A stretch of DNA of 59,874 bases from Candidatus Omnitrophota bacterium (GTDB lineage: Bacteria > Omnitrophota > Gorgyraeia > Zapsychrales > Fredricksoniimonadaceae), in the NCBI GenBank assembly GCA_043742785.1, contig JAYTXU010000070.1, positions 1-59,874 on the forward strand. Direction: 5' to 3'. A program made the translations under genes and the position numbers. The notes under the pieces were generated by a model. It ran no database searches. It was not told the DNA's origin and saw nothing but the letters and a program-made list of their open reading frames with translations. Numbering within the stretch: the stretch's first letter is position 1; the number at the start of each line of letters is the position of its first letter. This document shows, piece after piece, positions 1 through 59,874 of this stretch.

Positions 1-211
1 CTTCTCTAATAAGACCAGCGGAGGGCGAAGCTTTCTTAATTTCCGCAATCAAATTAATCTGCCCCGGTCTAGAGATAGCTTTCTTGAAAACCTCATAACG
101 ACGAAGACCTCTTGGTCTCATATTCCTTTTTAAATTCTCATAATAAGCAGACTTATCTTTAAGATTCTCAAGTTTATGTTCAGCAATTGTTTTTAAGAAA
201 TCATCAAACAC
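1..211 (-). CDS. trpC: Indole-3-glycerol phosphate synthase, N-terminal part (runs off the window)
   Basis: Manual translation from GTG at 211 gives ...DDFLKTIAEHK...INLIAEIKKASPSAGLIRE, the TrpC motif; directly downstream of trpD. Confidence 0.9.
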   Translation of the reverse strand, partial: MFDDFLKTIAEHKLENLKDKSAYYENLKRNMRPRGLRRYEVFKKAISRPGQINLIAEIKKASPSAGLIRE

Positions 212-1214
212 GAGAAGTAAACTCCTTTAACTCTTCTAATTTTTGATAAGCACGTCCGGAATCAATCGCATGTTCGGCCATACGAAGCCCTAAAGCGATA
301 TTTTCCACAGCCTCCGCTATATAAAGACCATAGGCAGCATTAATTAAAACAATATCCCTCTTAGGCCCCTTTTGTGATTGCAAAACTTCCTTTAAAATTT
401 GCGCATTATGGTGTTTATCTCCACCATCCAAATCTTCTTTTTGAGCTAATGGAAATCCCAGTTCTTGAGCATCAATATCATAAGAAATCACTTGTTTACC
501 ATTAGAGTCACTAATAAATGTTTTTCCTGCTGTAGTAATTTCATCTAAACCATCCTCACCATGAACCACCAAGGCTCTCTTTAACCCAAGATTCATTAAC
601 ACCTGTGCTATGGGTTCAACCAAATCGCGACTATAAACACCTACTATTTGATGAGTTGCCCTCGCTGGATTTGTCAAAGGTCCTAAAATATTAAAGATTG
701 TCTTAACCCCCAATGCTTTCCTGACCGAGGCTACATTTTTCATCGCTGGATGAAGCTTTTGAGCAAATAAAAAAGCAATGCCCACCTTATCCAAACAAGC
801 GCTTACTAAAGATTCTTCTAAATTAACATTAACCCCTAATGATTCTAAAACATCAGCGCTCCCACATAAACTAGAGACAGACCGATTACCATGTTTGGCA
901 ACGGCTACACCACAAGAAGCTATAACAAAAGCAGCCGTCGTTGAGATATTAAATGTTCCTCTGTGATCCCCTCCTGTGCCGCATGTATCTAAAATAATTT
1001 CATGTCTGGTCTTAATAGGAACAACAAACTTTCGCATCATCAAAGCACAAGCTGTAATCTCATCAACGGTTGGACCTTTAGAATTTAAGGCCAATAAAAA
1101 ATCACTAATATCATCGCTACTGGTATGACCGGACATGATCAATTCCATGACCACTGTAATTTCTTCATGGGTTAAATTACGATGACTTGAAATTTTATCG
1201 ATATAATTACGCAT
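204..1214 (-). CDS. trpD: Anthranilate phosphoribosyltransferase
   Basis: DTCGTGGD, NISTT, KHGNRSVSS and GLDEIT motifs. Confidence 0.97.
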   Translation of the reverse strand: MRNYIDKISSHRNLTHEEITVVMELIMSGHTSSDDISDFLLALNSKGPTVDEITACALMMRKFVVPIKTRHEIILDTCGTGGDHRGTFNISTTAAFVIASCGVAVAKHGNRSVSSLCGSADVLESLGVNVNLEESLVSACLDKVGIAFLFAQKLHPAMKNVASVRKALGVKTIFNILGPLTNPARATHQIVGVYSRDLVEPIAQVLMNLGLKRALVVHGEDGLDEITTAGKTFISDSNGKQVISYDIDAQELGFPLAQKEDLDGGDKHHNAQILKEVLQSQKGPKRDIVLINAAYGLYIAEAVENIALGLRMAEHAIDSGRAYQKLEELKEFTSRV

Positions 1215-1780
1215 TAGAGTGAAAGAAAATTCTTGAGGATATTTTTACCTTCTTTAGTTAATATCGATTCTGGATGGAATTGAACACCCCACACAGGAAG
1301 AGTTTTATGACGTACTCCCATAATTTCTCCGTCATCCGTTGTCCAGGCGGTTAATTCAAGACAATCCGGTAGATTTTTAGAATCAATCACCAACGAATGA
1401 TAACGGGTTGCTACAAAAGGATGGGAAAGCCCTTTAAAGAGATCCTTGCCGTTATGTTCAATCATAGACGTTTTGCCATGCATCAAACTCTTTGCATGAA
1501 TAATCTTAGCGCCGAAGGCATAACCAATGCCTTGATGTCCCAAACAAACACCAAGAATAGGAATCTCTCCTGCCAACTTCTCTATGATCTCAACCGAGAT
1601 ACCCGCATCTTCCGGACGGCCAGGTCCTGGAGAAATAACAATTTTTTTAGGTTTCATCTTACGAATATCCGCAACGCTCAAGGCATCATTGCGATAAACC
1701 TTCATATCTGCCTTTAACTCGCCAAAATACTGGACAAGGTTATAGGTAAAGGAATCGTAATTATCAATCATTAAAATCAT
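1214..1780 (-). CDS. trpG: Anthranilate/aminodeoxychorismate synthase glutamine amidotransferase subunit
   Basis: [29 protein letters not shown]; adjacent to trpD. Confidence 0.93.
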
Positions 1781-1786
1781 ATTTAA

Positions 1787-3046
1787 CTACTCCTTCTCTC
1801 TAAAAACCTTAGCTCCAATTTTTGTCAACTTGGAATCTAAATCTTCATAACCGCGATCCAGGTGATAGATACGATGAATTTCTGTTTTTCCTTTAGCAAC
1901 TAATCCAGCAATAACGAGTGCTGCAGAAGCGCGCAAATCAGAAGCCATGACAGGCGCTCCATACAATTGTTTCACTCCTTCAATGATGGCAGAACCTGTA
2001 TCACGACGAATTTGAGCCCCCATACGATTAAGTTCCGCAATATGCATAAATCGATCCGGGAAAACGCGGTCAGTCACAATGCTGACCCCAGGAGTAATCG
2101 CCATCAGCGCCATATATTGCGCCTGCAAATCTGTTGGAAATCCTGGATGAGGATGGGTTACAACATTAGCAGGTTTTAAAATCTTCTTACATCGCACACG
2201 AATATCAGAACCATCCTTCTTAACTTCAACACCAATAGATTCAAGCTTATCAACTAAAGCTAATAAATGATTATAATGAGCATCCTTAACAAGAATATCG
2301 CTCTTAGCGGCGGCGGCCATCAGCAAAAATGTTCCCGCCTCAATGCGATCAGAACTCATTTTATAGTTGGCCCCATTAAGCTTTCTCACTCCATTAATCA
2401 CAATACGCTGAGTTCCATGACCTTGAATCTTAGCTCCCATCAAACTTAAGAAATTTCCTAAATCTTCAATTTCAGGTTCAGGAGCGGCAGATTCAATAAC
2501 TGTTTCGCCATAAGCCAAGCTTGCCGCCATCATCACGTTAGCTGTCGCTAAAACTGAAGAACCAAAGGTTCCTCCTAAATACATTTGAGCGCCTTTAAGT
2601 TTAGCCGCCGTTGCAATAACATCCCCGCCTTCCATATCTGTTTTTGCACCTAAGGCAAGAATACCTTTCATATGAAGATCTATGGGACGCACACCTATAA
2701 CGCAACCGCCAGGCATCGATACCTTAGCTTTTCCCAATTTCGCTAATAAAGGACCCAATACGCAAAAAGAACCGCGCATTGTTGAAACCAATTTATAATC
2801 AGCGATATGAGTATTTGCACCACCTGAAATGGTCACTTTATTACCGTTAATCTCCACAGTCTTACCTAAGCTTCTGAGCAATTTACACATCGTCAAGGTG
2901 TCACGTAATTTTGGGACATTGCGGATTTCACAGACGCCGTCGGTTAACAAGGTTGCAGCCAGAATTGGCAAGGTCGCATTCTTAGAACCGCTCACCCGAA
3001 TTTCACCCTTTAAAGGTCTTCCGCCTTCAATAACAAATTTTTCCAT
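1787..3046 (-). CDS. murA: UDP-N-acetylglucosamine 1-carboxyvinyltransferase
   Basis: SGSKNATLP, PGGCVIGVRPIDLH, GFPTDLQAQ, DLRASAAL, HLDRGYE. Confidence 0.97.
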   Translation of the reverse strand: MEKFVIEGGRPLKGEIRVSGSKNATLPILAATLLTDGVCEIRNVPKLRDTLTMCKLLRSLGKTVEINGNKVTISGGANTHIADYKLVSTMRGSFCVLGPLLAKLGKAKVSMPGGCVIGVRPIDLHMKGILALGAKTDMEGGDVIATAAKLKGAQMYLGGTFGSSVLATANVMMAASLAYGETVIESAAPEPEIEDLGNFLSLMGAKIQGHGTQRIVINGVRKLNGANYKMSSDRIEAGTFLLMAAAAKSDILVKDAHYNHLLALVDKLESIGVEVKKDGSDIRVRCKKILKPANVVTHPHPGFPTDLQAQYMALMAITPGVSIVTDRVFPDRFMHIAELNRMGAQIRRDTGSAIIEGVKQLYGAPVMASDLRASAALVIAGLVAKGKTEIHRIYHLDRGYEDLDSKLTKIGAKVFREKE

Positions 3047-3050
3047 TACA

Positions 3051-3962
3051 TCAATCTCCTAAAATTTTTTGTGCGCAGACAATACGATCTCTTCCTGTTA
3101 AATCTTTGATAATCTCAACAAGAGAAAATGATTCTGTTTGCTCAATCATCTGTTGAATTTCTTCAGATTGGCTTTTCTTGTCCCTGCCTGCCGGCAGGCA
3201 GGCGTCGCCAAACTCCATCATAAGATAAGCACCTTCTCTTAGCAAGCAAGGACTGTATTTTATAATATCTCGATAAAAAATTAAACCATCTTTTCCAGCT
3301 TTTAATGCCAGCGCTGGTTCCTGCAAAACATCCTTAGGAAGAGTCTTTATTTGATCTTCTGAAATATAAGGTGGATTAGAAATAATCAAATCATATTCCT
3401 GCCTTCCGGCAGACAGATCCCCTGCCTCTACGAATAAGAAATCAACCATATCTGCATGAACAAGATTTATTCTTTGCTCAAGCTTATATTTGGATACATT
3501 CTCTTTTGCTAAATCCAAAGCATCTTGTGACACATCAACACTGGTTACTTTCGAATCTGTAAGTAATATAGCTAAAGCAATCGCAATACATCCCGAACCT
3601 GTTCCTAAATCTAAAATCTTAATAATATTGTCACCCCCGAATGTTTTTATCGGGAGTCCAGATTCTGGATTCCCGTTTAAAGCATGCGGGAATGACAAAT
3701 TATTCTTTAACCTTTTAACAGCCTCATCAACCAAGACTTCTGTTTCTGGCCGTGGGATAAGTACCCTAGAATCAACCTTCAATTCAAAACCCATAAAGTT
3801 ACAGGTTCCTAAAATATACTGCAAGGGCTCTCCGTCTTGACGACGAAGTTTATAAGATTCAAATTGCTTTTGTTGTTGATCTGTTAATTGAGGTTTTTGA
3901 AGATAAAGCTCACTGCGGGAACAATTGAGAATATGGGTCAGAATTAATTCATCTTCGGTCAT
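3051..3962 (-). CDS. prmC: Release factor glutamine methyltransferase (HemK/PrmC) carrying three palindromic insertions
   Basis: VLIPRPETE, DLGTGSGCI, SNPPY; downstream of prfA. Confidence 0.95.
   Translation of the reverse strand: MTEDELILTHILNCSRSELYLQKPQLTDQQQKQFESYKLRRQDGEPLQYILGTCNFMGFELKVDSRVLIPRPETEVLVDEAVKRLKNNLSFPHALNGNPESGLPIKTFGGDNIIKILDLGTGSGCIAIALAILLTDSKVTSVDVSQDALDLAKENVSKYKLEQRINLVHADMVDFLFVEAGDLSAGRQEYDLIISNPPYISEDQIKTLPKDVLQEPALALKAGKDGLIFYRDIIKYSPCLLREGAYLMMEFGDACLPAGRDKKSQSEEIQQMIEQTESFSLVEIIKDLTGRDRIVCAQKILGD
3183..3202. repeat. 20-bp palindrome CCTGCCTGCCGGCAGGCAGG (family B), inside prmC
   Basis: Perfect palindrome; reads CLPAGR in PrmC. Confidence 0.95.
3398..3417. 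repeat. Degenerate family B palindrome inside prmC
   Basis: CCTGCCTTCCGGCAGACAGA, 17/20 match to the consensus; reads LSAGRQ. Confidence 0.8.
3628..3698. repeat. Double-hairpin element TGTCA..CCCG..CGGG..TCCA / TGGATTCCCG..GCGGGAATGACA (family C), in frame in prmC
   Basis: Homologous to 27332-27394 and 22708-22802; reads LSFPHALNGNPESGLPIKTFGGDN just before the SAM-binding motif. Confidence 0.88.
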
Positions 3963-5059
3963 TGCTGAGATTGGGCATTAATTTGAGCTTGTTCTTTAAC
4001 TTCTTTTTCTGCCGCCATCAGGGCGTTGGTTAAATCATCCATGTCACCGTTTAAAATAGCTTCAAGCTGATGAGAAGTAAAACCAATACGGTGATCCGTT
4101 ACCCGTCGATCAGAAAAATTATAAGTACGAATCTTTTCACTACGATCACCTGAACCTACTTGAGATTTACGGGCACTAGCCTGTTTTTGAGAAGAATCCT
4201 GCTGCATTTTATCCAAAATTCGCGCACGTAAAATACGCATCGCTTTAGCTCTATTTTTAATCTGAGAACGTTCATCCTGACATACAACGACGGTATTTGT
4301 GGGCAAATGAGTAATGCGCACGGCTGAGTCGGTTGTGTTAACACTTTGTCCGCCTGGACCTGAAGAACGATAAACGTCTATCTTCAAATCTTTCTGCAGA
4401 ATTGCTAATTCAATTTCTTCTGGCTCAAATAATACGGCTACAGTAACAGCAGATGTATGAATACGACCTGAAGCCTCCGTTGAAGGAACACGCTGGACAC
4501 GATGCGCGCCACTTTCCCATTTCAAACGCTTGGAACACTCTTTACCACTTAAAGAAAAAACAACTTCTTTGACTCCTCCTGCTTCAGTATCTGCATACTC
4601 CATCAATTCTAACTTCCACCCCTTTAAATCTGCATACCGGCTATACATACGATAAAGATCTCCCGCAAACAATGAAGCCTCTAAGCCGCCGGTACCTGCG
4701 CGAACTTCTATAATAATGTCTTTATCTGGTTCGTTTTTGGATGGATCTAAATAATCGGTAAGCTCTTGAGCAAGAGTTTCAATCTTTGGTTCTAAATCAG
4801 CCAACTCTATCTGAGCTAATTCTCTAAAATCAGCATCCGCCTTGCCCTTAAGTATATCCTGAAGTTCTTTAACTTGAAATACCGTCTTTTGGTAGGAACG
4901 ATAAAGATTAATCAAACCAGCTAAATTAGAAAATTCTTTGGCTAATTTCCCATATTGGCTTTGATCAGAAACAACTGTTTCGTCAGCTAAAAGTCTTTCT
5001 AACTCGACGTAACGTTCTTGAGCCTTGACCAATTTGGCTTGATCATTTGCCTTTAGCAT
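3959..5059 (-). CDS. prfA: Peptide chain release factor 1
   Basis: GGQ motif ([17 protein letters not shown]), [10 protein letters not shown]; start moved to the ATG at 5059 because the longer ORF overlaps rpmE extensively. Confidence 0.95.
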
Positions 5060-5246
5060 AACGCTTATTGAAACGTTCAATACGGCCGGCCGTATCAACG
5101 AACTTCTTTTCACCCGTAAAGAAAGGATGACACTGGGAACAAATTTCCACACGAATATTTTTCTTAGTTGCTCGTGTATGAATCACATTCCCGCAAGCAC
5201 AGCTAATAGTGGTTTCTTCATAGGCTGGATGAATTTCTGCTTTCAT
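5043..5246 (-). CDS. rpmE: 50S ribosomal protein L31 (Zn-binding type)
   Basis: [32 protein letters not shown]. Confidence 0.97.
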
Positions 5247-5316
5247 TTCTTTAACCTCCTAAAAATAACTTTAAATGAACCCCTCCTTAGGGGTTTAATA
5301 AAGGGCATATACTACA

Positions 5317-6648
5317 TTATTTGTTCATATTTTGCAAGAATTCTGCATTCGTCTTATATTTGGCTATTTTGCTAATTAAAAGCTCCATTGCTTCCGCCGC
5401 ATTAAGATCATTAAAAGCTTTGCGTAAGAGCCAAGCTCTTTGTAAGTCACCTTCAGGAACTAATAACTCCTCATGGCGAGTATTAGAACGTTTAATATCA
5501 ATAGCAGGATATATACGACGCTGGAATAGATTACGATCAAGCTGTAATTCCATATTACCCGTTCCCTTGAACTCTTCAAATATAACTTCATCCATACGAC
5601 TTCCTGTATCCACCAAGGACGTTGCAATAATAGTCAATGATCCACCCTCTTCAATATTACGGGCAGCACCAAAAAAACGTTTAGGCTTATGTAAAGCATT
5701 AGAATCCACACCACCGGAAAGAATTTTTCCTGAGTGAGGAACCACAGTATTGTAAGCGCGTGCTAAACGTGTAATAGAATCAAGCAAAATAACTACATCA
5801 CGCTTATGTTCAACTAAACGTTTAGCTTTTTCGATAACCACTTCCGCAATTTGAACGTGACGTTCAGCTGGTTCATCAAAGGTTGAAGCAATAACTTCAC
5901 CTTTAACACTTCGCTGCATATCGGTAACTTCTTCTGGACGCTCATCAATAAGAAGAACAATAAGAATAACTTCCGGATGATTAGTTACAATCGCATTAGC
6001 AATCTTTTGCATCAAAACAGTTTTACCACTATAAGGAGGAGCTACTATCAAAGCGCGCTGACCTTTACCAATAGGAGTTAATAAATTAATAATACGAGTA
6101 GAAACCTCCGATTGAGTTGTTTCCAAGTTTAAACGTTCTTTAGGATAAAGAGGTGTTAGATTATCAAAGAATATCTTATCCTTACACTTCTCTGGATTCT
6201 CAAAATTAACAGCCTCAACCTTTAAAAGCGCAAAATACTTCTCACCTTCCTTGGGAGGACGAATTTGACCGGAAACAGTATCTCCAGTCTTTAAATCAAA
6301 ACGACGTATTTGAGATGGAGAAATATAAATATCATCAGGACAAGGAAGATAATTGTATTTGGCTGAACGCAAAAAACCAAAACCTTCGGAAAGAATCTCC
6401 AAAGTTCCTTCCCCAAACATCAACCCCTCTTTTTCAGCTTGAGCCTTAAGAATCTTAAAAATTAATTCCTGTTTCTTTAAACTACTAGCCCCCTCCACAT
6501 CCATATCACGAGCTAATTTCGTTAACTCAGCCATCTTCATTTCTTTAAGATCTTCAATATTAACAGTCTTACCTGCTGGATTAGCTGGCTTATAATCACC
6601 ATTATCATTTTTATCTTCTTTTTCTTGTTTTGTTTCTGCCCTGCTCAT
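5317..6648 (-). CDS. rho: Transcription termination factor Rho
   Basis: [46 protein letters not shown]. Confidence 0.98.
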
Positions 6649-6683
6649 GCATTTCTCCTAGTTTTACTTTCAGTTAACTCGTT

Positions 6684-7286
6684 TTAATCCTGCCTGCCGG
6701 CAGGCAGGAATCTATGAACGATCGCCTTAACTTGAGCGTGTGTTTGATTCTTTGACCCGCGATTATCAATTACAATATCTGCCCTTTGTAGCTTCTCCTT
6801 AAATGACATTTGGCACTTTATACGCCGTAAAATATCTGCTTTAGAAAGCCCTGTACGCTTTTGAATCCGATTAATTTGTATGTTTTGATTTGATTGGACT
6901 ACTATGGTTACATCAGCCAGTTTATCCCAGCCAGATTCAAATAAAAGAGGAACATCCAAAACAATCAATTTCGTATTCTTTTCTCGAGTAATTTGTTTTT
7001 CTATTTCTTTTAAACCAATTGGATAAAGAATATCGGTGAGTTTCTTTAATTCACGCGGATCTTGGAAAACAATTTTAGCTAGAGCAACACGATCAATCTC
7101 ATTACTGGTTTTAAGTATAGCATGTCCAAAGACTTTTACCACTCTTTTTTCCCCTTTTCCTTTTGGGGCTAAAAGCTCATAGGTCACCTCATCTGCATCA
7201 ATAATCCTGGCTCCTTGAGCTTTAAACATACCAGCTACGGTTGTTTTACCAGAACCAAAACTTCCTGTTAATCCGATAATAAGCAT
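6684..7286 (-). CDS. coaE: Dephospho-CoA kinase
   Basis: IGLTGSFGSGKTT, IDAD, LDVPLLFE; the C-terminus LPAGRQD is repeat-derived. Confidence 0.93.
   Translation of the reverse strand: MLIIGLTGSFGSGKTTVAGMFKAQGARIIDADEVTYELLAPKGKGEKRVVKVFGHAILKTSNEIDRVALAKIVFQDPRELKKLTDILYPIGLKEIEKQITREKNTKLIVLDVPLLFESGWDKLADVTIVVQSNQNIQINRIQKRTGLSKADILRRIKCQMSFKEKLQRADIVIDNRGSKNQTHAQVKAIVHRFLPAGRQD
6689..6708. repeat. Family B 20-bp palindrome at the 3' end of coaE
   Basis: Perfect CCTGCCTGCCGGCAGGCAGG. Confidence 0.95.
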
Positions 7287-8659
7287 TTCTGATAAACCCT
7301 TATATATTCTTTAGCTGATTTCTCCCAAGAAAAACGATATCTCATGGCCTGAGATAATAGAAATCTCATTTGAGTTTTATCTTTATAAACTTTAAAAGCT
7401 TCAGCAATCGCTTTAACAAAAGCAGATTTTGTATAATTGGTAAATAAGAAACCATTCCCCGTACGGTGAATGGAATCATACAAAGAAATCGTGTCTGCTA
7501 AGCCTCCAGTTTTATATGCAATAGGAACACTACCGTAGTGCAAAGCAATCATCTGACCTAATCCACAAGGTTCGAATACCGATGGCATTAAGAAGAAATC
7601 TGAACCAGCATATATCTGATGGGCAATTCTCTCTTCAAATTTCAAATGAATACCTACATGTTTAGGATGATCTTTAGCGCATTCCTCTAACATACGGTGA
7701 TATTTCTTTTCTCCCGTTCCTGTTAAAATCAACTGCCCTCCCATCCGCACAATATCAGAGATTACTTCTGAAATTAAATCCACCCCTTTTTGATGACAAA
7801 GCCTAGCTACAAAACCAAATAATGGTCGATCAGGATCAACAATAATTTTAAAATCATCCTGCAAAATAGCTTTGTTACGTGCTTTATTATCTAAATCATG
7901 GATTGAAAATGGAACAATCAAAGATGGGTCATCCTGAGGATTCCATGCTTCATAATCTAAACCATTAAGAATACCGTAAATATCTTCTTTTCGATTCTTT
8001 AGAACCCCCTCTAAAGCACAACCTAATTCAACTGTTTGAATTTCCTGTGCATAACGAGGAGAAACAGTTGTTATAGCATCCGCAAAAATAATTCCCCCTT
8101 TAAGAATATTAATTTGATTATAAAATTCCAACCCTTGAGTATGAAACAAATCTCCATCAACACCTAAAGTTGAATATTGGTTTTTAGGAAAAACTCCTTG
8201 ATACGCCAAATTATGAATTGTTAAAACCGATTTAACGTTCTTAAAGAAAGAATCTTTCTCATATTTTGTTTTAAGTAATATAGGAATTAAAGCTGTGTGC
8301 CAATCATGACAATGAATAACATCAGGTTTAAAATGAATGTCTTTTAAGATCTTAAAGATTTGATGAGAAAAAAACGAAAAACGAGCTAAATTGTCTTGAT
8401 AATCTCCATGGATATCTCCGTAAAGGCCTCCATCGCGACCAAAATAATGCTTATGTTCAACAAAATAAACTTTGATATTCTGTCCTATACGCACCACAGG
8501 AGAAGGAACGCTCCCTCCAGAAGATCCATAACGAGGAGTAATAACAACAATCTCATGACCAGAAGACTCTAATGCTAACGGTAAAGAACCACAAACATCC
8601 GCTAACCCACCTGTTTTAGCAAAAGGAACTACTTCTGAAGCACAAAAAACTATTTTCAT
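7268..8659 (-). CDS. glgA: Glycogen synthase
   Basis: SEVVPFAKTGGLADV, HCHDWH, TIHNLAYQG, PSVFEPCGL. Confidence 0.96.
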   Translation of the reverse strand: MKIVFCASEVVPFAKTGGLADVCGSLPLALESSGHEIVVITPRYGSSGGSVPSPVVRIGQNIKVYFVEHKHYFGRDGGLYGDIHGDYQDNLARFSFFSHQIFKILKDIHFKPDVIHCHDWHTALIPILLKTKYEKDSFFKNVKSVLTIHNLAYQGVFPKNQYSTLGVDGDLFHTQGLEFYNQINILKGGIIFADAITTVSPRYAQEIQTVELGCALEGVLKNRKEDIYGILNGLDYEAWNPQDDPSLIVPFSIHDLDNKARNKAILQDDFKIIVDPDRPLFGFVARLCHQKGVDLISEVISDIVRMGGQLILTGTGEKKYHRMLEECAKDHPKHVGIHLKFEERIAHQIYAGSDFFLMPSVFEPCGLGQMIALHYGSVPIAYKTGGLADTISLYDSIHRTGNGFLFTNYTKSAFVKAIAEAFKVYKDKTQMRFLLSQAMRYRFSWEKSAKEYIRVYQKCLLSD

Positions 8660-8702
8660 AAATGAGTACCTGTCTTATGGAATTCTGCGCAGTAGAATGA
8701 CA

Positions 8703-11060
8703 TTAAACATTTTCCATTTCCAACCAATTTAAACCCATCTTTAATGAAGCCGTAAGCGGCACTGATAATTCCATTGCCGTTTCCATATAATGCTTAACCA
8801 ATTGAACCATTTCACCTCTTTCTCCAAGAGGCACATCAAAAACCAATTCGTCATGGACAGTCATAATCATCACAGAGGACAATTTCTTAACTTTCATGGC
8901 CCCAGCAATCTTAACCATAGCTAATTTAATTAAATCTGCAGCCGCCCCTTGCAAGGGAGCATTAATCGCTTGACGCTGGGCAAATTGTCTAAGACCAATG
9001 TTGGCACTTTTAATATCAGGCAAATACCTGCGACGATGAAACAACGTTTCAACAAACCCTTTTTCTTGAGCTTGAGCTATAGAATAATCCATCATTTCGC
9101 GTACCCTAGGATAACGTAAAAAATATTTATCAATAAAATCTTGAGCCTGAGCGTTTGAAATATCTAGATCCTTAGCTAAACCAAAAGCGCTCATCCCATA
9201 AATAATACCGAAATTAATACGCTTAGCTGCGTAACGCATTTGATCATCCACCTTATTTTCTGGAACATCAAACATTAAAGAAGCTGTATAACAATGAATA
9301 TCCGCATCAGCTCTAAAGGCCTTTATAAGATTCTCATCCTTAGAACAATGTGCTAATAAACGCAGTTCAATCTGTGAATAATCCGCAGATAAAAGCAAAT
9401 GATCCTTACCATAAGAAACAAAAGCTTTTCTAATCTTTCGTCCTAATTCTGTACGAATAGGAATGTTTTGCAAATTAGGATTATTTGAACTTAATCTCCC
9501 TGTTTCCGCTCCCGTTTGATTAAAACTGGCATGTAATCTTGAATGACCATCCACCATTTGAGGTAAGGCATCAATATAGGTTGATTTTAATTTAGCTAAT
9601 TGACGATACTCTAAAATCAAAGCGGGTAAAGGATGTTTTGAAGCTAGTCTATTGAGAACTTCTTCATCAGTCGAGAAACCTGTTTTTGTTTTTTTAATAA
9701 CAGGAAGGTTTAAACGCTCAAAAAGAATTTCACTTAACTGCTTAGGGGAATTAATATTAAATTCTATCCCAGCAATCTTAAACAAAGACACCTGAAGATC
9801 GCTGATTTTCTTGGCACAATCTAAAGAAAATTCTCTTAAAATTTCAACATCCAGCGCTACGCCATTTTCTTCCATCTCATAAAGAACATCAACTAAAGGA
9901 ATTTCTACATCATAAAATAAAAAATCCAACTGTTGTTCATGTAGTTCTTTTTTTAAATCTTGATATAAACGCTCAAATTCTTCTTCTGATGTAGGACGAA
10001 AAGCTTCAACTTTATTATTCCCTCCACTTAAAAGATATTGAGCCAAGAAAATATCAAAAACAGGACCTTTGATTATCTGTTGAGATTTCTTACGTAAACT
10101 CTTTAAATCATAAACAAGACTAACCATCCTCCCATCTTCTTTAATTTCTAAAAAATCAATTCTCTTTGATAAGTCTTTCTCTATCTGAATTGAAGTCTCT
10201 TCTGTTTGAGAGGATAATTCTTGAATAAATTTACGAAACTCTAACGCAGTATAAATCTCATAAAGACGGTTTTCATTAGGCGCAAGTAACTTTAGATCTT
10301 CTAATTTTGCCTCTAATGGCACCTGAGTATCAACTAAAGCTAATTCCTGACTTAATTTGGCCTGGTCCCTGCCTATCTTTAATTTTTCCTGAAGACTAAT
10401 AGGTTTAATGTCTTCTAAATGCTGATAAATCTTATCTAAAGATCCATAAGCAGTAAGTAACTTAACAGCAGAAACTTGTCCTATCCCATCGACTCCCGGA
10501 ATATTATCCGAAGAATCCCCTGCTAAACTAAGTAAATCAACAATAGATGAAGAAGGTACTCCAAATTTATCTTTAACATCCTGTTCTGTTAACATTTTCT
10601 CTTGGCGAGGGCTATAAATAAATACATGCTCCCCCATTAACTGACTCATATCTTTATCATCAGTAATAATCACAACATCCACCTTCTTATTGCTAAAACG
10701 GGTTGCTAAGGTAGCCATCACATCATCCGCCTCAAAACCTTCTTTCTCAAAAATAGGAATTTGATAGGCCCTTAGAACATCTTGTATCACAGGAATTTGC
10801 GCTCTTAAATCTTCAGGCATGGATTGACGTTGAATCTTATAATCAGCAAACTTTTCTTGTCTCAAAGTTTTCTTTCCTACATCAAAACAAGCCGCCATAT
10901 AAACTGGCTGAAAATCACGTAACATCTTTCTTAAGATATTACAAAAACCTAAAACAGCATTTGTGGGCTGTCCTTTAGAATTGGTTAGGGCTTTAACTGC
11001 GTAAAAAGCACGGTAACATAAACCGTGAGCATCAATTAAAAATACTTTTGGATTTGACAT
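8703..11060 (-). CDS. polA: DNA polymerase I with a reduced central 3'-5' exonuclease region
   Basis: 5' nuclease motifs (EADD, GDSSDNIPGV) and PolA motifs (TGRLSS, ADYSQIELR, INFGIIYG, VHDELVF). Confidence 0.95.
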   Translation of the reverse strand: MSNPKVFLIDAHGLCYRAFYAVKALTNSKGQPTNAVLGFCNILRKMLRDFQPVYMAACFDVGKKTLRQEKFADYKIQRQSMPEDLRAQIPVIQDVLRAYQIPIFEKEGFEADDVMATLATRFSNKKVDVVIITDDKDMSQLMGEHVFIYSPRQEKMLTEQDVKDKFGVPSSSIVDLLSLAGDSSDNIPGVDGIGQVSAVKLLTAYGSLDKIYQHLEDIKPISLQEKLKIGRDQAKLSQELALVDTQVPLEAKLEDLKLLAPNENRLYEIYTALEFRKFIQELSSQTEETSIQIEKDLSKRIDFLEIKEDGRMVSLVYDLKSLRKKSQQIIKGPVFDIFLAQYLLSGGNNKVEAFRPTSEEEFERLYQDLKKELHEQQLDFLFYDVEIPLVDVLYEMEENGVALDVEILREFSLDCAKKISDLQVSLFKIAGIEFNINSPKQLSEILFERLNLPVIKKTKTGFSTDEEVLNRLASKHPLPALILEYRQLAKLKSTYIDALPQMVDGHSRLHASFNQTGAETGRLSSNNPNLQNIPIRTELGRKIRKAFVSYGKDHLLLSADYSQIELRLLAHCSKDENLIKAFRADADIHCYTASLMFDVPENKVDDQMRYAAKRINFGIIYGMSAFGLAKDLDISNAQAQDFIDKYFLRYPRVREMMDYSIAQAQEKGFVETLFHRRRYLPDIKSANIGLRQFAQRQAINAPLQGAAADLIKLAMVKIAGAMKVKKLSSVMIMTVHDELVFDVPLGERGEMVQLVKHYMETAMELSVPLTASLKMGLNWLEMENV

Positions 11061-11073
11061 GAAAGATTAGAAT

Positions 11074-11574
11074 TTACCGAACAACTTGACCGATAGTCTG
11101 ATTAATTAATAAATGACGATTAACATCTTCATTAACCTGAATACTCTGCAATGCTTCTTTTGCTTGAATTGTCCATGAATCTTTAGATTGCCCTAACTTC
11201 ACTCGTTTCTGAAAATAATACTTTGCTTTTTGAATATCACCTTGATTCCGATATAAAGAACCTAAATTAAAATATACAGGTAGAAAATCTCTATCTAACT
11301 TCAAAACACTTAAATATTTTTGTTCAGCTTTTTCAGGAAACCCCAACTCTTCATAAATAACTCCCAAAGAATTGATGGCTTCTACTTTGTTTGGTTTTAA
11401 CGCCAGGGCTTGTTCATAATAATGCATAGCATCCGACAATTGACCTGCTTCTCTTGCTTCATAGCCTTTTTCTATGTATTGCCCAACTTCAGGACTTTCC
11501 TGCCACATCCAGGCAATATTAATCAAACACAATAAAGATAAAAAGAACATTTGAATTCTTCCCATCTCTTTCAA
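11074..11574 (-). CDS. Tetratricopeptide repeat protein with N-terminal hydrophobic segment
   Basis: TPR-like repeats (AMHYYEQALALKP, NSLGVIY, YFNLGSLY). Confidence 0.8.
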   Translation of the reverse strand: MKEMGRIQMFFLSLLCLINIAWMWQESPEVGQYIEKGYEAREAGQLSDAMHYYEQALALKPNKVEAINSLGVIYEELGFPEKAEQKYLSVLKLDRDFLPVYFNLGSLYRNQGDIQKAKYYFQKRVKLGQSKDSWTIQAKEALQSIQVNEDVNRHLLINQTIGQVVR

Positions 11575-12611
11575 CCTCCTATTAAAGCTTCTTCTTGATC
11601 AGTCACGGAAGTCGCTTCAGCAATGATTTTAGATATTTTTTTCTCATAAGTAGATGCATTAAACAACACAGCCCCTACTAACAAATCTCCTTGAGCATAA
11701 ATTTTCTTAAACACATTTTGAGGCGCATCAAACTTTAAATATTCCCGACCACCTTGAGGAAGCTTAGTTAACCCCATACAAAATCCTTCCAATACTTTAA
11801 AACCAAAATGATAAGGCTTAAGCGGCAAACTCCTTAAAAAATATTCTTCTTCGATTTTCTGATAATCACTCTCTTGATCAATTAATCTCCAATCTAAAGG
11901 TAAAGAATCAGCAATAACCATTTGTGCTGCCAGAACCTTACCACTTTGTAGTTTAACCGCCTTTACTTCAGAGTCTCCTAAAATCTCTTCAATCGTATTA
12001 TCTGTAATCACTCGGATATCACTGTTCTCTATAATTTGCTTTAGCAAAGCACTGGTTTCATCATCCAGAAAATTAGATAGAAGACTATCTTCCGAAACTA
12101 CGATAACCACTTCCTTACCAAGCCCATGCAAGGCACAAGCTATATTAAAACCTTGCATATGAGTAACCATCACAAAAATAGTATCTGCAAATGGCAGATA
12201 CTTAACAATTTTCTTAACAGAGGATAAAAGCGTACAATCAAAAACACCTTGCCTTTGATGCCCTTTAACTGAAAGAGGCATCACACAACCTAAATCAGCA
12301 ATCACCAACTGATCATAATCAATCTTTATCTTAGTTTCAGTTGTTAAATATTTACGTTTAGAGCTAATACGTGCAAGTTTTTCATTAGCAACAACCCCTA
12401 CTCTCTGCTCTTTAAAGAAGTTCTCTGACAAAATATGTGTCGCAGCTTCTTTAATTTGACCAGCAAGAAAGGACGGTAAAGTAAAACGATCATACGGCAA
12501 CATACCTTCTGAACAAAATAAAGAAATATCAGAGTCTTTATCCTTTTGACGAATATCTTCAATAGCTTTAATCGTAGCCAGTGAATTTCCCACAACAAGA
12601 ATTTTACTCAT
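11571..12611 (-). CDS. FAD/NAD(P) oxidoreductase-like protein (NirB N-terminal/rubredoxin reductase fold) with degenerate motifs
   Basis: Family layout retained (PYDR..L, IDYDQLVI, LDDE.S.LL, FKKIY..GDLLVGAVL) but glycine-rich motifs altered. Confidence 0.65.
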   Translation of the reverse strand: MSKILVVGNSLATIKAIEDIRQKDKDSDISLFCSEGMLPYDRFTLPSFLAGQIKEAATHILSENFFKEQRVGVVANEKLARISSKRKYLTTETKIKIDYDQLVIADLGCVMPLSVKGHQRQGVFDCTLLSSVKKIVKYLPFADTIFVMVTHMQGFNIACALHGLGKEVVIVVSEDSLLSNFLDDETSALLKQIIENSDIRVITDNTIEEILGDSEVKAVKLQSGKVLAAQMVIADSLPLDWRLIDQESDYQKIEEEYFLRSLPLKPYHFGFKVLEGFCMGLTKLPQGGREYLKFDAPQNVFKKIYAQGDLLVGAVLFNASTYEKKISKIIAEATSVTDQEEALIGG

Positions 12612-13456
12612 AAACTTTGTTTAAATACCTCCACTACATTTTTCATTAACATCACCGAAGTTACAGGACCTACACCCCCAGGTACAGGTGTAATAAACGA
12701 AGCCTTTTCTTTGCATGATTCAAAATCAACATCTCCAACAATTTTACCATCCACTTGGTTAATCCCCACATCAATGACAATGGCCCCTGGCTTAATCCAA
12801 TCCCCTTTAACAAATAAAGGTTTACCAATTGCTGCCACGACAACATCCGAACTTCGAACGACTCCAGGTAAATCATTGGTTTTAGAATGACAAATGGTTA
12901 CAGTCATATTTTCGGCAAGTAATAATAAAGCCATCGGCTTACCTACGATTTCACTACGTCCAAGAACGACAGCCGTTTTCCCTTTTAAAGGGATACCCGA
13001 TGATTTTAATAATTCCACTGCTGCTGCAGGAGTACAAGGAACACTGCAAATTTGACCTATAAACAGCCGACCTAAATTAAGAACGTTCATTCCTTCAATA
13101 TCTTTTTCTTCAGGAATCACATCAAAACATTTTGCAGAGTTAATGCTGGAAGGAAGCGGCTTATTAAGAATAATTCCATTAACATTTTCTAAATGACCTA
13201 ATTCAAGAATTACCTTTAAAAGATCTGATTCAGACGTCTGTAGCGACAGTTGCCTTAATTCATATTGAATCCCTAAACTCTCTGCTGTTCTTTTCTGAGA
13301 AGCGAGATAAGAAAGACTGCTTGGATCATTCCCGACGACAATACTAACAATACTAGGAACCTTGCCAGACCTAGCTTTTAAATCGGTAATTTCCTTTATT
13401 AATTGTTCTTTGAGCTTAGCAGCTAGTAATTTCCCATCTAGAATCTGCGCACTCAT
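12608..13456 (-). CDS. folD: Bifunctional methylenetetrahydrofolate dehydrogenase/cyclohydrolase
   Basis: ILDGK, PCTP, GRSEIVGKP, IDVGIN, ITPVPGGVGP. Confidence 0.96.
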   Translation of the reverse strand: MSAQILDGKLLAAKLKEQLIKEITDLKARSGKVPSIVSIVVGNDPSSLSYLASQKRTAESLGIQYELRQLSLQTSESDLLKVILELGHLENVNGIILNKPLPSSINSAKCFDVIPEEKDIEGMNVLNLGRLFIGQICSVPCTPAAAVELLKSSGIPLKGKTAVVLGRSEIVGKPMALLLLAENMTVTICHSKTNDLPGVVRSSDVVVAAIGKPLFVKGDWIKPGAIVIDVGINQVDGKIVGDVDFESCKEKASFITPVPGGVGPVTSVMLMKNVVEVFKQSL

Positions 13457-13944
13457 GAATTAATCCTCACCATGACCAGGGCTCCATTAAAACCAGCTGT
13501 CAAAAGTTCAATTGAAACTTCCACATCCGACAATAAATAGGGGTTCCCTTTAACTACTAAGAAAGGAATTAAATCAATCGTCTTGTAACACAATTTGCAA
13601 ATTTCCAGTGGCACTGCACGAGCAGTCTTAGAGGCATTCTTCTGCGCTTTCTTATCTAAGACCCTAGCCGCACAAACCTGCAGATAAGCTTCTGAATCAA
13701 GACTTGCCAAATCTAAAAGTCTTTTACGAATAATTTCACTTTTCTTGAGTATTTCTCTCAATTTCTTATCAACAGCAAAAGTGTTAGATTTTCGTCCAAT
13801 AGAGTAATTAGCCACCATAGACACCAATCCCGCTCCTAAGGCAGCTGTTAATCCTGCTGCCGAACCACCGCCAGGAACAGGTTCCTTGGTAGAAAGCTGA
13901 TTTAAATAGCTTTCCAGAGTTTTATTTGAAAATTGAATTTTCAT
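13453..13944 (-). CDS. Cyclodeaminase/cyclohydrolase family protein (FTCD_C/FchA-like)
   Basis: PVPGGGSAA, LVSMVAN, GNPYLLSDV, VRIN; adjacent to folD. Confidence 0.85.
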   Translation of the reverse strand: MKIQFSNKTLESYLNQLSTKEPVPGGGSAAGLTAALGAGLVSMVANYSIGRKSNTFAVDKKLREILKKSEIIRKRLLDLASLDSEAYLQVCAARVLDKKAQKNASKTARAVPLEICKLCYKTIDLIPFLVVKGNPYLLSDVEVSIELLTAGFNGALVMVRINS

Positions 13945-14033
13945 GAGGATGTTATTTGAGCTAATTAATGATATATATTATTTTTATATTAACGGAAAGA
14001 AATTTTGACTTCAATACAATATGAATAATTCTA

Positions 14034-14963
14034 TTAATGACTTAGATACTTCTCTGCATCCAAAGCTGCCATACAACCGGTACCTGCTGAAGTAACCGCT
14101 TGACGATAAATCTTATCTTGTACATCCCCTGCTGCAAAAACACCAGAAACACTAGTCTGGGTAGTCCCTGAATTAGTTTTTATGTAGCCTGATTCATCTA
14201 ACTCTAGCTGACCATTTAAAAAAGCCGTGTTAGGCACATGGCCAATGGCGTAAAACAAACCGCCTATATCTAAAATACTTTCTACATTAGAAACTGTATT
14301 TTTTATTTTTAGTCCCGTAACAGCTTTCTCTCCTAACACTTCAATAGGCAAGGTGTTATACAATAATTCAATCTTAAGATTATTCCTAGCACGATCCTGC
14401 ATGACCTTAGAAGCTCGCAACACATCACGGCGCACCAACATCAGAACCTTGGAAGCAAACTTAGTTAAATAAGAAGCCTCTTCCACAGCGGAATCCCCTC
14501 CTCCTACAACAACTAAAACCTTATTTCGAAAGAACGGCAAAGCCCCATCGCAAACAGCACAAGCTGAGATCCCCTTTTGCCACAAACGATCCTCTCCTGG
14601 AAGATTCATCCGTTTAGCTGTTGCACCTGTGGCAAGAATCAGACTCTTTGTTTCATAGGTTTTAGTACCAACAAATACTTTAAAAGGACTTCTTGATAAA
14701 TCAACCTTATCAACAGTCTCTGTAACAATACGTGTTCCGCAATGTTCCGATTGTTGGCGCATTTTCTCCATTAATTCTGGTCCAGAAATACTTGTAAACC
14801 CTGGAAAATTTTCAACCTCAGTTGTAGTTGTCAATTGTCCACCAGCAACAACTCCCGCCGCGAATAATCCCTCAAACATCAAAGGTTTTAAATTAGCCCT
14901 TGCAGCATAGGTAGCCGCTGTATGACCTGCAGGACCAGAACCGATAATAATAATGTTTTCCAT
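14034..14963 (-). CDS. trxB: Thioredoxin-disulfide reductase
   Basis: IIGSGPAG, GGQLTTTTEVENFPG, CAVCDG, GGGDSAVEEA, FAAGDV. Confidence 0.97.
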   Translation of the reverse strand: MENIIIIGSGPAGHTAATYAARANLKPLMFEGLFAAGVVAGGQLTTTTEVENFPGFTSISGPELMEKMRQQSEHCGTRIVTETVDKVDLSRSPFKVFVGTKTYETKSLILATGATAKRMNLPGEDRLWQKGISACAVCDGALPFFRNKVLVVVGGGDSAVEEASYLTKFASKVLMLVRRDVLRASKVMQDRARNNLKIELLYNTLPIEVLGEKAVTGLKIKNTVSNVESILDIGGLFYAIGHVPNTAFLNGQLELDESGYIKTNSGTTQTSVSGVFAAGDVQDKIYRQAVTSAGTGCMAALDAEKYLSH

Positions 14964-14972
14964 ACCTTCTCC

Positions 14973-15001
14973 AAAAAATAAAAGCGGGGAATCAGCCCCG
15001 C
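14973..15001 (-). terminator. Putative intrinsic terminator after korB
   Basis: Minus strand GCGGGG-ctgatt-CCCCGC followed by TTTTATTTTTT. Confidence 0.6.
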
Positions 15002-15047
15002 CCTCACCCCTAGCATATACAGGCTGAGCCTTTTCAGCTTTTACCCA

Positions 15048-15965
15048 TTAAATATCGAATCCATCTAAAATCTTTGAACGATCTTTGGGGACTGCATTCT
15101 TAACTAAATTATGCATCACCTGATCGTAACGTGGTTTATTCTTATTCTGATAGAATAAACCAAAATAACGACGTTCAATAGCAGCAAATTGAAAAGCTTT
15201 ACCTATATCTGATGGATCATGCTCAACAATTTCCGTTTTATCAGCCAAACGTCTATCAGGTTCAATGCCATTAGGATGCTTTAAAAATGAAAACCATGAA
15301 GAAGATTTATGATCAAAATTAAGAGGATCAAAATGTGGGCAACGCTGAGAAATATGCACAAAGGCAAATCCAGGATGATCAAAAGCTGCCTTCATTGTAT
15401 TGGTTAAATGATCTGGAATCCAATCAGCCGTAGAAGCCACAAAGGAAGCTCCCAAACCAATAGCAACACTCAAAGGATTCAAAGGATTTAAATAACTTCC
15501 TTGAGGCTGAGTATTGGTCTTATGATCCTTACGCGTTGTCGGAGAAGTTTGATTCTTTGTTAAAGCATATAATTCATTGTCGTACATTAAAAACACACAT
15601 TTAAAATTTTTATTAATCCCATGAATTAAATGGTTACCTCCAATGCTTAAGGTATCCCCATCACCTGCATGCACAAACAAATTTAAATCAGGACGAGCTA
15701 AAGCTAACCCTAACGCAACCGTGATAGGTCTACCATGAATAGAATGCACGCCATAGGTATTGAAATAATTCGGAGCACGCCCAGAACAACCAATCCCGGA
15801 AACATTCACAGTTTGAGCAGGAGCCAACTGACGTTCTACAATAAAACGTTTTAATCCCATAATGACACCAAAATCTCCACAGCCGGCACACCAGCGTGGA
15901 TTTTCAGTTTGTAAATCTTTAATCGTTACAGGAACTTTAGATTGTTCTGCAATTTGTGTACTCAT
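15048..15965 (-). CDS. korB: 2-oxoacid:ferredoxin oxidoreductase beta subunit
   Basis: WCAGCGDF, SGIGCS, HGR, GDGD TPP motif; substrate not determined. Confidence 0.88.
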   Translation of the reverse strand: MSTQIAEQSKVPVTIKDLQTENPRWCAGCGDFGVIMGLKRFIVERQLAPAQTVNVSGIGCSGRAPNYFNTYGVHSIHGRPITVALGLALARPDLNLFVHAGDGDTLSIGGNHLIHGINKNFKCVFLMYDNELYALTKNQTSPTTRKDHKTNTQPQGSYLNPLNPLSVAIGLGASFVASTADWIPDHLTNTMKAAFDHPGFAFVHISQRCPHFDPLNFDHKSSSWFSFLKHPNGIEPDRRLADKTEIVEHDPSDIGKAFQFAAIERRYFGLFYQNKNKPRYDQVMHNLVKNAVPKDRSKILDGFDI

Positions 15966-17773
15966 TTGGACAATACCTCCTGAACCCTTTTAAAAACAAT
16001 CATAGGGCGAATGGGACGACCTGTGGCCTCAGCAATTAAAGGCTGGACATCCACTAAGGTGTAAGCGCGAAGTAAAAGCGCTAATGGTGGGGGTTTTAAC
16101 GCATCACCGTAAGCTACTTCCACTGTCATAACCTTCTTAAATTTAGAAAAAACTTCCTTTAGCATCAAAGGTACCGGATAGACAATTTTTAAATTCATTC
16201 CTGAAACCTTAAGTCCTGCCTTAGAACATTTATAAATGGATTCTTCAAGAGCTCCACGTGTACTTCCCCAACCAACAATTAAAAGATCGCCTGAATCGTT
16301 CCCAAACATTTCAGGCTTAGTTAAAGCGCGATTAACATGGTGAATTTTCTCATTTCGTATTTCATGAGAATGTTGATTAGTAGTAGCAGAATAACTAACC
16401 TTCCCCTGTTTATCTGTATTCAAACCTGTAACTCGACGCATACCACCCTCGACGCCAGGATTTGATTGAACAGCACGAACCATTTCAATATCTTTAGGTA
16501 ATCGATTCATATGGAATCTTTCCAAAATAAAATCTGGAATCTCCTCCACATTATTCATCTGAACTACTTTAGGTTTAGTAATAACCTTATAACTGTTGGC
16601 TGTTTGAAAATCACTCATAATAAACACAGGGAGACGTAATTTCTCAGCTATATAACGAGCAATATGAGGAGCATAAAAACAATCGATAACATTACTGACA
16701 CTAACAATAACCTTGGTATAGTCTCCATGGCTTCCAAAAATAACAGCTGGAAGATCGGATTGTTCAGTTTTAGTCGGCATACCTGTGGAAGGACCAGAAC
16801 GCTGAACATCAATGATAACTAGAGGAATTTCAGCGGATTGAGCAAACCCAAGAAACTCCTGCTTCAGAGAAAGACCAGGACCTGACGTACAGGTCACGGA
16901 TGGGACTCCACCATAATAAGCACCAATAGCTGTACCAATCGCTGCAATTTCATCCTCGGCTTGGTGAACGATCCCACCATAAGAAGGAAATTCCTTAGCG
17001 AGCGTGTGCATAATCGAAGAAGCTGGAGTAATGGGATAACCAGAATACAATTTAAAACCAGCATCAATTAAACCCATACTCAAAGAGCTATTACCATCAA
17101 TAAGAATTTTTTCTCCTTCTCGAGGAGTCGCATCCACTTGAATTCTAAAAAATACTTTCTCTTTAGCTAACTGGTAACCGTTATGGCACAGAGTTAAGTT
17201 TTTTTCCATGATCTCTGGTTTTAATTTTTTCCCAAAGGTCTTTTGGATTTCCTGCTTAACAATCTCTTCATCCATATTATAGATGTAGCTCAGCATTCCT
17301 AAATAATACAAATTCTGACCTTTACCACCTAAATCCTTGAGAATACTTTTAGAAACTTCATCAACATTAAATGGAATAACACTTAACCCATCCTTGGTGC
17401 ATTTCTTTAATACCATTTCATAAGCGTCAGGGTTCGCTTCTTGATCACCCATATCCAGAAGAATAACACATTTGTCATTGTATTCACCATCTTCTAGACG
17501 ACGATCAAGAACTATTTCGTGAGAAGCTATAATCAAATCGGTATCATTACCAATATTAGTAACATCAAAATCTGCAATACGAATAATAATTCCAGAAAGT
17601 GCAGCACGGCTTCTAGCTGGAGGAGAAATTTCTGCAGGAATCATAGGCTCAACGTAAACGTATTTGCCCATAGCCACAAAGGCACTTAAAAGAATGTCTC
17701 CAGCTTTTTGAGCACCAAAACCGGCATCCATCAACAATTCAAACCTAGTCACTGATCTTTTTTCAACCGACAT
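15962..17773 (-). CDS. korA: 2-oxoacid:acceptor oxidoreductase alpha subunit (gamma-alpha fusion)
   Basis: YPITPAS, QAEDEIAA, TSGPG, QRSGPSTGMPTKTEQSD. Confidence 0.9.
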   Translation of the reverse strand: MSVEKRSVTRFELLMDAGFGAQKAGDILLSAFVAMGKYVYVEPMIPAEISPPARSRAALSGIIIRIADFDVTNIGNDTDLIIASHEIVLDRRLEDGEYNDKCVILLDMGDQEANPDAYEMVLKKCTKDGLSVIPFNVDEVSKSILKDLGGKGQNLYYLGMLSYIYNMDEEIVKQEIQKTFGKKLKPEIMEKNLTLCHNGYQLAKEKVFFRIQVDATPREGEKILIDGNSSLSMGLIDAGFKLYSGYPITPASSIMHTLAKEFPSYGGIVHQAEDEIAAIGTAIGAYYGGVPSVTCTSGPGLSLKQEFLGFAQSAEIPLVIIDVQRSGPSTGMPTKTEQSDLPAVIFGSHGDYTKVIVSVSNVIDCFYAPHIARYIAEKLRLPVFIMSDFQTANSYKVITKPKVVQMNNVEEIPDFILERFHMNRLPKDIEMVRAVQSNPGVEGGMRRVTGLNTDKQGKVSYSATTNQHSHEIRNEKIHHVNRALTKPEMFGNDSGDLLIVGWGSTRGALEESIYKCSKAGLKVSGMNLKIVYPVPLMLKEVFSKFKKVMTVEVAYGDALKPPPLALLLRAYTLVDVQPLIAEATGRPIRPMIVFKRVQEVLSK

Positions 17774-18002
17774 AACTTACCCTTCTTTATATAATATCAA
17801 TGGATTGGAAATATTTATGAAGTAGTTTTCAATATAACACTGCCGAAGAGTTTAGCAATAGAAATCTAAAAACTCTTTTCGTCTAACTTCAAGGGGATAT
17901 ACAAATGTACATTTGCATACCTTTGTTAAGAAACAATTAACACAGTTTGATATAAATTGATTTTTATCAAGACGTTTCAAAGTGTTAAGTATTTAACATT
18001 TT

Positions 18003-18500
18003 TCAATTCACTAAAAGCTTCCCAATAGCATCAAAAAGATCGACATAGAAGACCTTGTCTGAAATAGTCACTTCTACCTCCTTTGTTTTGCTTACCTGTT
18101 TTCCTCCGCCGCCGGGCAAAGGGATTACCCACAACAAAAATCGCGTGCGGTCAACCACATAATTACGCTGGGTCGTCTGAATGGCGTTTAAAAAAAGCTC
18201 CTGATGCAACTGGTCCTTCATAAAAATTCTCGCCTGCAGGACCACCACCGTATTGTTATGGCTTCTTGAAAAATATCGGCTGGCTACGATCGTCTGCAGA
18301 GCATCATCTTCTTTATCGATGGAGAATTGTTTCAAAAGCAACATTTCTATCAGGGCTTTTTGCAATTGCGCCCCTGACGCGCTAAAAACACGGACATTCT
18401 CTGGTTGTTTATCCTTCTGAATTTCTCTATAGGTATAACGAAGAGGTGAACAGCCGCTGACAACTAAGAACATTCCAAGAATCAATATTATTTTTTTCAT
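18003..18500 (-). CDS. Putative lipoprotein (possibly DUF2242-like)
   Basis: Start at MKKIIL after AGAGGAG; lipobox VSGC; family assignment from recalled similarity only. Confidence 0.65.
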   Translation of the reverse strand: MKKIILILGMFLVVSGCSPLRYTYREIQKDKQPENVRVFSASGAQLQKALIEMLLLKQFSIDKEDDALQTIVASRYFSRSHNNTVVVLQARIFMKDQLHQELFLNAIQTTQRNYVVDRTRFLLWVIPLPGGGGKQVSKTKEVEVTISDKVFYVDLFDAIGKLLVN

Positions 18501-18513
18501 TAGTTTCTCCTCT

Positions 18514-19074
18514 CTATGAATTAGCATCCACCTTAAATCCCACCCTGGTTCTTTTGTAATCATCAGTAACAGGGATCACAATTAAACGACGGATAGCTTC
18601 AAAAATAGCCTGAATCTTCTTATCATGATCTTGATATTTACCTTCTAAATCTTCAATTTTACGGGCTAAATCTTTATGTGTTATCATTAATTCTCTTAGC
18701 TTTGAAAATGTCCGCATAATTTGAATATTAACATTAATAGCACGCTCACTGTTGAGAACACTCGAGAGCATAGCTACCCCTTCTTGAGTAAAAACATTAG
18801 GCATTTTTCTAACACCCATTCTTTCTTTATTGGATATCGCAATTTGCGACATCCAATTTTCAAGATCTTGGGTTGTTAGTTGAAACATAAAATCACGAGG
18901 GAATCGTTTAATATTCCTTTTTACTTGTTCATTGAGCCTGCTCGTTTGAACACCATAAAGTTTGGCTAAATCTCTATCTAACATCACTTTCAGTCCTCGA
19001 ATAAGATAAATCTTGCTTTGAATGATCTCTACCGGTATTTCACCTGCTGATTGTTCAACAATTTGTTCTTTCAT
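18514..19074 (-). CDS. ORF6N-domain DNA-binding protein, copy 1
   Basis: IRGLKVMLDRDLAKLYGV, VKRN..RFP.DFMFQL, FTQEGVAMLSSVL, VNIQIMR. Confidence 0.9.
   Translation of the reverse strand: MKEQIVEQSAGEIPVEIIQSKIYLIRGLKVMLDRDLAKLYGVQTSRLNEQVKRNIKRFPRDFMFQLTTQDLENWMSQIAISNKERMGVRKMPNVFTQEGVAMLSSVLNSERAINVNIQIMRTFSKLRELMITHKDLARKIEDLEGKYQDHDKKIQAIFEAIRRLIVIPVTDDYKRTRVGFKVDANS
18829..18857. repeat. Intragenic palindrome, ORF6N copy 1
   Basis: ATTGGATATCGCAA-T-TTGCGACATCCAAT; 14-bp arms, 1 mismatch. Confidence 0.9.
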
Positions 19075-19117
19075 AGCTCCCCTCATAGGTTAAAATTGGT
19101 TAAAAATATTTAGAAAC

Positions 19118-19675
19118 TTATTTAGCATCCACCTTAAATCCCACCCTGGTTCTTTTGTAATCATCAGTAACAGGGATCACAATTAAACGACGGATGGCTT
19201 CAAAAATAGCCTGAATCTTCTTATCATGATCCTGATAGTTACCCTCTAAAGCTTCAATCTTACGAGCTAAGTCTTTGTGCGAAATCATTATTTCTTTTAA
19301 CTTTACAAAAACTCTCATAATTTGAATATTAACTTGAACAGCTCTTTTAGACCTAAGCACGCTTGAAAGCATCGCTACACCTTGTTCAGTAAAAACATAC
19401 GACAAATACCGTTGACCTCCTCGTCCTATTTTTGACATGCCAATTTGGCATCTCAAATAATCCTCTTCTTCTTTACTTAGTTGGAACATAAAGTCTTCTG
19501 GAAAATGATCCCTATTTCTTTTAACTGCCCTATTAAGATGACCTGTTTCAACTCCATAAAGGATCGCCAAATCACTATCCAACATAACTTTATGCCCACG
19601 AATAAAGTAAATTTTGCTTTGAATAATTTCTACTGGTAATACATCTGCTGATTTCTCAATAACTTGTTCTTTCAT
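19118..19675 (-). CDS. ORF6N-domain DNA-binding protein, copy 2
   Basis: IRGHKVMLDSDLA.LYGVET, AVKRN, FPEDFMFQL, FTEQGVAMLSSVL. Confidence 0.9.
   Translation of the reverse strand: MKEQVIEKSADVLPVEIIQSKIYFIRGHKVMLDSDLAILYGVETGHLNRAVKRNRDHFPEDFMFQLSKEEEDYLRCQIGMSKIGRGGQRYLSYVFTEQGVAMLSSVLRSKRAVQVNIQIMRVFVKLKEIMISHKDLARKIEALEGNYQDHDKKIQAIFEAIRRLIVIPVTDDYKRTRVGFKVDAK
19431..19457. repeat. Intragenic palindrome, ORF6N copy 2
   Basis: TTTGACATGCCAA-T-TTGGCATCTCAAA; 13-bp arms, 1 mismatch. Confidence 0.9.
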
Positions 19676-19718
19676 GGATCCCCTCATAGGTTAAAATTGG
19701 TTAAAAATATTTAGAAAC

Positions 19719-20267
19719 TTATTTAGCATCCACCTTAAATCCCACCCTGGTTCTTTTGTAATCATCAGTAACTGGGATCACAATAAGACGACGGATGGCT
19801 TCAAAAATAGCCTGAATTTTCTTATCATGATCCTGATAGTTGCCCTCTAAAGCTTCGATCTTACGGGCTAGGTCTTTATGAGATACCATCAATTCTTTGA
19901 TCCTGACAAAAACCCTCATAATTTGAATATTAACTTGAACAGCTCTTTTAGACTTAAGCACGCTTGAAAGCATAGCCACCCCTTGTTCAGTAAACACATA
20001 AGATAAATATTTAGAATTTTGTCCTCTTTTCAAGATGCCAAATTGGCATCTTAAAGAATCCTCTTCTTCTTTACTCAATTGAAACATAAAATCTTCTGGA
20101 AAATGATCCGCATTCCTCTTAACTGCTCTATTAAGATGACCTGTTTCAACTCCATAAAGTTCAGCCAAATCTTTATCAAACATAACCTTCTGTCCACGGA
20201 TTAAATAAATCTTGCTTTGAATAATTTCAACTGGCACTGATGATTGTTCAACGACTTGTTTTTTCAT
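19719..20267 (-). CDS. ORF6N-domain DNA-binding protein, copy 3
   Basis: IRGQKVMFDKDLAELYGVET, AVKRN, FPEDFMFQL, FTEQGVAMLSSVL. Confidence 0.9.
   Translation of the reverse strand: MKKQVVEQSSVPVEIIQSKIYLIRGQKVMFDKDLAELYGVETGHLNRAVKRNADHFPEDFMFQLSKEEEDSLRCQFGILKRGQNSKYLSYVFTEQGVAMLSSVLKSKRAVQVNIQIMRVFVRIKELMVSHKDLARKIEALEGNYQDHDKKIQAIFEAIRRLIVIPVTDDYKRTRVGFKVDAK
20029..20055. repeat. Intragenic palindrome, ORF6N copy 3
   Basis: TTCAAGATGCCAA-A-TTGGCATCTTAAA; perfect inner 10-bp arms, 12/13 overall. Confidence 0.9.
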
Positions 20268-20310
20268 TCAGTCCTCCATAGGTTTAAATTGGTTTAAAAA
20301 ATCTAAGAAC

Positions 20311-20862
20311 TTATTTATCCACCACAAAGCCTACCTTGGTTCTTTTGTAATCATCAGTAACTGGGATCACAATAAGACGACGGATGGCTTCAAAAATAGC
20401 CTGAATCTTCTTATCGTGATCTTGATAATTACCCTCTAAAGCTTCGATCTTACGGGCTAAGTCTTTATGAGATACCATCAATTCTTTGATCCTGACAAAA
20501 ACCCTCATAATTTGAATATTGACCTCTATAGCTCTGTCACTATTAAGAACGCTCGAAAGCATGGCTACACCTTGTTCTGTAAAAGCATGCGGCATCTTAC
20601 GAACGCCTCCCCAACTTGATATCGCAAAATGCGATATCAAGATTAAAAATTCATCTTTTGTTAACTGAAAACAAAAATCCTCCTTTGGAAATCTTTTGAT
20701 ATTTCTTTTTACCTGTTCATTAAGCCTAAAAGTGGGTAAGCCATAAAGAACCGCCAGATCCCTATCAAGCATAACTTTATGCCCACGAATTAAATAAATC
20801 TTGTTTTGAATGATCTCAATTGGTAAAACACCTGCTGCTTTCTCAATAACTTGTTTTTTCAT
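20311..20862 (-). CDS. ORF6N-domain DNA-binding protein, copy 4
   Basis: IRGHKVMLDRDLAVLYG, LNEQVKRNIKRFP, FTEQGVAMLSSVL; GGAGG RBS before MKKQV. Confidence 0.9.
   Translation of the reverse strand: MKKQVIEKAAGVLPIEIIQNKIYLIRGHKVMLDRDLAVLYGLPTFRLNEQVKRNIKRFPKEDFCFQLTKDEFLILISHFAISSWGGVRKMPHAFTEQGVAMLSSVLNSDRAIEVNIQIMRVFVRIKELMVSHKDLARKIEALEGNYQDHDKKIQAIFEAIRRLIVIPVTDDYKRTKVGFVVDK
20615..20641. repeat. Intragenic palindrome, ORF6N copy 4
   Basis: CTTGATATCGCA-AAA-TGCGATATCAAG; perfect 12-bp arms. Confidence 0.92.
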
Positions 20863-20903
20863 AAATTCCTCCATTGATATATTTTCTCATTAAACTTTTG
20901 GCA

Positions 20904-21953
20904 CTATCTAACCCTCTCGCCGTTTTCGTCGAATATCACCGAAAGATCATGGATTAAAGATGTTCCTACCGACTGTTTTTCTAATGGCAGCGCCAAGCGC
21001 GCCATCGCCTTTAATTTGTTTTCCCATTGGCTTTTTTGCGAATCGTGTTGTGTTGACTCCTTATGCAATTCTTCCTGCAATTGAATGCTCTTCTGGCTCT
21101 TAGTTTCAAGCTCCTTTTGCAAAATGACCAGCTGTTGGGTCAACTCCTTATTCTTTTGCTGCTCATTAAAATATTGAACCTTGCTTTGATCGAAATGTTC
21201 CTGCAACTGGGCAATCTTCTGCTCCTTACCTTCAAGCTCCTTTTGAACAATGACCAGCTGTTGGTTCAACTCCTTATTTTCTTGCTGCTCATTGGAAGAT
21301 ACTTTATTTCTTTGATCTAATAACTGCATATCCTTGGAAACAGGCAAGATGGCTTGATGTTCCACTTTTTTCCAAATAAAGTATGCTCCCATCAAAAGAG
21401 AGCTAACAAACAACAAGAGAATCAATTTAAAAATCAATCCCTTGCTCTTCCATATCCATAAAATTCCGATCGCCAATATCCATAACCCTATATCCATAAA
21501 TCTTCCCATCAATCCAAAAGGAATGCGATAAACGCCGTAGGGATTATTAAAAGCCCAGCTATACATTTCATAATGCCATGATTCCACCCATTCTTGATCT
21601 ACCTTCAGTTTCGTACACCAGAATTCTAAAGGCCCTTGATTGGCAGGAGGCGCGGGTGGACTTGATGAAACTTTTATTTCCTGGGGTTGTTCAATGGGTA
21701 TAGACTGCGGAGATGGGGAAGCTTCGTTAGGTACGATTGGTTTTGCTTCAGGAATTATTTCAACAGGCGACTTCTTGATTTCGTAAAAAGCATCACGTCC
21801 CTCTAGAGTTTTCATTAGCTGTCCCTGGGCCGCTAAAACCGCCAAACCTTTTGTGACTGCACTTCTGGAAATTTTTAAAGCATTACTTAACTGAACCGGG
21901 CTCGCCTTGCCTTGAGTCTTAATGTATTCCAGAATCTGATCATTAACTGCCAT
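20904..21953 (-). CDS. Winged-HTH / two-TM / coiled-coil protein
   Basis: QILEYIK..GKASPVQLSNALKISRSAVTKGL..L...G wHTH pattern, Pro-rich linker, two hydrophobic segments, duplicated coiled coil; ATG at 21953 follows GGAGGG. Confidence 0.7.
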   Translation of the reverse strand: MAVNDQILEYIKTQGKASPVQLSNALKISRSAVTKGLAVLAAQGQLMKTLEGRDAFYEIKKSPVEIIPEAKPIVPNEASPSPQSIPIEQPQEIKVSSSPPAPPANQGPLEFWCTKLKVDQEWVESWHYEMYSWAFNNPYGVYRIPFGLMGRFMDIGLWILAIGILWIWKSKGLIFKLILLLFVSSLLMGAYFIWKKVEHQAILPVSKDMQLLDQRNKVSSNEQQENKELNQQLVIVQKELEGKEQKIAQLQEHFDQSKVQYFNEQQKNKELTQQLVILQKELETKSQKSIQLQEELHKESTQHDSQKSQWENKLKAMARLALPLEKQSVGTSLIHDLSVIFDENGERVR

Positions 21954-21994
21954 TTTACCCTCCTTAGCCTGTTCCTTCAGGCTTAGTTTAAATT

Positions 21995-22518
21995 TACGCA
22001 ATAAATTACTGCGTATTTACTCAGTAAATACCTGAATACTCACTCCCTGAATCCATCGCTAATCTCTTAAAACACATTGATATTCAATAAGTTACAAATC
22101 TTTATCCCTATCGTTTATCTTTAGGACCAAGCGGATGTGCGTAAAACATGAATAAAATATGAATAAAATATGAGTAAAATGTGAATAAACTTCCTTTACT
22201 GAGTAAATACGCAGTAATGACCTGAGCAAATCCAAATACTCTAATAGTTGTTGATTTAAGGAATACGCGGCGGAAGGAGAAACAGTGGAAATGCGTAGAC
22301 CTACTTATTTGATTAAATATTAACAAATACTTACTTAATAGTCAATTAAATATTTCAAAATACTCACCTCCTAGATAATCGCTAATGTCCATAAACATCT
22401 TGATATTAAATAAGTTACAAGTCATTAGCCCTATCGATTATATTCATGACCCCCAGGATGTGAGTAAAACATGAGTAAAATGTAAGTACTTTTATTTTAC
22501 GCAGTAAATTACTGCGTA
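21995..22518. promoter_or_regulatory. Repeat-dense non-coding block (palindromes, 24-bp inverted repeat, 11-bp tandem repeats, about 124-bp duplication)
   Basis: Repeats read directly from the sequence (see findings); a regulatory function is inferred. Confidence 0.6.
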
Positions 22519-22552
22519 TTTATTACGTACTTCCTCTTACTTTTGATTTTGG

Positions 22553-23023
22553 TTATGCAGAAACCAACGTCTTCGCATCTGCTGTCAGTCCAAGGAAGCT
22601 ACGAAGGTCAGTCATTGGTTGGATATTGATAATCACCGGCACAAAGCCAGGGGCGTCTTGAAGTTGCTCAAGCATGGCGGGGTCAAGGTGAAATTTGATC
22701 CCCCCACTGTCATCCCCGCGAAAGCGGGGATCCATGTCAGAATTACCCTTATTATGAATTCCCGCATTTCCCTGCCTGCCGGCAGGCAGGGCGGGAATTA
22801 CATCATCACCACGATCCAAAATAAAATCAAAACGGAAAGGGTTATCCGTATGAACCTTGATACTCTTTAAGATCGGCGGATTCATCGGTGGGCTTAAATG
22901 AACCATCACTCCAGGCTTCGGTAATACAAAATCCTGTGCTTGGACAAGCGGCATCGGTCCAAAGGTATTAACCAAGAACGCTATTAAGATAACTATATGA
23001 GTGCATGGGGCTCTCTGTCTCAT
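22553..23023 (-). CDS. Short secreted protein resembling the joined N- and C-termini of Omnitrophota very large proteins; may be a remnant
   Basis: Signal-like N-terminus, LPKPGVMVHLSP..PPILK.IKVH.DNPFRFDFILD and GIKFHLDPAMLEQLQ.APGFVPVIINIQP, linked only by repeat-derived peptide; family identity recalled, not searched. Confidence 0.55.
   Translation of the reverse strand: MRQRAPCTHIVILIAFLVNTFGPMPLVQAQDFVLPKPGVMVHLSPPMNPPILKSIKVHTDNPFRFDFILDRGDDVIPALPAGRQGNAGIHNKGNSDMDPRFRGDDSGGIKFHLDPAMLEQLQDAPGFVPVIINIQPMTDLRSFLGLTADAKTLVSA
22708..22802. repeat. Family C double-hairpin element with a family B palindrome (22771-22790) nested in its right loop
   Basis: TGTCATCCCCGCGAAAGCGGGGATCCA...TGAATTCCCGCATTTC[CCTGCCTGCCGGCAGGCAGG]GCGGGAATTACA. 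Confidence 0.9.
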
Positions 23024-23061
23024 AGTATCTAAAGTATGCCATATCTATATATGGAAAACAA

Positions 23062-23098
23062 GCCTGCCGGCAGGCAGGCCTGTCTGCCGGCAGGCAGG
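23062..23098. repeat. Tandem pair of family B palindromes (intergenic)
   Basis: GCCTGCCGGCAGGCAGG followed by CCTGTCTGCCGGCAGGCAGG. Confidence 0.9.
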
Positions 23099-23123
23099 AA
23101 CTGGAGAGGGTTTTGGGGAAGCG

Positions 23124-23499
23124 CTAACTTTCCAATTTTATTCCTGGTATGCGGGAAAAATCTTTAGTGTTTGAGGTCATAACAGAATAATGCCAATACA
23201 GCGAGCTGGCCGCAATAAGAATATCTTCTGTGTGAATGGATAAGCCTTTTTTCTTAAGATAGGTATAAATATCAGCCGCACGCTGGGATATTTGTGGGGT
23301 TAAATCTAGTACTGTACAAAGACCTATCAATTCTTTTCGCTGGGTTATATGCTTCTGTGATTCAACCCCTCTTAAAAGTTCAAAAACAGTGATGACCGAT
23401 ATGGCTGCTTTTGCCTCCAAAAGAAGTCGTTCAACCTTGGGATCAATGATTTTGTCTTTTCCGACAAAAAAAAAGAACACAGGTATCAAGAACTGTCAC
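23124..23499 (-). pseudogene. vapC: VapC/PIN toxin frameshifted at a T9 tract
   Basis: GTG at 23499 gives MTVLDTCVL in one frame; ISVITVFELLRG, EDILIAAS and TSNTKDFSRI are in another; the 376-nt span is in frame if one T is removed. Confidence 0.75.
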
Positions 23500-23732
23500 A
23501 TTCTCCATTTTGCGCGTCCTTCTTGTAATTCTTTTATTGCTTTTGTATGTTCTTTTAAGGACATGCTCCCTTTAAGACGAAGGATAACACTTTTTCGGTC
23601 ATTAGTTTTTGAACTAAAATACTCCTCAAGAGCTTCAATAATAATCTTTGAGAACCCTTTTAAATTACGGCTTGATGCTTCTTGAGACAATTGCTGACGA
23701 ATGTGAATAGGCACTTCAATAGTTGTACGCAT
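23496..23732 (-). CDS. Putative antitoxin (RHH/CopG-like) of the PIN toxin
   Basis: MRTTIEV N-terminus, 78 aa, GTGA overlap with the toxin start. Confidence 0.75.
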   Translation of the reverse strand: MRTTIEVPIHIRQQLSQEASSRNLKGFSKIIIEALEEYFSSKTNDRKSVILRLKGSMSLKEHTKAIKELQEGRAKWRM

Positions 23733-23795
23733 ATAATCCTCCTTTTATCTAATACAAGAGCATACTACATGCACATGCATGTCAATAATAGTGAT

Positions 23796-24893
23796 TTAGG
23801 ACTTCAAAGCGGGACGCAAATCTTTAAGATCTTTGATCATAGCCTTAGCCTGATCAAAATTTGCTGCGGGAATTTCTTCTACTTCATCAGAAATCAATTG
23901 GTCTAAATCCTCATCAGATTTAATTTCAAAACCAGCATCTTTAATCATCTGTAACGTCTTAGTATTACTCGATCCCTTAGAATTCAAATAGCCTTGTAAA
24001 AACAATGAACTGGCAGGATATAAAGAAAGAATCTCCATACTACGCAGATGTCCTTCACGTCCGGCTCCAACTCTAACTTCTGCCTGAGGATTTAAAAAAC
24101 GAAAAAGACACAATATCCTCAAACAAAACTCTGGGGTTAGGTCCTTGGGCACTGCCAATTGATTGCCTTCAATAGGAATAAGAAAATTAACCGGGATTGA
24201 TGCTGCTTTAATTTCTCTTAATCGTTTAGCTACTTCAATAATATCCTTATAAGTCTCTCCCATACCTGCAATCATTCCGGAACAAACCTCAATACCCGCA
24301 TTCTTAGCAGCCATCAAGGTGTTGAGTCTATCTCCATAGGTGTGGGTGGTACAAATCTGAGGATAATAACTTTCAGAAGTATTTAAATTGTGATTAAGCC
24401 TATCCAGTCCCGCAGTTTTAAGTTCTTTAGCACCATCGTTAGTCACAAGCCCTGTTGAGACACAAATTTCTTTATTAGGAAATTCAGATTTGATTTTACG
24501 AATAAGGCGAGTTAGACGTTCAATACGCTTAGGCGATGCTCCTCGACCGGCGTAAACCATGCAATAACGGTACGCTCCCTTAGAATAGGCTTGACGCGCT
24601 TCGTCAAACATTTCCTCATCAGATTTTAAGCCATACTCCTCAATTTGAGCTTCAGACGTTTTTGCCTGGGCGCAATAATGACAGTCTTCAGGGCAATGGC
24701 CGTTTTGGGCATTATTGATGATATGAACAACCACTTCCATCCCGCGAAAATGCTTGCGGACCCTAAAAGCCGCATTCAGCAACGGTAAAAGAAGAACAGA
24801 AGAATCTCCTAAAATCTGCATACAGCTAGCGTCATCCAGCTCTTCTCCAGAAATGCTTTTGTTGGCTAATTCATCGTAGAATTTTGAATCCAT
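23796..24893 (-). CDS. bioB: Biotin synthase
   Basis: CPEDCHYCAQ radical SAM motif, NHNLNTS, VCSGMIAGMGE, IPVNFL. Confidence 0.96.
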   Translation of the reverse strand: MDSKFYDELANKSISGEELDDASCMQILGDSSVLLLPLLNAAFRVRKHFRGMEVVVHIINNAQNGHCPEDCHYCAQAKTSEAQIEEYGLKSDEEMFDEARQAYSKGAYRYCMVYAGRGASPKRIERLTRLIRKIKSEFPNKEICVSTGLVTNDGAKELKTAGLDRLNHNLNTSESYYPQICTTHTYGDRLNTLMAAKNAGIEVCSGMIAGMGETYKDIIEVAKRLREIKAASIPVNFLIPIEGNQLAVPKDLTPEFCLRILCLFRFLNPQAEVRVGAGREGHLRSMEILSLYPASSLFLQGYLNSKGSSNTKTLQMIKDAGFEIKSDEDLDQLISDEVEEIPAANFDQAKAMIKDLKDLRPALKS

Positions 24894-25082
24894 GGAGGAG
24901 ATATTATGTTATTTAATTCGAATTGTCAACCATCTCTTACTGTTTTGGTATACATTAAAACCCTCAGAATTAACGTTCACTTATCAATAAGTTTGAATCA
25001 TCAAAATTTATTAATTACTAACTACGCAAAAAGGCTTTTTCATGATAAAGTAATACACTTTTTTTGAAAGGGTAAACAATCT

Positions 25083-26096
25083 ATGCATATTGCTGTTTTT
25101 AACACCAAACCCTACGATAAAGAATTCTTAACTCAAGCTAACCACAAGCATGGTTATAAACTAACCTTCTTTGATGTTCATTTAAATCATCAAACCTGCT
25201 CGTTAGCTCAAGGATACGATGTGGTCTGTTCTTTTGTCAATGACAAGCTAACTAAAGGCATCCTAAACTCTCTATCTAAAAGTGGAGTTAAACTGATCGC
25301 TCTTCGTTGTGCAGGATTTAATCAAGTTGATATTAAAACTGCTTTGGAATTAGGAATCACTATAGCTAGAGTCCCCGCCTATTCCCCCCATGGCGTTGCC
25401 GAACATGCCGTTGCTCTTATGCTAGCCTTAAATAGAAAAATCTATCGCGCCTACAATCGTGTAAGAGACGGAAATTTTTCGCTCGATGGGATGATGGGCT
25501 TTAATATGAATGAAAAAACAGTAGGAATCATTGGAACAGGAAAGATCGGTTTCTTATTAGCTAAAATACTCAGTGGGTTTAGCTGTCAGATTTTAGCCTA
25601 CGATATTCATGAAAACCCTGAATGCCTGAAATTAGGGGTAAAATATGTTTCTTTAGATACACTCTATGCCCAGAGCGATATTATTAGTTTGCACACCCCC
25701 TTAATTCCTCAAACACATCACATGATTGGTAAAGAATCTCTTTCCCAAATGAAGGACGGAGTTATGATCATCAACACTTCTCGTGGCGGACTCATTGATA
25801 CAAACAGCATTATTTCCTTTCTTAAATCAGGAAAGATTGGATATTTAGGGCTAGATGTCTATGAAGAAGAGGAAGCTTTGTTTTTTGATGATCTCTCCAG
25901 CAATGTCATCAAAGACGATACGTTCTCAAGATTACTAACATTCCCTAATGTGCTTATAACAGGTCATCAAGCTTTCTTTACAGATACAGCTCTAAGAAAT
26001 ATCGCTGAAACAACCCTGGAAAATATCTCTGCTTTCTCAAAAGGAGAACTACCAATTGCTAATATCGTTGGAGCTTCACACATAAAAACCCATTAA
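25083..26096 (+). CDS. ldhA: D-lactate dehydrogenase / D-2-hydroxyacid dehydrogenase
   Basis: ALRCAGFN, RVPAYSP, GIIGTGKIG, INTSRG, LDVYEEE, ITGHQAF. Confidence 0.9.
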   Translation: MHIAVFNTKPYDKEFLTQANHKHGYKLTFFDVHLNHQTCSLAQGYDVVCSFVNDKLTKGILNSLSKSGVKLIALRCAGFNQVDIKTALELGITIARVPAYSPHGVAEHAVALMLALNRKIYRAYNRVRDGNFSLDGMMGFNMNEKTVGIIGTGKIGFLLAKILSGFSCQILAYDIHENPECLKLGVKYVSLDTLYAQSDIISLHTPLIPQTHHMIGKESLSQMKDGVMIINTSRGGLIDTNSIISFLKSGKIGYLGLDVYEEEEALFFDDLSSNVIKDDTFSRLLTFPNVLITGHQAFFTDTALRNIAETTLENISAFSKGELPIANIVGASHIKTH

Positions 26097-26191
26097 ACGA
26101 ATTGGAATTGCCGCTTGACTGTTTAATATGATTTGATACATTACCTAGGGTTAAAGAAACCAAAACCCTATCGTACAAAAAAGGAAATAAC

Positions 26192-27325
26192 ATGTTAATA
26201 GGTATCCTTAAAGAAATTCATCCAGGTGAGACAAGATGCGCGCTCATTCCTTCTTCTGTTGACCGTCTTGTTAAAAAAGGCGCACAGGTAGCTGTGGAAG
26301 CAGGCCTAGGTTCCACTATTAGCGCCACAGATAATGAATACCAAAAAGCTGGCGCCACAATTGACTCACGCTCCAACATCTTAAAAAATGCAGATATCCT
26401 CTTACGCCTGCGAAAGCCGCCTATTGAAGAAGTCTCTCAATTAAAGAAAGGTTCCATTCATATTAGCTTTTTGGATCCTTTTAATGAAAAAGCTCTCGTT
26501 GAAGAATTAGCCAAAAATAATATCAGCGCCATCTCCATGGAGATGATTCCTCGCACCACCCGTGCTCAAAAAATGGATGCCTTAAGTTCTCAAGCCAACC
26601 TAGCCGGTTATGTGACTGTAATTTTATCAGCTGAACGTTTACCTAAAATATTTCCCATGCTTATGACTCCAGCTGGAACCATACAACCTGCCCGTGTTTT
26701 TATTATCGGCGCTGGAGTGGCCGGTTTACAAGCCATCGCCACCGCTAAACGTTTAGGTGCTCGTGTCGAAGCTTTTGACACCCGTCCTGTCGTTAAAGAA
26801 CAAGTTCAATCCTTAGGTGCTAAATTCGTTGAGATTGATCTAGGCGGAGAAACAGGGCAAACCGCTCAAGGATATGCTAAGGCTTTAACCCCAGAACAAT
26901 TAGAAAAACAGCGTCAAGGTATGGCCAAGGTTTGCAATCAGTCCGATGTCATCATTACAACCGCTCAATTATTTGGCCGCAAAGCTCCTATTGTCTTAAA
27001 TAAAGAAATGGTGGCTCAGATGAAACCTGGAACCATTATTGTCGATATGGCTGTCGAATCCGGCGGCAATGTGGAAGGTTCTAAGGTTAATGAAGAAGTC
27101 ACAACCGCTAATGGTGTTCGCATTATTGGATTAGGTAATTTGCCAGGCAAGGTTGCAATCCATGCCTCCCAAATGTATTCGGCCAATTTGCACAACTTAA
27201 TAGAAGAGTATTGGGATAAAGACACTACGACTTTTAAACTCAACATTGAAGATGAAATCATCAAAGGTGCCCTTGTCACTCACGATGGTGCTGTTGTAAA
27301 TGAAATGGTTAAAAGTATTAAATAA
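26192..27325 (+). CDS. pntA: NAD(P) transhydrogenase alpha subunit part 1
   Basis: IPRTTRAQKMDALSSQ, IGAGVAGLQA, VDMAVESGGN. Confidence 0.95.
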   Translation: MLIGILKEIHPGETRCALIPSSVDRLVKKGAQVAVEAGLGSTISATDNEYQKAGATIDSRSNILKNADILLRLRKPPIEEVSQLKKGSIHISFLDPFNEKALVEELAKNNISAISMEMIPRTTRAQKMDALSSQANLAGYVTVILSAERLPKIFPMLMTPAGTIQPARVFIIGAGVAGLQAIATAKRLGARVEAFDTRPVVKEQVQSLGAKFVEIDLGGETGQTAQGYAKALTPEQLEKQRQGMAKVCNQSDVIITTAQLFGRKAPIVLNKEMVAQMKPGTIIVDMAVESGGNVEGSKVNEEVTTANGVRIIGLGNLPGKVAIHASQMYSANLHNLIEEYWDKDTTTFKLNIEDEIIKGALVTHDGAVVNEMVKSIK

Positions 27326-27331
27326 CCAAAA

Positions 27332-27394
27332 TGTCATCCCCGAATGCTTTAATCGGGGATCCAAATCTGGATTCCCGCTTTCGCGGGAATGACA
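27332..27394. repeat. Family C double-hairpin element, intergenic in the pnt operon
   Basis: TGTCATCCCCGAATGCTTTAATCGGGGATCCA-AATC-TGGATTCCCGCTTTCGCGGGAATGACA. Confidence 0.9.
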
Positions 27395-27409
27395 CTTATG
27401 GAGGTTCAA

Positions 27410-27700
27410 ATGGAATTAATCTACCTATTATTTATTCTAGTACTATCCGTTTTCCTAGGGTTCGCTCTCATTTCCCGCGTTCCCCCACTTCTACACACAC
27501 CTCTAATGTCAGAAGCGAATGCAATTTGTGGAATTATAATCGTTGGCGCTTTAATCGCGGCTGGTGCTGAAGCCAACAGTACATTAACCATTGTCTTGGG
27601 AACAAGCGCAGTTGCCTTAGCCACTTTCAACGTAGTGGGCGGTTACTTAGTTACTGAACGTATGCTTAAAATGTTTAAAAAGAAAGACACATCCAAATGA
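27410..27700 (+). CDS. NAD(P) transhydrogenase alpha subunit part 2 (membrane)
   Basis: VPPLLHTPLMS, NVVGGYLVTERMLKMF; ATG at 27410 after GGAGG. Confidence 0.93.
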   Translation: MELIYLLFILVLSVFLGFALISRVPPLLHTPLMSEANAICGIIIVGALIAAGAEANSTLTIVLGTSAVALATFNVVGGYLVTERMLKMFKKKDTSK

Positions 27701-29070
27701 ACATTGAATTCCTTGCTAATCTAGTTTATATCATCTCTTCTATCTTGTTTGCTTTTGGCCTTAAACTCTTAGGCTCACCCGTTACTGCCCGCAAAGGAAA
27801 CATCCTTTCAGCCTCAGGTATGTTATTAGCTGTCTTAGCCACCTTAGCTAACGGACATATCATCAGTTTTCAATGGATACTGATTGGAATTATCATCGGA
27901 GGAAGCTTAGGGGCCTTAGTTGCTTTTAAAGCCGCGATGACACAAATGCCAGAGATGATTGCCCTCTTGCACGGATGCGGAGCATTGGCCAGCGTCTTTG
28001 TGGATTGGACCTCCTACGATGTCCACGGAGCAGGTGACCTAACCAACAGCATTACCCTTTATCTATCCATTGTCATTGGTGGCTTAACCTTTACTGGAAG
28101 CGCCATTGCCTGGGGAAAGCTCAGTGAAAGACTTCCTGGAAAAGCTATTCTTTTTACAGGTCAACGATTAGTCAACATTGCATTAATTCTCTCCATCGTA
28201 ATCCTTGGTATTTTATTTATCATCAATCCAGCACAGTACAATGTATTCATAGCTATTTTAATCTTATCCTTATTTTTCGGCATCTTCTTAGTCATCCCCA
28301 TCGGCGGCGCTGACATGCCTGTTGTTATCTCTGTTTTAAACAGCTATTCCGGAGTTGTCGCCTGTACAACCGGTTTTGTTATTCATAACACTCTTCTGAT
28401 CGTTGTCGGTTCTATTGTTGGCGCCAACGGCATTATCCTCAGTATCATTATGTGTAAAGCTATGAACCGTTCAATTACCAATGTTCTTTTTGGAGCCTTT
28501 AATAAAGTTGTTAGAAAAGAAGGTTCCACTGAGAAAAAAGAAGCCAAATCAATTTCTGTCGAGGATGCTTTTCTTATTTTAGAAAATGCCAAATCAGTTG
28601 TGATCATACCTGGATATGGTTTAGCCGTTGCCCAAGCTCAACATGCTGTTCGTGAACTTGGTGAATTCTTAGAAAAAAATGGCTGTGATGTGAAATACGC
28701 CATCCATCCTGTAGCTGGACGTATGCCTGGACATATGAATGTTCTACTCGCGGAAGCCAATATTTCCTATGATCAATTGATGGAAATGGATGCCATCAAT
28801 CCCCTGATGGATTCAGTCGATGTAGCCATTATTATTGGAGCTAATGACGTTGTCAACCCCTCCTCACGACACGATAAATCAAGCCCTATCTACGGCATGC
28901 CCATTATCAACGCCGATAAAGCCAAAACTGTCTTTGTTCTTAAACGTTCTATGGCGACAGGTTTCGCAGGCATTGAAAATGAATTATTTTATAATGAAAA
29001 CACCAGAATGATTTTTGGAGATGCCAAACAAACCGTCCAAGCCCTCGTCGCGGAATTCAAAAGCGCATAA
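27697..29070 (+). CDS. pntB: NAD(P) transhydrogenase beta subunit
   Basis: IGGADMPVVIS.LNSYSG, HPVAGRMPGHMNVLLAEA, GANDVVNP. Confidence 0.96.
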   Translation: MNIEFLANLVYIISSILFAFGLKLLGSPVTARKGNILSASGMLLAVLATLANGHIISFQWILIGIIIGGSLGALVAFKAAMTQMPEMIALLHGCGALASVFVDWTSYDVHGAGDLTNSITLYLSIVIGGLTFTGSAIAWGKLSERLPGKAILFTGQRLVNIALILSIVILGILFIINPAQYNVFIAILILSLFFGIFLVIPIGGADMPVVISVLNSYSGVVACTTGFVIHNTLLIVVGSIVGANGIILSIIMCKAMNRSITNVLFGAFNKVVRKEGSTEKKEAKSISVEDAFLILENAKSVVIIPGYGLAVAQAQHAVRELGEFLEKNGCDVKYAIHPVAGRMPGHMNVLLAEANISYDQLMEMDAINPLMDSVDVAIIIGANDVVNPSSRHDKSSPIYGMPIINADKAKTVFVLKRSMATGFAGIENELFYNENTRMIFGDAKQTVQALVAEFKSA

Positions 29071-29163
29071 ATAGTGACAGGCACTAATTAATTTAAATAG
29101 AAAAGCCTTTAAGAATAATCTTCTTAAAGGCTTTTTCTTTTAATTAGTGCCTGTCACTATTTA
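29068..29163. repeat. Family A REP doublet (REPIN-like) enclosing a hairpin; likely bidirectional terminator
   Basis: 23-bp inverted repeats TAAATAGTGACAGGCACTAATTA around AAAAGCCTTTAAGAA-taatc-TTCTTAAAGGCTTTT, between convergent genes. Confidence 0.9.
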
Positions 29164-29574
29164 TAAAAAAATCTGTTCTGGCATGCGGCTATGAGGAGTC
29201 ATTGCTTCCATCGACTTAATTGTCACAATAGCCAAATAATAATTAGGATCATCCGGTCCAGCAAAGTATTGGCGCAGCATGGGGACATTCTCGAAAACAA
29301 TTTCTTTCTTAGACAAATCATCACTCATCTTTGCTGTTCCAGTCACACGGCAATACCACATCTTACGATCCACAAAACAAATCTCGACCTTAGGGTTACC
29401 TTTAATATCAGCAATCGTTCTAGATCTTCCAAGAAAAGCCACTAACAATTCATTGTCATCGGTTAAATAAGGCATCATAGGACGAACATGAGGCTGATCC
29501 CCCTCTAGAGTTGCAAAAAAACCAAAACCTGCATCACGAACAATATCAATGGCTTCATCTTTAGTCATTATCAT
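29161..29574 (-). CDS. Pyridoxamine 5'-phosphate oxidase-like (FMN split-barrel) protein
   Basis: FFATLEGDQPHVRPM, NPKVEICF, RVTGTA. Confidence 0.8.
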   Translation of the reverse strand: MIMTKDEAIDIVRDAGFGFFATLEGDQPHVRPMMPYLTDDNELLVAFLGRSRTIADIKGNPKVEICFVDRKMWYCRVTGTAKMSDDLSKKEIVFENVPMLRQYFAGPDDPNYYLAIVTIKSMEAMTPHSRMPEQIFL

Positions 29575-30374
29575 TTTCCCTTCTCTATGAATTTATCTGT
29601 TCCTATATATTCTTGATCCTTAATCGATACCATCTGAGCAACAATAGAAATAGCAATCTCCGCTGGTGTTTGAGCCCCAATATCTAATCCCATGGGAATA
29701 TGAATATTTTTTAAATACTTCTGCTCAATTCCTAACTTTTTAAGACGACCAAAAAACTTAACCTTCTTAGGACCGCTGGAAATCACACCAATATAACCCG
29801 CCCTAGATTTAACTACAACTTTAAGACATTCAAAATCAAACTCATTACCTTGAGTAACAATAGCAATATACGTATTAGAATTAATCAACACCTTAGTTAA
29901 TTCTTTTGCATGATCCCCTAAGATGATTTTATCCACATGAGGAAATCGTTTCTTATTAGCAAATTCTTTACGATTATCAATGACCGTTACTTTAAATCCC
30001 ATCATTTTAGCATTTGCTGAAAGAGGTAAAGCAATGTGACCTGCCCCGCAGATAATCAAATGAATCGATGGCGCAAAAGGTTCGATAAACACCTTCATTT
30101 GCCCGCCACAAACCGATTCTCCTTCTCGTCCAAAATAATTGTACGTCACCGTCGTAGGTTTGTGGGATTGAATTGCTTTAAGACATTCGGCAATGGCCGC
30201 TTTTTCATTTCGACCACCACCGATAGTTCCCCAAGAAGATCCATCATTAAAAACAAGCATCTTAGCCCCAGACTTACGGGGCGTACCTTTAAGAGTTGCT
30301 TCAACAATGGTCGCAAAGCAATAATTCTGATTCTTTTGAGAAGCTTCAAATGCTTTGTATAACAAATCATCCAT
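29571..30374 (-). CDS. XdhC/CoxI family molybdoenzyme maturation factor
   Basis: GTPRKSGAKM, GTIGGG, CGG, YIGVISS, PMGLDIGAQTPAEIAISI. Confidence 0.92.
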   Translation of the reverse strand: MDDLLYKAFEASQKNQNYCFATIVEATLKGTPRKSGAKMLVFNDGSSWGTIGGGRNEKAAIAECLKAIQSHKPTTVTYNYFGREGESVCGGQMKVFIEPFAPSIHLIICGAGHIALPLSANAKMMGFKVTVIDNRKEFANKKRFPHVDKIILGDHAKELTKVLINSNTYIAIVTQGNEFDFECLKVVVKSRAGYIGVISSGPKKVKFFGRLKKLGIEQKYLKNIHIPMGLDIGAQTPAEIAISIVAQMVSIKDQEYIGTDKFIEKGK

Positions 30375-30928
30375 TATTTAACGTAAGCTTTAAGAATCTT
30401 CTGCTCTTGAACCGGACGATCTTGAGCACCAACAGAAGTATTTTCAATTTTTGCTACATTCTCATAACCACTGACAACTTCTCCAAAAATCGTGTGATGA
30501 TCATTAAGCCATGGAGTTGGAATTGTTGTTACAAAGAATTGACTGCCATTAGTTCCAGGACCTGAATTGGCCATGGCTAAAAGACCTTTACGGTCAAAAC
30601 GGATTTTATCGCTAAATTCATCATCAAACTTACCACCCCAAAAACTTGCTCCACCCATACCCGTTCCTGTTGGATCACCACCTTGAATCATAAAGTTCTT
30701 AATAACCCTATGAAAAATAAGACCGTTATAATATCCTTTTTTAACTAATCCAATAAAATTTTCGCAAGTTTTAGGAGCAAACTCAGAATATAATTTGATT
30801 TCAACATTTCCTTGATTCGTTTCTAGAACAACTATTTGATTAACCACTGCATTCTCCTTTACTTGTGCGTTTGATAAACTAGACATTGTTAACATTAGAC
30901 TGACCAACAACGATAAAATCTTAACCAT
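30374..30928 (-). CDS. Cyclophilin-type peptidyl-prolyl isomerase with signal peptide
   Basis: APKTCENF, FHRVIKNFMIQGGDPTG, NGSQFF. Confidence 0.93.
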   Translation of the reverse strand: MVKILSLLVSLMLTMSSLSNAQVKENAVVNQIVVLETNQGNVEIKLYSEFAPKTCENFIGLVKKGYYNGLIFHRVIKNFMIQGGDPTGTGMGGASFWGGKFDDEFSDKIRFDRKGLLAMANSGPGTNGSQFFVTTIPTPWLNDHHTIFGEVVSGYENVAKIENTSVGAQDRPVQEQKILKAYVK

Positions 30929-31332
30929 TACTCTTCTCCTATTCTAATTTTAAGTTCTTTGTTTTGATTTCTTAATTTTTGAATTTCCTCTTCAAGCAAT
31001 ATTTGAACTTTCTCAAATTCTGCCCGATGTGATTTCTCAGCAACTATCTGTTTTTGAAATTTCTCAATGAGAACATTTTTTTCAGCTAAAATAGTATCCA
31101 AACGATCAACACTATCATTAAAAGAAGATGTTATTCTTCTCTCAGGTTCTGGATCAGCCAAACCTTCTATAATGATCGGTTGTCTACGAACAGGCTGTAA
31201 TACAAACATCTCTTCTTCATTTGGATTCAAAATTAAATGAGGCCTATACCAAGGCAACCTTTGCGGAGCAAGCAAGGTAAACAAAACAATAAGCATAGCA
31301 ACACTAATAAGTAGAATAAAAAATAGTATCAT
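30928..31332 (-). CDS. Hypothetical membrane-anchored coiled-coil protein
   Basis: N-terminal hydrophobic helix, C-terminal heptads; abuts the cyclophilin gene. Confidence 0.6.
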   Translation of the reverse strand: MILFFILLISVAMLIVLFTLLAPQRLPWYRPHLILNPNEEEMFVLQPVRRQPIIIEGLADPEPERRITSSFNDSVDRLDTILAEKNVLIEKFQKQIVAEKSHRAEFEKVQILLEEEIQKLRNQNKELKIRIGEE

Positions 31333-31362
31333 ATAATAAAATCTTTAATTTATAATGGTTCT

Positions 31363-31947
31363 ATGATTTCTTGCATCCTTTTAACAGCCGGAGAAAGTAA
31401 GCGCTTTGGTTCACCTAAAGCTTTGGCTGATATACAAAATCAGAAAACTATCCAAGTGCTACAAGAAAAGCTGATTCAAAGCTTAATCGATGAAATTATT
31501 ATTGTCACCGGCGCATTTGAAAACTTAATCAACCCTTATGTATTAAACCACAGCAAAGTCCGTGTTGTCCACAATAAAGATTATAAACTTGGACAAACAT
31601 CTTCTTTTCAAACAGGTTTAAATATCGTCGATAAAAATTCAAAAGGGATTATGCTGCTACCCATCGACTGTCCCTTTATTTTAACAACATCCATTGATAC
31701 TCTTATCTGCTATTTTAGAAAGCATGTCCATGATATTCTCATTCCTTCTTATCAAGAAAAAAAAGGGCACCCGCCTATTTTAAACGCGAAACTCAAAAAT
31801 GAAATTCTAAACCTTCCACCAAACAAAGGACTAAACAGCTTGATAAAGCTCTATCAAACAAAAGTCCTTGAAATCAATGACCCTGGAATTATTCAAAGCT
31901 TTAATACAAAAGAAGAATTAGAAAAAATAGTGACAGGCACTAATTAA
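31363..31947 (+). CDS. Molybdenum cofactor cytidylyltransferase (MocA-like)
   Basis: LLTAGESKRFGSPKAL, GQTSS, DCP, GHP; next to xdhC and XDH-family genes. Confidence 0.82.
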   Translation: MISCILLTAGESKRFGSPKALADIQNQKTIQVLQEKLIQSLIDEIIIVTGAFENLINPYVLNHSKVRVVHNKDYKLGQTSSFQTGLNIVDKNSKGIMLLPIDCPFILTTSIDTLICYFRKHVHDILIPSYQEKKGHPPILNAKLKNEILNLPPNKGLNSLIKLYQTKVLEINDPGIIQSFNTKEELEKIVTGTN

Positions 31948-32014
31948 TTAAACAAAAAAGCCCTTAAGATTATTCTTAAAGGCCTTCTCATTTAATTAGT
32001 GCCTGTCACTATTT
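31925..32014. repeat. Family A REP doublet enclosing a hairpin, between convergent genes
   Basis: AAATAGTGACAGGCACTAATTAA ... TTAATTAGTGCCTGTCACTATTT; inner sequence homologous to 29091-29140. Confidence 0.9.
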
Positions 32015-32399
32015 ATTTAAAAACGATAACCTTGGCAGTGTAGGTTGCGCGGATGTATGCATTACCTAATAACTTCTTTGGCCTCACCTTTTTCCAATTT
32101 TCTGTAGCATCACTTTGGACATCAGTAATGGCATCGCCACCTAGAATAGCCGCCTCCTGTTTAAGCTTTGGTAAAGCATCACTCAGGGATTGACGGCGTT
32201 CAGTAGTAACGGTAACTACACCGATTTCTTGGAAAGGCTTATCCACTTTCTCCAAATACTGAACTTCATCAATATTTGTTTTAGGCTGATAATAATCCAT
32301 AGAGGATGAAAGAGAATCTTTAGAATCAATTTGATAAACAGTACAGCCGGTTAAGGCCCCCATTAAGATAAATAATAAAAATATTTTTTTCATAGTCAT
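32013..32399 (-). CDS. Putative lipoprotein (YbjQ-like fold possible)
   Basis: Lipobox LTGC; LKQEAAILGGDAI motif. Confidence 0.65.
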   Translation of the reverse strand: MTMKKIFLLFILMGALTGCTVYQIDSKDSLSSSMDYYQPKTNIDEVQYLEKVDKPFQEIGVVTVTTERRQSLSDALPKLKQEAAILGGDAITDVQSDATENWKKVRPKKLLGNAYIRATYTAKVIVFK

Positions 32400-32416
32400 A
32401 ATTATATCCTTCTCAT

Positions 32417-34774
32417 TTAAACTGACAAGCTTTTTTCTTTCTCTTTTAAAGCTTTAATAATTTTATCAGGCGTTATAGGAAGTTCTTTAATACGAACTCC
32501 TATCGCATCTTCCACAGCATTAGCAATAGCAGCCGAAGTTGGAAGCAAGGATGCCTCCCCCATTCCCTTAGCCCCAAATGGACCTTCAGGATCATTGGTT
32601 TCAACTAAAATCGTATTCATTTTAGGAATACCAATCGAACGAGGCACTCTGTAACCGGCAAACCCTGGATTCAAAACGCGACCATTTTTAAATTTCATAT
32701 CTTCATAAAATGTATAACCTAATCCCATGGCAAGCGATCCTTCAATCTGAGATTCGACAGATTGAGGATTAATCGCCTTTCCTATATCATGAGCATCCCA
32801 AAGTTCTAAAACTTTAATAACACCTGTCTCCTTATCCACTTCAACTTCAGCAATCTGTGCTTCAAAGCCATAGCTTCCAGAAACATTTCCCTCACCGGTA
32901 CGAAAATCGATAGGTGTTGTTTTTGGATTGTAACTGCCGCGGCCGATAATCTGTTTGCCATAATTAAAGGAATAACAAAGCTCAAGAGCCTTATCAAAGG
33001 TCATTAACACCTGCCTACCGGCAGGCAGGCCTTCAGCATACTTCTTTAAAATAACCTTTTCAGATTTAATATCTAAATCATTAATGTTCAAATTATGTTC
33101 TTTAGCAACAATTTCTAAAATTTGCAGCTTGGCATCACGACCACCTAAGAGTGCTGCATTTCCAGAAATAAAGGTCACTCGACTGGCAAAGGATCCTGTA
33201 TCAAAAGGTGTAATCTCGGTGTCTCCAGCCTTGCATTTAATACGACTATAGCTCACACCCAATTCATGCGCTGCAATTTGAGACAAAGCAGTATTTGAAC
33301 CCTGACCTGTATCAGCGGCTCCCGTAAATAAATACACTGAACCATCTTCTTCTACCTTAACAATAGCTCCTGCTGATTCATGAGACTTATACATTTTAGA
33401 ACCCATAACGTCAGCGGCAATACCAATACCAATTCCCCGACAGATATTCTTCTGTTGGCCACGTTTCTCTTTCCAACGAGAAGCTAGACAAGCTTTTTCA
33501 ATACATTCTTTTAAACCATTGGTCGTTAAAACCATTTTATTAACAGTGACCATATTAGGCGTTGTAATATTTTTTAAACGAAATTCAACAGGATCCATTC
33601 CAAGATCCTTGGCAATCATATCCATGTGAGACTCAATCGCAAATCCTGACTGCACTCCGCCAAAACCTCTCATCGCACCACTTATCGGATTATTGGTATA
33701 AACCCTATAACCGGTCATACGAAAATGCTGTAATTTATAAACCATAAAAATACGCATCATGGCTGCCGCTAAAACCGTTGGACCATAACTGCAATAGGCC
33801 CCACCATCAGCTAGAACTTCACCCGTCATAGCCATAATGGTTCCATCCTTTTTAACGCCCGTTTTGACTTTGTAAATCATCCCATGCTTACGACGGGAGG
33901 CAATAAACTCTTCTTCACGCGTATAAACAATTTTTACGGGAGCACCTCCAGCCTTCTTAGATAAAAGACAGGCAGAAAAATCCATAGGAAGCATTTCCAA
34001 CTTACCACCAAATCCGCCACCCGTTGGCATCTTGATCACACGAACATCGTTGAGATCTAATTTTAAAGTCTTTGCTAAAGCTTCACGACATTTAAACGGA
34101 GCCTGACTTGAGGACCACAAGGTTACCTTGTTGGTAAAGGTCTCCCATTGACCTATGCAAACATGTGGTTCCATAGGAACAGGATGCGCCACCGGACACC
34201 AAAATTTATCTTCCCTCACATAATCTGCTTCCTTCATAACTCTTGCAGGATTACCAAAATTGACAGGCAAAATCACCGCCATATTATTAAGCGCTTCATG
34301 AATCATCGGAGCTGTTGGTTTCATCGCTTCTTCAATATCAAAGACAGCCGGTAGAACTTCGTATTTCACATCGATCAGCTTCAAAGCCTGATCAACGGTT
34401 TCCTCATCAATTCCAGCGACGGCAGCGATCTCATCACCAATATAACGAACCTTATCAGCCTCAAGGGCCATTTGATCAACAGTGTGAGGAAAAAAGTATT
34501 CATTAGAACCAAATTTAATTAAATGAGTATCCCGAGCTGTGACGATGGCTTTAATACCTGGCAAGGCTTCGGCTTTAGAAGTATCAATACTGATAATCTT
34601 GGCATGGGCATGAGGAGAACGCAGCATCTTACCAACCAACATATTAGGAAAAGATAAATCAAAAGCATATTTAATCTGACCAGTGACAATCCCTCTTCCC
34701 TCAATACGAGGAACACTTTTTCCAACAGGATCGATATATTGATCTACAAATTTAGAATTCACAGGATTAGCCAT
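32417..34774 (-). CDS. Xanthine dehydrogenase-family molybdopterin-binding large subunit
   Basis: LRSPHAHAKI, GGGFGGK, AMRGFG, GQG, GSFASR, GPFGAKGMGE. Confidence 0.92.
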   Translation of the reverse strand: MANPVNSKFVDQYIDPVGKSVPRIEGRGIVTGQIKYAFDLSFPNMLVGKMLRSPHAHAKIISIDTSKAEALPGIKAIVTARDTHLIKFGSNEYFFPHTVDQMALEADKVRYIGDEIAAVAGIDEETVDQALKLIDVKYEVLPAVFDIEEAMKPTAPMIHEALNNMAVILPVNFGNPARVMKEADYVREDKFWCPVAHPVPMEPHVCIGQWETFTNKVTLWSSSQAPFKCREALAKTLKLDLNDVRVIKMPTGGGFGGKLEMLPMDFSACLLSKKAGGAPVKIVYTREEEFIASRRKHGMIYKVKTGVKKDGTIMAMTGEVLADGGAYCSYGPTVLAAAMMRIFMVYKLQHFRMTGYRVYTNNPISGAMRGFGGVQSGFAIESHMDMIAKDLGMDPVEFRLKNITTPNMVTVNKMVLTTNGLKECIEKACLASRWKEKRGQQKNICRGIGIGIAADVMGSKMYKSHESAGAIVKVEEDGSVYLFTGAADTGQGSNTALSQIAAHELGVSYSRIKCKAGDTEITPFDTGSFASRVTFISGNAALLGGRDAKLQILEIVAKEHNLNINDLDIKSEKVILKKYAEGLPAGRQVLMTFDKALELCYSFNYGKQIIGRGSYNPKTTPIDFRTGEGNVSGSYGFEAQIAEVEVDKETGVIKVLELWDAHDIGKAINPQSVESQIEGSLAMGLGYTFYEDMKFKNGRVLNPGFAGYRVPRSIGIPKMNTILVETNDPEGPFGAKGMGEASLLPTSAAIANAVEDAIGVRIKELPITPDKIIKALKEKEKSLSV
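33010..33029. repeat. Family B palindrome in frame in the Mo subunit gene
   Basis: CCTGCCTACCGGCAGGCAGG (19/20); reads LPAGRQ. Confidence 0.9.
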
Positions 34775-35246
34775 CTAATGACCCTTCCTTCATTTCTAAA
34801 CCCGCCGCCTCAACAGCTTGAGCAATTTTATGATAACTCGCACAACGGCAAATATTACCATCTAAAGCGTATTCAATTTCTGTTTTACTAGGGGTAGGAT
34901 TCTTCTCTAACAAAGCTGTAGAAGACATAATCATCCCAGGAATACAAAAACCGCACTGCACAGAACCATGTTCGATAAAAGCTTTTTGTACCGGATGTAA
35001 GACATCACCAGTTGCTAAACTCTCGATCGTTCTAACACTCTCTCCATCTAAATTAGCAGCCAAGGTAATGCAAGATAACACCGCCTTGCCTTTAATAATC
35101 ACCGTGCAGGCCCCACATTCACTTTCCTGGCAGGAAGTCTTGGTTCCTGTAAGCCCTAATTGATCACGAAGAAGTTCTAATAACGTCTCATTACCCTTGA
35201 TCGTTAATGTTTGGTGTTTTCCATTGATTGTTAATTGGATTTGCAT
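34767..35246 (-). CDS. (2Fe-2S)-binding small subunit (CoxS/XdhC-type)
   Basis: CQESECGACTV, QCGFCIPG, GNICRC. Confidence 0.93.
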   Translation of the reverse strand: MQIQLTINGKHQTLTIKGNETLLELLRDQLGLTGTKTSCQESECGACTVIIKGKAVLSCITLAANLDGESVRTIESLATGDVLHPVQKAFIEHGSVQCGFCIPGMIMSSTALLEKNPTPSKTEIEYALDGNICRCASYHKIAQAVEAAGLEMKEGSLDG

Positions 35247-36079
35247 ATTTCCTCGATCGCCTGTCTTATACAAACCCGAAACATATGCTGCTTATATTCT
35301 GTGCTTCGGGTGTCATAGATAGCACCAGTTAAATGATCCATCGCCAAAGATCCTAATTGAACGCTAGAAATCTTATCATTTAGAAATCCTTCTAAAACAT
35401 AATCTCTTTGAGCAAAAGCAGTACCGCTATTAATAACAACTCTTGTTTGTGTCCATTGATTTCCTTTTAATGAAGTTTTCACACAAACAGTTAATAACGG
35501 CTGATCCACATCAGACATTTTTCGAACACGTCGATACGCCAAACGTGCTTGAGAATCTTTGAGGATAACCGCATGGGTAAATAAATTCTCACTTCTGGCA
35601 TTATTTTTAAAAAAATCTTCAGCGCTCACGACTGAATCCTGACCATCAGGTCCCATAAAATGCATCTGAGCATCTAGAGCAATCATCGCTACAGGCATTT
35701 CTGTCCAAGTATAACGGCATGTTAAATTACCGCCGAAACTAGCCATATTACGAATTGGTGTTGTAGAAATATTACGACAGATCGTATGAAGAATCTGAAA
35801 ATTGTTTTCTAACAGAGGAGATTCAAAAAGCTCAGTAATGGTCGTCATAGCCTTAATCGTCAGGTTTTGACCATCTGTACTAATCCCTTTCAAATTCTCA
35901 ACCTTAGCTAAACTCAAAATATTCTTAGGTGTTTTGGTACCTTTGGTCTTTAGTAATTTTAAACTATTTAAAAGAAAGGTCCCGCCTGCTAAAACCTTAG
36001 AATCTTCCAACTCTTTAAAAAGTTTAGCTGCTTCAGAGATTGTTTTGGGTGTATGAAGTGTTAATGAATTTAATAACAT
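35231..36079 (-). CDS. FAD-binding medium subunit (CoxM-like)
   Basis: LAGGT, IRNMASFGGNL; start set at MLLNS because the longer ORF begins inside a REP. Confidence 0.85.
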   Translation of the reverse strand: MLLNSLTLHTPKTISEAAKLFKELEDSKVLAGGTFLLNSLKLLKTKGTKTPKNILSLAKVENLKGISTDGQNLTIKAMTTITELFESPLLENNFQILHTICRNISTTPIRNMASFGGNLTCRYTWTEMPVAMIALDAQMHFMGPDGQDSVVSAEDFFKNNARSENLFTHAVILKDSQARLAYRRVRKMSDVDQPLLTVCVKTSLKGNQWTQTRVVINSGTAFAQRDYVLEGFLNDKISSVQLGSLAMDHLTGAIYDTRSTEYKQHMFRVCIRQAIEEICKSN

Positions 36080-36100
36080 AACGGGAAAAATTATATCAGG

Positions 36101-36170
36101 ATAAATAGTGACAGGCACTAATTATTTCTACTCGTTATCGTTGGATTAATTAGTGCCTGTCACTATTTAT
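36101..36170. repeat. Family A REP doublet at the 3' end of the RAYT gene
   Basis: Perfect 24-bp inverted repeat ATAAATAGTGACAGGCACTAATTA at 36101-36124 and 36147-36170. Confidence 0.95.
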
Positions 36171-36827
36171 TACCCGCGGCCTTCCTCTTGGCTTGGTTAG
36201 TATATCCCTTCCCAGTATCAATTCCAGATTTATTATAGCTTCCTGCGGACCCACCACCAAACCTCTTAATGTGTTTTCTCTGATTTGTTTTATCTGCTCC
36301 TCATCATCATACTGGCTAATAAAATCCCTCCAATTAATATCTCCCACATAACTGCTGCAATCCGACAATGTAATTATTTTATATTCTGTCCCTAAATGCG
36401 CCCTTGCGCTTGACCAGGAATAATCCCATGGTTGAGCCACCATCCCTGCCCTAACAGGATTCCTTTCAACATATCTTAAAGCGTGACTGATATGATCCCC
36501 ATATAACAGACACGAATAAAATCTCTCCTGCCACAAATGTCCTTGAACCTCTCTTTTCTTATGTAAATAATACGCGTATCTTTGGTGGCATCTGCACATT
36601 GTTTCAGCTAAAGAATGCGCATGTAATGGCTTAACAATGAAATGAACATGATTATCCATTAAACAAAAAGCAAATAGCTCAAGTCCATATTTATTCTTAT
36701 ATTCTTCAAAAAGCTTCAGATAATGAACCCTGTCAAAATCATCTTCGAATATACACTGTTTATAATTACCTCTTTGTGTAACATGAAATAACTCTCCCGT
36801 AACAATAATTCGTCCTTGTCTTGGCAT
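36150..36827 (-). mobile_element. REP-associated tyrosine transposase (RAYT; IS200/IS605-like Y1 HUH)
   Basis: HVTQRGN, CLMDNHVHF (HUH), LWQERF, YVERNPVRAG, YSWSS; REPs on both sides. Confidence 0.92.
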
Positions 36828-36907
36828 AACAATAATCCTTATTTTAGGGGAGTTTAATTACGGTTTACTCTTTTTCACGAACTGGGGAAGCTCGCTTACA
36901 ACAAGAA

Positions 36908-36931
36908 TAATTAGTGCCTGTCACTATTTAT
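36908..36931. repeat. Family A REP singlet upstream of the RAYT gene
   Basis: TAATTAGTGCCTGTCACTATTTAT, identical to 36147-36170. Confidence 0.93.
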
Positions 36932-37602
36932 AATAATCTAATAACTTCTGACGGTAATCGCTTAAGTTCTTGGGTCCCTAAAACCTTAATGGCCCAACGT
37001 AAAATAAAAATCTTCTGTTTTAATTTCTCATCAGGTTCTTGTATATTATTTAATCGGTTGCGATTCAAGAAGAAGATTTTTCTCAATGTATTAAAAACAA
37101 TTCTAGCCTCACGGGTACGATCGTCATCCTTGATAACATCTTGAATATTATCATAAGCTAAAGCCCTCACCACCGCGTTGTAGTGGTCTAACTTTTGAAT
37201 CAAATGCGGTACCATGGATTCAAAATATTGGTAATGGTCTAATACAACCAACGAATGAAAAATCTCTACCTGCACAAAAGGCGAATCCGTACGATTAAGC
37301 CTGCGTAAAAGAATTTTCAATGCTCTTGATTTCTCCGTTGAAAGAAGTTCTCCACCATATCTTTGTTTAAATACTCGAACAGCGGCTGCGCATTTGTAAG
37401 GACCTATCGAATCATCCGCAATCATTGCCAATAATACATCCTTGCCTTCCTCAGAAAATTTATCAGTGTAACCGTTTATCAAAGCTCGATCATCAAAAAT
37501 AGCCTCAGAACCAAGATCAATCCCCTCAACAGGAGCACCTTGAGCCCAACTAGATATCAAACCACAAGTAAATAGGAATAATAATAAAGAAGTTTTTATC
37601 AT
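36928..37602 (-). CDS. Hypothetical secreted alpha-helical protein
   Basis: Signal-peptide-like N-terminus; start overlaps the nadC stop. Confidence 0.65.
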   Translation of the reverse strand: MIKTSLLLFLFTCGLISSWAQGAPVEGIDLGSEAIFDDRALINGYTDKFSEEGKDVLLAMIADDSIGPYKCAAAVRVFKQRYGGELLSTEKSRALKILLRRLNRTDSPFVQVEIFHSLVVLDHYQYFESMVPHLIQKLDHYNAVVRALAYDNIQDVIKDDDRTREARIVFNTLRKIFFLNRNRLNNIQEPDEKLKQKIFILRWAIKVLGTQELKRLPSEVIRLL

Positions 37603-38474
37603 ACAAAATCTAAAGAAATATCAATGCCGCTTTTAACAGAAGTCAGACTGCCTACTGATATACGCTCAACTCCAGACTTGGCATAAGCACGCACATTATT
37701 AATATTAATTCCACCCGATGCTTCTAATAAAATATGAGGATTAATTTTGTTACGCAGGATAACCGCTTTATAAACTTGAACAGGCGTCATATTATCCAAC
37801 AAGATCACTTCTGCTTTGGATGTTAAAGCTTCTTTAAACTCCTCCCAAGTATCAACTTCCAAAATAACCTTTTTTTTGGTCTTATCTTTAACAATTCTCA
37901 CTGCTTCTACTAAACCATATTTCACAAGCATGGAGCGATGATTATCTTTGATCATAGCCATTTCTGATAGATCAAAGCGATGATTTTCTCCGTCACCAAC
38001 TTTAACGGCATAACGTTCCATATGACGCAACAGTGGAGTCGTTTTTCTAGTATCTAAAATCTTAGATTTATAAAGTTTAACGCTATTCGCGAAGGTTCTT
38101 GTATTGGTTGCAATTGACGAAAGATGATTTAAGAAATTAATAGCCACCCGTTCGCCTGTTAAAATAGCTCTAGCTGGCCCTTTGATCACAGCAACAATCG
38201 TTTGTTTCTTAACTAAACTTCCTTCATTAATGATCTTTTTGAAATTCACCCTTTTATTTAAAGTTTTAAAGACACATTCCGCTACATTTAGTCCACAAAC
38301 GACGCCTCCTGATTTAAATAATATGCGAGCCTCCGCTTGAGCTGAAGCCGGAATAAGACTATTAGTCGTAATGTCTCCACTTCCTAAATCTTCAGCTAAA
38401 GCTGCATTCACAATAACTTTTAAGAAATCAACATTCATGGCGCCCATTATATCCTGCTCAGAGAAGGTATTCAA
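37599..38474 (-). CDS. nadC: Nicotinate-nucleotide pyrophosphorylase (QPRTase)
   Basis: EDLGSGDITT, LTGER, DTRKTTP, MIKDNH, LLDNM, EASGGI. Confidence 0.96.
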   Translation of the reverse strand: MNTFSEQDIMGAMNVDFLKVIVNAALAEDLGSGDITTNSLIPASAQAEARILFKSGGVVCGLNVAECVFKTLNKRVNFKKIINEGSLVKKQTIVAVIKGPARAILTGERVAINFLNHLSSIATNTRTFANSVKLYKSKILDTRKTTPLLRHMERYAVKVGDGENHRFDLSEMAMIKDNHRSMLVKYGLVEAVRIVKDKTKKKVILEVDTWEEFKEALTSKAEVILLDNMTPVQVYKAVILRNKINPHILLEASGGININNVRAYAKSGVERISVGSLTSVKSGIDISLDFV

Positions 38475-38478
38475 TAAC

Positions 38479-41163
38479 TTACGCTAAATCAGCCAGCACT
38501 TTATTTAATTCTGAAACTTCTTTTTGGAGGGTTGCCAAACGTTCTCTTTCCTTGGCAATAACATCTTCGGGGGCTTTACTGGCAAAGGCCTCATTACCCA
38601 AACGCAATTGCAAAGAATCAATCGCTTTTTGTTTTTGGACAATCTCCGCCAACATACGCTTTTTCTCAACAGCTAAATCTACTAAACCCCCTAGTGGAAT
38701 AAAAACTTTCACAGAACCAACTAAGCTACTTGCAGCATCCTTCACTGTCTTTATCTTAGAATCAATGGTTAAGGTTTTAAGGCGACCCAATCTTTGTATA
38801 TCCAGTTGATTATCAATGAGAAGTTTTTCTGTTGATGAATTATCCACGCTTAGAACAACATCAACTTGCTCATTAGGTTTTACATTCCATTGAGTACGAA
38901 TATTACGAATAGCCGTGATCACATCAATTACTGTTTGCATTTGAGAGAAGGCTTTATCATCGATCAGGTCTTTTTGTAAGCTGGGCCAAGAAGCAATCGA
39001 AAGACATTCTTCTTTTGTATTCAACTTGCTGTAAATTTCTTCAGTCACAAAAGGTATAAATGGATGCATCATTTTTAAAGAATTCTTCAATATAAATAAA
39101 GCTGTTTTTTGAACATTAATGTCCGTGAACTTACTCTTAGTCAGCTCCAAATACCAGTCGCAGAATGAACCCCAGAAGAAATCTTGAACTAAGATTTCTG
39201 CTTCAGAATAACGAAAAGTTTCAATCGCCTGAGATGTTTTAGAAAGGGTTTCATAAAAACGATTGATTATCCAACGTGACGGTAAATCCAACGCCTTAAC
39301 ATCCAAAACCTCGTAATCCCCTTTCTCCAAGGTCTGATTACAATTACTAAATATCAAACGTGAAGCGTTCCAGATTTTATTAGCAAAATTACGACCAATC
39401 TCAAATTTCTCTTTCGAGATAAAAATATCCTGCCCAGAATTAATAATCAAACTAAAACGAAGCGCATCTGCCCCATACTCCTCGATAATTTCCAACGGAT
39501 CGATAGCATTTCCTAAAGACTTAGACATCTTACGCCCCTTAGCATCACGCACAGTTCCATGAATATAGACCTCAGTAAAAGGCTCCTTCCCCATAAATTC
39601 ATAACCAGCCATAATCATACGAGCCACCCAGAAAAAAATAATTTCTGAAGCAGTAAACAAAGTCTTAGTCGGATAAAAAAAATTTAAATCAGTGCTATCC
39701 TTAGGCCATCCCAAGGTGGCAAATGGCCACAGCCATGATGAAAACCAAGTATCTAAGACATCTTCATCTTGTTTTAATTCAACCGCCTTGCCGTGTTTTG
39801 CAGTAGCTTGAGCTTGAGCCCCTAGTTCATTCGAAGCCACAAAGAGATTACCTTCTGTGTCATACCAAACAGGAATACGATGTCCCCACCAAATCTGACG
39901 AGAAATACACCAATCGCGAATTTCATCCATCCAATTCAGATAAAACTTCTCAAAGCGTTCTGGACGAATCTTAATTGTACCTTTTTTAACAGCTTCTATG
40001 GCAGGTAAGGACAATGGCTTCATCTTTACAAACCATTGCTTAGATAAATATGGCTCCACAATAGTATCGCAACGATAACAATGACCAACGGCATTTTTAT
40101 GATCTTCAATCTTTTCTAGAAGGCCTTGAGCATCTAGATCCGCAATAATCTTTTTACGCGCCTCGAAACGATCTAATCCGCTATATTGAGCACCTGCCTC
40201 ATTAATACGTGCATCCGGATGCATCACATTAATCACAGGTAATTGATGGCGCTGTCCCATCATAAAATCATTGGGATCATGGGCTGGAGTCACCTTGACT
40301 GCACCAGTACCAAATTCTGCCGACACAAAATCATCCGCAATAATCTTAATTTCACGATTCACTAAAGGTAAAATCAAAATTTGACCAATAAGCTTTGTAT
40401 AACGAGAATCTTTAGGATTAACAGCAACTGCCACATCTCCTAACATCGTTTCAGGACGGGTGGTAGCTACAACAATATAATTAGTGACAGGCACTATTTT
40501 TTCTCCCGAAGACACTTCTGAAAAATAGTGCCTGTCACTAATTTTCAAAGGATATTTAATGTAATAAAGTTTACCATTCTTTTCTTGATGCTCTGCTTCT
40601 TCATCGGAAAGTGCCGTTTGACAACGAGGACACCAATTAATAATACGTTCCCCTCGATAAATCAAGCCCTTCTTGTGCAAATGCACAAACGCTTCATTGA
40701 CAGCATCACTATACGCATCATCCATGGTAAAACGTGTGCGCAACCAATCACAGGAAGAACCTAATTTTTCTAACTGATGAATAATAGTATCGCCATATTG
40801 CTGCTTCCAAGCCCAAAGTTTCTTTACAAATTCTTCCCGGCTAAAATCCTGACGCTTCTTACCTTCCTTAACCAATTGTTTCTCAACAACATTTTGAGTT
40901 GCAATCCCTGCATGATCCGTACCAGGCATCCAGAGAGCCTCAAAACCATTCATACGTTTATAACGGATTAAAATATCCTGTAGGGTATTATTGAGTGCAT
41001 GCCCCATATGGAGAATACCGGTGACGTTCGGCGGCGGAATAACAACCGTAAAGGGCTTCTTTTTAGAATCAGATTTAGCATGAAAGAATTTTCCTTCCTT
41101 CCAAACCTTCAGCCATTTCTCTTCGGTTTCTTTAGAGCTATAACGAGGGGATAATTCAGACAC
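38479..41163 (-). CDS. valS: Valine--tRNA ligase
   Basis: PPPNVTGILHMGHA, ATTRPET, DWCISRQ, KMSKS, C-terminal coiled coil. Confidence 0.98.
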   Translation of the reverse strand: MSELSPRYSSKETEEKWLKVWKEGKFFHAKSDSKKKPFTVVIPPPNVTGILHMGHALNNTLQDILIRYKRMNGFEALWMPGTDHAGIATQNVVEKQLVKEGKKRQDFSREEFVKKLWAWKQQYGDTIIHQLEKLGSSCDWLRTRFTMDDAYSDAVNEAFVHLHKKGLIYRGERIINWCPRCQTALSDEEAEHQEKNGKLYYIKYPLKISDRHYFSEVSSGEKIVPVTNYIVVATTRPETMLGDVAVAVNPKDSRYTKLIGQILILPLVNREIKIIADDFVSAEFGTGAVKVTPAHDPNDFMMGQRHQLPVINVMHPDARINEAGAQYSGLDRFEARKKIIADLDAQGLLEKIEDHKNAVGHCYRCDTIVEPYLSKQWFVKMKPLSLPAIEAVKKGTIKIRPERFEKFYLNWMDEIRDWCISRQIWWGHRIPVWYDTEGNLFVASNELGAQAQATAKHGKAVELKQDEDVLDTWFSSWLWPFATLGWPKDSTDLNFFYPTKTLFTASEIIFFWVARMIMAGYEFMGKEPFTEVYIHGTVRDAKGRKMSKSLGNAIDPLEIIEEYGADALRFSLIINSGQDIFISKEKFEIGRNFANKIWNASRLIFSNCNQTLEKGDYEVLDVKALDLPSRWIINRFYETLSKTSQAIETFRYSEAEILVQDFFWGSFCDWYLELTKSKFTDINVQKTALFILKNSLKMMHPFIPFVTEEIYSKLNTKEECLSIASWPSLQKDLIDDKAFSQMQTVIDVITAIRNIRTQWNVKPNEQVDVVLSVDNSSTEKLLIDNQLDIQRLGRLKTLTIDSKIKTVKDAASSLVGSVKVFIPLGGLVDLAVEKKRMLAEIVQKQKAIDSLQLRLGNEAFASKAPEDVIAKERERLATLQKEVSELNKVLADLA
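40479..40543. repeat. Family A REP doublet in frame inside valS
   Basis: Perfect 23-bp inverted repeat AATTAGTGACAGGCACTATTTTT at 40479-40501 and 40521-40543. Confidence 0.95.
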
Positions 41164-41167
41164 AGAT

Positions 41168-42736
41168 TTATTTCTTATCCTTCAATAATTTATATTCAAT
41201 AGCATCAACCAAGGCTTCCCAACTGGCTTCGATGACATTTTCATGCACACCTACCGTCGTCCAGGAATCACATTCATCCTGAGATTCAATTAAGACACGC
41301 ACACGAGCTGCTGTGCCCTCCTTAGTATCTAAGACGCGCACCTTATAGTCTGACAAATGCATATGTTCCAAGTTTGGATAAAATTTACGCAAAGCACTAC
41401 GCAGTGCTTTATCCAAAACTTCGACGGGACCATGACCTTCCACAGAAGCCATTTCATCGTTTCCATTAACCTTCAAACGAACAGTTGCCCCAGCAATCAC
41501 AGAACCATCTAATTTTTTCTCGGTATAAACTTTAAAGCCATCTAAATGAAAAAAAGACTGATATAATTTTAAATGACGCTTCATAAACAATTCAAAAGAA
41601 GCATCCGCCCCTTCAAATTGATAACCATTAAGCTCCTTATCTTGAAGAGCTAACATAATTTCACGAGCTTCAGGAGAATTCTTATCGAGAGAAATATTCA
41701 TCTTTGCCGCTTTTAAAATAATAGGCATTTTACCCGCTAATTCTGAAGTCAGAAGTCTGCGATGATTCCCCACGATTTCAGGATTAATATGCTCGTAGGC
41801 CATAGGATTTTTAAGCATCGCATCAATGTGAACTCCCCCCTTATGCGCAAAAGCCGAATGACCCACAAAAGGATGATTACCTGCCAATGTGTAATTGCTG
41901 ACTTCACTAATGTAATAAGAAGCCTCCATAAGATGTTTAATCTTATTCTCAGGAATAGACTTTCTTTTCATCTTAGTTTCTAAGATAGACATAATAGTGC
42001 ACAAGTCTGCATTGCCGCATCGTTCCCCTAAACCATTAAACGTCCCCTGCACCTGAACGCATCCGGCATTAATAGCCGCCAGAGAATTAGCCACAGCCAA
42101 ATCCTGATCATTGTGAGTATGAATACCTAAAGAACCTTTGATTTTCTTCCTCACATCTTTAACAATTTTTGCAATTTCTTCAGGCAAGGTTCCACCGTTA
42201 GTATCACAAAGAATAATACAATCTGCCTTCGCTTTATAAGCGGCTAAAAGTGTAGAAAGAGCATATTTAGAATCTTTTTTATACCCATCAAAGAAATGCT
42301 CAGCATCATAAAAAACTTCTCGTTTGTTCTTTTTTAAAAACGCAATGGAATCCGTGATCATCTTCAGATTTTCTTCCAATGTCGTCTTAAGAACATCCGT
42401 CACATGTAAAGACCAGCTCTTGCCAAAAATCGTTACCGTTGGTGTTCGAGAGGCAATCAGTTCTTTTAAATTTGTATCATCTTCAGGTTTAATATTGGCT
42501 CGACGGGTTGAACCAAAAGCCGCCAGCTTAGCATTCTTTAATTTACGAGTCTTCATAAGCTCAAAATATTCTTTATCTTTTGGATTAGAGCCCGGCCAAC
42601 CGCCTTCGATATAATGAATTCCTAATTCATCAAGCTTTAAAGTGATCTTCAATTTATCCGCTACTGTATAAGAAACTCCTTCGGTTTGAGAACCATCCCG
42701 AAGAGTTGTGTCGTATATGATTATTTTTGACATCAA
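41168..42736 (-). CDS. cimA: Citramalate synthase
   Basis: YDTTLRDGSQ, IEGGWPGSNPKD, YDAEHFFDG, AHKGGVH, WTTVGV..NVIEASW. Confidence 0.92.
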   Translation of the reverse strand: MMSKIIIYDTTLRDGSQTEGVSYTVADKLKITLKLDELGIHYIEGGWPGSNPKDKEYFELMKTRKLKNAKLAAFGSTRRANIKPEDDTNLKELIASRTPTVTIFGKSWSLHVTDVLKTTLEENLKMITDSIAFLKKNKREVFYDAEHFFDGYKKDSKYALSTLLAAYKAKADCIILCDTNGGTLPEEIAKIVKDVRKKIKGSLGIHTHNDQDLAVANSLAAINAGCVQVQGTFNGLGERCGNADLCTIMSILETKMKRKSIPENKIKHLMEASYYISEVSNYTLAGNHPFVGHSAFAHKGGVHIDAMLKNPMAYEHINPEIVGNHRRLLTSELAGKMPIILKAAKMNISLDKNSPEAREIMLALQDKELNGYQFEGADASFELFMKRHLKLYQSFFHLDGFKVYTEKKLDGSVIAGATVRLKVNGNDEMASVEGHGPVEVLDKALRSALRKFYPNLEHMHLSDYKVRVLDTKEGTAARVRVLIESQDECDSWTTVGVHENVIEASWEALVDAIEYKLLKDKK

Positions 42737-42752
42737 TAAATCCTTTTTATAA

Positions 42753-42781
42753 TGTACAGGCTGGGCATGCCCAGCCCCTAC
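42753..42781 (-). repeat. GTAG-type REP-like palindrome (family D), single copy
   Basis: Minus strand GTAGG-GGCTGGGCATGCCCAGCC-TGTACA with a perfect 18-bp palindrome, immediately after the lysC stop. Confidence 0.6.
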
Positions 42782-44005
42782 TTAAATCTGCTCTAACTTA
42801 AATGCTTTGTGTAATGATCTAACCGCCTTATCAGCCAAGTCCTGCTGAATAATACAAGAAACACTGATTTCTGACGTAGAGATCATATCAATATTAATTT
42901 GCTCATCAGCCAATGTTTTAAACATTCGAGCAGCTATCCCACTATGAGAACGCATACCGCTTCCCACCAAAGAAACACGAGCCACATTACGGTCTTCAAA
43001 AATATCCCCTGCACCAATTTTACTACCGATAGCCCGAGTAGCCTTAATAGCCTTATTTAATTCCGCCTTAGGTACAGTAAAAGAAATATCTGAAAGCCTA
43101 TCATGCGGTACATTCTGCACAATGGTGTCAACATTAATACCTTGTCTTGAAATCTCACTAAAAATCTTTGCAGCAATCCCTGGTTTGTCAGGAACGCTAC
43201 AAATAGTAATCTTAGCTTCGCTTTTATTACAAGTCACACCTCTGACGGCAATTTCTTCCATTTTTTCATTTTCTTTAATAATCATAGTTCCTTCCTCCTT
43301 TGAAAAACTTGAACGCACATGTAAGGGAATATTAAAACGTTTGGCCACTTCAATCGAGCGCGGCTGCATCACTTGAGCACCTAAAGAAGCCATTTCTAAC
43401 ATTTCATCAAATGTAATTTTCTTAATCTTACGAGCTTCTTTAACAATACGAGGATCAGTGGTATAAATACCATCCACATCCGTATAAATTTCACAAACAT
43501 TTGCTCTTAACGCTTTCGCCAAAGCCACCGCTGTTAAATCAGAACCACCCCTCCCTAGGGTGGTAATATCATCATCAGACGTCACACCTTGGTACCCGGC
43601 CACAATAACAATTTTACCCTCTTTAAATGCTTTTTTAATACGCTTTCCATCAATCGTGATAATGCGCGCCTTAGTGTACATTTTATCCGTTTTAATTCCT
43701 ACCTGACGACCTGTAAAAGAAATCGCCTCATGACCTAAAGCTTTGATCGCAATAGCTAAAAGTGCGCAAGAAATCTGCTCGCCAGTTGATAAAAGCATAT
43801 CCATTTCTCTATCAGGCGGAGTTGTCGTCAATTGAAGTGCTAGCGCTTCTAATTCATCAGTTGTGTCTCCTAACGCAGAAACGACCACCGCTACATCCGT
43901 ATGCTTATTTTTATAAGAAATTACTCTTTGAGCAACATTCTTAATTCTTTCGATATTCGCTACCGAAGAACCGCCAAATTTCTGAACAACAATTTCCTTT
44001 TCCAT
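42782..44005 (-). CDS. lysC: Aspartate kinase
   Basis: QKFGGSSV, TTLGRGGSD, TDVDG, two ACT domains. Confidence 0.95.
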   Translation of the reverse strand: MEKEIVVQKFGGSSVANIERIKNVAQRVISYKNKHTDVAVVVSALGDTTDELEALALQLTTTPPDREMDMLLSTGEQISCALLAIAIKALGHEAISFTGRQVGIKTDKMYTKARIITIDGKRIKKAFKEGKIVIVAGYQGVTSDDDITTLGRGGSDLTAVALAKALRANVCEIYTDVDGIYTTDPRIVKEARKIKKITFDEMLEMASLGAQVMQPRSIEVAKRFNIPLHVRSSFSKEEGTMIIKENEKMEEIAVRGVTCNKSEAKITICSVPDKPGIAAKIFSEISRQGINVDTIVQNVPHDRLSDISFTVPKAELNKAIKATRAIGSKIGAGDIFEDRNVARVSLVGSGMRSHSGIAARMFKTLADEQINIDMISTSEISVSCIIQQDLADKAVRSLHKAFKLEQI

Positions 44006-44008
44006 AAA

Positions 44009-45208
44009 TTAATTCCTCTTTAAAAAATATTCAACCATTTCATGACCACTGCTAAATTTTATTCCTTTTGTTCCTGCTTCCTCTTCAGAATACATGCGCA
44101 CTCCATTAGATTCAATTCCTGGTCCATAAACAATAAAAGGAACCGGATCAGATGTATGTGTACGACGAGAAACCGGTGTCGGATGATCAGGGGCAATAAG
44201 CACTCTAACATCCCTATGATCCTTTAAATAATTTCTAACCGTGCCAACAACCAGATTATCAAAATGTTCAATACATTCCTTCTTAGCTAGATAGTCCCCG
44301 TTATGTCCCGCTTCATCAGGTGCTTCTACATGCACATAAACAAAATCTTTATTTTTCAAAGATTTAAGCGCGTATTCTGCCTTACCTTTATAATTCGTAT
44401 TATAATACCCATTAGCTCCAGGCACTGAAATAACATCCAATCCAGCCAAAAGACCTATTCCATTCACTAGATCTACAGCAGAAATAACTGAACCTGTTAA
44501 ATGATAGCGATCCTTAAACAACGGTAAATTAGGCCTTGATCCCTGCCCCCAGAGCCAAATCATATTAGCCGGCTTTTCTTTTAAATCAAGCCTGGTTTGA
44601 TTGACCTGATGATCAAATAAAATCTTCTTAGACTTCTCCATCAAATTAAGCAAAATATCACTTTGAGGTCCATGAGGCAAATATTTTTTAATAGATTGAT
44701 TTAAAATATCATGTGGTGGTACTGTTTTAACCTTAAGCAACTGTTCACGATCAATAGGCCTTAAAATCATCAAATGCCTGTAACTTTTACCAGGATAAAA
44801 ACGTACATCCGGCCAATCAATCATCCTCTGCAGATATTCAATGAGTACTTTGGCTTCATCAGTCGATATATGACCGGCACTATAATCATTCATCAGACCA
44901 TCTTCTTCTGTAATCAAATTACAACGAAAAGCAACTTCATCATCACGAAGCTTAACACCTAAACTAGCCGCTTCTAAAGGAGCTCGTCCAGAGAAATTAA
45001 CTTTTGGATCATAACCCATAAGAGCTAAATTACCAATATCAGATCCTGGTGACATCCCCTGCGGAATTGTCTGCACCAAGGCTGACAAACCACCCTGAGC
45101 CAAGAAATCCATATTCGGCGTGTTAGCGGCTTGAAGAGGTGTTTGACCGTTTAATTGAGCGACTGGCTCATCGGCCATGCCATCTGGAACTAGAATAATA
45201 TATTTCAT
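44009..45208 (-). CDS. apgM: Cofactor-independent phosphoglycerate mutase family protein (ApgM; proposed homoserine kinase subfamily)
   Basis: DGMADEP, PGSD, GRAPLEA, HVEAPDEAGH, PDHPTP. Confidence 0.85.
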   Translation of the reverse strand: MKYIILVPDGMADEPVAQLNGQTPLQAANTPNMDFLAQGGLSALVQTIPQGMSPGSDIGNLALMGYDPKVNFSGRAPLEAASLGVKLRDDEVAFRCNLITEEDGLMNDYSAGHISTDEAKVLIEYLQRMIDWPDVRFYPGKSYRHLMILRPIDREQLLKVKTVPPHDILNQSIKKYLPHGPQSDILLNLMEKSKKILFDHQVNQTRLDLKEKPANMIWLWGQGSRPNLPLFKDRYHLTGSVISAVDLVNGIGLLAGLDVISVPGANGYYNTNYKGKAEYALKSLKNKDFVYVHVEAPDEAGHNGDYLAKKECIEHFDNLVVGTVRNYLKDHRDVRVLIAPDHPTPVSRRTHTSDPVPFIVYGPGIESNGVRMYSEEEAGTKGIKFSSGHEMVEYFLKRN

Positions 45209-45819
45209 ATTTGATTAATCAATCTAACTAAACCTTGAACCAATTCTTTCTTATTGTCTGATTTCAACCAAATATTTTTTTCTTTATCAATTATAAACCC
45301 TTTATATCCATTTCTTAGCGTATTAGCCACCACTAAATCACAATGAGCTATATCAAACAATTCCTTACATTCTTCTACCGCATTAGCTGCGTTTAAATGA
45401 GATTCTAATTTAAAACCTACTAAGAAAATACGCGGCGCCTTAATCTTAATACTGTTAATGATTTTAGCTGTAGGCGTAAATTTTAAAGACACCTCTTGAG
45501 AAGAACTAAGCTTCCCCTTGAACACTTTAGTCATTTTAAAATCTGAAACAGCAGCAGCGTGAATCAGAACATCATATCTCAAGCTTATCTGCTCTAATAA
45601 AATCTTTTGCAACTCATCGAAAAAATTATATTTAATGATTTCTACATTTTTATTTGAAAAGACATGTGTCACAGGTCCTTCAATCAAGGTTACCTTTGCT
45701 TTTCTAGCTGCAAATTCTTGGGCAATGAGATGCCCCATTTCTCCGCTGGATTGATTACTAATCACCCGCACATCATCAATAGGAACCCATGTTGGTCCGC
45801 AAGTAATTAGTACTCGCAT
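45205..45819 (-). CDS. coaB: Stand-alone phosphopantothenate--cysteine ligase domain
   Basis: LITCGPT..PIDDVRVISNQSSGEMG, AAAVSDF, VGFKLE, VVAN. Confidence 0.8.
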   Translation of the reverse strand: MRVLITCGPTWVPIDDVRVISNQSSGEMGHLIAQEFAARKAKVTLIEGPVTHVFSNKNVEIIKYNFFDELQKILLEQISLRYDVLIHAAAVSDFKMTKVFKGKLSSSQEVSLKFTPTAKIINSIKIKAPRIFLVGFKLESHLNAANAVEECKELFDIAHCDLVVANTLRNGYKGFIIDKEKNIWLKSDNKKELVQGLVRLINQI

Positions 45820-45820
45820 A

Positions 45821-46873
45821 TTAAAGCCCTATTAATGAGAGAATTGATCGACGATCAGATTTAACAACCACAGGTTCAGGCAGATCCTTCATCGCTGTTT
45901 TGGGATCCTTCAGGCCATGCCCTGTGACTGTACAAACAATACGACCACTGGCCCTTTTAAAATATCCCGCCTTTGCCAATTTAATTATCCCCGCAACCGA
46001 TGCTGCCGATGCTGGTTCAACAAAAATACCTGCTGTTTGAGCTAATAAATGATACGCCTGTAGAATTTCTTCATCAGTCACTAGATCAATTAAACCCTTG
46101 GATTCATCCCTAGCTTCAACGGCAGATTTCCAACTAGCTGGATTACCAATACGAATAGCCGTAGCAATAGTCTCAGGAAGCTCAATAATTTTATTATGGA
46201 CAATCGGAGCTGCCCCTGCTGCTTGAAAACCTAACATCACAGGCAAAGATTGACTCTTACCTGCTTTTTTATATTCTTTGTAACCCTTCCAATAGGCTGT
46301 AATATTTCCAGCATTACCAACTGGGATCGCATGAAACTCAGGAGCATCACCTAAAAAATCACAAACCTCAAACGCTGCTGTTTTCTGTCCTTCTATGCGA
46401 TAGGGATTCAAAGAATTCACCAGCTCAACCGGATAATTGTCTGTGATATCTTTAACTAAATTCAGGGCATCATCAAAATTACCATCAATAGCAATGACCT
46501 GCGCTTGATGAATCATAGCCTGAGCTAATTTACCAAGAGCAATATTACCATTAGGAATTATTACAACACATTTTAAACCACCCCTTGCAGCATAGGCCGC
46601 TGCGGAAGCAGAAGTATTCCCCGTGGAAGCACACATAACAACAGAAGCCCCTTTTTCCTTAGCTTTGGAAATGGCCATGGTCATGCCACGATCTTTAAAA
46701 GATCCTGTCGGATTTAATCCTTCATATTTTAAGAAAACTTGCAAACCAGTAATCTTATTTAAAGACTCGGCAGGAATAAGCGGAGTATTACCTTCATAAA
46801 GAGTGACAACCGGTGTCTTATCGGATACCGGTAAATATTCGCGGTAATGATTGATAAGGCCTGTCCAACGCAT
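45821..46873 (-). CDS. thrC: Threonine synthase
   Basis: [37 protein letters not shown]. Confidence 0.96.
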
Positions 46874-48168
46874 TAGAGCTTCTCCATACGAATAGCGACA
46901 GGTCTGCCTCGAATAACAGCCAAGTTGGTGATCTTATCTAAAGCTTCCCTCACCTGACGTTCATTAGCCTGATGAGTCAATATAACAACAGGAACTGTAG
47001 ACCCTTTGTTTTCCTGCTTTTGGGAAACAGAAGCAATGGAAATATTATGCTGACCTAAAACTGCCGTGATCGCAGCTAGAACACCTGGCTTATCGGTGAC
47101 CATAAAACGAATGTAAAACCTAGTTTCAATCTCATCGATCTTTCTAAAAGAAATATTAGCGACTTCCTCCGCAGGATTAAACGCCCAAATACAAGCTGGA
47201 GCATCGACACGAATACCTAAATTGATAAGATCAGAAACAACACCCATGGCTGCTGTTAAAGCACCCGCGCCTTGACCTTCGATGAACACATCTCCTAGAG
47301 GATCAGAATCAAGAAAGATAGCATTATCGACACCATTGACTGTTGCTAATCCGTGATCTTTAGGGATCATGGTGGGATGAACCCGAACATCCAATTGAGT
47401 GCCAATCTTTTTACCAATAGCCAACAAACGAATCGTTAAATTTAAACTCTCTGCAAATTCAATATCCTCGTTAGAAATATGATTAATTCCTTCCACGTAA
47501 ATATCTTTAACACTCACAAATTTACCCATGGTCAGAAAAACCAAAATGGCCAATTTATAAGCTGAATCCATACCGCTAATATCTAAAGTGGGATTACTTT
47601 CAGCATAACCCTTTTCCTGAGCCTCTTTAAGAGCTTGAGCAAAAGATAATTTACTTTTAGACATGGCACTCAGAATAAAATTACAAGTTCCATTCACAAT
47701 ACCGTAAACACCATTAAATTTATTTCCAGCCATCCCTTCTGTGATCGTACGAATGATAGGAATACCTGCTCCTACCGACGATTCAAAAAGAATACTACAA
47801 CCATTGGCATCAGCTTCTTTAAACAATTCCAAACCGCATTCTGCAATCAAGGCCTTATTCGCTGTGACCACATGTTTTTTAGCTCTTAAAGCACCTAGAA
47901 CTATTTCTTTAGCAGGGGACAATCCACCAATTAACTCCACCACCACATGAATTTCAGGATCTTTAAGAATAACATTATAATCCGAGGTTAATAAGGTGTT
48001 ATCTAAAGAAGGATTTGGTTTTTTAGAAATACTACGGTCACAAATGGTCTTTATAAAAAAATCTGTCTCATACTTTTCACGTAGAAACTTGCGTCGACTC
48101 TTAAGAGTTTTAACCACTCCCTGACCTACAACACCGTACCCTACTAATCCAATATTAATGCGATCCAT
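46873..48168 (-). CDS. hom: Homoserine dehydrogenase
   Basis: [28 protein letters not shown]-terminal ACT domain. Confidence 0.96.
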
Positions 48169-48173
48169 ATAAG

Positions 48174-48530
48174 CTAAATCTCCTTATGGGCGTATTGTTC
48201 AACCTTATTTAACACTTCTTTAGCCGACGTAGAAAGATCTTTAAACTTTAATCTGATCTCATAGATCAATCCTATGATCTTTTCTCGACATTCTAAGACT
48301 TCCCCTTGCAAATAAACGCCCTCTGCTAAAAATGGAGTTTTCAACTCTATCCCATACTGATCTCCAACAATCAACGGAGAAGTTACAGAGAAATTTATCC
48401 CCCCTTGGCTAATATTATTGATCTGCGTAATTTCTTTTTGTGCGGAAATATTAGAAAGTGGATGGTAGTTTAAGATAAAACTACGATAAATACGAACATG
48501 TTCACGACGGTTTTGTAATGGTTCAGACAT
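48174..48530 (-). CDS. PilZ domain protein
   Basis: RREHVR (RxxxR) and NISQGG (D/NxSxxG); start at MSEP, downstream of the tRNA. Confidence 0.85.
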   Translation of the reverse strand: MSEPLQNRREHVRIYRSFILNYHPLSNISAQKEITQINNISQGGINFSVTSPLIVGDQYGIELKTPFLAEGVYLQGEVLECREKIIGLIYEIRLKFKDLSTSAKEVLNKVEQYAHKEI

Positions 48531-48547
48531 AAGATTCCATATAATAA

Positions 48548-48624
48548 TGGTCGGGACGGAGGGATTTGAACCCTCGACCTCTTGAACCCCATTCAAGTGC
48601 GCTAGCCAACTGCGCTACATCCCG
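48548..48624 (-). tRNA. tRNA-Pro (GGG)
   Basis: CGGGATGTAGCGCAG..., anticodon arm CTTGA-ATGGGGT-TCAAG, T arm GAGGG-TTCAAAT-CCCTC, encoded CCA end. Confidence 0.95.
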
Positions 48625-48698
48625 AACATAAAGTTAAGTTTTAAATTATACACAAGAATACCCTCAATAACCAGTGAAAAAATTATGAAGATTTTTTA

Positions 48699-49013
48699 TT
48701 AAAGGAAGAATTTCTTTATAACAATCGTGGCACAGACAATCAATCCTCCCACAATGATCCATGTAACGCCTTGCATCCAATGTGATCGAACATAACCTTC
48801 TTTGCAAATACCATACGGATCTAGTGGGCGAATCTCCGGATGATCACGAGTAGAAGCTGTTAGCGAATCCACCATTTGCGTACAACTAGCGCTCTCTTGA
48901 GCGGTTATCACGCCTGTTTTAGCATATAAGGACTTAACGATGCCAAAACCTATTAGGCAAAAGCCCATGATCACAATAAATATGAGCGCCACGTTTAATT
49001 GATCCCTTTTCAT
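48699..49013 (-). CDS. Small two-TM hypothetical protein
   Basis: Two hydrophobic helices around a loop with two Cys. Confidence 0.55.
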   Translation of the reverse strand: MKRDQLNVALIFIVIMGFCLIGFGIVKSLYAKTGVITAQESASCTQMVDSLTASTRDHPEIRPLDPYGICKEGYVRSHWMQGVTWIIVGGLIVCATIVIKKFFL

Positions 49014-49088
49014 TTATCAAGCCCCCTTCTTTTCTTTGATCCTCTGCTAGCGAATAAATCATTACTGATTACTGTGCATCTCCTAGAA

Positions 49089-50093
49089 TCACCAATGAAA
49101 AGATTTCTGATAATCTTTTTTAGAAATTATATCGACAGCCACTAAAACATCTTCCACCTGCAAGCCTGTTGGAGAATAAAGACAAACACCTTTTTCTGAT
49201 AATGGCTTCCAACGTTCAGGATTAATGCCTGGCTCATTACGCATAAACAAAGAAATCACATCAATATCCACCGCAGTTCCAATATGAACAGGACCTGAAT
49301 CATTCGAGATCAAGAGACGACACCTTCTTAAAAGGCTTACCGTCTGAGCCAAACTTGTCTGCCCAGTTAGATCCAAAGGTTTTTGATTGGTTAAACGGAT
49401 AATTTCCATTGAACGATCTAAAGTTTGTTTGGACCCAATTAAGACAATCTTGAGAGAATACTTCCGCCCTAAGGCATCGATAAGTTTGGCAAAGCTTTCT
49501 TTTGACCAGCATTTTTCCTCGTCGCTGGAACCGGCATGAATAGCAATTATATCCCCACTATTAATTCCCTGAGAAGAAAGCCATTGGCCTGCCCAATTCT
49601 CTGCTTCTTTATCCACAGGAAGAAGAAAATCTAAATGAGGAGCTTCAATCCCTACCTTCTTTAAAAGGTCTAAACAATACTGAGCCTCATGTTGTTCCCC
49701 TTGTGAGCGCATATCCCTAACTGGATGGGTCAATAAGAACCCAAACTTGTCATTCTTATAAGCTATACGTACAGGAACCCCTGCCAAAAAACATGCTAAA
49801 TTATATCGTCGTTTCGTATGAAAAATAAAAACAGCATCAAACCTTCTTTGCCGAATATCCCGAGCCAGTTTCAAAAATCCCAATAACCCTTGATGACGAC
49901 CGCTACGATCATCCAAGAGAACTTCATCTAAATAAGGATTACCAACGACCAGATCTTTAGTTGAAGGAGTGACCATCATTGAAAGTCGAGCATTGAGATA
50001 AGCTGTTCGTAACGCTTTAACGACGGGGGTTGTCAGAACCACATCCCCAATCCGATCAGTCCTTACAATCAATATATTATTTAATTTGAGCAT
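49089..50093 (-). CDS. Glycosyltransferase family 9 (heptosyltransferase-like)
   Basis: RTDRIGDVVL, ISNDSGPVH; start set at MLKLN. Confidence 0.9.
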   Translation of the reverse strand: MLKLNNILIVRTDRIGDVVLTTPVVKALRTAYLNARLSMMVTPSTKDLVVGNPYLDEVLLDDRSGRHQGLLGFLKLARDIRQRRFDAVFIFHTKRRYNLACFLAGVPVRIAYKNDKFGFLLTHPVRDMRSQGEQHEAQYCLDLLKKVGIEAPHLDFLLPVDKEAENWAGQWLSSQGINSGDIIAIHAGSSDEEKCWSKESFAKLIDALGRKYSLKIVLIGSKQTLDRSMEIIRLTNQKPLDLTGQTSLAQTVSLLRRCRLLISNDSGPVHIGTAVDIDVISLFMRNEPGINPERWKPLSEKGVCLYSPTGLQVEDVLVAVDIISKKDYQKSFHW

Positions 50094-51096
50094 ACACTTC
50101 TCCAAATGCATCCAACACATCACGCTGTGTGATCGATGACATACAATGATGAGACAAATTCAAAGCTTTTGGATTTAAGCAACGAGGACAATGATAATTA
50201 CGATGTACCACTCTAGAAATTGAACTCCAAGGAGAAGAACACCTAGGATCAGTAGGACCAAAAAGAGCTACCACCGGCTTATTAAGATAACTAGCGATAT
50301 GCATAGGACCGCTGTCATGAACAACTGCGATCAGAGATCGTTTGATCAAAGCGGCTGCTTGAATTAAATTGGTGCGACCTGCTAAATTAAGGATAGGAAC
50401 ATCTGCTTGTTTAACAATGTCTTCAATTGCTTGTTTTTGTTGAGTATTCCCAATCATAACAACCTTACGACCATATTGATTAAAGATCGCCTTGCTCAAA
50501 TGCGCAAATTCCATAGAATCCCAAGTCTTACTTGAATCTGCAGCAAATGGCGCAATAAAAACAAAAGCCTGCCTGCCGGCAGGGAGAGAAGAATCCTGCA
50601 TTAAAAAAGGTTTTAGTAATTGATCAATATATTCTTGATCCTTAACTGACGGTGCTATTGTTGAAGGAACAGCTAAAGAAGATCCAAAATCATAAAGCAT
50701 CCGTAATCGATTTAAATGTCGGTCTTTTAAATGAATCTGTTTATTAATAAATAATTGTGGTGACGTAACCCAATGCGGTGTTAGAGAATAACCAATCATC
50801 GAATTTCTAAGATCCACTACCAAATCATAGCGAAATTCTCTTAAAGCTAAAGTCCACTGAGCTTGTTTAAAGAAATTACGTTCTTTATCAAAAATATGAA
50901 TTTGGCTAATACGGGTATTTCCTTCAAATAAAGAAGCTGCTCTTTCTCCAATCACTAAGGATAATCTCGCCGATGAAAAATCTCTTAGAAGAATATCAAT
51001 CACAGGGGCAGATAAAAGCACATCACCAATATTACTTAAAGTGATAACCAGGATATTCTTAACTGATGAATTTTTGGACAGCTTCCAGAACATCAT
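50077..51096 (-). CDS. Glycosyltransferase family 9
   Basis: LSNIGDVLL, HDSGPMH, LFGPT; contains an LPAGRQ insert; exact start uncertain. Confidence 0.9.
   Translation of the reverse strand: MMFWKLSKNSSVKNILVITLSNIGDVLLSAPVIDILLRDFSSARLSLVIGERAASLFEGNTRISQIHIFDKERNFFKQAQWTLALREFRYDLVVDLRNSMIGYSLTPHWVTSPQLFINKQIHLKDRHLNRLRMLYDFGSSLAVPSTIAPSVKDQEYIDQLLKPFLMQDSSLPAGRQAFVFIAPFAADSSKTWDSMEFAHLSKAIFNQYGRKVVMIGNTQQKQAIEDIVKQADVPILNLAGRTNLIQAAALIKRSLIAVVHDSGPMHIASYLNKPVVALFGPTDPRCSSPWSSISRVVHRNYHCPRCLNPKALNLSHHCMSSITQRDVLDAFGEVYAQIK
50568..50587. repeat. Family B palindrome in frame in a GT9 gene
   Basis: CCTGCCTGCCGGCAGGGAGA (18/20); reads LPAGRQ. Confidence 0.85.
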
Positions 51097-52066
51097 TAAC
51101 CGTTATTGTTTGCATACAAATATTATTAGTACAAGCGAGATGATAACAAGGAGCCTTGTTACAAGAAACATCTTTAAATAACATTCTCCCCTTTCCTATT
51201 CCCCGTATTCCTGTAATCTCAGGACGAGTAGGACCAAAGATCCCAAGAACATTAGCTCCCACACTATGCGCTAAATGTAAAGGACCACTATCTGAAGAAA
51301 TGACAACTGAAGCCCTATAATACAACGCCAACGATTGCCCTAATGTCGTCTCTCCAGCAATTAGAATGGCCTTATTCTGCGCCTGCATATTAATACCCTG
51401 ACAATATTCAAAATCGCCTTGGCTGCCAGATAAAATAATCCTAACTTGAGGATTTTTACTAATACTTTCAATTAAATGCACAAAATGAGCTGATGGCCAA
51501 CGCTTTAATTCCCAATTTCCTGCTGTATGGAGAACAACAATCCTGTGATCTTCTCTAACGCCTTTTGTTTCAAGAAGTTTATTCAAATTCCTAGAATCAT
51601 CCGTTTTCAAATTAAGCTGATAAGTCCGATCTTTAATCTTCAAACCATAACTTTCTAACACTTTCAAATAAACATCCACCCGATGTATGCCTTCATCTTG
51701 AAAATCAACCGGATGAGTTAAAAGTAACTTTGTTTTACAGTATCCTATTCTCAAAGGAATGCCGGCTAAAAAAACCAACAACCCCCGAGTCAAAGAACGA
51801 TGCAAAAGAAAAACAACATCAAAAGACCTGCGGCGCAAATCATTCACTAAAGCTAACTTCTGCCATGGCCAAAAATGCAGTTTTTTCTCATCTAAAACAA
51901 TAATCTCATCAATAAAAGGACAAAGTTCTATAACATTCTTAACCCTAGGGACGCACAGACAAGTCACCTTCGCTAAGGGATAATTTTCTTTGAGAGCTTT
52001 AAATACCGGGGTTGAAAAAACAGCATCCCCTAACCAATTAATATTAACAACAAGAATATTGTTCAT
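51059..52066 (-). CDS. waaF: LPS heptosyltransferase II-like (GT9)
   Basis: NWLGDAVFSTP, SSDSGPLH, FGPT. Confidence 0.78.
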   Translation of the reverse strand: MNNILVVNINWLGDAVFSTPVFKALKENYPLAKVTCLCVPRVKNVIELCPFIDEIIVLDEKKLHFWPWQKLALVNDLRRRSFDVVFLLHRSLTRGLLVFLAGIPLRIGYCKTKLLLTHPVDFQDEGIHRVDVYLKVLESYGLKIKDRTYQLNLKTDDSRNLNKLLETKGVREDHRIVVLHTAGNWELKRWPSAHFVHLIESISKNPQVRIILSGSQGDFEYCQGINMQAQNKAILIAGETTLGQSLALYYRASVVISSDSGPLHLAHSVGANVLGIFGPTRPEITGIRGIGKGRMLFKDVSCNKAPCYHLACTNNICMQTITVNDVLEAVQKFIS

Positions 52067-53141
52067 AAACCTTTTCTGTATCTTCTGCCATTCGTTCTAA
52101 AGAAAATTTCCTGATAATATTCTCTCTAGCAGCAAGACCCACTTGTTTGGCTTTCATAGGATTTCCTAAAACTTCAATAATTTTAAATGCTAACGCTTTA
52201 TGATCCTCTACTGAAACCAAATAACCTGTCCTTCCATCTTCGATCAAATCAACCAATCCCCCCACACGCGAAGCAATAACGGGCAAAGCACAAGCTTGGG
52301 CCTCCATCACTGACAAACCTAAACCTTCCTGACGAGACGGCATAATGAAAAGATCAAAAACAGGAAGCAAATCAACCGTTTGATTAACAATATTTTCGAA
52401 ACGCACATTCTTTGTTAAATTCAAACCATCAACTAAATCAATTAATCTCTCTTTCTCAGGTCCATCACCTACGATCATCAACAAAACATCTGGATATTGT
52501 TTGATCACAAGTGGCATAGTCTTTAATAAAATATCAATTCCCTTAACATCGGATAACCTGGCAATAATACCGATCACCAATTTAGCTTTAATCTTCCATT
52601 GTTGGCGCTTAGATTCTTTGATTTCATTTTCTACAGGAGAAAATTTTACCCAATCGATGCCATTAGCAATAAGATGAACTCTTTGTTCTAAAAGATGGAA
52701 ATCTTTGATCAAGTGTTCTCTCACAGGTTTACTTATGGCAATAGCTCCATTCCCCCAGCAAGGAAAAACACGTCTAAAGAAATGTGTTCTGAAAAAACCA
52801 TGGCAAGTACTTATAAAGGGCTTTTTTGTCATACCAGAGAGGAAATAGGCCATCACCTGGGTGACCCTTGTTTGAGCATGAATAATATCTATTCCTTCGT
52901 TCTTAACAAAGTTCTTTAGAAATCCCAATTTGAGATAAATTCTCAAATCTAATTCTGATTTAGTGCGGAACCCTAAATTGATATGCTCTCCACCAAAACC
53001 TTCTAAAAGAGATACGCAATTTCCGCCAGCGCTAACCACAAAAACCTTATGCCCTCTTTGAGTTAAAGATTGAGTTAAAGACAATAAGTAACTGGTAATA
53101 CCTCCTGTATTAAGATGAGTTGTCAAGAATAGAATTTTCAT
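52044..53141 (-). CDS. Glycosyltransferase family 4
   Basis: GG N-terminal motif, PSRQEGLGLSVMEA. Confidence 0.9.
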   Translation of the reverse strand: MKILFLTTHLNTGGITSYLLSLTQSLTQRGHKVFVVSAGGNCVSLLEGFGGEHINLGFRTKSELDLRIYLKLGFLKNFVKNEGIDIIHAQTRVTQVMAYFLSGMTKKPFISTCHGFFRTHFFRRVFPCWGNGAIAISKPVREHLIKDFHLLEQRVHLIANGIDWVKFSPVENEIKESKRQQWKIKAKLVIGIIARLSDVKGIDILLKTMPLVIKQYPDVLLMIVGDGPEKERLIDLVDGLNLTKNVRFENIVNQTVDLLPVFDLFIMPSRQEGLGLSVMEAQACALPVIASRVGGLVDLIEDGRTGYLVSVEDHKALAFKIIEVLGNPMKAKQVGLAARENIIRKFSLERMAEDTEKVYEQYSCC

Positions 53142-55225
53142 CGCATCAAATCCATAATTTTTTGAAAAACTTGCTCAGGAGTGATTTCTTTCATGCATAC
53201 ATGTGTTTTTATTCTACACGCTCCAGAATAACAAGGAGAACATTTTAAATCACGTCGCAAGACTATTCCTTTATCAATCGGAGGCATATGACGCACAGGA
53301 TCGGTGGGACCAAAAAATGCAATCACAGGAACCTTCATCGCAGCAGCTACATGCAGCGGCGCTGAATCAGGAGTAACATAAACCTTACATCGACTAATTA
53401 AAGCTGCTAATTGCAAAATATTAGTTTTACCTGCAAAATTAACCGGTTTAGACTTAGATTTTGATACTAGATGACGAGCCAATACTAAATCTTTATTTTG
53501 TCCTGTTAAAAGAACACGAATATTCTTAGAACCTAAAAGATCAGATAATTTAACAATATACTCAGCAGGCCAGTTCTTTGTTGGCCACCCAGCAGAAGCA
53601 GATATGTTAATCCCTACGATATCTTTATATGTCCCTAACCATTCGCTATCTAAAATATCTTGAACATATTTCTCATCCTTAGAGGAAGGCCAAAGTTCCA
53701 AACTAACATCTGAATGATAAGAAATTCCTAATAATTGCAAGATACGGAACTGATGCTCCACAGGAGGAATATCTTTTAAATCATCCTTAACCCCATGACT
53801 TAAAAGAAATCCCAATTTTCCATTATTATAGCCATAAGATTCTTTTGAAGAACACAATGAACTTAAAATATGACTCGTACGGTTATTCTGCAAATCAACA
53901 ATCTTATCAAAACTATATTTACGCAAGATCTTACTCACTTGCCAAAGAGAAGATAAATTTTTCTTAGATATATCAAAGATAATAACACTATTGATATACG
54001 GACAACGCTGAACAATAGAACTTGCCTCGGCAGAAGTTAAAACGTGAATATGCGCATCCGGAAATTTCTGACGCAAAGCTTTTAAAGCTCCCATTGATAA
54101 AACAACATCTCCAACAGCTGTTAACTTTATTACTAGAATATTTAATGAACGTGAGGCCTCTAAATAAACTTTTAGAGTTTCTTCAGCCATATGTCTTAAG
54201 GTATAGCGATTCTCTATTTTCTTTTTAGCCTCTGCCACAAAAGAAACAACCAATTGGCTATCCCCCAGAACACGAAGAACCGCTTGAGCCATTCCCTCTA
54301 CATCTTTAGGAGTTACCAAAAGTCCTGTTTTTTCATGATCTATAATTTCCGATACTCCCCCAACCTTAGTTGCAACCACAGGCACACCAGCTGCTTGAGC
54401 TTCCAAAATGACCCTACCAAAGGCCTCTTGAGTTATAGTCGATAAAACCAAACAATCTGATTGAGATAAAAGTTGAGGAATATCCCTACGATTACCTAAA
54501 AATTCCACATGTCTGGCTATGCCTAATCGTTTAGTTAACAATACTAATTCCTGTTTATAAGTTGCTCTTTTCTGGGCAGCATCTCCGATAATCTGCACCT
54601 TAACATTAGGTAATTTTCTTATAACTTGGGCCATAGCTTTTAAGAAATAAGGGTGTCCTTTAAGTGGTGTGATTCGACCAACCATGGTAATGATCAATGG
54701 ATCACCAGGATCTTTAATAACTCGTGGAATATTAAACTTTGACACATCCACACTGCGGGCGATGATACTGATATGATGCGAAGGCACTCCAAAATCCTGG
54801 ACCATATGCTGGCCAATCACTTCACTAATAGCAATAACCTTCTTCCCCCAACCCATCACAGAGCTAAATAAATGTTTACTATAATAACCATGACAGGTGG
54901 TAATAAAAACAGCTTGTGTCCTTCTACAAGCAAAAAAAGCTATCCAAGCTGGAACTCTTGAACGCGCATGAACAATATCAATCTTTTCCTTTTCAATAAT
55001 ACGAACTAATTTATTAATCATCTTAAACATAATAAAAAAATTCTTCTTATCCACAGGTAAAACATAGTGGATCGAACCATTTTTCTCTAGATCACCAACC
55101 AAGCTTCCCCCTGCAGAAACTACCACCGATTTATGTCCATGCTGCACTAAATATTTAGACAAATCAATGGTGCCAGTCTCAACACCCCCCACATTCAACT
55201 CTGGAAGAATCTGCAAAATATTCAT
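53138..55225 (-). CDS. GT4-GT9 fusion glycosyltransferase
   Basis: N-terminal half GGVE, HARSR, EAFGRVILEA; C-terminal half AVGDVVL, PDSAPLH, FGPT. Confidence 0.88.
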   Translation of the reverse strand: MNILQILPELNVGGVETGTIDLSKYLVQHGHKSVVVSAGGSLVGDLEKNGSIHYVLPVDKKNFFIMFKMINKLVRIIEKEKIDIVHARSRVPAWIAFFACRRTQAVFITTCHGYYSKHLFSSVMGWGKKVIAISEVIGQHMVQDFGVPSHHISIIARSVDVSKFNIPRVIKDPGDPLIITMVGRITPLKGHPYFLKAMAQVIRKLPNVKVQIIGDAAQKRATYKQELVLLTKRLGIARHVEFLGNRRDIPQLLSQSDCLVLSTITQEAFGRVILEAQAAGVPVVATKVGGVSEIIDHEKTGLLVTPKDVEGMAQAVLRVLGDSQLVVSFVAEAKKKIENRYTLRHMAEETLKVYLEASRSLNILVIKLTAVGDVVLSMGALKALRQKFPDAHIHVLTSAEASSIVQRCPYINSVIIFDISKKNLSSLWQVSKILRKYSFDKIVDLQNNRTSHILSSLCSSKESYGYNNGKLGFLLSHGVKDDLKDIPPVEHQFRILQLLGISYHSDVSLELWPSSKDEKYVQDILDSEWLGTYKDIVGINISASAGWPTKNWPAEYIVKLSDLLGSKNIRVLLTGQNKDLVLARHLVSKSKSKPVNFAGKTNILQLAALISRCKVYVTPDSAPLHVAAAMKVPVIAFFGPTDPVRHMPPIDKGIVLRRDLKCSPCYSGACRIKTHVCMKEITPEQVFQKIMDLMR

Positions 55226-57195
55226 TACAAAATACCCTCTAAAGCTTTAGAAATATTAATTCTATCATTGATGCTTTTAACAGAAATCTTCTGACTCATC
55301 GATTGAGTGAATACATTTGAAATGTCTTTAATGGATGAAGCCAACAAATACCCCTGCTGATTTAACTCTAAAACAAAACGATCGTATTTGTTTAATGATT
55401 TTATTCTATAACTACCTGCTGGTGCAAAAACAATCGTCTTTTTACCTGAACTAAGAGCCTCTGAAACCATGGAAATACTTTCTCCTGATACTATCAAAAT
55501 ATCACTAGAAGCTAAAATCCCTCCAACTGCCTCTGGAATATTCGTCTCATTAGGAATAATCAATAAAGGACAGCGACTAAGATTACGAAGCTCTTTAATA
55601 ATCATTTGATCAACCTCTGGGGGTGTACGTCTAGAAGTTGTCACAAGCAAATCCATATTATAATGCTCCGCCGCATCCTTCAGCTGTCTAACCAATAAAC
55701 GTATTTGATTAACATCAAAAACAACTCCTTTTGTATTCCCTCCCAATAAAACCCCTATTTTAGACCGGACATTGTTTCTTAAATGAGAATAATGTAAAAA
55801 CAGTTTTTCCTGCTGCGCCTTAAGATATTCCGGTGTAATTAAATTTAGGGCTACCTTTGTTGTAACCATAGGTGGCCTAGAACCATTATGTAAAACCTTA
55901 TCGTGTTCAGGTAAGACAATCAAAGAAAACCAACGCCAACTAAGAATACCCGGTCTTAAAATATGAACACTCTTAAGCGAGCTCAATCTTGAAAGAATAA
56001 AACTCACTGGAGCGCTTTGAGAACCACAGGAAAGTATATAATCAGTATTACTTCCTACCAAGATCCTATAACAATCTTCTTTTAAGAAATAACCTAAAGA
56101 CTCTTTAGTTCTTAAAAAGGAAATTGCCTGCGCACAGAAACAATAAACAACAAACATTTTCTGATGCCAAAAACTTTTGAAAATAATAGTAACCGTCTTT
56201 ATGCGCGCTTGTTTACTTTCTTGAACTAAAGCTGTTCTTAATATTTCTGCCAACGCTTGAGACTGACGCAAATGCCCTGTTTTACCATCATCTAAAATTA
56301 AAACATCTGCTTGAGTGGTATATTTATAAATCTTATAAAACCACATAAATTCTGAAGGATGAGCACGCAGAAAGTCTTCAAATGTTTTGACTGCCTTTTG
56401 AGTGTTAACAAGAACATCTCGTTCATGATCCCCACTGGTTTGTAATATTAAAGCAGGTAAAATCCTAAGAATATGTTTTCCACCTGCTTGACGTTCAATC
56501 CATGCTGGACAAACTGGCGTTCCATATTTAAGGCCTAGACGAATAGCCCCTGTAGACATCGAAGCTGTTTTTCCAAAAAAATCAACAGCAACTCCATCCT
56601 TCCCTCCTTGATCTAGAACTAAGGTAACAATTTCATTGGCCTGTAAAACGCGAATAATTTCTCGGGTGGCAATTCCCGCAGGAATGATCTTAGCCCCAAC
56701 TAAACGCCTATAACCATTCAAAAGTTCATTAAGCTTAGGAGTTTTTTCATGTTCATTAGCAACAACGCTATAGGGATGACCAAACGTCCCCCCAACTAAA
56801 TTAGCCAATTCCCAGTTTCCAGAATGAATGGCTAAAAGAATACAGCCCTGTCCCTTAGCTATTGCTTGGTCAACATTCTCCTGACCCTCAACAGTAACTA
56901 TTTTCTGAAAACCTTGAGAATGGATTTTAGGAAAACAAAGCAATTCAACAAAAGAGGATAGAAGATTTTTAAAAACCTGTTTAGTTAAAGCACGAATTTG
57001 TAGCTGAGATAAATTCGCTGAAAAAGCAGTTCTTAAATTAGACTCAATAATAGCTTTTTTTCTGCTCATCACACAATAGGCGATAAGACCCATACCCCTT
57101 GCAATGGCTAAATTAAGCCCATAAGGCAATCGGCAAAGAATGGCGCTTAAAAATCTAACTGCGGCGCAAAGAAAGGATTCGTTTAATAATTTCAT
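55225..57195 (-). CDS. Lipid A acyltransferase (LpxL/HtrB-like) fused to an ELM1/GtrOC1-like domain
   Basis: HSGNWE, DQ and FFG acyltransferase motifs; DGKTGHLRQS, PEHD, LLGG, TTSRRTP and ESISMVSEA ELM1-like motifs. Confidence 0.8.
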   Translation of the reverse strand: MKLLNESFLCAAVRFLSAILCRLPYGLNLAIARGMGLIAYCVMSRKKAIIESNLRTAFSANLSQLQIRALTKQVFKNLLSSFVELLCFPKIHSQGFQKIVTVEGQENVDQAIAKGQGCILLAIHSGNWELANLVGGTFGHPYSVVANEHEKTPKLNELLNGYRRLVGAKIIPAGIATREIIRVLQANEIVTLVLDQGGKDGVAVDFFGKTASMSTGAIRLGLKYGTPVCPAWIERQAGGKHILRILPALILQTSGDHERDVLVNTQKAVKTFEDFLRAHPSEFMWFYKIYKYTTQADVLILDDGKTGHLRQSQALAEILRTALVQESKQARIKTVTIIFKSFWHQKMFVVYCFCAQAISFLRTKESLGYFLKEDCYRILVGSNTDYILSCGSQSAPVSFILSRLSSLKSVHILRPGILSWRWFSLIVLPEHDKVLHNGSRPPMVTTKVALNLITPEYLKAQQEKLFLHYSHLRNNVRSKIGVLLGGNTKGVVFDVNQIRLLVRQLKDAAEHYNMDLLVTTSRRTPPEVDQMIIKELRNLSRCPLLIIPNETNIPEAVGGILASSDILIVSGESISMVSEALSSGKKTIVFAPAGSYRIKSLNKYDRFVLELNQQGYLLASSIKDISNVFTQSMSQKISVKSINDRINISKALEGIL

Positions 57196-58207
57196 CTTGT
57201 CCTTGGAATATTCTTAAATCAATATCTAAACTTAAAACAGTCATCCCCTTTAAAGCTTCTTTGAAATTGTATATCTTAACGGCGTCTTTATGAGTCGTCA
57301 CTAGGATATTCATATTTTCTTTTCGTGCCAATTCAAGCATCTCTTTTAAATCTTCCTCTGCATAATTGTGATGATCCCCAAACGTAAAAATACTACTAAG
57401 AATGACACCAGTCGCTTGAAGGGCCCATTGAAATGAAGAAGGATCACCAATAGCACAAAAGCCGATAACCTTTTGATTTAAAAAAGAATTTAACTCCAAG
57501 ATCTTTCCTGTAAAAACATCTCTAAATTGTTTCGGCACATGCTTAGAGTGTGCAATCAAGGCCCTGGAATTGATTTGCCGCAGTTCTTCACAAATTAATC
57601 TTGTGTTTGAGACTTGATCCGTCTTAGTTAAAATAAAAATATCAGCTCTGATCAAAGATTCTTTCTTTTCACGCAAAATCCCCCGAGGAACTAAATATCC
57701 ATTTCCAAAAGGATTTAAAGCATCGATGGCTACAATATCTAAATCCCTACTCAAAGGCCAATGCTGGAAGGCATCATCCGCCACAAAAATATCTACCGAT
57801 GCCTGATTTAAAGCCTGCTTAATACTGGTTCTTCTATTCTTTCCCGTCACAATCAATTCCTGCGGCAAAATTTCTTTAAACATTCTTGTCTCATCATTGG
57901 GACCATTCTTAGATCCATAACCCCTACTAATAACAACTGTCTTTAGTCCCCTTTGACTTAAAGCTTTAACCAGCCAGATCACAATCGGTGTTTTACCGAC
58001 TCCTCCTGTAGTGATATTCCCCACACTAATAACAGGTTTAGGCGCTCTATAAACACTTAAGATATGCTCTTGATAAAGATCACGAGTTAATTCCACAACA
58101 ATTCCATACCCTAAAGATAAAATCCATAGAAGGCTTTGAACGGCCTTATCCAACCATCCCTTTCTAACATCAGTCATTAGTTCAAAAAAATATTTTTTCA
58201 TAGCCAT
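57155..58207 (-). CDS. lpxK: Tetraacyldisaccharide 4'-kinase
   Basis: VISVGNITTGGVGKTP, SRGYG, DDAFQH, PRGILRE, TTHKDAVK. Confidence 0.95.
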   Translation of the reverse strand: MAMKKYFFELMTDVRKGWLDKAVQSLLWILSLGYGIVVELTRDLYQEHILSVYRAPKPVISVGNITTGGVGKTPIVIWLVKALSQRGLKTVVISRGYGSKNGPNDETRMFKEILPQELIVTGKNRRTSIKQALNQASVDIFVADDAFQHWPLSRDLDIVAIDALNPFGNGYLVPRGILREKKESLIRADIFILTKTDQVSNTRLICEELRQINSRALIAHSKHVPKQFRDVFTGKILELNSFLNQKVIGFCAIGDPSSFQWALQATGVILSSIFTFGDHHNYAEEDLKEMLELARKENMNILVTTHKDAVKIYNFKEALKGMTVLSLDIDLRIFQGQDEIIKRILSLRRS

Positions 58208-59439
58208 TTCTGTAAAAGTTTAAGAGTTCTCTCAAGAGCTCCTTGATTCGCTTGAACGACCCCAAAAGCTTTATCTCCTAACTGCTTTCTTAAATCCTGA
58301 TCCTTCATTAAACGCCCCACTTGGGCTTCAAACTCCTCTGCATTCTTAACTTGAATAATAGCTTCTTGAGATTTAAAAAGAGCTGTAATGTCTCTAAAAT
58401 TATCCATCCTAGGTCCTACAATAATCGGCTTAGCATAAAAAGCTGGCTCAATGATATTCTGCCCACCGCCACCGCAAAGACTTTTGCCAACAAATACAAA
58501 AGACGCTTTTGAATAGAGAGACCGTAGATGTCCAATGGTATCAAGAACAATCACACAATCAGAGCTTATAGCATCCGAAGATATTTGTGAAAAACGAAGC
58601 GCCTTCAATCCTTGGGACTGTACTAAATCAATAATTTGCTCACTTCTCTCCACATGCCTTGGCGCAATGATCAAAGAACAGGCATCTTTATACTCTTGAA
58701 GAACTTTAAGGATGATTTCTTCTTCCCCTGGATGAGTGCTTCCTGCAATCCATAGCAGACGGTTTCCGTCTATCGACAATTTAAGATCCTTATCCTGAAT
58801 GGAACTCAGCTGATCAAACTTCACATTGCCGACAGTAACAACCTTCTCTTGAGGAGCTCCCAATTCGATAATGCGATTGGTATCCTTCTCGCTTTGCATA
58901 CAAAACAAAGAAACCTTCTTCAATGTTTCTTTCAAGAGGAATCCAATAGCTTTATACCTCCCAAAAGAAACATCGGAAATACGTCCATTCATAATCACAA
59001 TTGGAATCTCTTGTTTATAAAGACGGTCAAATAAATTAGGCCAGATTTCTGTCTCAGCAACAATATAGATTCTTGGTTTAATCAAACGTACAAAAGAAGA
59101 AACCACCCAGGTGAAATCCAATGGTGAAGGAATAATGATGGCGCTTTGAGAAAGCTTACTCTGAGCCAACTCATAACCCGTTTTCGTAGTCACTGTAACT
59201 ACAATCCTATCTTTAGGATATCGAACTTTAAGCTTCGCCACCAATGGGATAATAGCCATGATCTCCCCCACACTCACAGCATGGATCCAGATCGCAGATT
59301 TAGTTCCACCTAAACGACTTTTTAGGTCTAAGGGAAAGAAGCCCAAACGGCAGCCATAACCTTTATACCAGCGGCCGGTTAAAAGCAGATAGGGCAAGTA
59401 GATAAGTATATATACTAGGAATAAAAAATTAAAAAACAC
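58198..59439 (-). CDS. waaA: Kdo transferase
   Basis: WIHAVSVGE, ETEIWPN, NGRIS, AGSTHPGEE, APRH, GGQNIIEPA. Confidence 0.95.
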   Translation of the reverse strand: MFFNFLFLVYILIYLPYLLLTGRWYKGYGCRLGFFPLDLKSRLGGTKSAIWIHAVSVGEIMAIIPLVAKLKVRYPKDRIVVTVTTKTGYELAQSKLSQSAIIIPSPLDFTWVVSSFVRLIKPRIYIVAETEIWPNLFDRLYKQEIPIVIMNGRISDVSFGRYKAIGFLLKETLKKVSLFCMQSEKDTNRIIELGAPQEKVVTVGNVKFDQLSSIQDKDLKLSIDGNRLLWIAGSTHPGEEEIILKVLQEYKDACSLIIAPRHVERSEQIIDLVQSQGLKALRFSQISSDAISSDCVIVLDTIGHLRSLYSKASFVFVGKSLCGGGGQNIIEPAFYAKPIIVGPRMDNFRDITALFKSQEAIIQVKNAEEFEAQVGRLMKDQDLRKQLGDKAFGVVQANQGALERTLKLLQKWL

Positions 59440-59525
59440 GAGGATTATTTTACATCGAATATCACAGACGGGCTAGTGAAAGTTTATTGTTGTATCTGAA
59501 AGGTGTGGATTTCTAGAAGTTCTAT

Positions 59526-59777
59526 TTAGGCATGAGCTACTTTATGAAGAACTTCAGAAATAAACGTCTGATATTTAATTCCAAACTTCTTGGCTTTATT
59601 CTTAATGCTTTCTAAATCGTAGCTACTAATACGAATATTAAGGACCGTATCTTTCTTACGCCGAGCAATAGCTTGTGAAATCACTTCAAACTCAGCACCT
59701 TTAACAGGGATGTATTCATGGATATGATCTTCAATCAATTGCTCCTGTTTCGATAATCTCATCTTTCTTGGGTCCAT
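59526..59777 (-). CDS. Antitoxin with CopG/RHH-like C-terminus
   Basis: KKDTVLNIRISSYDLESIK.KA...GIKYQTFI pattern; directly follows a toxin-like gene. Confidence 0.75.
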   Translation of the reverse strand: MDPRKMRLSKQEQLIEDHIHEYIPVKGAEFEVISQAIARRKKDTVLNIRISSYDLESIKNKAKKFGIKYQTFISEVLHKVAHA

Positions 59778-59778
59778 C

Positions 59779-59874
59779 TTATAATTCCTTCTTATAAATC
59801 TTGGTTAATTTTCTACTGGGATAAATTGTTTTCAAAAAGATCTTATCCCCTTCTATGACACTAGGCACTGCCCA
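59779..59874 (-). CDS. C-terminal part of a BrnT/DUF4258-like toxin (begins outside the window)
   Basis: Manual translation WAVPSVIEGDKIFLKTIYPSRKLTKIYKKEL*. Confidence 0.7.
   Translation of the reverse strand, partial: WAVPSVIEGDKIFLKTIYPSRKLTKIYKKEL

Follow-up and report, generated by a model that had tools for sequence, protein, structure and literature searches.

How a palindrome of only 20 bp comes to lie within protein-coding genes, and what moves it, is the question raised by a 59,874-nucleotide contig of a Candidatus Omnitrophota bacterium (the window, here meaning the whole stretch of DNA that was analyzed). The sequence, CCTGCCTGCCGGCAGGCAGG, is a perfect palindrome and is referred to below as X. 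A preliminary description of the window had proposed either a minimal mobile element or a protein-binding site, with no mobiliser in view.

Palindrome X in the window and the genome

Most of what had been described for the window was borne out. A pattern search allowing up to three mismatches returned the eight copies that had been claimed (Table 1), of which three are exact (3183, 6689, 22771), two carry one mismatch (23079, 33010), two carry two (23059, 50568), and one carries three (3398). No match was present in 100 dinucleotide shuffles of the window. Six copies lie within ORFs, the genome is AT-rich (37.4% G+C), X is free of stop codons in all frames, and two frames are in use, the ORFs of the window reading LPAGRQ five times and CLPAGR once. 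The copy placed at 23062 is real, but its coordinate is not: it is a 16-mer, CCTGCCGGCAGGCAGG, at 23063–23078, scored as 23059 with two mismatches. In-frame X was confirmed within four annotated genes; beyond the window, copies read in the third frame (PACRQA) occur as well.

Table 1. Copies of X and associated features in the window
Feature	Position	Strand	Context
Exact X	3183–3202		Inside prmC (ORF 3051–3962, minus strand); peptide ACLPAGR
Degenerate X, three mismatches	3398–3417		Inside prmC; peptide DLSAGRQE
Hairpin of another family, ATTCCCGT ttaaagcat GCGGGAAT	3669–3693		In prmC, within 27-residue insertion (aa 88–114)
Exact X	6689–6708		Last codons of coaE (ORF 6684–7286, minus strand); FLPAGRQD, then stop
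Outer hairpin repeat, ATTCCCGC ... GCGGGAAT	22758–22798		Loop holds exact X (22771–22790), touching the 3′ arm
Tandem X pair	23059–23098		Intergenic; 16-mer variant (23063–23078), then X with one mismatch (23079–23098)
X, one mismatch (common TAC/GGT variant)	33010–33029		Molybdopterin-subunit gene (32417–34774, minus strand); GLPAGRQV
RAYT-like Y1 (IS200-like) gene	36150–36827	minus	Pfam Y1_Tnp, 55.9 bits; rival candidate mobiliser, outside the element
X, two mismatches	50568–50587		Family-9 glycosyltransferase gene (50077–51096, minus strand); SLPAGRQA

The 1.9-Mb genome (G000) contains 34 copies with up to two mismatches, 19 of them exact, against none for a reversed-pattern control, so that X is enriched over both composition-matched nulls (window shuffles and reversed patterns). 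Copies are rarer in ORFs than expected (15–19 of 34, with ORFs covering 81–93% of the genome; one crude ORF definition underlies both figures). Sequences of the form (CCTG)n CCGG (CAGG)m occur in G000 19 times as (2,2), five times as (1,2), and twice as (2,1), and forms longer than (2,2) are absent from that genome. As RNA, X is calculated to form a stable hairpin (−13.9 kcal/mol, RNA parameters). The flanks of 181 sites show a single bias, A at position −1 in 43%, and no tetranucleotide.

Insertion sites

Empty orthologous sites were found in relatives for prmC, the molybdopterin subunit, and the glycosyltransferase. The prmC site at 3183 is filled in G000 and G007, the latter with a 27-nt variant that breaks the frame, and is empty in the alignment in five relatives of the same genus and 11 more distant ones, over whose alleles the net gain is 24 nt. 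The copy at 3398 lies in a length-variable PrmC loop that is 5–7 residues longer in G000 than in close relatives, and is probably old. PrmC residues 88–114, which contain the hairpin of another family, are missing from most relatives in the alignment. At the molybdopterin-subunit site (Pfam: xanthine-dehydrogenase family), G000 is 21 nt longer than all 13 relatives and all 36 further records, two sets that may overlap, and has an extra base about 5 nt upstream of X. The glycosyltransferase gene is likewise 21 nt longer than in the four closest relatives, and its insert is absent in all 13 relatives aligned. In coaE, the Pfam domain spans residues 2–178 of 200. The ORF that hosts the hairpin and X at 22771–22790 (22553–23023) gave no match in a Pfam search; positions 22712–22731 hold another hairpin of that family.

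Judged from the sequences, copies of X in ORFs amount to net gains of 21 or 24 nt that leave the frames open, the frame being restored by an extra 1 or 4 nt at most about 10 nt from X. Because X has no stop codon, only in-frame copies survive in genes. A target duplication had been thought necessary for such copies; this was not supported, the insert being exactly 20 bp, with neither duplication nor deletion, wherever an uninterrupted copy of the target exists. The hairpin GGATTCCCGC/TTTC GCGGGAATGAC is present in about 17 copies without X and three with X, all at the same junction. Fragments of tRNA-Leu, tRNA-Asn, and tRNA-Lys, compared with the intact tRNA at their own locus, and short direct repeats in other phyla (L038, L039, L098) also show a 20-bp insert and no duplication. 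X has thus entered new sites many times, precisely and with no target-site duplication; these sites include loops of other hairpin repeats, tRNA gene copies, intergenic sequence, and the variable parts of ordinary genes. Together, enrichment and empty orthologous sites support the reading as a minimal mobile element. A MITE mobilized by a DDE enzyme would have terminal inverted repeats and a target-site duplication, and X does not fit this type, no duplication being present at the hairpin, tRNA, and direct-repeat sites. Neither cleavage nor excision was seen, nor any polymorphic site: contigs from four runs contained no indel at X sites.

X is enclosed by an outer stem of 6 bp or more at 31 of 181 non-redundant exact sites (200 shuffles: mean 9.1, maximum 18), and at 20 sites X lies at distance 0–1 from an arm (shuffles: mean 2.8, maximum 7); the majority, 150 of 181, are without an outer hairpin. 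Exact abutment of X and arm (16 of 31) modestly exceeds the roughly 10 that uniform placement within the loop would give by an arithmetic estimate. X is nested within X at L250 and L274, and also within other hairpins.

X is carried by 26 of 41 relatives and, as the exact 20-mer, by 81 of 251 genomes of the phylum, at 0–51 copies per genome that vary widely within genera (controls: 0). Beyond the phylum the exact 20-mer was found at more than 123 loci, including cultured Bacteroidota, and at 40 loci on viral contigs. Across the 79 loci of at least 2 kb examined, no gene family turned up repeatedly within 2 kb of X.

A GIY-YIG nuclease cassette linked to X

X consistently accompanies one clade of very small GIY-YIG (UPF0213-type) genes, which lie in tRNA genes as mobile cassettes. 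That X is tied to a nuclease gene is the new result of this study. The encoded proteins (79–100 aa) share the C-terminal motif Y[LF]K-SG-G[RK]E. Each cassette comprises a duplicated tRNA 5′ fragment broken by X, 11–21 nt, the nuclease ORF, and the intact tRNA; X is present on both sides only in G025 and G078, and otherwise on the upstream side. In G000 (contig C77), G001, and G025, X splits a tRNA-Leu(GAG) fragment directly upstream of orthologous ORFs (80% and 63% identity), located between pyrG and rpe and followed by the intact tRNA-Leu. The same site is empty in G003 and G005, which shows the cassette itself to be mobile. No further orthologs of the G000 gene were found in 41 relatives beyond G001 and G025. 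A search based on X recovered the same architecture in a WWE3 genome (L269), at L340, L353, L293, and L120, and on a viral contig (L229).

The 79-aa cassette ORF matches the GIY-YIG domain PF01541 over residues 1–71 (66.1 bits; cut-off 22.6), and no separate DNA-binding domain was found in it. Among solved structures, it comes closest to the UPF0213 proteins 1zg2 and 1ywl; its similarity to SLX1 falls short of significance (E 0.1–0.7).

A motif scan independent of X identified true clade genes in seven of 251 genomes. Six of the seven, all of them X-rich, have X or its 16-mer variant in the upstream tRNA fragment (tRNAs Leu, Asn twice, Lys, and Thr); upstream of the G239 member lie other GC-rich repeats and no X. 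All seven genomes are X-positive, and six belong to the group of 17 with seven or more exact copies (Fisher test, p = 2.5e-7 with G000 and 3.2e-6 without it, kin not being independent). Part of this association is inherent, as every cassette brings one or two X copies of its own. GIY-YIG genes of other clades occur beside similar tRNA fragments in these genomes and have no X. Of the 17 genomes in the group with seven or more copies, 11 lack the clade motif. X-rich genomes without the gene are G166 (51 copies), G186 (22), G052 (17), G063 (13), and G103 (11), three of which are 97–99% complete, and no GIY-YIG gene adjoins X in the loci fetched from these five. Over the 41 relatives, the number of GIY-YIG family genes does not follow the number of X copies, and only about 5% of cross-phylum X loci are near a GIY-YIG gene. 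The earlier statement that no mobiliser is visible in the window holds for the favored candidate, which is on contig C77; a RAYT-like Y1 gene is present in the window, without any link to X.

Proposed mechanism and alternatives

The explanation favored here, to which we assign a probability of about 0.5, is that X is selfish palindromic DNA, a REP-like solo module spread via a tRNA-homing GIY-YIG nuclease. Because five X-rich genomes lack the gene, we do no more than infer that solo copies spread through it. The nuclease would cut at the borders of single- and double-stranded DNA at extruded hairpins, as might be expected, by analogy, of a relative of structure-specific nucleases. X would enter at such cuts, first at the nuclease's own cleavage site 9–18 nt upstream of the cassette junction. 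It may do so by ligation of a 20-nt hairpin folded on itself, or it may be an aborted copy of the palindromic leader of the cassette. Solo X would then be to the nuclease as REP is to RAYT. The cassette, which a viral contig also carries, would ferry X across lineages and phyla, and X-rich genomes without the gene would have lost it or encountered it only in trans.

A doubtful but possible alternative is that another agent moves X, be it a host function found universally (replication, repair, or topoisomerase activity) or another enzyme, and that the tRNA fragment by the cassette is only the target it hits most often, for instance through nicking by the nuclease, with no role for the nuclease in the spread of solo copies. 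The X-rich genomes without a clade gene, the identity of X across phyla with no recurrent neighbor, and the failure of GIY-YIG counts to track X are consistent with such an agent; the fixed offset of X from the start codon in six of seven independently found clade genes, at five tRNAs, argues against it, as do the lack of X at the similar tRNA fragments next to GIY-YIG genes of other clades within those genomes and the restriction of the clade to X-positive genomes. It is improbable that X is an ordinary REP, moved on single-stranded DNA by a RAYT/IS200-like Y1 transposase such as that at 36150–36827. Its size and palindromic form would fit, as would the missing target duplication, which Y1/HUH enzymes typically do not leave, and G000 has 2–3 Y1 genes, including the RAYT-like gene of the window (72.6 bits against the NCBIfam REP-associated tyrosine transposase model, below its cut-off of 80). 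However, these genes are flanked by neither X nor other GC-rich hairpins: X is absent near the three Y1 genes of G000, and no GC-rich hairpin lies within 600 nt of the RAYT-like gene. Nor do X and Y1 co-occur across the 41 relatives, G031 and G002 having 13 and eight copies of X and no Y1, and G027 and G013 six and four Y1 genes and no X. X also lacks the tetranucleotide tag, GTAG or CGTC, conserved at one end of the REPs described in PMC3733652, and is found in ORFs and identical across phyla, whereas REPs are characterized in PMC3116915 and PMC3733652 as extragenic and lineage- or species-specific.

Two further readings dispense with insertion from elsewhere. Selection for a host motif (a protein-binding site, a terminator or RNA-stabilizing hairpin, or an uptake signal) is very improbable, despite a stable RNA hairpin and the conservation of all 20 bases, which extends to the tRNA-Leu cassette site in three lineages whose nucleases are only 63–80% identical. 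X is patchily present among close relatives, at non-orthologous sites with empty alleles; these two points make the protein-binding site of the preliminary description unlikely as a host function. Its low copy number, its occurrence within ORFs and other repeats, and its presence in unrelated phyla and on viral contigs point the same way. Least probable of all is local birth by slippage or template-switch palindromization of CCTG/CAGG-like seeds. The CCTG periodicity, the 16-mer variants, and the resemblance of the empty prmC and molybdopterin-subunit sites to the right half of X (GACGGTCAGG, GACGGCAAGG) would suit this origin, but the identical 20-mer also stands beside intact, seedless empty copies in hairpin loops and tRNA fragments, and only the (2,2) form is common, with no longer arrays.

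Comparison with known systems

Rickettsia palindromic elements (RPEs), reportedly described by Ogata et al. in 2000, are repeats of 100–150 bp. Like X, whose 21- or 24-nt net gains keep the frames open and would be translated, they are palindromic repeats lying in frame within protein-coding genes and translated. They differ in being 100–150 bp and confined to Rickettsia, X being 20 bp and pan-bacterial, and we know of no nuclease linked to them. The small dispersed repeats (SDRs) of cyanobacteria are reported to nest in one another and to our knowledge have no associated enzyme. As reported through PMC2884548 and PMC3116915, SDRs resemble X in being dispersed, about 20 bp or more, and proposed to be mobile (Elhai et al. 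2008, Genome Res 18:1484), and differ in their restriction to cyanobacteria.

In the sources on REPs, REPINs, and RAYTs cited above, the likeness to X is that of a short GC-rich palindrome in many copies (for X, 34 in 1.9 Mb), with no target duplication expected and a physical tie to a dedicated small nuclease gene. At 20 bp, X falls within the 20–40 bp of REPs. The partner of X is a GIY-YIG nuclease in a tRNA-gene cassette and that of REPs a Y1 enzyme; X is, in addition, without the GTAG/CGTC tag at 181 sites and has 15–19 of its 34 copies in ORFs.

A hairpin of N. gonorrhoeae, which we take to be one of the Neisseria dRS3-type repeats/NIMEs, is also relevant. This sequence family differs from X, and we know of no dRS3-type repeats written into proteins at the scale of X and of no reported GIY-YIG link. 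The outer hairpin hosting X in G000 (GTCATTCCCGCGAAAGCGGGAATC) is found letter for letter in an N. gonorrhoeae sequence (PMC7593972), and short hairpin repeats that cross phyla are therefore not unique to X. Hairpin repeats of the dRS3 kind are known targets of insertion elements, according to references in PMC3116915.

GC42, a GC cluster of yeast mitochondria, is described in PMC4478555 as 42 nt long with a putative AG target duplication; helper endonucleases of other mobile elements are proposed there for GC clusters, by a mechanism given as unsolved. As far as that account goes, such clusters resemble X as GC-rich palindromes multiplying in an AT-rich genome, with sporadic distribution, merging and nesting, and horizontal exchange. 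By the same account, GC42 differs in its length, its AG duplication, and its organellar setting, X being bacterial and viral and without duplication.

I-TevI, another free-standing GIY-YIG homing endonuclease, cleaves some 23–25 nt from its insertion site, an offset that may, by analogy, be likened to the 9–18 nt between X and the cassette junction. I-TevI has a separate DNA-binding domain; unlike SegB and I-TevI, the X-linked ORFs (about 79–100 aa) comprise nothing beyond the catalytic domain and lack a DNA-binding domain, and their cassettes restore the tRNA via a duplicated 5′ part. We know of no dispersed palindrome alongside either enzyme. T4 SegB is presented in PMC2330249 as a free-standing GIY-YIG homing endonuclease of a tRNA gene cluster, and, on that description, its gene, like those of the X-linked nucleases, is located within or next to tRNA genes and is mobile as a cassette.

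Copies and Composition of the Palindrome

With up to three mismatches, the 20-bp perfect palindrome CCTGCCTGCCGGCAGGCAGG occurs eight times in the window and not once in 100 dinucleotide-preserving shuffles. Six copies lie within ORFs (annotated with Pfam), and the counts of the preliminary description are thereby confirmed. The surrounding genome (G000; 1.9 Mb, 85 contigs, 37.4% G+C, 82% complete) holds 34 copies with up to two mismatches, 19 of them exact, compared with none for a reversed-pattern control; the palindrome is thus enriched over a composition-matched null, as that description presupposed. The form (CCTG)2CCGG(CAGG)2 is found 19 times in G000, forms one unit shorter seven times, and longer forms never. 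The palindrome is therefore a defined unit and not a microsatellite, and local origin by slippage is rejected, given that only the full (2,2) form is common. One variant, G8A (equivalent to C13T), is recurrent: in G000 it accounts for four of the 11 copies with one mismatch, and in a relative, G001, it is found in 14 of 31 copies (TGCC to TACC, equivalent to GGCA to GGTA). Either a subfamily is active, or the position is a mutational hotspot such as a methylated C of GCCGGC.

By a crude count, the copies in G000 are read as LPAGRQ 14 times, CLPAGR five times, and PACRQA twice; the corresponding figures outside G000 are 16, 10, and 12. The LPAGRQ and CLPAGR frames are both used, as the preliminary description states, but use is not limited to these two. 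ORFs are depleted in the palindrome, with 15–19 of the 34 copies in G000 in ORFs versus an ORF cover of 81–93%, which points to selection against copies in ORFs. Of 161 sites across phyla, 111 lack an open frame spanning ±150 nt. Giant open frames were also encountered in G000 and in two relatives (G035, G008).

Features discussed in the text and their coordinates
Feature	Location	Description
PrmC gene	window 3051–3962	two copies of the palindrome, one exact and one degenerate
CoaE gene		palindrome provides the last codons
ORF without Pfam match		one copy
Molybdopterin-binding subunit, xanthine-dehydrogenase family		one copy
Family-9 glycosyltransferase gene		one copy
Hairpin repeat GTCATTCCCGCGAAAGCGGGAATC	window 22712–22731 and 27371–27390	also genome-wide in G000
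RAYT-like Y1 gene	window 36150–36827	NCBIfam 72.6 bits, cut-off 80
Paralogue of the RAYT-like Y1 gene	G000 C48 23277–23606	
tRNA-Leu cassette	G000 C77	order: pyrG; first 31 nt of tRNA-Leu(GAG); palindrome; 9 more tRNA nt; GIY-YIG ORF; intact tRNA-Leu(GAG); rpe
GIY-YIG ORF of this cassette, 79 aa	G000 C77 55343–55582	begins 17 nt past the palindrome
Small GIY-YIG gene, other clade	G000 C7 14574–14886	precedes tRNA-Asn; duplicated 5′ fragment broken by two GC-rich hairpin-like inserts
Small GIY-YIG gene, other clade	G000 C9 15790–16005	after tRNA-Met and tRNA-Val
Small GIY-YIG gene, other clade	G000 C48 87229–87516	at a tRNA gene
Small GIY-YIG gene, other clade (L488)	G004 C10	at a tRNA gene
Clade gene locus L413	G239 C6 65463–66483	three tandem ~60-nt units rich in GGCGGGACCGCC-type palindromes in place of the palindrome; tRNA-Tyr after the ORF
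prmC of G007 (L006)	G007 C28	27-nt variant, seven extra central bases, same site as in G000
Cassette locus L381	G078 C65	palindrome on both sides; second copy, with one mismatch, after the restored tRNA-Lys
Cassette locus L356	G025 C42	palindrome on both sides; unit tandemly repeated, part masked as N
Giant open frame	G000 C2 around 56077	18,893 codons; contains the palindrome nested in a hairpin
Giant open frame	G035 C1	44,145 codons
Giant open frame	G008 C10	11,270 codons

Evidence for Insertion

Empty orthologous sites, anticipated in the preliminary description, were found for three genes. At the palindrome, the molybdopterin subunit gene of G000 is 21 nt longer than in 13 of 13 relatives and in 36 of 36 further records, which may overlap with the 13. 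The glycosyltransferase gene is 21 nt longer than in the four closest relatives, and the insert is absent from all 13 relatives aligned. The prmC site is filled in G000 (net gain 24 nt) and in its nearest relative, G007, and empty in the other 16 relatives aligned. In G007 the variant at this site breaks the frame of the gene beyond it; the gene may be a pseudogene, the palindrome may have been misassembled, or a hot site may have received a second event. The prmC gene of G000 carries three palindrome-derived insertions in all: a hairpin of another family (residues 88–114, missing in most relatives), the degenerate copy, and the exact copy.

Wherever an uninterrupted version of the same sequence lies nearby for comparison, the insert measures exactly 20 bp, and nothing has been duplicated or deleted. 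Approximately 17 copies of the hairpin repeat GGATTCCCGC TTTC GCGGGAATGAC are empty and three contain the palindrome between 5′ arm and loop, while in a second hairpin family it sits at either end of the loop. The same exact insert is seen in tRNA fragments, on comparison with the intact tRNA of the same locus, and in short direct repeats of other phyla. The expectation that in-frame copies need a target duplication is not borne out; instead, frame is kept in ORFs by an extra 1 or 4 nt within approximately 10 nt of the palindrome. The palindrome is very probably mobile, selfish DNA.

An assembly artefact is excluded by the existence of mutated copies, by the prmC site in two species, and by the presence of the palindrome in isolates, a complete long-read chromosome, and contigs of separate runs. 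Removal at the RNA level was considered in the form of a tRNA intron. Deleting the palindrome at 123 loci gave no complete tRNA across the site, one doubtful call aside; the interrupted pieces are duplicated fragments and not split genes, which argues against an intron, as does the in-frame constraint on ORF copies against any removal from RNA. Contigs of four DNA runs (one study; two may be the source sample; no RNA run was listed) covering 3100–23099 of the window show no indel at palindrome sites, a result uninformative on mobility since contigs lose rare variants. At 22443–23099, contig depth reached 284 and 227 in two of the runs (X3 and X4) versus approximately 3 in adjoining bins; the hairpin repeats there are common to other, more abundant organisms of these samples.

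Target Preference

Among 181 non-redundant exact sites, the base preceding the palindrome (symmetrized) is A in 43% and T in 9%. Most of these sites have no outer hairpin, and 31 lie inside an outer inverted repeat of at least 6 bp (expected 9.1, maximum 18 in 200 shuffles). The palindrome abuts an arm in 20 sites (expected 2.8, maximum 7 in 200 shuffles). By simple arithmetic, uniform placement in the 31 loops would itself give approximately 10 exact abutments, modestly fewer than the 16 observed. The preference for hairpin loops is therefore firm, and that for the stem–loop junction weak.

Distribution Across Bacteria and Viruses

Exact or near-exact copies occur in 26 of 41 relatives from the same order and in 81 of 251 genomes sampled from the phylum, at 0 to 51 copies and with wide differences within genera; a control pattern is absent from all 251. 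In records representing one genome per species the palindrome is present at more than 123 loci, where a chance 20-mer is expected less than once in the whole collection (estimated as 596 Gb/4^20), and a further 40 loci are on viral contigs. Among the 80 titles listed, 23 belong to Patescibacteria-type groups and 22 to Bacteroidota, including the cultured Winogradskyella, Flagellimonas, Longitalea, and Flavivirga. The remainder comprise Omnitrophota, Planctomycetes-labelled and Gammaproteobacteria-labelled records, Bdellovibrionales, Thermodesulfovibrionales, Chloroflexi, and others; in some cases, a record labelled "uncultured Planctomycetales" is probably an Omnitrophota one.

All-against-all blastp of 1173 flanking ORFs from 123 cross-phylum loci (79 of at least 2 kb) yielded no family in more than three loci, ATYCCSGN-type hairpins lie within 2 kb in only six of the 79, and a search for related loci via PrmC found nothing.

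The GTCATTCCCGCGAAAGCGGGAATC-type repeat of Neisseria gonorrhoeae is presumably of the dRS3 type. The window's own GTCATTCCCGCGAAAGCGGGAATC is identical to a repeat printed in an N. gonorrhoeae sequence (PMC7593972). Its occurrence in both Omnitrophota and Neisseria makes it a second short hairpin family found in more than one phylum.

A GIY-YIG Cassette at tRNA Genes

What resemble tRNA 5′ halves at several cross-phylum sites are duplicated fragments, each with a small GIY-YIG ORF downstream. Orthologs of the cassette on contig C77 of G000, both with the palindrome at the same tRNA position, are present in G001 and in a member of another family, G025, where the cassette is in tandem; their proteins are 80% and 63% identical to that of G000, respectively, and no further ortholog was found among the 41 relatives. 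The pyrG–tRNA-Leu–rpe site is plain in G003 and G005 and has other content in G004 and G007, all of the same genus. The cassette is thus an insertion in its own right. Searches with the palindrome revealed the same architecture at other tRNAs in a WWE3 genome (L269) and at three further loci (L340, with tRNA-Gly, L353, and L293), and palindrome, tRNA fragment, and GIY-YIG ORF are also combined on a viral contig (L229). At L120 the palindrome sits in the tRNA copy downstream of the ORF, and two genomes have it on both sides of the cassette. Its position is fixed, 9–18 nt upstream of the end of tRNA homology. The GIY-YIG proteins of all these loci share the C-terminal motif Y[LF]K-SG-G[RK]E, while three other small GIY-YIG genes of G000 have neither motif nor palindrome. 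The nuclease consists of the catalytic domain only; its closest solved relatives are UPF0213 proteins, and a match to SLX1 is not significant.

As a test independent of the palindrome, a degenerate DNA pattern of this motif was run on the same 251 genomes. Nine matched, seven with true GIY-YIG genes and two with unrelated genes. In six of the seven, the palindrome lies inside a tRNA 5′ fragment, 11–21 nt ahead of the start codon, and the ORF is followed by the intact tRNA (Leu-GAG, Asn-GTT twice, Lys-CTT, Thr-CGT); G243 has two tandem copies, and in G195 a 16-mer variant replaces the tRNA D-loop. In the seventh genome, G239, other GC-rich repeats are found upstream and the palindrome is not. 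All seven genomes are palindrome-positive, and six are among the 17 with at least seven exact copies (Fisher p = 2.5e-7; 3.2e-6 without G000). Two caveats apply: related genomes are not independent data points, and every cassette brings one or two copies of its own. The broader motif EKYLKSG, shared with other clades, is weakly associated with the palindrome (22 of 46 motif-positive versus 59 of 205 motif-negative genomes; p = 0.011).

Small GIY-YIG genes of other clades were also observed at tRNA genes in G000 and G004. In G004 another clade occupies the 3′ end of tRNA-Leu(GAG), which is duplicated. The hairpin-like inserts in the tRNA fragments of the C7 and C48 genes are unique sequences and form no dispersed families. 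Homing to tRNA genes with a hairpin leader seems general to small GIY-YIG cassettes, and other clades may each pair with a palindrome of their own, the ATTCCCGC...GCGGGAAT family being one candidate.

Proposed Mechanism and Alternatives

Exact 20-bp insertion without target duplication, preference for hairpin loops, and constant pairing with one GIY-YIG clade at a fixed place are the observations to be explained. We assign a probability of about 0.5 to the reading, taken as a whole, that the small GIY-YIG clade spreads the palindrome. On this view, the nuclease would cleave where single- and double-stranded DNA meet in extruded hairpins, its homing site in the tRNA gene among them. The palindrome would be taken up at the cuts, either as a 20-nt hairpin folded on itself or as an abortive copy of the palindromic leader of the cassette. 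Filler bases added now and then would account for the gains of 21 or 24 nt retained in genes. The cassette, and phages with it, would carry the palindrome between lineages, and genomes with the palindrome but without the gene would have lost the latter or encountered it in trans. A cleavage site offset from the insertion site is typical of GIY-YIG homing enzymes such as I-TevI.

Several results argue against a simple model in which the nuclease moves the palindrome. Five palindrome-rich genomes (51, 22, 17, 13, and 11 copies; three 97–99% complete) have no clade gene, nor a GIY-YIG gene adjoining the palindrome in the loci fetched; the motif is missing in 11 of the 17 richest genomes; family-level GIY-YIG counts bear no clear relation to palindrome counts in the 41 relatives, only the clade-level comparison being informative; no gene family in general recurs beside the palindrome; and neither excision, cleavage, nor polymorphism was observed in the run contigs, which drop rare variants. 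It is conceivable, if rather unlikely, that other machinery, possibly a universal host one, moves the palindrome and that the cassette's tRNA fragment is merely a favorite target. That the palindrome is an ordinary REP moved by a RAYT is not supported; this hypothesis was tested and set aside. No recognizable REP flanks the Y1 gene of the window. Selection of the palindrome by the host as a useful motif is highly improbable.

Significance and Comparison with Known Systems

Three features are notable: an identical 20-mer is present in Omnitrophota, Patescibacteria, cultured Bacteroidota, other phyla, and viral contigs; its insertion is base-pair precise and leaves no target duplication; and its physical association is with a single clade of tiny GIY-YIG genes acting as tRNA-gene homing cassettes. 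The chance that this is a new two-part mobile system is substantial. In its complete form the proposal is tentative: in parallel to REP/RAYT, a catalytic-domain-only Slx1/UPF0213-like nuclease would home into tRNA genes and, in trans, cut hairpin junctions and paste in a self-folding 20-nt hairpin; phages would spread the hairpin through six or more bacterial phyla, and ordinary enzymes would acquire LPAGRQ from it. If so, the hairpin would be the smallest transposable unit known, and part of the widespread UPF0213 family would gain its first function. Were the link causal, the old problem of how palindromic mini-repeats move could be tested with a 79-residue protein and a 20-nt oligonucleotide, and likewise the role of UPF0213/YhbQ-type proteins. 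The palindrome accounts for recurrent LPAGRQ, CLPAGR, and PACRQA peptides and for spurious small ORFs in metagenome annotations. It is also one route by which proteins gain short loops, and a marker of recent horizontal contact among very different bacteria.

Small palindromic repeats have been known for decades, yet REPs, with RAYT, are to our knowledge the only ones whose mobilizing enzyme has been found. Searches of open-access papers and bioRxiv by string and by word gave no description of the palindrome or of a palindrome–GIY-YIG pairing; the strings of the palindrome, its core, and its three peptides had no match there, and the outer hairpin alone matched one paper. Yeast mitochondrial GC clusters are likewise GC-rich palindromes in an AT-rich genome (PMC4478555). 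In-frame colonization of genes is common to the palindrome and the Rickettsia palindromic elements. In its workings the palindrome comes closest to a REP and its RAYT, but three of four tests of REP membership give a negative result, and its partner enzyme comes from another superfamily.

Follow-up and report, generated by a model that had tools for sequence, protein, structure and literature searches.

The window, i.e., the stretch of 59,874 nucleotides of a Candidatus Omnitrophota genome that was analyzed as a whole, contains a tandem array of four ORF6N genes, each with an inverted repeat at the same codon. This raises the question why a protein-coding sequence keeps a palindrome at a fixed place, and whether the palindrome is a binding site of the very protein that is encoded around it.

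Results

Each gene of the array contains a dyad site at the same codon

A sequence-only reading of this locus had described 27–29 bp inverted repeats in the most variable segment of the four paralogues, each centered on the first base of an I/F codon. All four were recovered (Table 1), the centering holds in the four copies, and in a wider set, 99 of 107 sites are centered on the first codon position. The identity among the four copies is indeed lowest over aa 61–90, where it amounts to 43–69% at the nucleotide level between classes, versus 82–100% at aa 136–180. The described association of arm type and helix was also found, as TCGCA arms go with RLNEQVKRN (copies 1 and 4) and TGCCA arms with HLNRAVKRN (copies 2 and 3).

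Table 1. Features of the ORF6N array (positions in the window; copy 4 leads in the direction of transcription)
Feature	Position	Strand	Description
ORF6N gene, copy 1	18514..19086	-	190 aa; PF10543 E 1.8e-32; PDC-S05 E 4.4e-60
ORF6N gene, copy 2	19118..19687	-	189 aa; PF10543 E 1.1e-33
ORF6N gene, copy 3	19719..20267	-	182 aa; PF10543 E 7.9e-36; PDC-S05 E 3.5e-61; AF2 model, mean pLDDT 71
ORF6N gene, copy 4	20311..20874	-	187 aa; PF10543 E 7e-32; PDC-S05 by similarity with copies 1 and 3
Predicted recognition-helix codons, copy 1	18913..18945	-	TSRLNEQVKRN
Predicted recognition-helix codons, copy 2	19514..19546	-	TGHLNRAVKRN
Predicted recognition-helix codons, copy 3	20112..20144	-	TGHLNRAVKRN; R47 = class GC pattern
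Predicted recognition-helix codons, copy 4	20701..20733	-	TFRLNEQVKRN; R/E/Q at specificity positions = class CG pattern
Dyad site, copy 1	18829..18857		14+1+14 nt, 13/14 pairs; half-site TCGCAA (class CG); segment WMSQIAISN
Dyad site, copy 2	19431..19457		13+1+13 nt, 12/13 pairs; half-site TGCCAA (class GC); segment LRCQIGMSK
Dyad site, copy 3	20029..20055		13+1+13 nt, 12/13 pairs; half-site TGCCAA (class GC); segment LRCQFGILK
Dyad site, copy 4	20615..20641		12+3+12 nt, perfect; half-site TCGCA (class CG); segment LISHFAISS

All four proteins match the ORF6N family PF10543 with 110–123 bits over model positions 1–86 of 86, the gathering score for Pfam membership being 27.8 bits. Copies 3 and 1 furthermore match the PADLOC family PDC-S05 (PDLC04856), a candidate for single-gene phage defense, at positions 4–161 of 177, and PHROG anti-repressor families (phrog_4792, E 1e-29) are matched by the N-terminal part only. 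Pfam searches of the four array proteins gave no ANT/KilAC C-terminal domain at E ≤ 0.01, and no ParB-like, nuclease, or Virulence_RhuM domain. The genes are surrounded by housekeeping genes, and no conserved partner gene was found, as the 146 neighbors are spread over 144 Pfam families and no family has more than three of them; there was no recombinase among the 25 neighbor families listed. Relatives are few in the viral contig collection (only five), and the phage collection holds five records. The nine ORF6N copies of the genome resemble each other from about 40–60 bp before the ATG to the stop codon, and their alignment with 250-bp flanks contained no terminal repeats of the kind seen at transposon ends.

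In the AF2 model of copy 3, the residues encoded by the site (72–80, copy-3 numbering) form the last part of a helix and the first part of a poorly ordered loop; pLDDT is < 50 at residues 79–84, and a long helix is predicted for the C-terminal half. No solved relatives were found by sequence, and Foldseek gave none at E ≤ 0.001; the assignment of residues 42–51 as predicted recognition helix therefore rests on this AF2 model, which is of moderate confidence, and the helix of copy 4 was placed by homology to these residues. Ski/Dachshund winged-helix domains were the best Foldseek rows, but these matches were weak (E 0.16–0.5) and were not accepted as structural relatives. As pLDDT is low at the site-coding segment and the site unit is tandemly duplicated in 12 of 184 genes, the protein constrains this segment little.

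The palindrome is conserved in the family as a nucleotide-level feature

The palindrome is present in all nine ORF6N copies of the Omnitrophota genome, in 29 of 29 genes of its own phylum, in 96 of the 99 genes of a multi-phylum set, in 81 of 82 further genes, and in five of six distant plasmid genes from Bacteroidota, Campylobacterota, Spirochaetota, and Bacillota. On the plasmid of B. ovatus, integrase genes adjoin the ORF6N copy. The ORF6N domain itself occurs in 101 of 151 genomes of the phylum, with at least 595 matches in the genome collection.

Synonymous-codon shuffling of homologues, a check that the sequence-only reading had put forward, gave palindromy far below that of the natural genes: over the 99 homologous genes, the mean best palindrome score was 11.9 as observed versus 4.9 after shuffling, none of 200 shuffles matched the observed score in 76 of the 99 genes, and at most two of 200 did so in 94. 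The palindrome is a nucleotide-level feature beyond what the peptide requires. Odd palindromes of this quality are also rare: the whole 1.9 Mb genome has only 68 in which 11 or more of 13 positions pair, and eight of these lie inside ORF6N genes. This rarity, together with the fact that synonymous shuffles seldom are as palindromic, argues against chance as the origin of the in-gene palindromes. The consensus of the dyad site is TTRAGRT-NN-CAA-W-TTG-NN-AYCTYAA (25–27 bp), and it is this specific sequence, not symmetry alone, that is kept in phyla ranging from AT-rich to GC-rich.

Helix residues and half-site bases follow a code

We measured the relation between helix and site on 198 genes, corresponding to 396 half-sites, with positions counted from the site center. 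The half-site TCACAA goes with Q47, TCGCAA with E47/R44, TGCCAA with R47, and TTCCAA with K47/N44, and at least five site classes can be distinguished (CA, CG, GC/AC, TC, and TT). At positions −4 and −5, respectively, Q47 pairs with A (128/134) and C (130/134), E47 with G and C (78/78 each), R47 with C (104/108) and G (91/108), and K47 with C (66/66) and T (65/66); R44 pairs with G at −4 in 76 of 76 cases, and K43 with G at −7 in 239 of 240. Arg–G, Gln–A, and Glu–C pairings are the usual preferences in protein–DNA readout. The site is thus a dyad whose bases covary with residues of the predicted recognition helix, as known for helix-turn-helix (HTH) repressors.

Residue 47 has the highest mutual information with the site class (z 40.9), above even residues 77 and 74, which are encoded by the palindrome itself. 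The columns that separate helix and site all stay below z = 4, and the link is therefore not a simple block linkage. The code, derived on a first set, was then applied to unseen genes: it gave both half-sites correctly in 74 of the 78 genes of one set, one half in three, and none in one, and in a second set both in 23 of 26 genes and none in three. Exceptions to the code are L202, L206, and L222 of this second set and, outside it, L015.

Codon choice follows the helix as well. In the peptide F-Q-F/I-G, the Gly codon is GGA with K47 in 33 of 33 genes and GGC with R47 in four of five (Fisher 2e-6). The Ser74 codons TCA, TCG, and AGC go with Q, E, and R at residue 47 in 45/45, 29/30, and 9/9 cases. 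Arg73 is encoded by AGG with K43 (112/117) and by AGA with other residues (32/33; Fisher 3e-26, uncorrected for relatedness), and a tree-corrected test of this last relation had only two pairs on supported branches. Because synonymous codon positions follow the helix, a coupling at the protein level is inadequate as an explanation.

Shared ancestry of the four copies had been named as a possible cause of the helix link, and a test with phylogenetic correction had been proposed. On a scaffold tree from which the helix and loop columns had been left out, 49 or more changes of site class are required, and independent pairs on well-supported branches agree in 6/6, 7/7, 7/7, and 4/4 cases, i.e., in 24 of 24 over four classes and always in the same direction. 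The link also recurs across many phyla, and common descent of the array genes thus does not account for it. The idea of a specificity pair consisting of helix and palindrome has gained from these analyses, as the pair is kept across phyla, is predictive in two unseen sets, and survives the tree test.

Sites outside the coding sequence lie mostly upstream of ORF6N genes

In 401 kb of loci, 206 family-type sites were found, 42 of them outside ORF6N reading frames. Of these, 28 lie 22–151 bp upstream of an ORF6N ATG and have the same consensus; nine of the 28 are in frame, which is about the chance expectation. When compared with the helix of the downstream gene, 12 of the 28 match in both halves, three in one half, and 13 in neither. 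These 13 mismatched sites speak for cross-regulation or some other role no less than for autoregulation. In six genomes, the Omnitrophota genome and five others, the sites are restricted to ORF6N genes and their remnants. The best other core-type palindromes of the Omnitrophota genome do not exceed 10 of 13 pairs; three of them were inspected (C67:2822, C55:14389, and C55:15157) and lie outside ORF6N contexts. As no site that could mark a regulon was found outside ORF6N genes in this genome, a classical promoter operator is absent, and repression would need a roadblock.

Discussion

The best explanation of these data, to which we assign a probability of roughly 0.6 as a whole, is that the dyad within each ORF6N gene serves as an operator for the encoded protein, which regulates itself negatively by blocking transcription. 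Its parts differ in strength. That each protein recognizes the site in its own gene is supported, on the level of sequence, by every computational test run, and binding of the in-gene site, taken alone, is highly probable; repression as the main purpose is more tentative and falls somewhat short of an even chance. The ORF6N protein would be a sequence-specific binder of double-stranded DNA, most likely a dimer, with one face of its predicted recognition helix reading the variable bases of the half-site. Residue 47, together with residues 44 and 48, would read positions 4–5 from the center, and residue 43 would read position 7. Since helix codons and site lie close together, about 75–100 bp apart within one gene, specificity and target can be inherited, transferred, and diversified together, while the remainder of the gene may be homogenized between paralogues. 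Accumulating protein would occupy the in-gene site and, in some genomes, also the upstream copies, and transcription would thereby be blocked. Such a negative autoregulation would need no particular promoter, which would suit a solitary, horizontally mobile, and possibly dose-sensitive gene, and in the array, binding at an upstream copy would also have a polar effect on the copies that follow it. However, autoregulation cannot be the whole story, because a regulator that targets only genes of its own family lacks an evident benefit for the host.

Could the palindrome have arisen without any recognition by a protein? Template switching can convert one arm of a quasi-palindrome to match the other, and the palindrome could be a by-product of such correction or a rearrangement hot spot. 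The pseudogene C41 has an internal deletion that ends at the left edge of the palindrome, the broken copies L101 and L108 are truncated just past it, and the tandem duplications of the site unit fit this idea as well. We nevertheless consider such an origin very improbable, as it cannot account for residues some 25–30 codons away that track the arms, for the success of the code on unseen genes, for a specific sequence that is kept from AT-rich to GC-rich phyla, or for the consensus shared by non-coding copies. The earlier suggestion that a hairpin drives the diversification of the segment likewise leaves the helix covariation and the non-coding copies unexplained. A function of the hairpin in mRNA, as a processing signal, pausing signal, or protein-binding stem, has even less in its favor: the site always lies in a transcribed region and could form a stem of 12–16 bp, but the 167 mismatched pairs (27 G:T, 37 A:C, and 103 others) contain no excess of G:U over A:C, and pairs were not maintained via G:U intermediates, as would be expected for structured RNA. 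Moreover, complementarity reaches to the 1-nt center, further than a hairpin loop would require, copies are found upstream of start codons regardless of frame, and covariation with an HTH-like helix suits the readout of a duplex. We dropped the RNA hairpin for lack of a wobble excess. Just as slight is the chance that contacts of residues 43–48 with residues 73–78 within the protein cause the covariation and that the symmetry of the DNA is only a side effect. Residue 47 does covary with residues 74 and 77, but the choice of GGA or GGC within identical peptides and of AGG or AGA for Arg73 tracks the helix, Ser74 takes a different codon depending on whether residue 47 is Q, E, or R, and the palindromy is far beyond the needs of the peptide.

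More serious, albeit unlikely, is the alternative that the protein binds its own site for a purpose other than repression. The site could mark the protein's own DNA molecule in cis or nucleate the protein there, similar to the case of centromere-binding proteins, or it could let resident copies recognize incoming DNA with a gene of the same class, and either activity might be part of a defense role of PDC-S05. The full-length match to this family is in line with this, and one PDC-S05 representative is reported to have lowered the plating of phages T7 and T5 in E. coli B by a factor of about 1000 (bioRxiv 10.1101/2024.09.26.614923). The restriction of the sites to ORF6N genes and remnants in six genomes also fits, as does the fact that nearly half of the upstream sites differ in class from the adjacent gene, and ParZ of Borrelia burgdorferi sets a precedent for binding within the own gene (PMC9712426). 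On the other hand, the active PDC-S05 representative is described with a Virulence_RhuM domain (bioRxiv 10.1101/2024.09.26.614923), which Pfam did not find in the array proteins, and these proteins have neither a ParB-like nor a nuclease domain, no conserved partner gene, and hardly any relatives in the viral contig collection.

The proposed operator function has counterparts in lambdoid cI/Cro and in the controller (C) proteins of restriction–modification systems, where, as in the ORF6N case, a probable dimer reads a dyad site with one helix, and helix residues and operator bases differ among paralogues or orthologues. Autoregulation is the usual outcome for HTH repressors. Their operator lies in the promoter region, whereas the ORF6N site lies at a fixed codon inside the DNA-binding domain throughout the family, and the fold is ORF6N, for which solved relatives were found neither by sequence nor by Foldseek. 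A target within the coding sequence, with linkage of gene and site, is known from spo0J/parB of Bacillus subtilis, which contains parS, from the small-terminase gene of phage P22, which contains the pac site, and from ParZ. These are, however, single cases that belong to segregation or packaging machinery, whereas the ORF6N site is family-wide, lacks partner machinery, and, unlike them, diversifies jointly with the helix into at least five classes. For C proteins, the target is a palindromic C-box within the promoter region of their own gene (PMC4824078).

The ORF6N genes differ from a centromere of the ParB/parS type in that a ParB-like domain and a recurrent partner ATPase were not found, and from recombination sites such as integron attC in that no recombinase is among the neighbor families listed. 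With phage antirepressors, in which ORF6N, Bro-N, or KilA-N is combined with KilAC/ANT, the array proteins share the N-terminal ORF6N domain, but they lack ANT/KilAC and have a C-terminal long helix, housekeeping surroundings, and few viral relatives. With PDC-S05, the likeness extends over the full length, but this candidate family itself was delimited by genomic association.

In the literature covered, i.e., main texts outside subscription journals, we found no description of an in-gene palindrome in the ORF6N or PDC-S05 family. If the proteins do bind these sites, ORF6N, a common and largely uncharacterized domain that is part of a candidate defense family, would acquire a defined activity together with a recognition code that can be read. 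Coding sequence would then have been shaped throughout a family by being the binding site of its own protein, which would clearly exemplify overlapping codes and the linked co-evolution of a regulator and its target. The site classes would then be ready-made orthogonal protein–operator pairs with simple rules for reprogramming. It may well be, at slightly better than even odds, that solo ORF6N genes constitute a natural library of self-addressed repressor–operator cassettes, with a near-deterministic code, an operator placed in a permissive loop-coding stretch, a unit of about 110 bp in which specificity and target move, recombine, and diversify jointly, location-independent control of a mobile candidate phage-defense gene, and paralogue networks that are insulated or cross-wired.

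An internal promoter within the site was also considered and rejected, as no −10 element is conserved at the matching place in the family consensus. Site arms that start with TTGA look like a −35 box, and copy 2 has TTGACA-18-AATAAT at 19432–19461; in this AT-rich region, 23 promoter-like matches were found, as compared with 13.9 expected.

The ORF6N array and its palindromes

The window carries four tandem ORF6N genes of 182–190 codons, copy 4 standing first in transcription order and copy 1 last, and an inverted-repeat scan placed one palindrome in each of them at exactly the coordinates that the sequence-only reading had given (see the table of features). As claimed there, position 1 of one shared I/F codon is the centre of the palindrome in all four copies, and each palindrome type goes with the helix variant that had been assigned to it. 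Residues 31–90, which comprise helix and site, form the most divergent stretch of the copies (43–69% identical between classes); the last 45 codons (aa 136–180) share 82–100% nucleotide identity, and copies 3 and 4 are 98–100% identical over aa 121–165. The four copies are thus mosaic, in a way that fits gene conversion homogenising the scaffold while sparing the helix-plus-site module.

Features of the ORF6N array in the window
Feature	Position	Strand	Description
Upstream gene	20904-22001	-	365-aa product
ORF6N copy 4	20311-20874	-	ORF; full-length Pfam ORF6N match
ORF6N copy 3	19719-20267	-	ORF; full-length Pfam ORF6N match
ORF6N copy 2	19118-19687	-	ORF; full-length Pfam ORF6N match
ORF6N copy 1	18514-19086	-	ORF; full-length Pfam ORF6N match
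Palindrome, copy 4	20615-20641		12+3+12 nt, 100% complementary
Palindrome, copy 3	20029-20055		13+1+13 nt, 92% complementary
Palindrome, copy 2	19431-19457		13+1+13 nt, 92% complementary
Palindrome, copy 1	18829-18857		14+1+14 nt, 93% complementary
Second inverted repeats, copies 4 and 3	20365-20421; 19775-19833		arms 14-16 nt, spacing 25-31 nt, 86-88% complementary
Promoter-like match	19432-19461	+	TTGACA-18 nt-AATAAT, 11/12
Weaker promoter-like match	19456-19428	-	sense orientation

The gene immediately upstream encodes a protein whose N-terminus weakly matches winged-helix domains (MarR/DeoR/ArsR-like) and which also contains hydrophobic stretches and a coiled-coil-like segment, the repeated QQLVI-QKELE. 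Since only ~30 bp separate the end of this gene from copy 4, gene and array may share a transcript. The second inverted repeats lie in the conserved 3′ part of their genes. Among the promoter-like matches in this region, the strongest is antisense and begins within an arm of the copy 2 palindrome; TTGA is the start of the site arms in most family members.

The palindrome is a family-wide DNA feature

All nine PF10543 matches in the genome of the window (1.9 Mb, 82% complete), one of them a pseudogene, carry a palindrome of 21–33 nt with varying arms, 15–17 codons ahead of the conserved FTEQGVAM motif. A scan across genomes, one per species, gave at least 595 relatives, from which the best 80 loci were retained (Nitrospirota, Planctomycetota, Omnitrophota, Verrucomicrobiota, Patescibacteria, Bacteroidota and others); 79 of these yielded 90 ORFs and the remaining locus none, which with the nine own-genome copies makes a set of 99 genes. 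The strongest palindrome of the gene lies 15–18 codons ahead of the motif in 80 of the 99, 20–45 codons ahead in 15, mostly with duplicated units or longer loops, and at other places in 4. In 96/99 genes a site reaches 10 or more of 14 pairs, and 99 of the 107 sites in this set are centred on codon position 1. The site was also found in 81/82 additional ORFs of metagenome and viral contigs and in 29/29 ORFs taken from the top-ranking PF10543 loci of the phylum to which the window's genome belongs; the family is present in 101 of 151 genomes of that phylum. It was found too in 5/6 distant plasmid genes, some of which are fusions to another C-terminal domain; among these six, the Haliovirga plasmid gene had no clear site. 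Tandem, in-frame duplication of the palindrome unit occurs in 12/184 genes (loci L087, L044, L061, L020, L150, L179 and others), with centre-to-centre distances of 27 bp (3 cases), 42 bp (4, mostly of the same class) or 66 bp (1); in 5 cases the second copy lies 216–303 bp further upstream.

When synonymous codons were shuffled within each of the 99 genes (200 shuffles), the mean best palindrome score fell from 11.9 to 4.9, the excess for which the sequence-only reading had proposed to look; the observed score was equalled by none of the shuffles in 76 genes and by at most 2 in 94. The consensus is TTRAGRT-NN-CAA-W-TTG-NN-AYCTYAA, and its AT-rich codons (such as CAA, TTT and TTA) are retained even within GC-rich lineages. 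Both arms reach inward as far as one central base, the pattern of sites that two-fold symmetric proteins read. RNA structure was rejected as an explanation: the 167 mismatched pairs comprised 27 G:T, 37 A:C and 103 others, and since G:T is not above A:C there is no hint of the wobble-intermediate maintenance seen in structured RNAs.

The putative recognition helix predicts the site

In an AlphaFold2 model of copy 3 (mean pLDDT 71), helices 31–38 and 42–51 look like a helix-turn-helix, the latter being the predicted recognition helix, and palindrome codons 72–80 span the last part of helix 66–76 and the first part of a loop modelled with low confidence. Mutual information with the two inner variable site bases is highest for residue 47 (1.65 bits, z 40.9), which outranks residues 77 and 74 although these are encoded by the palindrome itself; residues 44 and 48 come next, and all columns between helix and site have z < 4. 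Residues 43, 44, 47 and 48 share one side of the α-helix, with L45 and V49 hydrophobic. Arg–G, Gln–A and Glu–C are classical residue–base pairings.

Helix residues and half-site bases (counted from the centre) in 198 genes, 396 half-sites
Residue	Base	Half-site (class)	Count
Q47	A at -4, C at -5	TCACAA (CA)	128/134 and 130/134
E47	G at -4, C at -5	TCGCAA (CG)	78/78 and 78/78
R47	C at -4, G at -5	TGCCAA (GC)	104/108 and 91/108
K47	C at -4, T at -5	TTCCAA (TC)	66/66 and 65/66
L47	T at -5	TTTCAA	10/10
R44	G at -4		76/76
N44	C at -4		60/62
K43	G at -7		239/240

Derived from the first gene set and applied to unseen genes, this code predicted both half-sites in 74 of 78, one in 3 and none in 1, the complete miss being an evidently mis-called site; in the phylum set (n=26), both were predicted in 23 and neither in 3. 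Genes that break the code are L015, L202, L206 and L222. L015 and L206 combine a Q47 helix, which predicts class CA, with an internal site of class CG. As a class-CA site lies 56 bp upstream of the L015 start codon, this protein may act there and its internal site may be read by another paralogue.

Shared ancestry, which the sequence-only reading had named as a possible source of the helix–site link, does not dissolve it: on a tree built without helix and loop columns (89 rows), site class changes at least 49 times, and in each of the four classes every independent pair on a supported branch goes the same way (6/6, 7/7, 7/7 and 4/4), these tests sharing rows. The link extends to synonymous codons. 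With the same peptide F-Q-F/I-G, the Gly codon is GGA with K47 (33/33) and GGC with R47 (4/5). The Ser74 codons TCA, TCG and AGC go with Q47 (45/45), E47 (29/30) and R47 (9/9). Arg73 AGG accompanies K43 in 112/117 genes vs 1/33 for AGA, a count not corrected for relatedness, for which the tree provides only two supported independent pairs. In the alignments inspected, complementarity between helix codons and site does not account for the helix–site link.

Sites outside intact genes

Within the window's own genome, the proposed search for the same palindromes did find family-type sites, but in ORF6N genes only. Five other genomes (2.7–5.8 Mb) gave 20 matches to the consensus with at most 3 mismatches vs 0 for the reversed consensus; of the 16 located, 13 lie in intact ORF6N ORFs (one of them placed there through its identity with a known site), 2 in ORF6N ORFs truncated just past the palindrome and 1 outside any ORF, at a distance of about 330 bp from an ORF6N gene. 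The collected loci (401 kb) contain 206 sites, 164 in ORF6N ORFs and 42 outside. Of the latter, 28 precede an ORF6N start codon by 22–151 bp, with clusters around 25–34 and 52–61 bp, and several more lie just beyond a stop codon. Only 9/28 upstream sites are in frame with the adjacent gene, as counted from distances, so they are non-coding, and that such copies retain the full consensus shows the sequence to be maintained for its own sake. The helix of the adjacent gene matches both halves in 12/28, one in 3/28 and neither in 13/28; these own and foreign classes suggest both auto- and cross-regulation among paralogues.

On contig C41 of the window's genome (~21699-22156; locus L096, 7699-8160), a frameshifted ORF6N pseudogene retains the N-terminal 40 codons and then lacks ~35 internal codons; the left edge of a 33-nt palindrome is exactly where this deletion stops. 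L101 and L108, from two other genomes, are truncated just past it. The palindrome may be a fragile point.

Proposed mechanism and relation to known systems

Judged from sequence, it is probable (about 0.8) that ORF6N proteins bind the sites within their genes. The protein, probably dimeric via its long C-terminal helix, would read the dyad site through residues 43, 44, 47 and 48; occupancy would hinder transcription of the gene itself and also, in the window's array, of the copies that follow, resulting in negative feedback independent of the promoter. That repression of the own gene is the main purpose is a tentative proposal, to which we assign somewhat less than even odds. Its chief rival retains the binding and makes the site a self-mark, a nucleation point or a means to recognise related incoming DNA. 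A purely mutational origin, a role at the RNA level and coupling within the protein were each contradicted by at least one test.

Sites within a protein's own gene are known from parS in spo0J and pac in the small-terminase gene of P22. ParZ is a precedent as well (PMC9712426). With classical repressors and restriction-modification controller proteins (PMC4824078), ORF6N would share a helix that reads a dyad operator and specificities that co-vary. In open-access papers and preprints, supplements aside, we did not find the present combination described: a putative family-wide operator at a fixed codon position inside the coding sequence of the DNA-binding domain itself, its diversification into five or more classes alongside the putative recognition helix, and the lack of partner machinery.

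Over their whole length the window proteins match PDC-S05, a candidate defence family in PADLOC; one PDC-S05 representative, described as carrying a RhuM domain, is reported to have cut T7 and T5 plating ~1000-fold (bioRxiv 10.1101/2024.09.26.614923). No conserved neighbour emerged from 146 flanking ORFs, which fall into 144 Pfam families, each recurring at most 3 times and many housekeeping, and viral relatives are few (5 in viral contigs, 5 records in a phage collection). On a Bacteroides ovatus plasmid the ORF6N gene adjoins integrases and ArdA, and on a Treponema plasmid it lies inside a type I restriction-modification operon, between methylase and specificity genes and next to Fic. In three plasmid loci (L092, Haliovirga; L093, Treponema; L094, Butyrivibrio), ORF6N is fused to a C-terminal domain of ~150–200 aa with a conserved HDRF-I-D ... 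GASLKD motif, which we take to recall phospholipase-D-type nuclease motifs.

Follow-up and report, generated by a model that had tools for sequence, protein, structure and literature searches.

By its organisation, the closest analogue of the gene array analysed here is the BstA–aba system. BstA is described as a prophage-borne defence protein with a KilA-N-type, HTH-containing N-terminal domain; its homologues are each reported to have their own specific aba element, which acts as DNA, and aba measures 63 bp, has terminal direct repeats and overlaps the gene start (10.1101/2020.07.13.199331). Our locus resembles this arrangement in joining a putative DNA-binding protein to a short candidate cognate element that lies in the protein's own locus and overlaps coding sequence; for the ORF6N copies such a homologue-specific element is found by comparative sequence analysis (94 of 96 copies). 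BstA, in the account cited, is larger, has a C-terminal domain of its own and is prophage-borne, whereas the array genes are chromosomal, lie amid housekeeping genes and have their element as a palindrome in mid-gene. The defence phenotype is that reported for BstA; the array genes are not known to confer abortive infection or immunity, and the likeness is one of arrangement.

PADLOC contains a set of candidate single-gene defence profiles, PDC-S05, that match the two array proteins scanned, those of copies c1 and c3, over residues 17–168 and 8–161 (PDLC04856, E = 4.4e-60 and 3.5e-61; PDLC04869 and PDLC04849 match too). The one PDC-S05 representative with reported protection, of E. coli against T7 and T5 by a factor of about 1000, is described as having a Virulence_RhuM domain (10.1101/2024.09.26.614923), whereas no RhuM family is among the Pfam matches of the array proteins at E ≤ 0.01.

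NCBIfam has no model for the array proteins, and the annotation label of such proteins is 'ORF6N domain-containing protein' alone. ORF6N, KilA-N and Bro-N are said to have been described by Iyer, Koonin and Aravind in 2002 as N-terminal domains of phage anti-repressor-type proteins. The array proteins fit this group in having an ORF6N domain above the Pfam cut-off and in matching PHROG 'anti-repressor' families over their N-terminal 120–130 residues at E = 1e-30. They differ in that the phage profile (PHROG 4792) spans 268 residues with a different C-terminal half, and their short form is rare in viruses (5 matches in IMG/VR; 5 of 50,697 phage records) as against at least 601 relatives in genome contigs of many phyla in one genome scan. 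We know of no repressor partner for the short form.

Heteroimmune lambdoid repressor–operator modules and the target-recognition domains of type I hsdS genes are specificity units that are kept while conserved flanks recombine, which produces mosaics. The array too keeps a specificity unit while its flanks recombine, with the differences that its site is inside the gene reading it, that exchange takes place among tandem paralogues on the chromosome, and that neither a recombinase nor an inversion system has a part in it. The array proteins would share with pSK1 Par and RacA a small N-terminal domain (winged-HTH or MerR-like), a long coiled coil after it, and the binding of repeated or palindromic sites close to the protein's own gene. 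The structures match weakly (Z 5.1 to 8csh and 4.0 to 5i41; values under 8 may mean no more than a similar layout), the sequences are not similar, and nothing links the array to partition or chromosome anchoring. As in paralogues under concerted evolution, the array combines conflicting segment trees with low synonymous divergence in some segments. In the literature searched, with subscription journals outside the search, no paper on ORF6N arrays or an in-gene palindrome was found, nor anything on KilA-N together with a palindrome and coding sequence. What is new is the middle block of these genes, with a predicted recognition helix and an in-gene palindrome following it.

Four intact ORF6N genes in tandem

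The window is the whole stretch of DNA analysed, a contig of 59,874 nt. The array occupies positions 18514–20862 of its minus strand and consists of four intact, co-oriented ORF6N genes (PF10543; Table 1). All four match the Pfam model over positions 1–86 of 86 with 110–122.7 bits (E = 1.8e-32 to 7.9e-36; gathering score 27.8 bits). The underlying open reading frames (18514–19086, 19118–19687, 19719–20267 and 20311–20874) encode 182–190 aa. Translation probably begins at the conserved MKEQ/MKKQ codons at 19074, 19675, 20267 and 20862, each preceded by a Shine-Dalgarno-like motif (GAGGGG/GGAGGA); for c1, an upstream in-frame ATG at 19086 is the less likely start. With the conserved starts adopted, three 43-bp spacers remain. 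Start-to-start distances are 601, 601 and 589 bp, which agrees with the units of about 600 bp described in the sequence-only reading. Units of this length escape Tandem Repeats Finder, which accepts periods up to 500.

That reading had also called the C-termini and spacers nearly identical. The quoted C-terminal peptide is indeed invariant in all four copies, and the c2/c1 and c3/c2 spacers differ solely in the last four bases, adjoining the start codon; the c4/c3 spacer, though, is diverged (93% and 78% over an 89-nt repeat). No spacer of this type lies upstream of c4. As a genome-wide control element the spacer motif finds no support, its exact core occurring in the array alone. The array holds two helix classes and four different palindromes.

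The co-oriented gene upstream is probably the first gene of the transcription unit. Among the ORFs scanned, the neighbours are housekeeping genes in a chromosomal setting; there is no evident defence island around the array, and a VapC-like gene about 2.3 kb away is the sole nearby defence-type gene. None of seven same-genus genomes has two ORF6N matches on one contig, which does not prove absence of a syntenic array since these bins are 74–94% complete and repeats are often unassembled. Tandem arrays do recur more widely: among the loci compared, 10 of 80 have at least two ORF6N copies within 3 kb, and three-copy arrays occur at L031, L037 and L049.

Table 1. Features of the ORF6N array and its neighbours (window positions)
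Feature	Position	Strand	Remarks
c1, ORF6N gene	18514..19074	-	186 aa from conserved MKEQ start
c2, ORF6N gene	19118..19675	-	185 aa
c3, ORF6N gene	19719..20267	-	182 aa
c4, ORF6N gene	20311..20862	-	183 aa
43-bp spacer/leader c2/c1	19075..19117	-	Shine-Dalgarno-like GAGGGG; matches c3/c2 spacer except last 4 bases
43-bp spacer/leader c3/c2	19676..19718	-	
43-bp spacer/leader c4/c3	20268..20310	-	diverged version of the other two
c1 predicted recognition helix, TSRLNEQVKR	18916..18945	-	R46/E49 class
c2 predicted recognition helix, TGHLNRAVKR	19517..19546	-	H46/R49 class
c3 predicted recognition helix, TGHLNRAVKR	20115..20144	-	H46/R49 class
c4 predicted recognition helix, TFRLNEQVKR	20704..20733	-	R46/E49 class
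c1 palindrome	18829..18857	.	14-nt arms, 13/14 paired; inner core TCGCA
c2 palindrome	19431..19457	.	13-nt arms, 12/13 paired; inner core TGCCA
c3 palindrome	20029..20055	.	13-nt arms, 12/13 paired; inner core TGCCA
c4 palindrome	20615..20641	.	12-nt arms, 12/12 paired; inner core TCGCA
Middle 'module' block	c1 18738..18948; c2 19339-19549; c3 19940-20147; c4 20529-20736	-	36/41 informative sites c1+c4 vs c2+c3
Homogenised tail block	c1 18521..18703; c2 19122-19304; c3 19723-19905; c4 20315-20494	-	pS 0.19-0.34 within array
Identical tract, 60 nt	c3 19872..19931 = c4 20461-20520	-	20 polymorphic sites, p = 1e-4; gene-conversion tract
Identical tract, 85 nt	19087..19171 (c2 tail end + following spacer) = 19688-19772 (c3 tail end + spacer)	-	p = 0.006
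Winged-HTH, membrane-segment, coiled-coil protein gene, 365 aa	20904..22001	-	upstream, co-oriented; 126-nt internal tandem duplication
Lipoprotein gene	18003..18500	-	downstream, co-oriented; starts 14 nt past c1 stop

In-gene palindromes and the predicted recognition helix

The variable middle block of each gene encloses both the predicted recognition helix and a palindrome of 27–29 bp in the coding sequence, 25–30 codons beyond the helix. We compared 96 copies, the eight of this genome and 88 from 80 other loci, and found a palindrome at the homologous site in 94. Positions 2–13 from the centre are paired in 78–100% of copies, with several compensatory pair types, and positions 16–17 in 15–17%. 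Observed pairing is 11.2 of 12, as against 5.4 when the same peptides are randomly re-coded with synonymous codons; 0.13% of such shuffles reach the observed value.

The bases of the palindrome track residues 45, 46, 49 and 50 of the helix across 94 relatives. Copies c1 and c4 combine R46/E49 with the core TCGCA, and c2 and c3 combine H46/R49 with TGCCA. Of 37 copies with core CG, 35 have R46/E49; Q49 is present in 31 of 31 with core CA, N46/K49 in 10 of 13 with TC and R49 in 9 of 9 with GC. All eight copies of this genome obey the code. MI z-scores are 23–43 at residues 46, 49 and 50, and at most 7 at other residues not encoded by the palindrome. On the best tree, independent pairs are concordant in 18 of 19, 19 of 20, 14 of 16 and 21 of 29 cases with none opposite, although the tree behind these counts comes from a short segment and is poorly resolved; four control residues give nothing in this test. 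Well-supported branches offer only 1–3 independent pairs, and with so few the phylogeny-controlled test does not reach significance (median p 0.25–0.5).

In an AF2 model (pLDDT 81.6), residues 45, 46, 49 and 50 lie on a helix at 44–53, after a helix at 33–40, and a long helix is predicted at 110–146, in the tail. Foldseek against the PDB gave no match at E ≤ 1e-3 (E 0.2 or worse), and Z in the VIA wide structural search did not exceed 6.3, which is insufficient to place the proteins in a fold family. Among these weak matches are the APSES/KilA-N-type domain of Mbp1 (Z 4.5) and Dachshund/Ski (Z 5.5–5.7); ORF6N is a different Pfam family. The HTH assignment therefore rests on the model and the motif. 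In a PDB sequence search the tail, a candidate for the oligomerisation role that the sequence-only reading gave it, matches coiled coils alone.

Within the 82%-complete genome, no extra copies of the four palindromes were found at up to four mismatches, beyond c2 and c3 matching each other. Each palindrome is thus confined to its own gene, which fits autoregulation and yields no regulon for a regulator role. Across 446 kb, 18 further family-type palindromes lie outside coding sequence, where we estimate about one by chance, and 11 of these are 28–71 nt upstream of ORF6N starts. At L013, L073_5562 and L049_3680 the upstream palindrome is of another class than the gene behind it, and viral L091 has a TCACA site upstream of an N46/K49 gene.

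It is unlikely that the palindrome is something other than a protein-binding site, be it a hairpin of the mRNA, a hotspot of recombination or a small mobile hairpin element, with the helix covariation left over from shared ancestry. In favour of such a reading, a 13-bp mRNA hairpin would form, the palindrome is read in a different frame in two copies (C24, a dispersed copy, and L025), and support on well-supported branches is thin. Against this reading, mismatches show no sense-strand wobble bias (8 G:U-type, 13 A:C-type), covariation is limited to four residues of one helix and absent at the four controls, and the palindrome sits in the middle of the mosaic block, away from its borders. In addition, three genes that break the in-gene code have an upstream palindrome matching their helix: L062, which is without an in-gene palindrome, and L018 and L047, whose in-gene code is broken.

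With helix and matching palindrome in one block, the block can be read as a module of 'reading head plus cognate site'. The variable middle is plausibly a specificity module made of the predicted helix and its co-varying palindrome, in line with the earlier suggestion that the DNA-binding part varies as such a module.

Mosaic history of the array

The coding part of the four-copy alignment has 63 informative sites. Along these, the supported topology switches 19 times, compared to 34.0 ± 3.2 in shuffles, and none of 100,000 shuffles was as low. In alignment columns 170–383, 36 of 41 informative sites support 1+4|2+3; in columns 418–550, 9 of 10 support 1+2|3+4, the 3' grouping that the sequence-only reading had given. 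Its peptide observations were borne out for HLNRAVKRN, present in the translations of c2 and c3, and for RIKELMVSHK, shared by c3 and c4 inside their 60-nt identical tract (p = 1e-4). The likeness of c1 and c4 was borne out too, with one correction: RLNEQVKRN and VRKMP occur in both, but their middle likeness is ancient (pS 0.68) and they are not nearest neighbours in the 96-copy tree. The identical-tract test is also positive for the c1–c2 spacer (p = 1e-4). A single tree for the whole gene had been named beforehand as the result that would speak against a mosaic; in AU tests with the eight intact copies of the genome, each segment's tree is rejected on the other segments (p = 8e-6 to 0.025, with segment limits picked after inspection of the data). 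Runs test, identical tracts and AU tests agree that parts of the gene have different histories.

In the 96-copy comparison, the c1 and c4 middle blocks have their nearest neighbours among genes of other phyla, and the tails and N-termini of the array have theirs among copies of their own genome. Elsewhere, eight of nine within-locus pairs from other genomes are more alike in the tail than in the middle, and the between-genome background is 52 for the tail versus 60 for the middle. Sequence comparison thus indicates modules that are old and flanks that are homogenised within the genome. L091 and L093, viral-contig genes otherwise about 90–95% identical, show an independent and recent module swap, so such exchange occurs in the ORF6N family. 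Conserved nucleotide boxes lie on both sides of the variable block.

The sequence-only reading had likened the locus to a cassette array in which recombination shuffles specificity modules. The middle block as specificity module is plausible, as above; the analogy with a programmed variation system is the part that did not hold. We regard it as very unlikely that the locus generates helix/tail combinations at appreciable frequency, in the manner of pilin or hsdS cassette shuffling, despite the recurrence of tandem arrays (10 of 80 loci), the conserved boxes and the L091/L093 swap. The contig carries no tyrosine or serine recombinase or integrase (12 tyrosine-recombinase and 5 resolvase matches occur in the genome, none on this contig). 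Each copy is a full-length gene that has a start codon and a Shine-Dalgarno-like motif of its own, and silent or truncated donor copies are absent from the array. Block borders are without inverted repeats or recombination sites, and the modules, with pS of 0.67–0.72 between classes, are saturated at synonymous sites. Contigs of the two runs holding the organism show no variants or variant joints, although contigs drop rare forms. Two further runs, X3 and X4, which hold 22–27% of sampled words, gave joints skipping 1352 and 593 bases (shorter side 21–22 nt, 90% likeness); we rejected these as copy-number variants, as they most likely stem from related organisms or repeats.

It is highly improbable that the array is an assembly artefact in which alleles of a single locus, drawn from several strains, were joined end to end. 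The source genome is a short-read metagenome bin and contigs break at identical tracts, so that c3/c4 is the sole junction bridged by a contig. However, in two runs the part unique to each copy matches the window at 100% identity and has a depth of 6.8–12.1, similar to that of the flanks (9.0–10.2) and not a fraction of it, which speaks against collapsed strain alleles. At equal depth, c1-c2-c3-c4 is the only linear path using each piece once. Similar arrays are also seen in L037, which is a single-cell genome, and on long contigs from other phyla.

At the DNA level, both tail and spacers have been homogenised. Tail pS within the array (Table 1) contrasts with 0.71–0.75 to C24, a copy that differs little in its tail protein (pN about 0.10), and this points to gene conversion rather than selection; the N-terminal and middle segments have pS of 0.40–0.72. 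Purifying selection on the protein alone, suggested by a tail peptide invariant over about 30 residues in the array and a GF motif near the C-terminus that is nearly invariant across the family, is contradicted already by the low tail pS and by identical tracts that extend into non-coding spacers, and hardly deserves credence.

Proposed mechanism and meaning

We consider it fairly probable that the locus is an array of intact ORF6N paralogues in which old helix-plus-palindrome modules persist while conversion overwrites their flanks, and whose proteins bind their own palindromes as dimers. Each protein would consist of an N-terminal helix-turn-helix-type DNA-binding domain and a long helical tail, with recognition helix and palindrome matched by a family-wide code. 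The computation shows the array and its mosaic, homogenisation of the DNA, the palindromes and their covariation with the helix, whereas DNA binding, autoregulation and tail-mediated dimerisation are inferences, as would be any role in defence. Most likely, each protein binds its in-gene palindrome as a dimer, which may serve autoregulation or the marking of self DNA. The module lineages are ancient, and around them gene conversion or unequal crossing-over, with the conserved boxes beside the module as anchors, would have overwritten leader/spacer, N-terminus and tail many times from one copy to another. Repeated overwriting around old modules would leave the mosaic seen here.

A more specific version, which we hold as doubtful, is that ORF6N genes are minimal self-labelling modules of the BstA–aba type. 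The in-gene palindrome would then tag the carrier DNA as 'self', and helix and site would travel as a unit across phyla. An array would form mixed oligomers that widen the range of DNA recognised, combining reading heads, for example against invading elements.

The array amounts to a natural experiment, in which recombination overwrote all but a block of about 210 bp with the predicted helix and its matching palindrome. It offers a concrete candidate for a recognition code, in which helix residues 46/49 correspond to positions 4/5 of the palindrome. For the very widespread ORF6N family, which has no known target, the palindrome is a likely ligand, and it may provide a mechanistic bridge from ORF6N to BstA–aba and the PDC-S05 defence candidates.

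An array of four ORF6N genes

Minus-strand positions 18514–20874 hold four ORFs of 190, 189, 182 and 187 aa, with start-to-start distances of 601, 601 and 589 bp. All four match Pfam ORF6N across the full 86-position model (E 1.8e-32 to 7.9e-36), and the other copies are 69–73% identical to copy 1 at the protein level. The likely starts, judged from the sequence, are at a conserved MKEQ/MKKQ with GAGGGG or GGAGGA just before the codon. With these starts, three 43-bp spacers separate the genes (c1–c4, see table).

Coordinates of the array genes, their in-gene palindromes and the upstream gene
Feature	Position	Strand	Remark
c1 ORF6N gene	18514–19074	minus	from MKEQ/MKKQ start
c1 palindrome	18829–18857		inner core TCGCA
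c2 ORF6N gene	19118–19675	minus	from MKEQ/MKKQ start
c2 palindrome	19431–19457		inner core TGCCA
c3 ORF6N gene	19719–20267	minus	from MKEQ/MKKQ start
c3 palindrome	20029–20055		inner core TGCCA
c4 ORF6N gene	20311–20862	minus	from MKEQ/MKKQ start
c4 palindrome	20615–20641		inner core TCGCA
Winged-HTH, membrane, coiled-coil protein gene, 365 aa	20904–22001	minus, co-oriented	upstream of array

Could strain alleles have been misassembled into an array? Two runs of one sediment study contain 94–96% of the sampled words. Contigs of both runs break at the array's identical tracts, and only the c3–spacer–c4 junction is spanned (by one 237-nt contig). The unique pieces of c1–c4 match the window at 100% identity and have a depth of 6.8–12.1, versus 9.0–10.2 in the flanks. 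Strain alleles of one locus would each reach only a fraction of flank depth, and the array pieces are near it. As far as the contigs can tell, the array is not an assembly artefact.

A co-oriented lipoprotein gene lies 14 nt downstream of c1; farther neighbours include 2-oxoacid:ferredoxin oxidoreductase genes, bioB and a VapC-like gene. The upstream HTH/membrane/coiled-coil gene may be a functional partner. It contains a 126-nt internal tandem duplication (21067–21318, 77% identical). At two loci (L098, L101) in a genome of the same genus, weak homologues (31–37% identity) directly follow ORF6N genes, the reverse of the order here. Upstream of the HTH gene, the intergenic region has 4.4 tandem copies of an 11-nt unit (22142–22189). 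The VapC/PIN-type toxin-like ORF (23124–23489, ~2.3 kb from the array) matches Pfam PIN at E 5e-7 and falls under NCBIfam cut-offs (57 bits versus 140). A 156-aa minus-strand ORF (22553–23023) begins with ~70 signal-peptide-like residues that have about a dozen partial matches genome-wide, two of them directly 3' of dispersed ORF6N copies (C24:29747–29959, C57:3574–3744). Its middle overlaps a GC-rich REP-like repeat (22619–22870, opposite strand) reading 'IPAFAGMT'.

The source bin (1.9 Mb, 82% complete) has nine ORF6N copies: four in the array, four intact and dispersed, and one broken (C41 21694–22153). The broken copy's reading frame is interrupted between its first 40 residues and the rest, and it retains a well-paired TCGCA-class palindrome. 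Regions upstream of the dispersed copies on C24, C57 and C74 have in common two TTCCCC(A) motifs ~20–25 nt apart that the array spacers lack; the C24 leader is similar to the array spacer.

ORF6N occurs in 31 of 41 related genomes, including the source. Tandem pairs are found in 3 of these 31 and longer arrays in none. A scan of 185,579 species genomes yielded at least 601 relatives; 80 loci from many phyla were retained for comparison. The best outside match among those listed is an Omnitrophota MAG (64%). Two or more copies lie within 3 kb at 10 of the 80 loci. Tandem arrays of three copies are present in one Planctomycetales MAG, one deltaproteobacterial MAG and one single-cell genome of Margulisiibacteriota. 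The short ORF6N form is rare in viruses (5 matches in IMG/VR), phage records (5/50,697) and plasmids (28/72,556).

Different histories along one gene

The mosaic of the array is genuine. Of the informative sites in an alignment of the four DNA sequences, 42 support c1+c4 versus c2+c3, 20 support c1+c2 versus c3+c4, and 9 the third split. The first split is backed by 36/41 informative sites in columns 170–383 and the second by 9/10 in columns 418–550; signal before column 156 is mixed. The supported split switches 19 times over 63 coding sites, against 34.0 ± 3.2 expected, and none of 100,000 shuffles was as low. A GENECONV-style search found three significant identical tracts: 60 nt with 20 polymorphic sites between c3 and c4 (p = 1e-4), the c1–c2 spacer (p = 1e-4), and tail plus spacer between c2 and c3 (89 alignment columns reported, 85 nt confirmed identical, p = 0.006). 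For the array plus the four intact dispersed copies, AU tests reject the ML tree of each segment (N-terminal, middle or tail) on the others (p 8e-6 to 0.025, inflated because segment limits were picked post hoc); the permutation test is independent of those limits. The sequence-only reading of a four-gene mosaic is borne out by the ORFs, the Pfam matches and the permutation test, and no single tree fits the whole gene.

Its claim of homogenised 3' ends and spacers holds too. Tail pS (codons 136–185) is 0.19–0.34 among array copies and 0.71–0.75 between them and the dispersed copy on C24 (pN about 0.10); pS among array copies in the N-terminal and middle segments is 0.40–0.72. Identity continues into the non-coding spacers, so homogenisation acts on DNA and not at the protein level alone. 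As a process, gene conversion between tandem paralogues is not new.

The middle blocks (18738–18948 in c1) have older relationships. The motif sharing reported for c1 and c4 is present but old (middle-block pS 0.68, pN 0.20). In trees of 96 copies (8 intact from the source genome, 88 from outside loci), the c1 middle block is nearest to Patescibacteria, Omnitrophota and Flavobacteriales loci and that of c4 to a Margulisiibacteriota gene; within the array, c2 and c3 alone are sisters. In the tail and N-terminus trees, the nearest relatives of c1–c4 are copies of the same genome. Elsewhere, 8 of 9 within-locus pairs are more alike in the tail than in the middle (92% versus 69% identity in the single-cell genome); in unrelated pairs the tail is at 52% and the middle at 60%. 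Across the family, nucleotide conservation is highest in codons 25–36, 55–66, 91–105 and 109–120; these stretches bracket the variable parts, and the array's break zones adjoin them. Two viral contigs of one metagenome (L091, L093) are, by estimates from the alignment, ~90–95% identical upstream and in the tail and ~55–65% in the middle block, and their genes belong to different helix/palindrome classes: an independent module swap. Both carry the same TCACA-class upstream palindrome, matching only the L093 helix.

A palindrome in the gene and a predicted reading helix

Within the coding sequence of every array copy, always at the same place, lies a near-perfect palindrome. All four differ, each occurs in the source genome only in its own gene, and the four dispersed copies each have a further version. 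Palindromes occur in 94 of the 96 copies (all but L062 and L059), with arms of 9–17 nt in 93. Counted from the centre, positions 2–13 are paired in 78–100% of copies and positions 16–17 in 15–17%, with alternative pair types at positions 4, 5, 7, 8, 10, 11 and 13. Pairing is 11.2 of 12, versus 5.4 with random synonymous codons for the same peptides (a value as high as observed came up in only 0.13% of shuffles), and two copies have the palindrome in another reading frame. An mRNA hairpin would also pair, but is not favoured: mismatches show no sense-strand wobble bias (8 versus 13).

An AlphaFold2 model of c1 (89 aligned sequences, pLDDT 81.6, pTM 0.69) predicts helices at residues 33–40 and, after a turn, 44–53, then a long helix at 110–146 and another at 152–165. 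Mutual information with the palindrome bases was calculated for each variable residue. Residues 46, 49 and 50 covary with positions 4/5 (z 23–43), residue 45 with position 7 (z 15) and residue 90 with position 8. For positions 4, 5 and 7, every other residue outside the palindrome-encoded ones has z ≤ 7. Positions 10, 11 and 13 also track residues 84–89, just 3' of the palindrome (z 9–21). Residues 45, 46, 49 and 50 are helix positions 2, 3, 6 and 7, on one face. By core bases at positions 5 and 4, CG goes with R46/E49 (35/37), CA with Q49 (31/31), TC with N46/K49 (10/13) and GC with R49 (9/9); all 8 intact source-genome copies keep this code. The contrast between 'RLNEQVKRN' and 'HLNRAVKRN' noticed in the sequence-only reading is exactly the predicted reading helix. 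Supported branches offer only 2–3 independent contrasts, not significant; over all branches of the best tree, 18/19, 19/20, 14/16 and 21/29 contrasts go the same way and 0 the opposite way, and four control residues show no covariation with the palindrome. The palindrome matches the predicted reading helix.

Across the 80 loci (446 kb) there are another 18 palindromes of the family type (about 1 expected by chance, our own estimate), 11 of them 28–71 nt upstream of an ORF6N start. L062, which lacks an in-gene palindrome, and L018 and L047, which break the in-gene code, each carry a palindrome upstream whose class is the one predicted from the helix, supporting recognition by it. At L013, L073_5562 and L049_3680 the upstream palindrome is of another class, against a simple self-operator. 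In the Peribacteria MAG locus L073 (3190–5562), the second gene's upstream palindrome fits the first gene's helix, which hints at cross-regulation between the paralogues. The source genome's only family-type palindrome outside ORF6N genes (C55, ~14389; CA-N3-TG core, 11 of 12 pairs) adjoins or sits within a PIN-like ORF.

A proposed helix-plus-own-site module

In the literature searched, we found no description of such a module in an ORF6N gene or of its recognition code. As for the proposal that recombination shuffles specificity modules as in a cassette array, module and recombination stand; a programmed cassette system is not supported, with no tyrosine or serine recombinase on the 59.9-kb contig.

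PDC-S05 is matched at E about 1e-60 (c1 and c3 scanned). One PDC-S05 gene protected E. coli and is described as RhuM-type (10.1101/2024.09.26.614923), which the array proteins are not. A defence role is possible, although the neighbourhood consists of housekeeping genes. The closest mechanistic precedent is BstA–aba: BstA, which carries a KilA-N-like domain, acts in defence, and every homologue is paired with a cognate DNA element that overlaps the gene encoding it (10.1101/2020.07.13.199331).

Most likely, each array gene encodes an HTH protein, probably dimerised by its tail, and the dimer would recognise the palindrome that lies inside its own gene or shortly upstream. Helix and site, ~80 bp apart, would be inherited as one block, while homologous exchange between co-resident copies, anchored in conserved boxes, would keep the remaining gene uniform. 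Selection may favour uniform tails, to allow mixed oligomers or to suit a common partner, or the uniformity may simply follow from gene conversion. Recognition of the palindrome could serve autoregulation, or mark the DNA carrying it as self.
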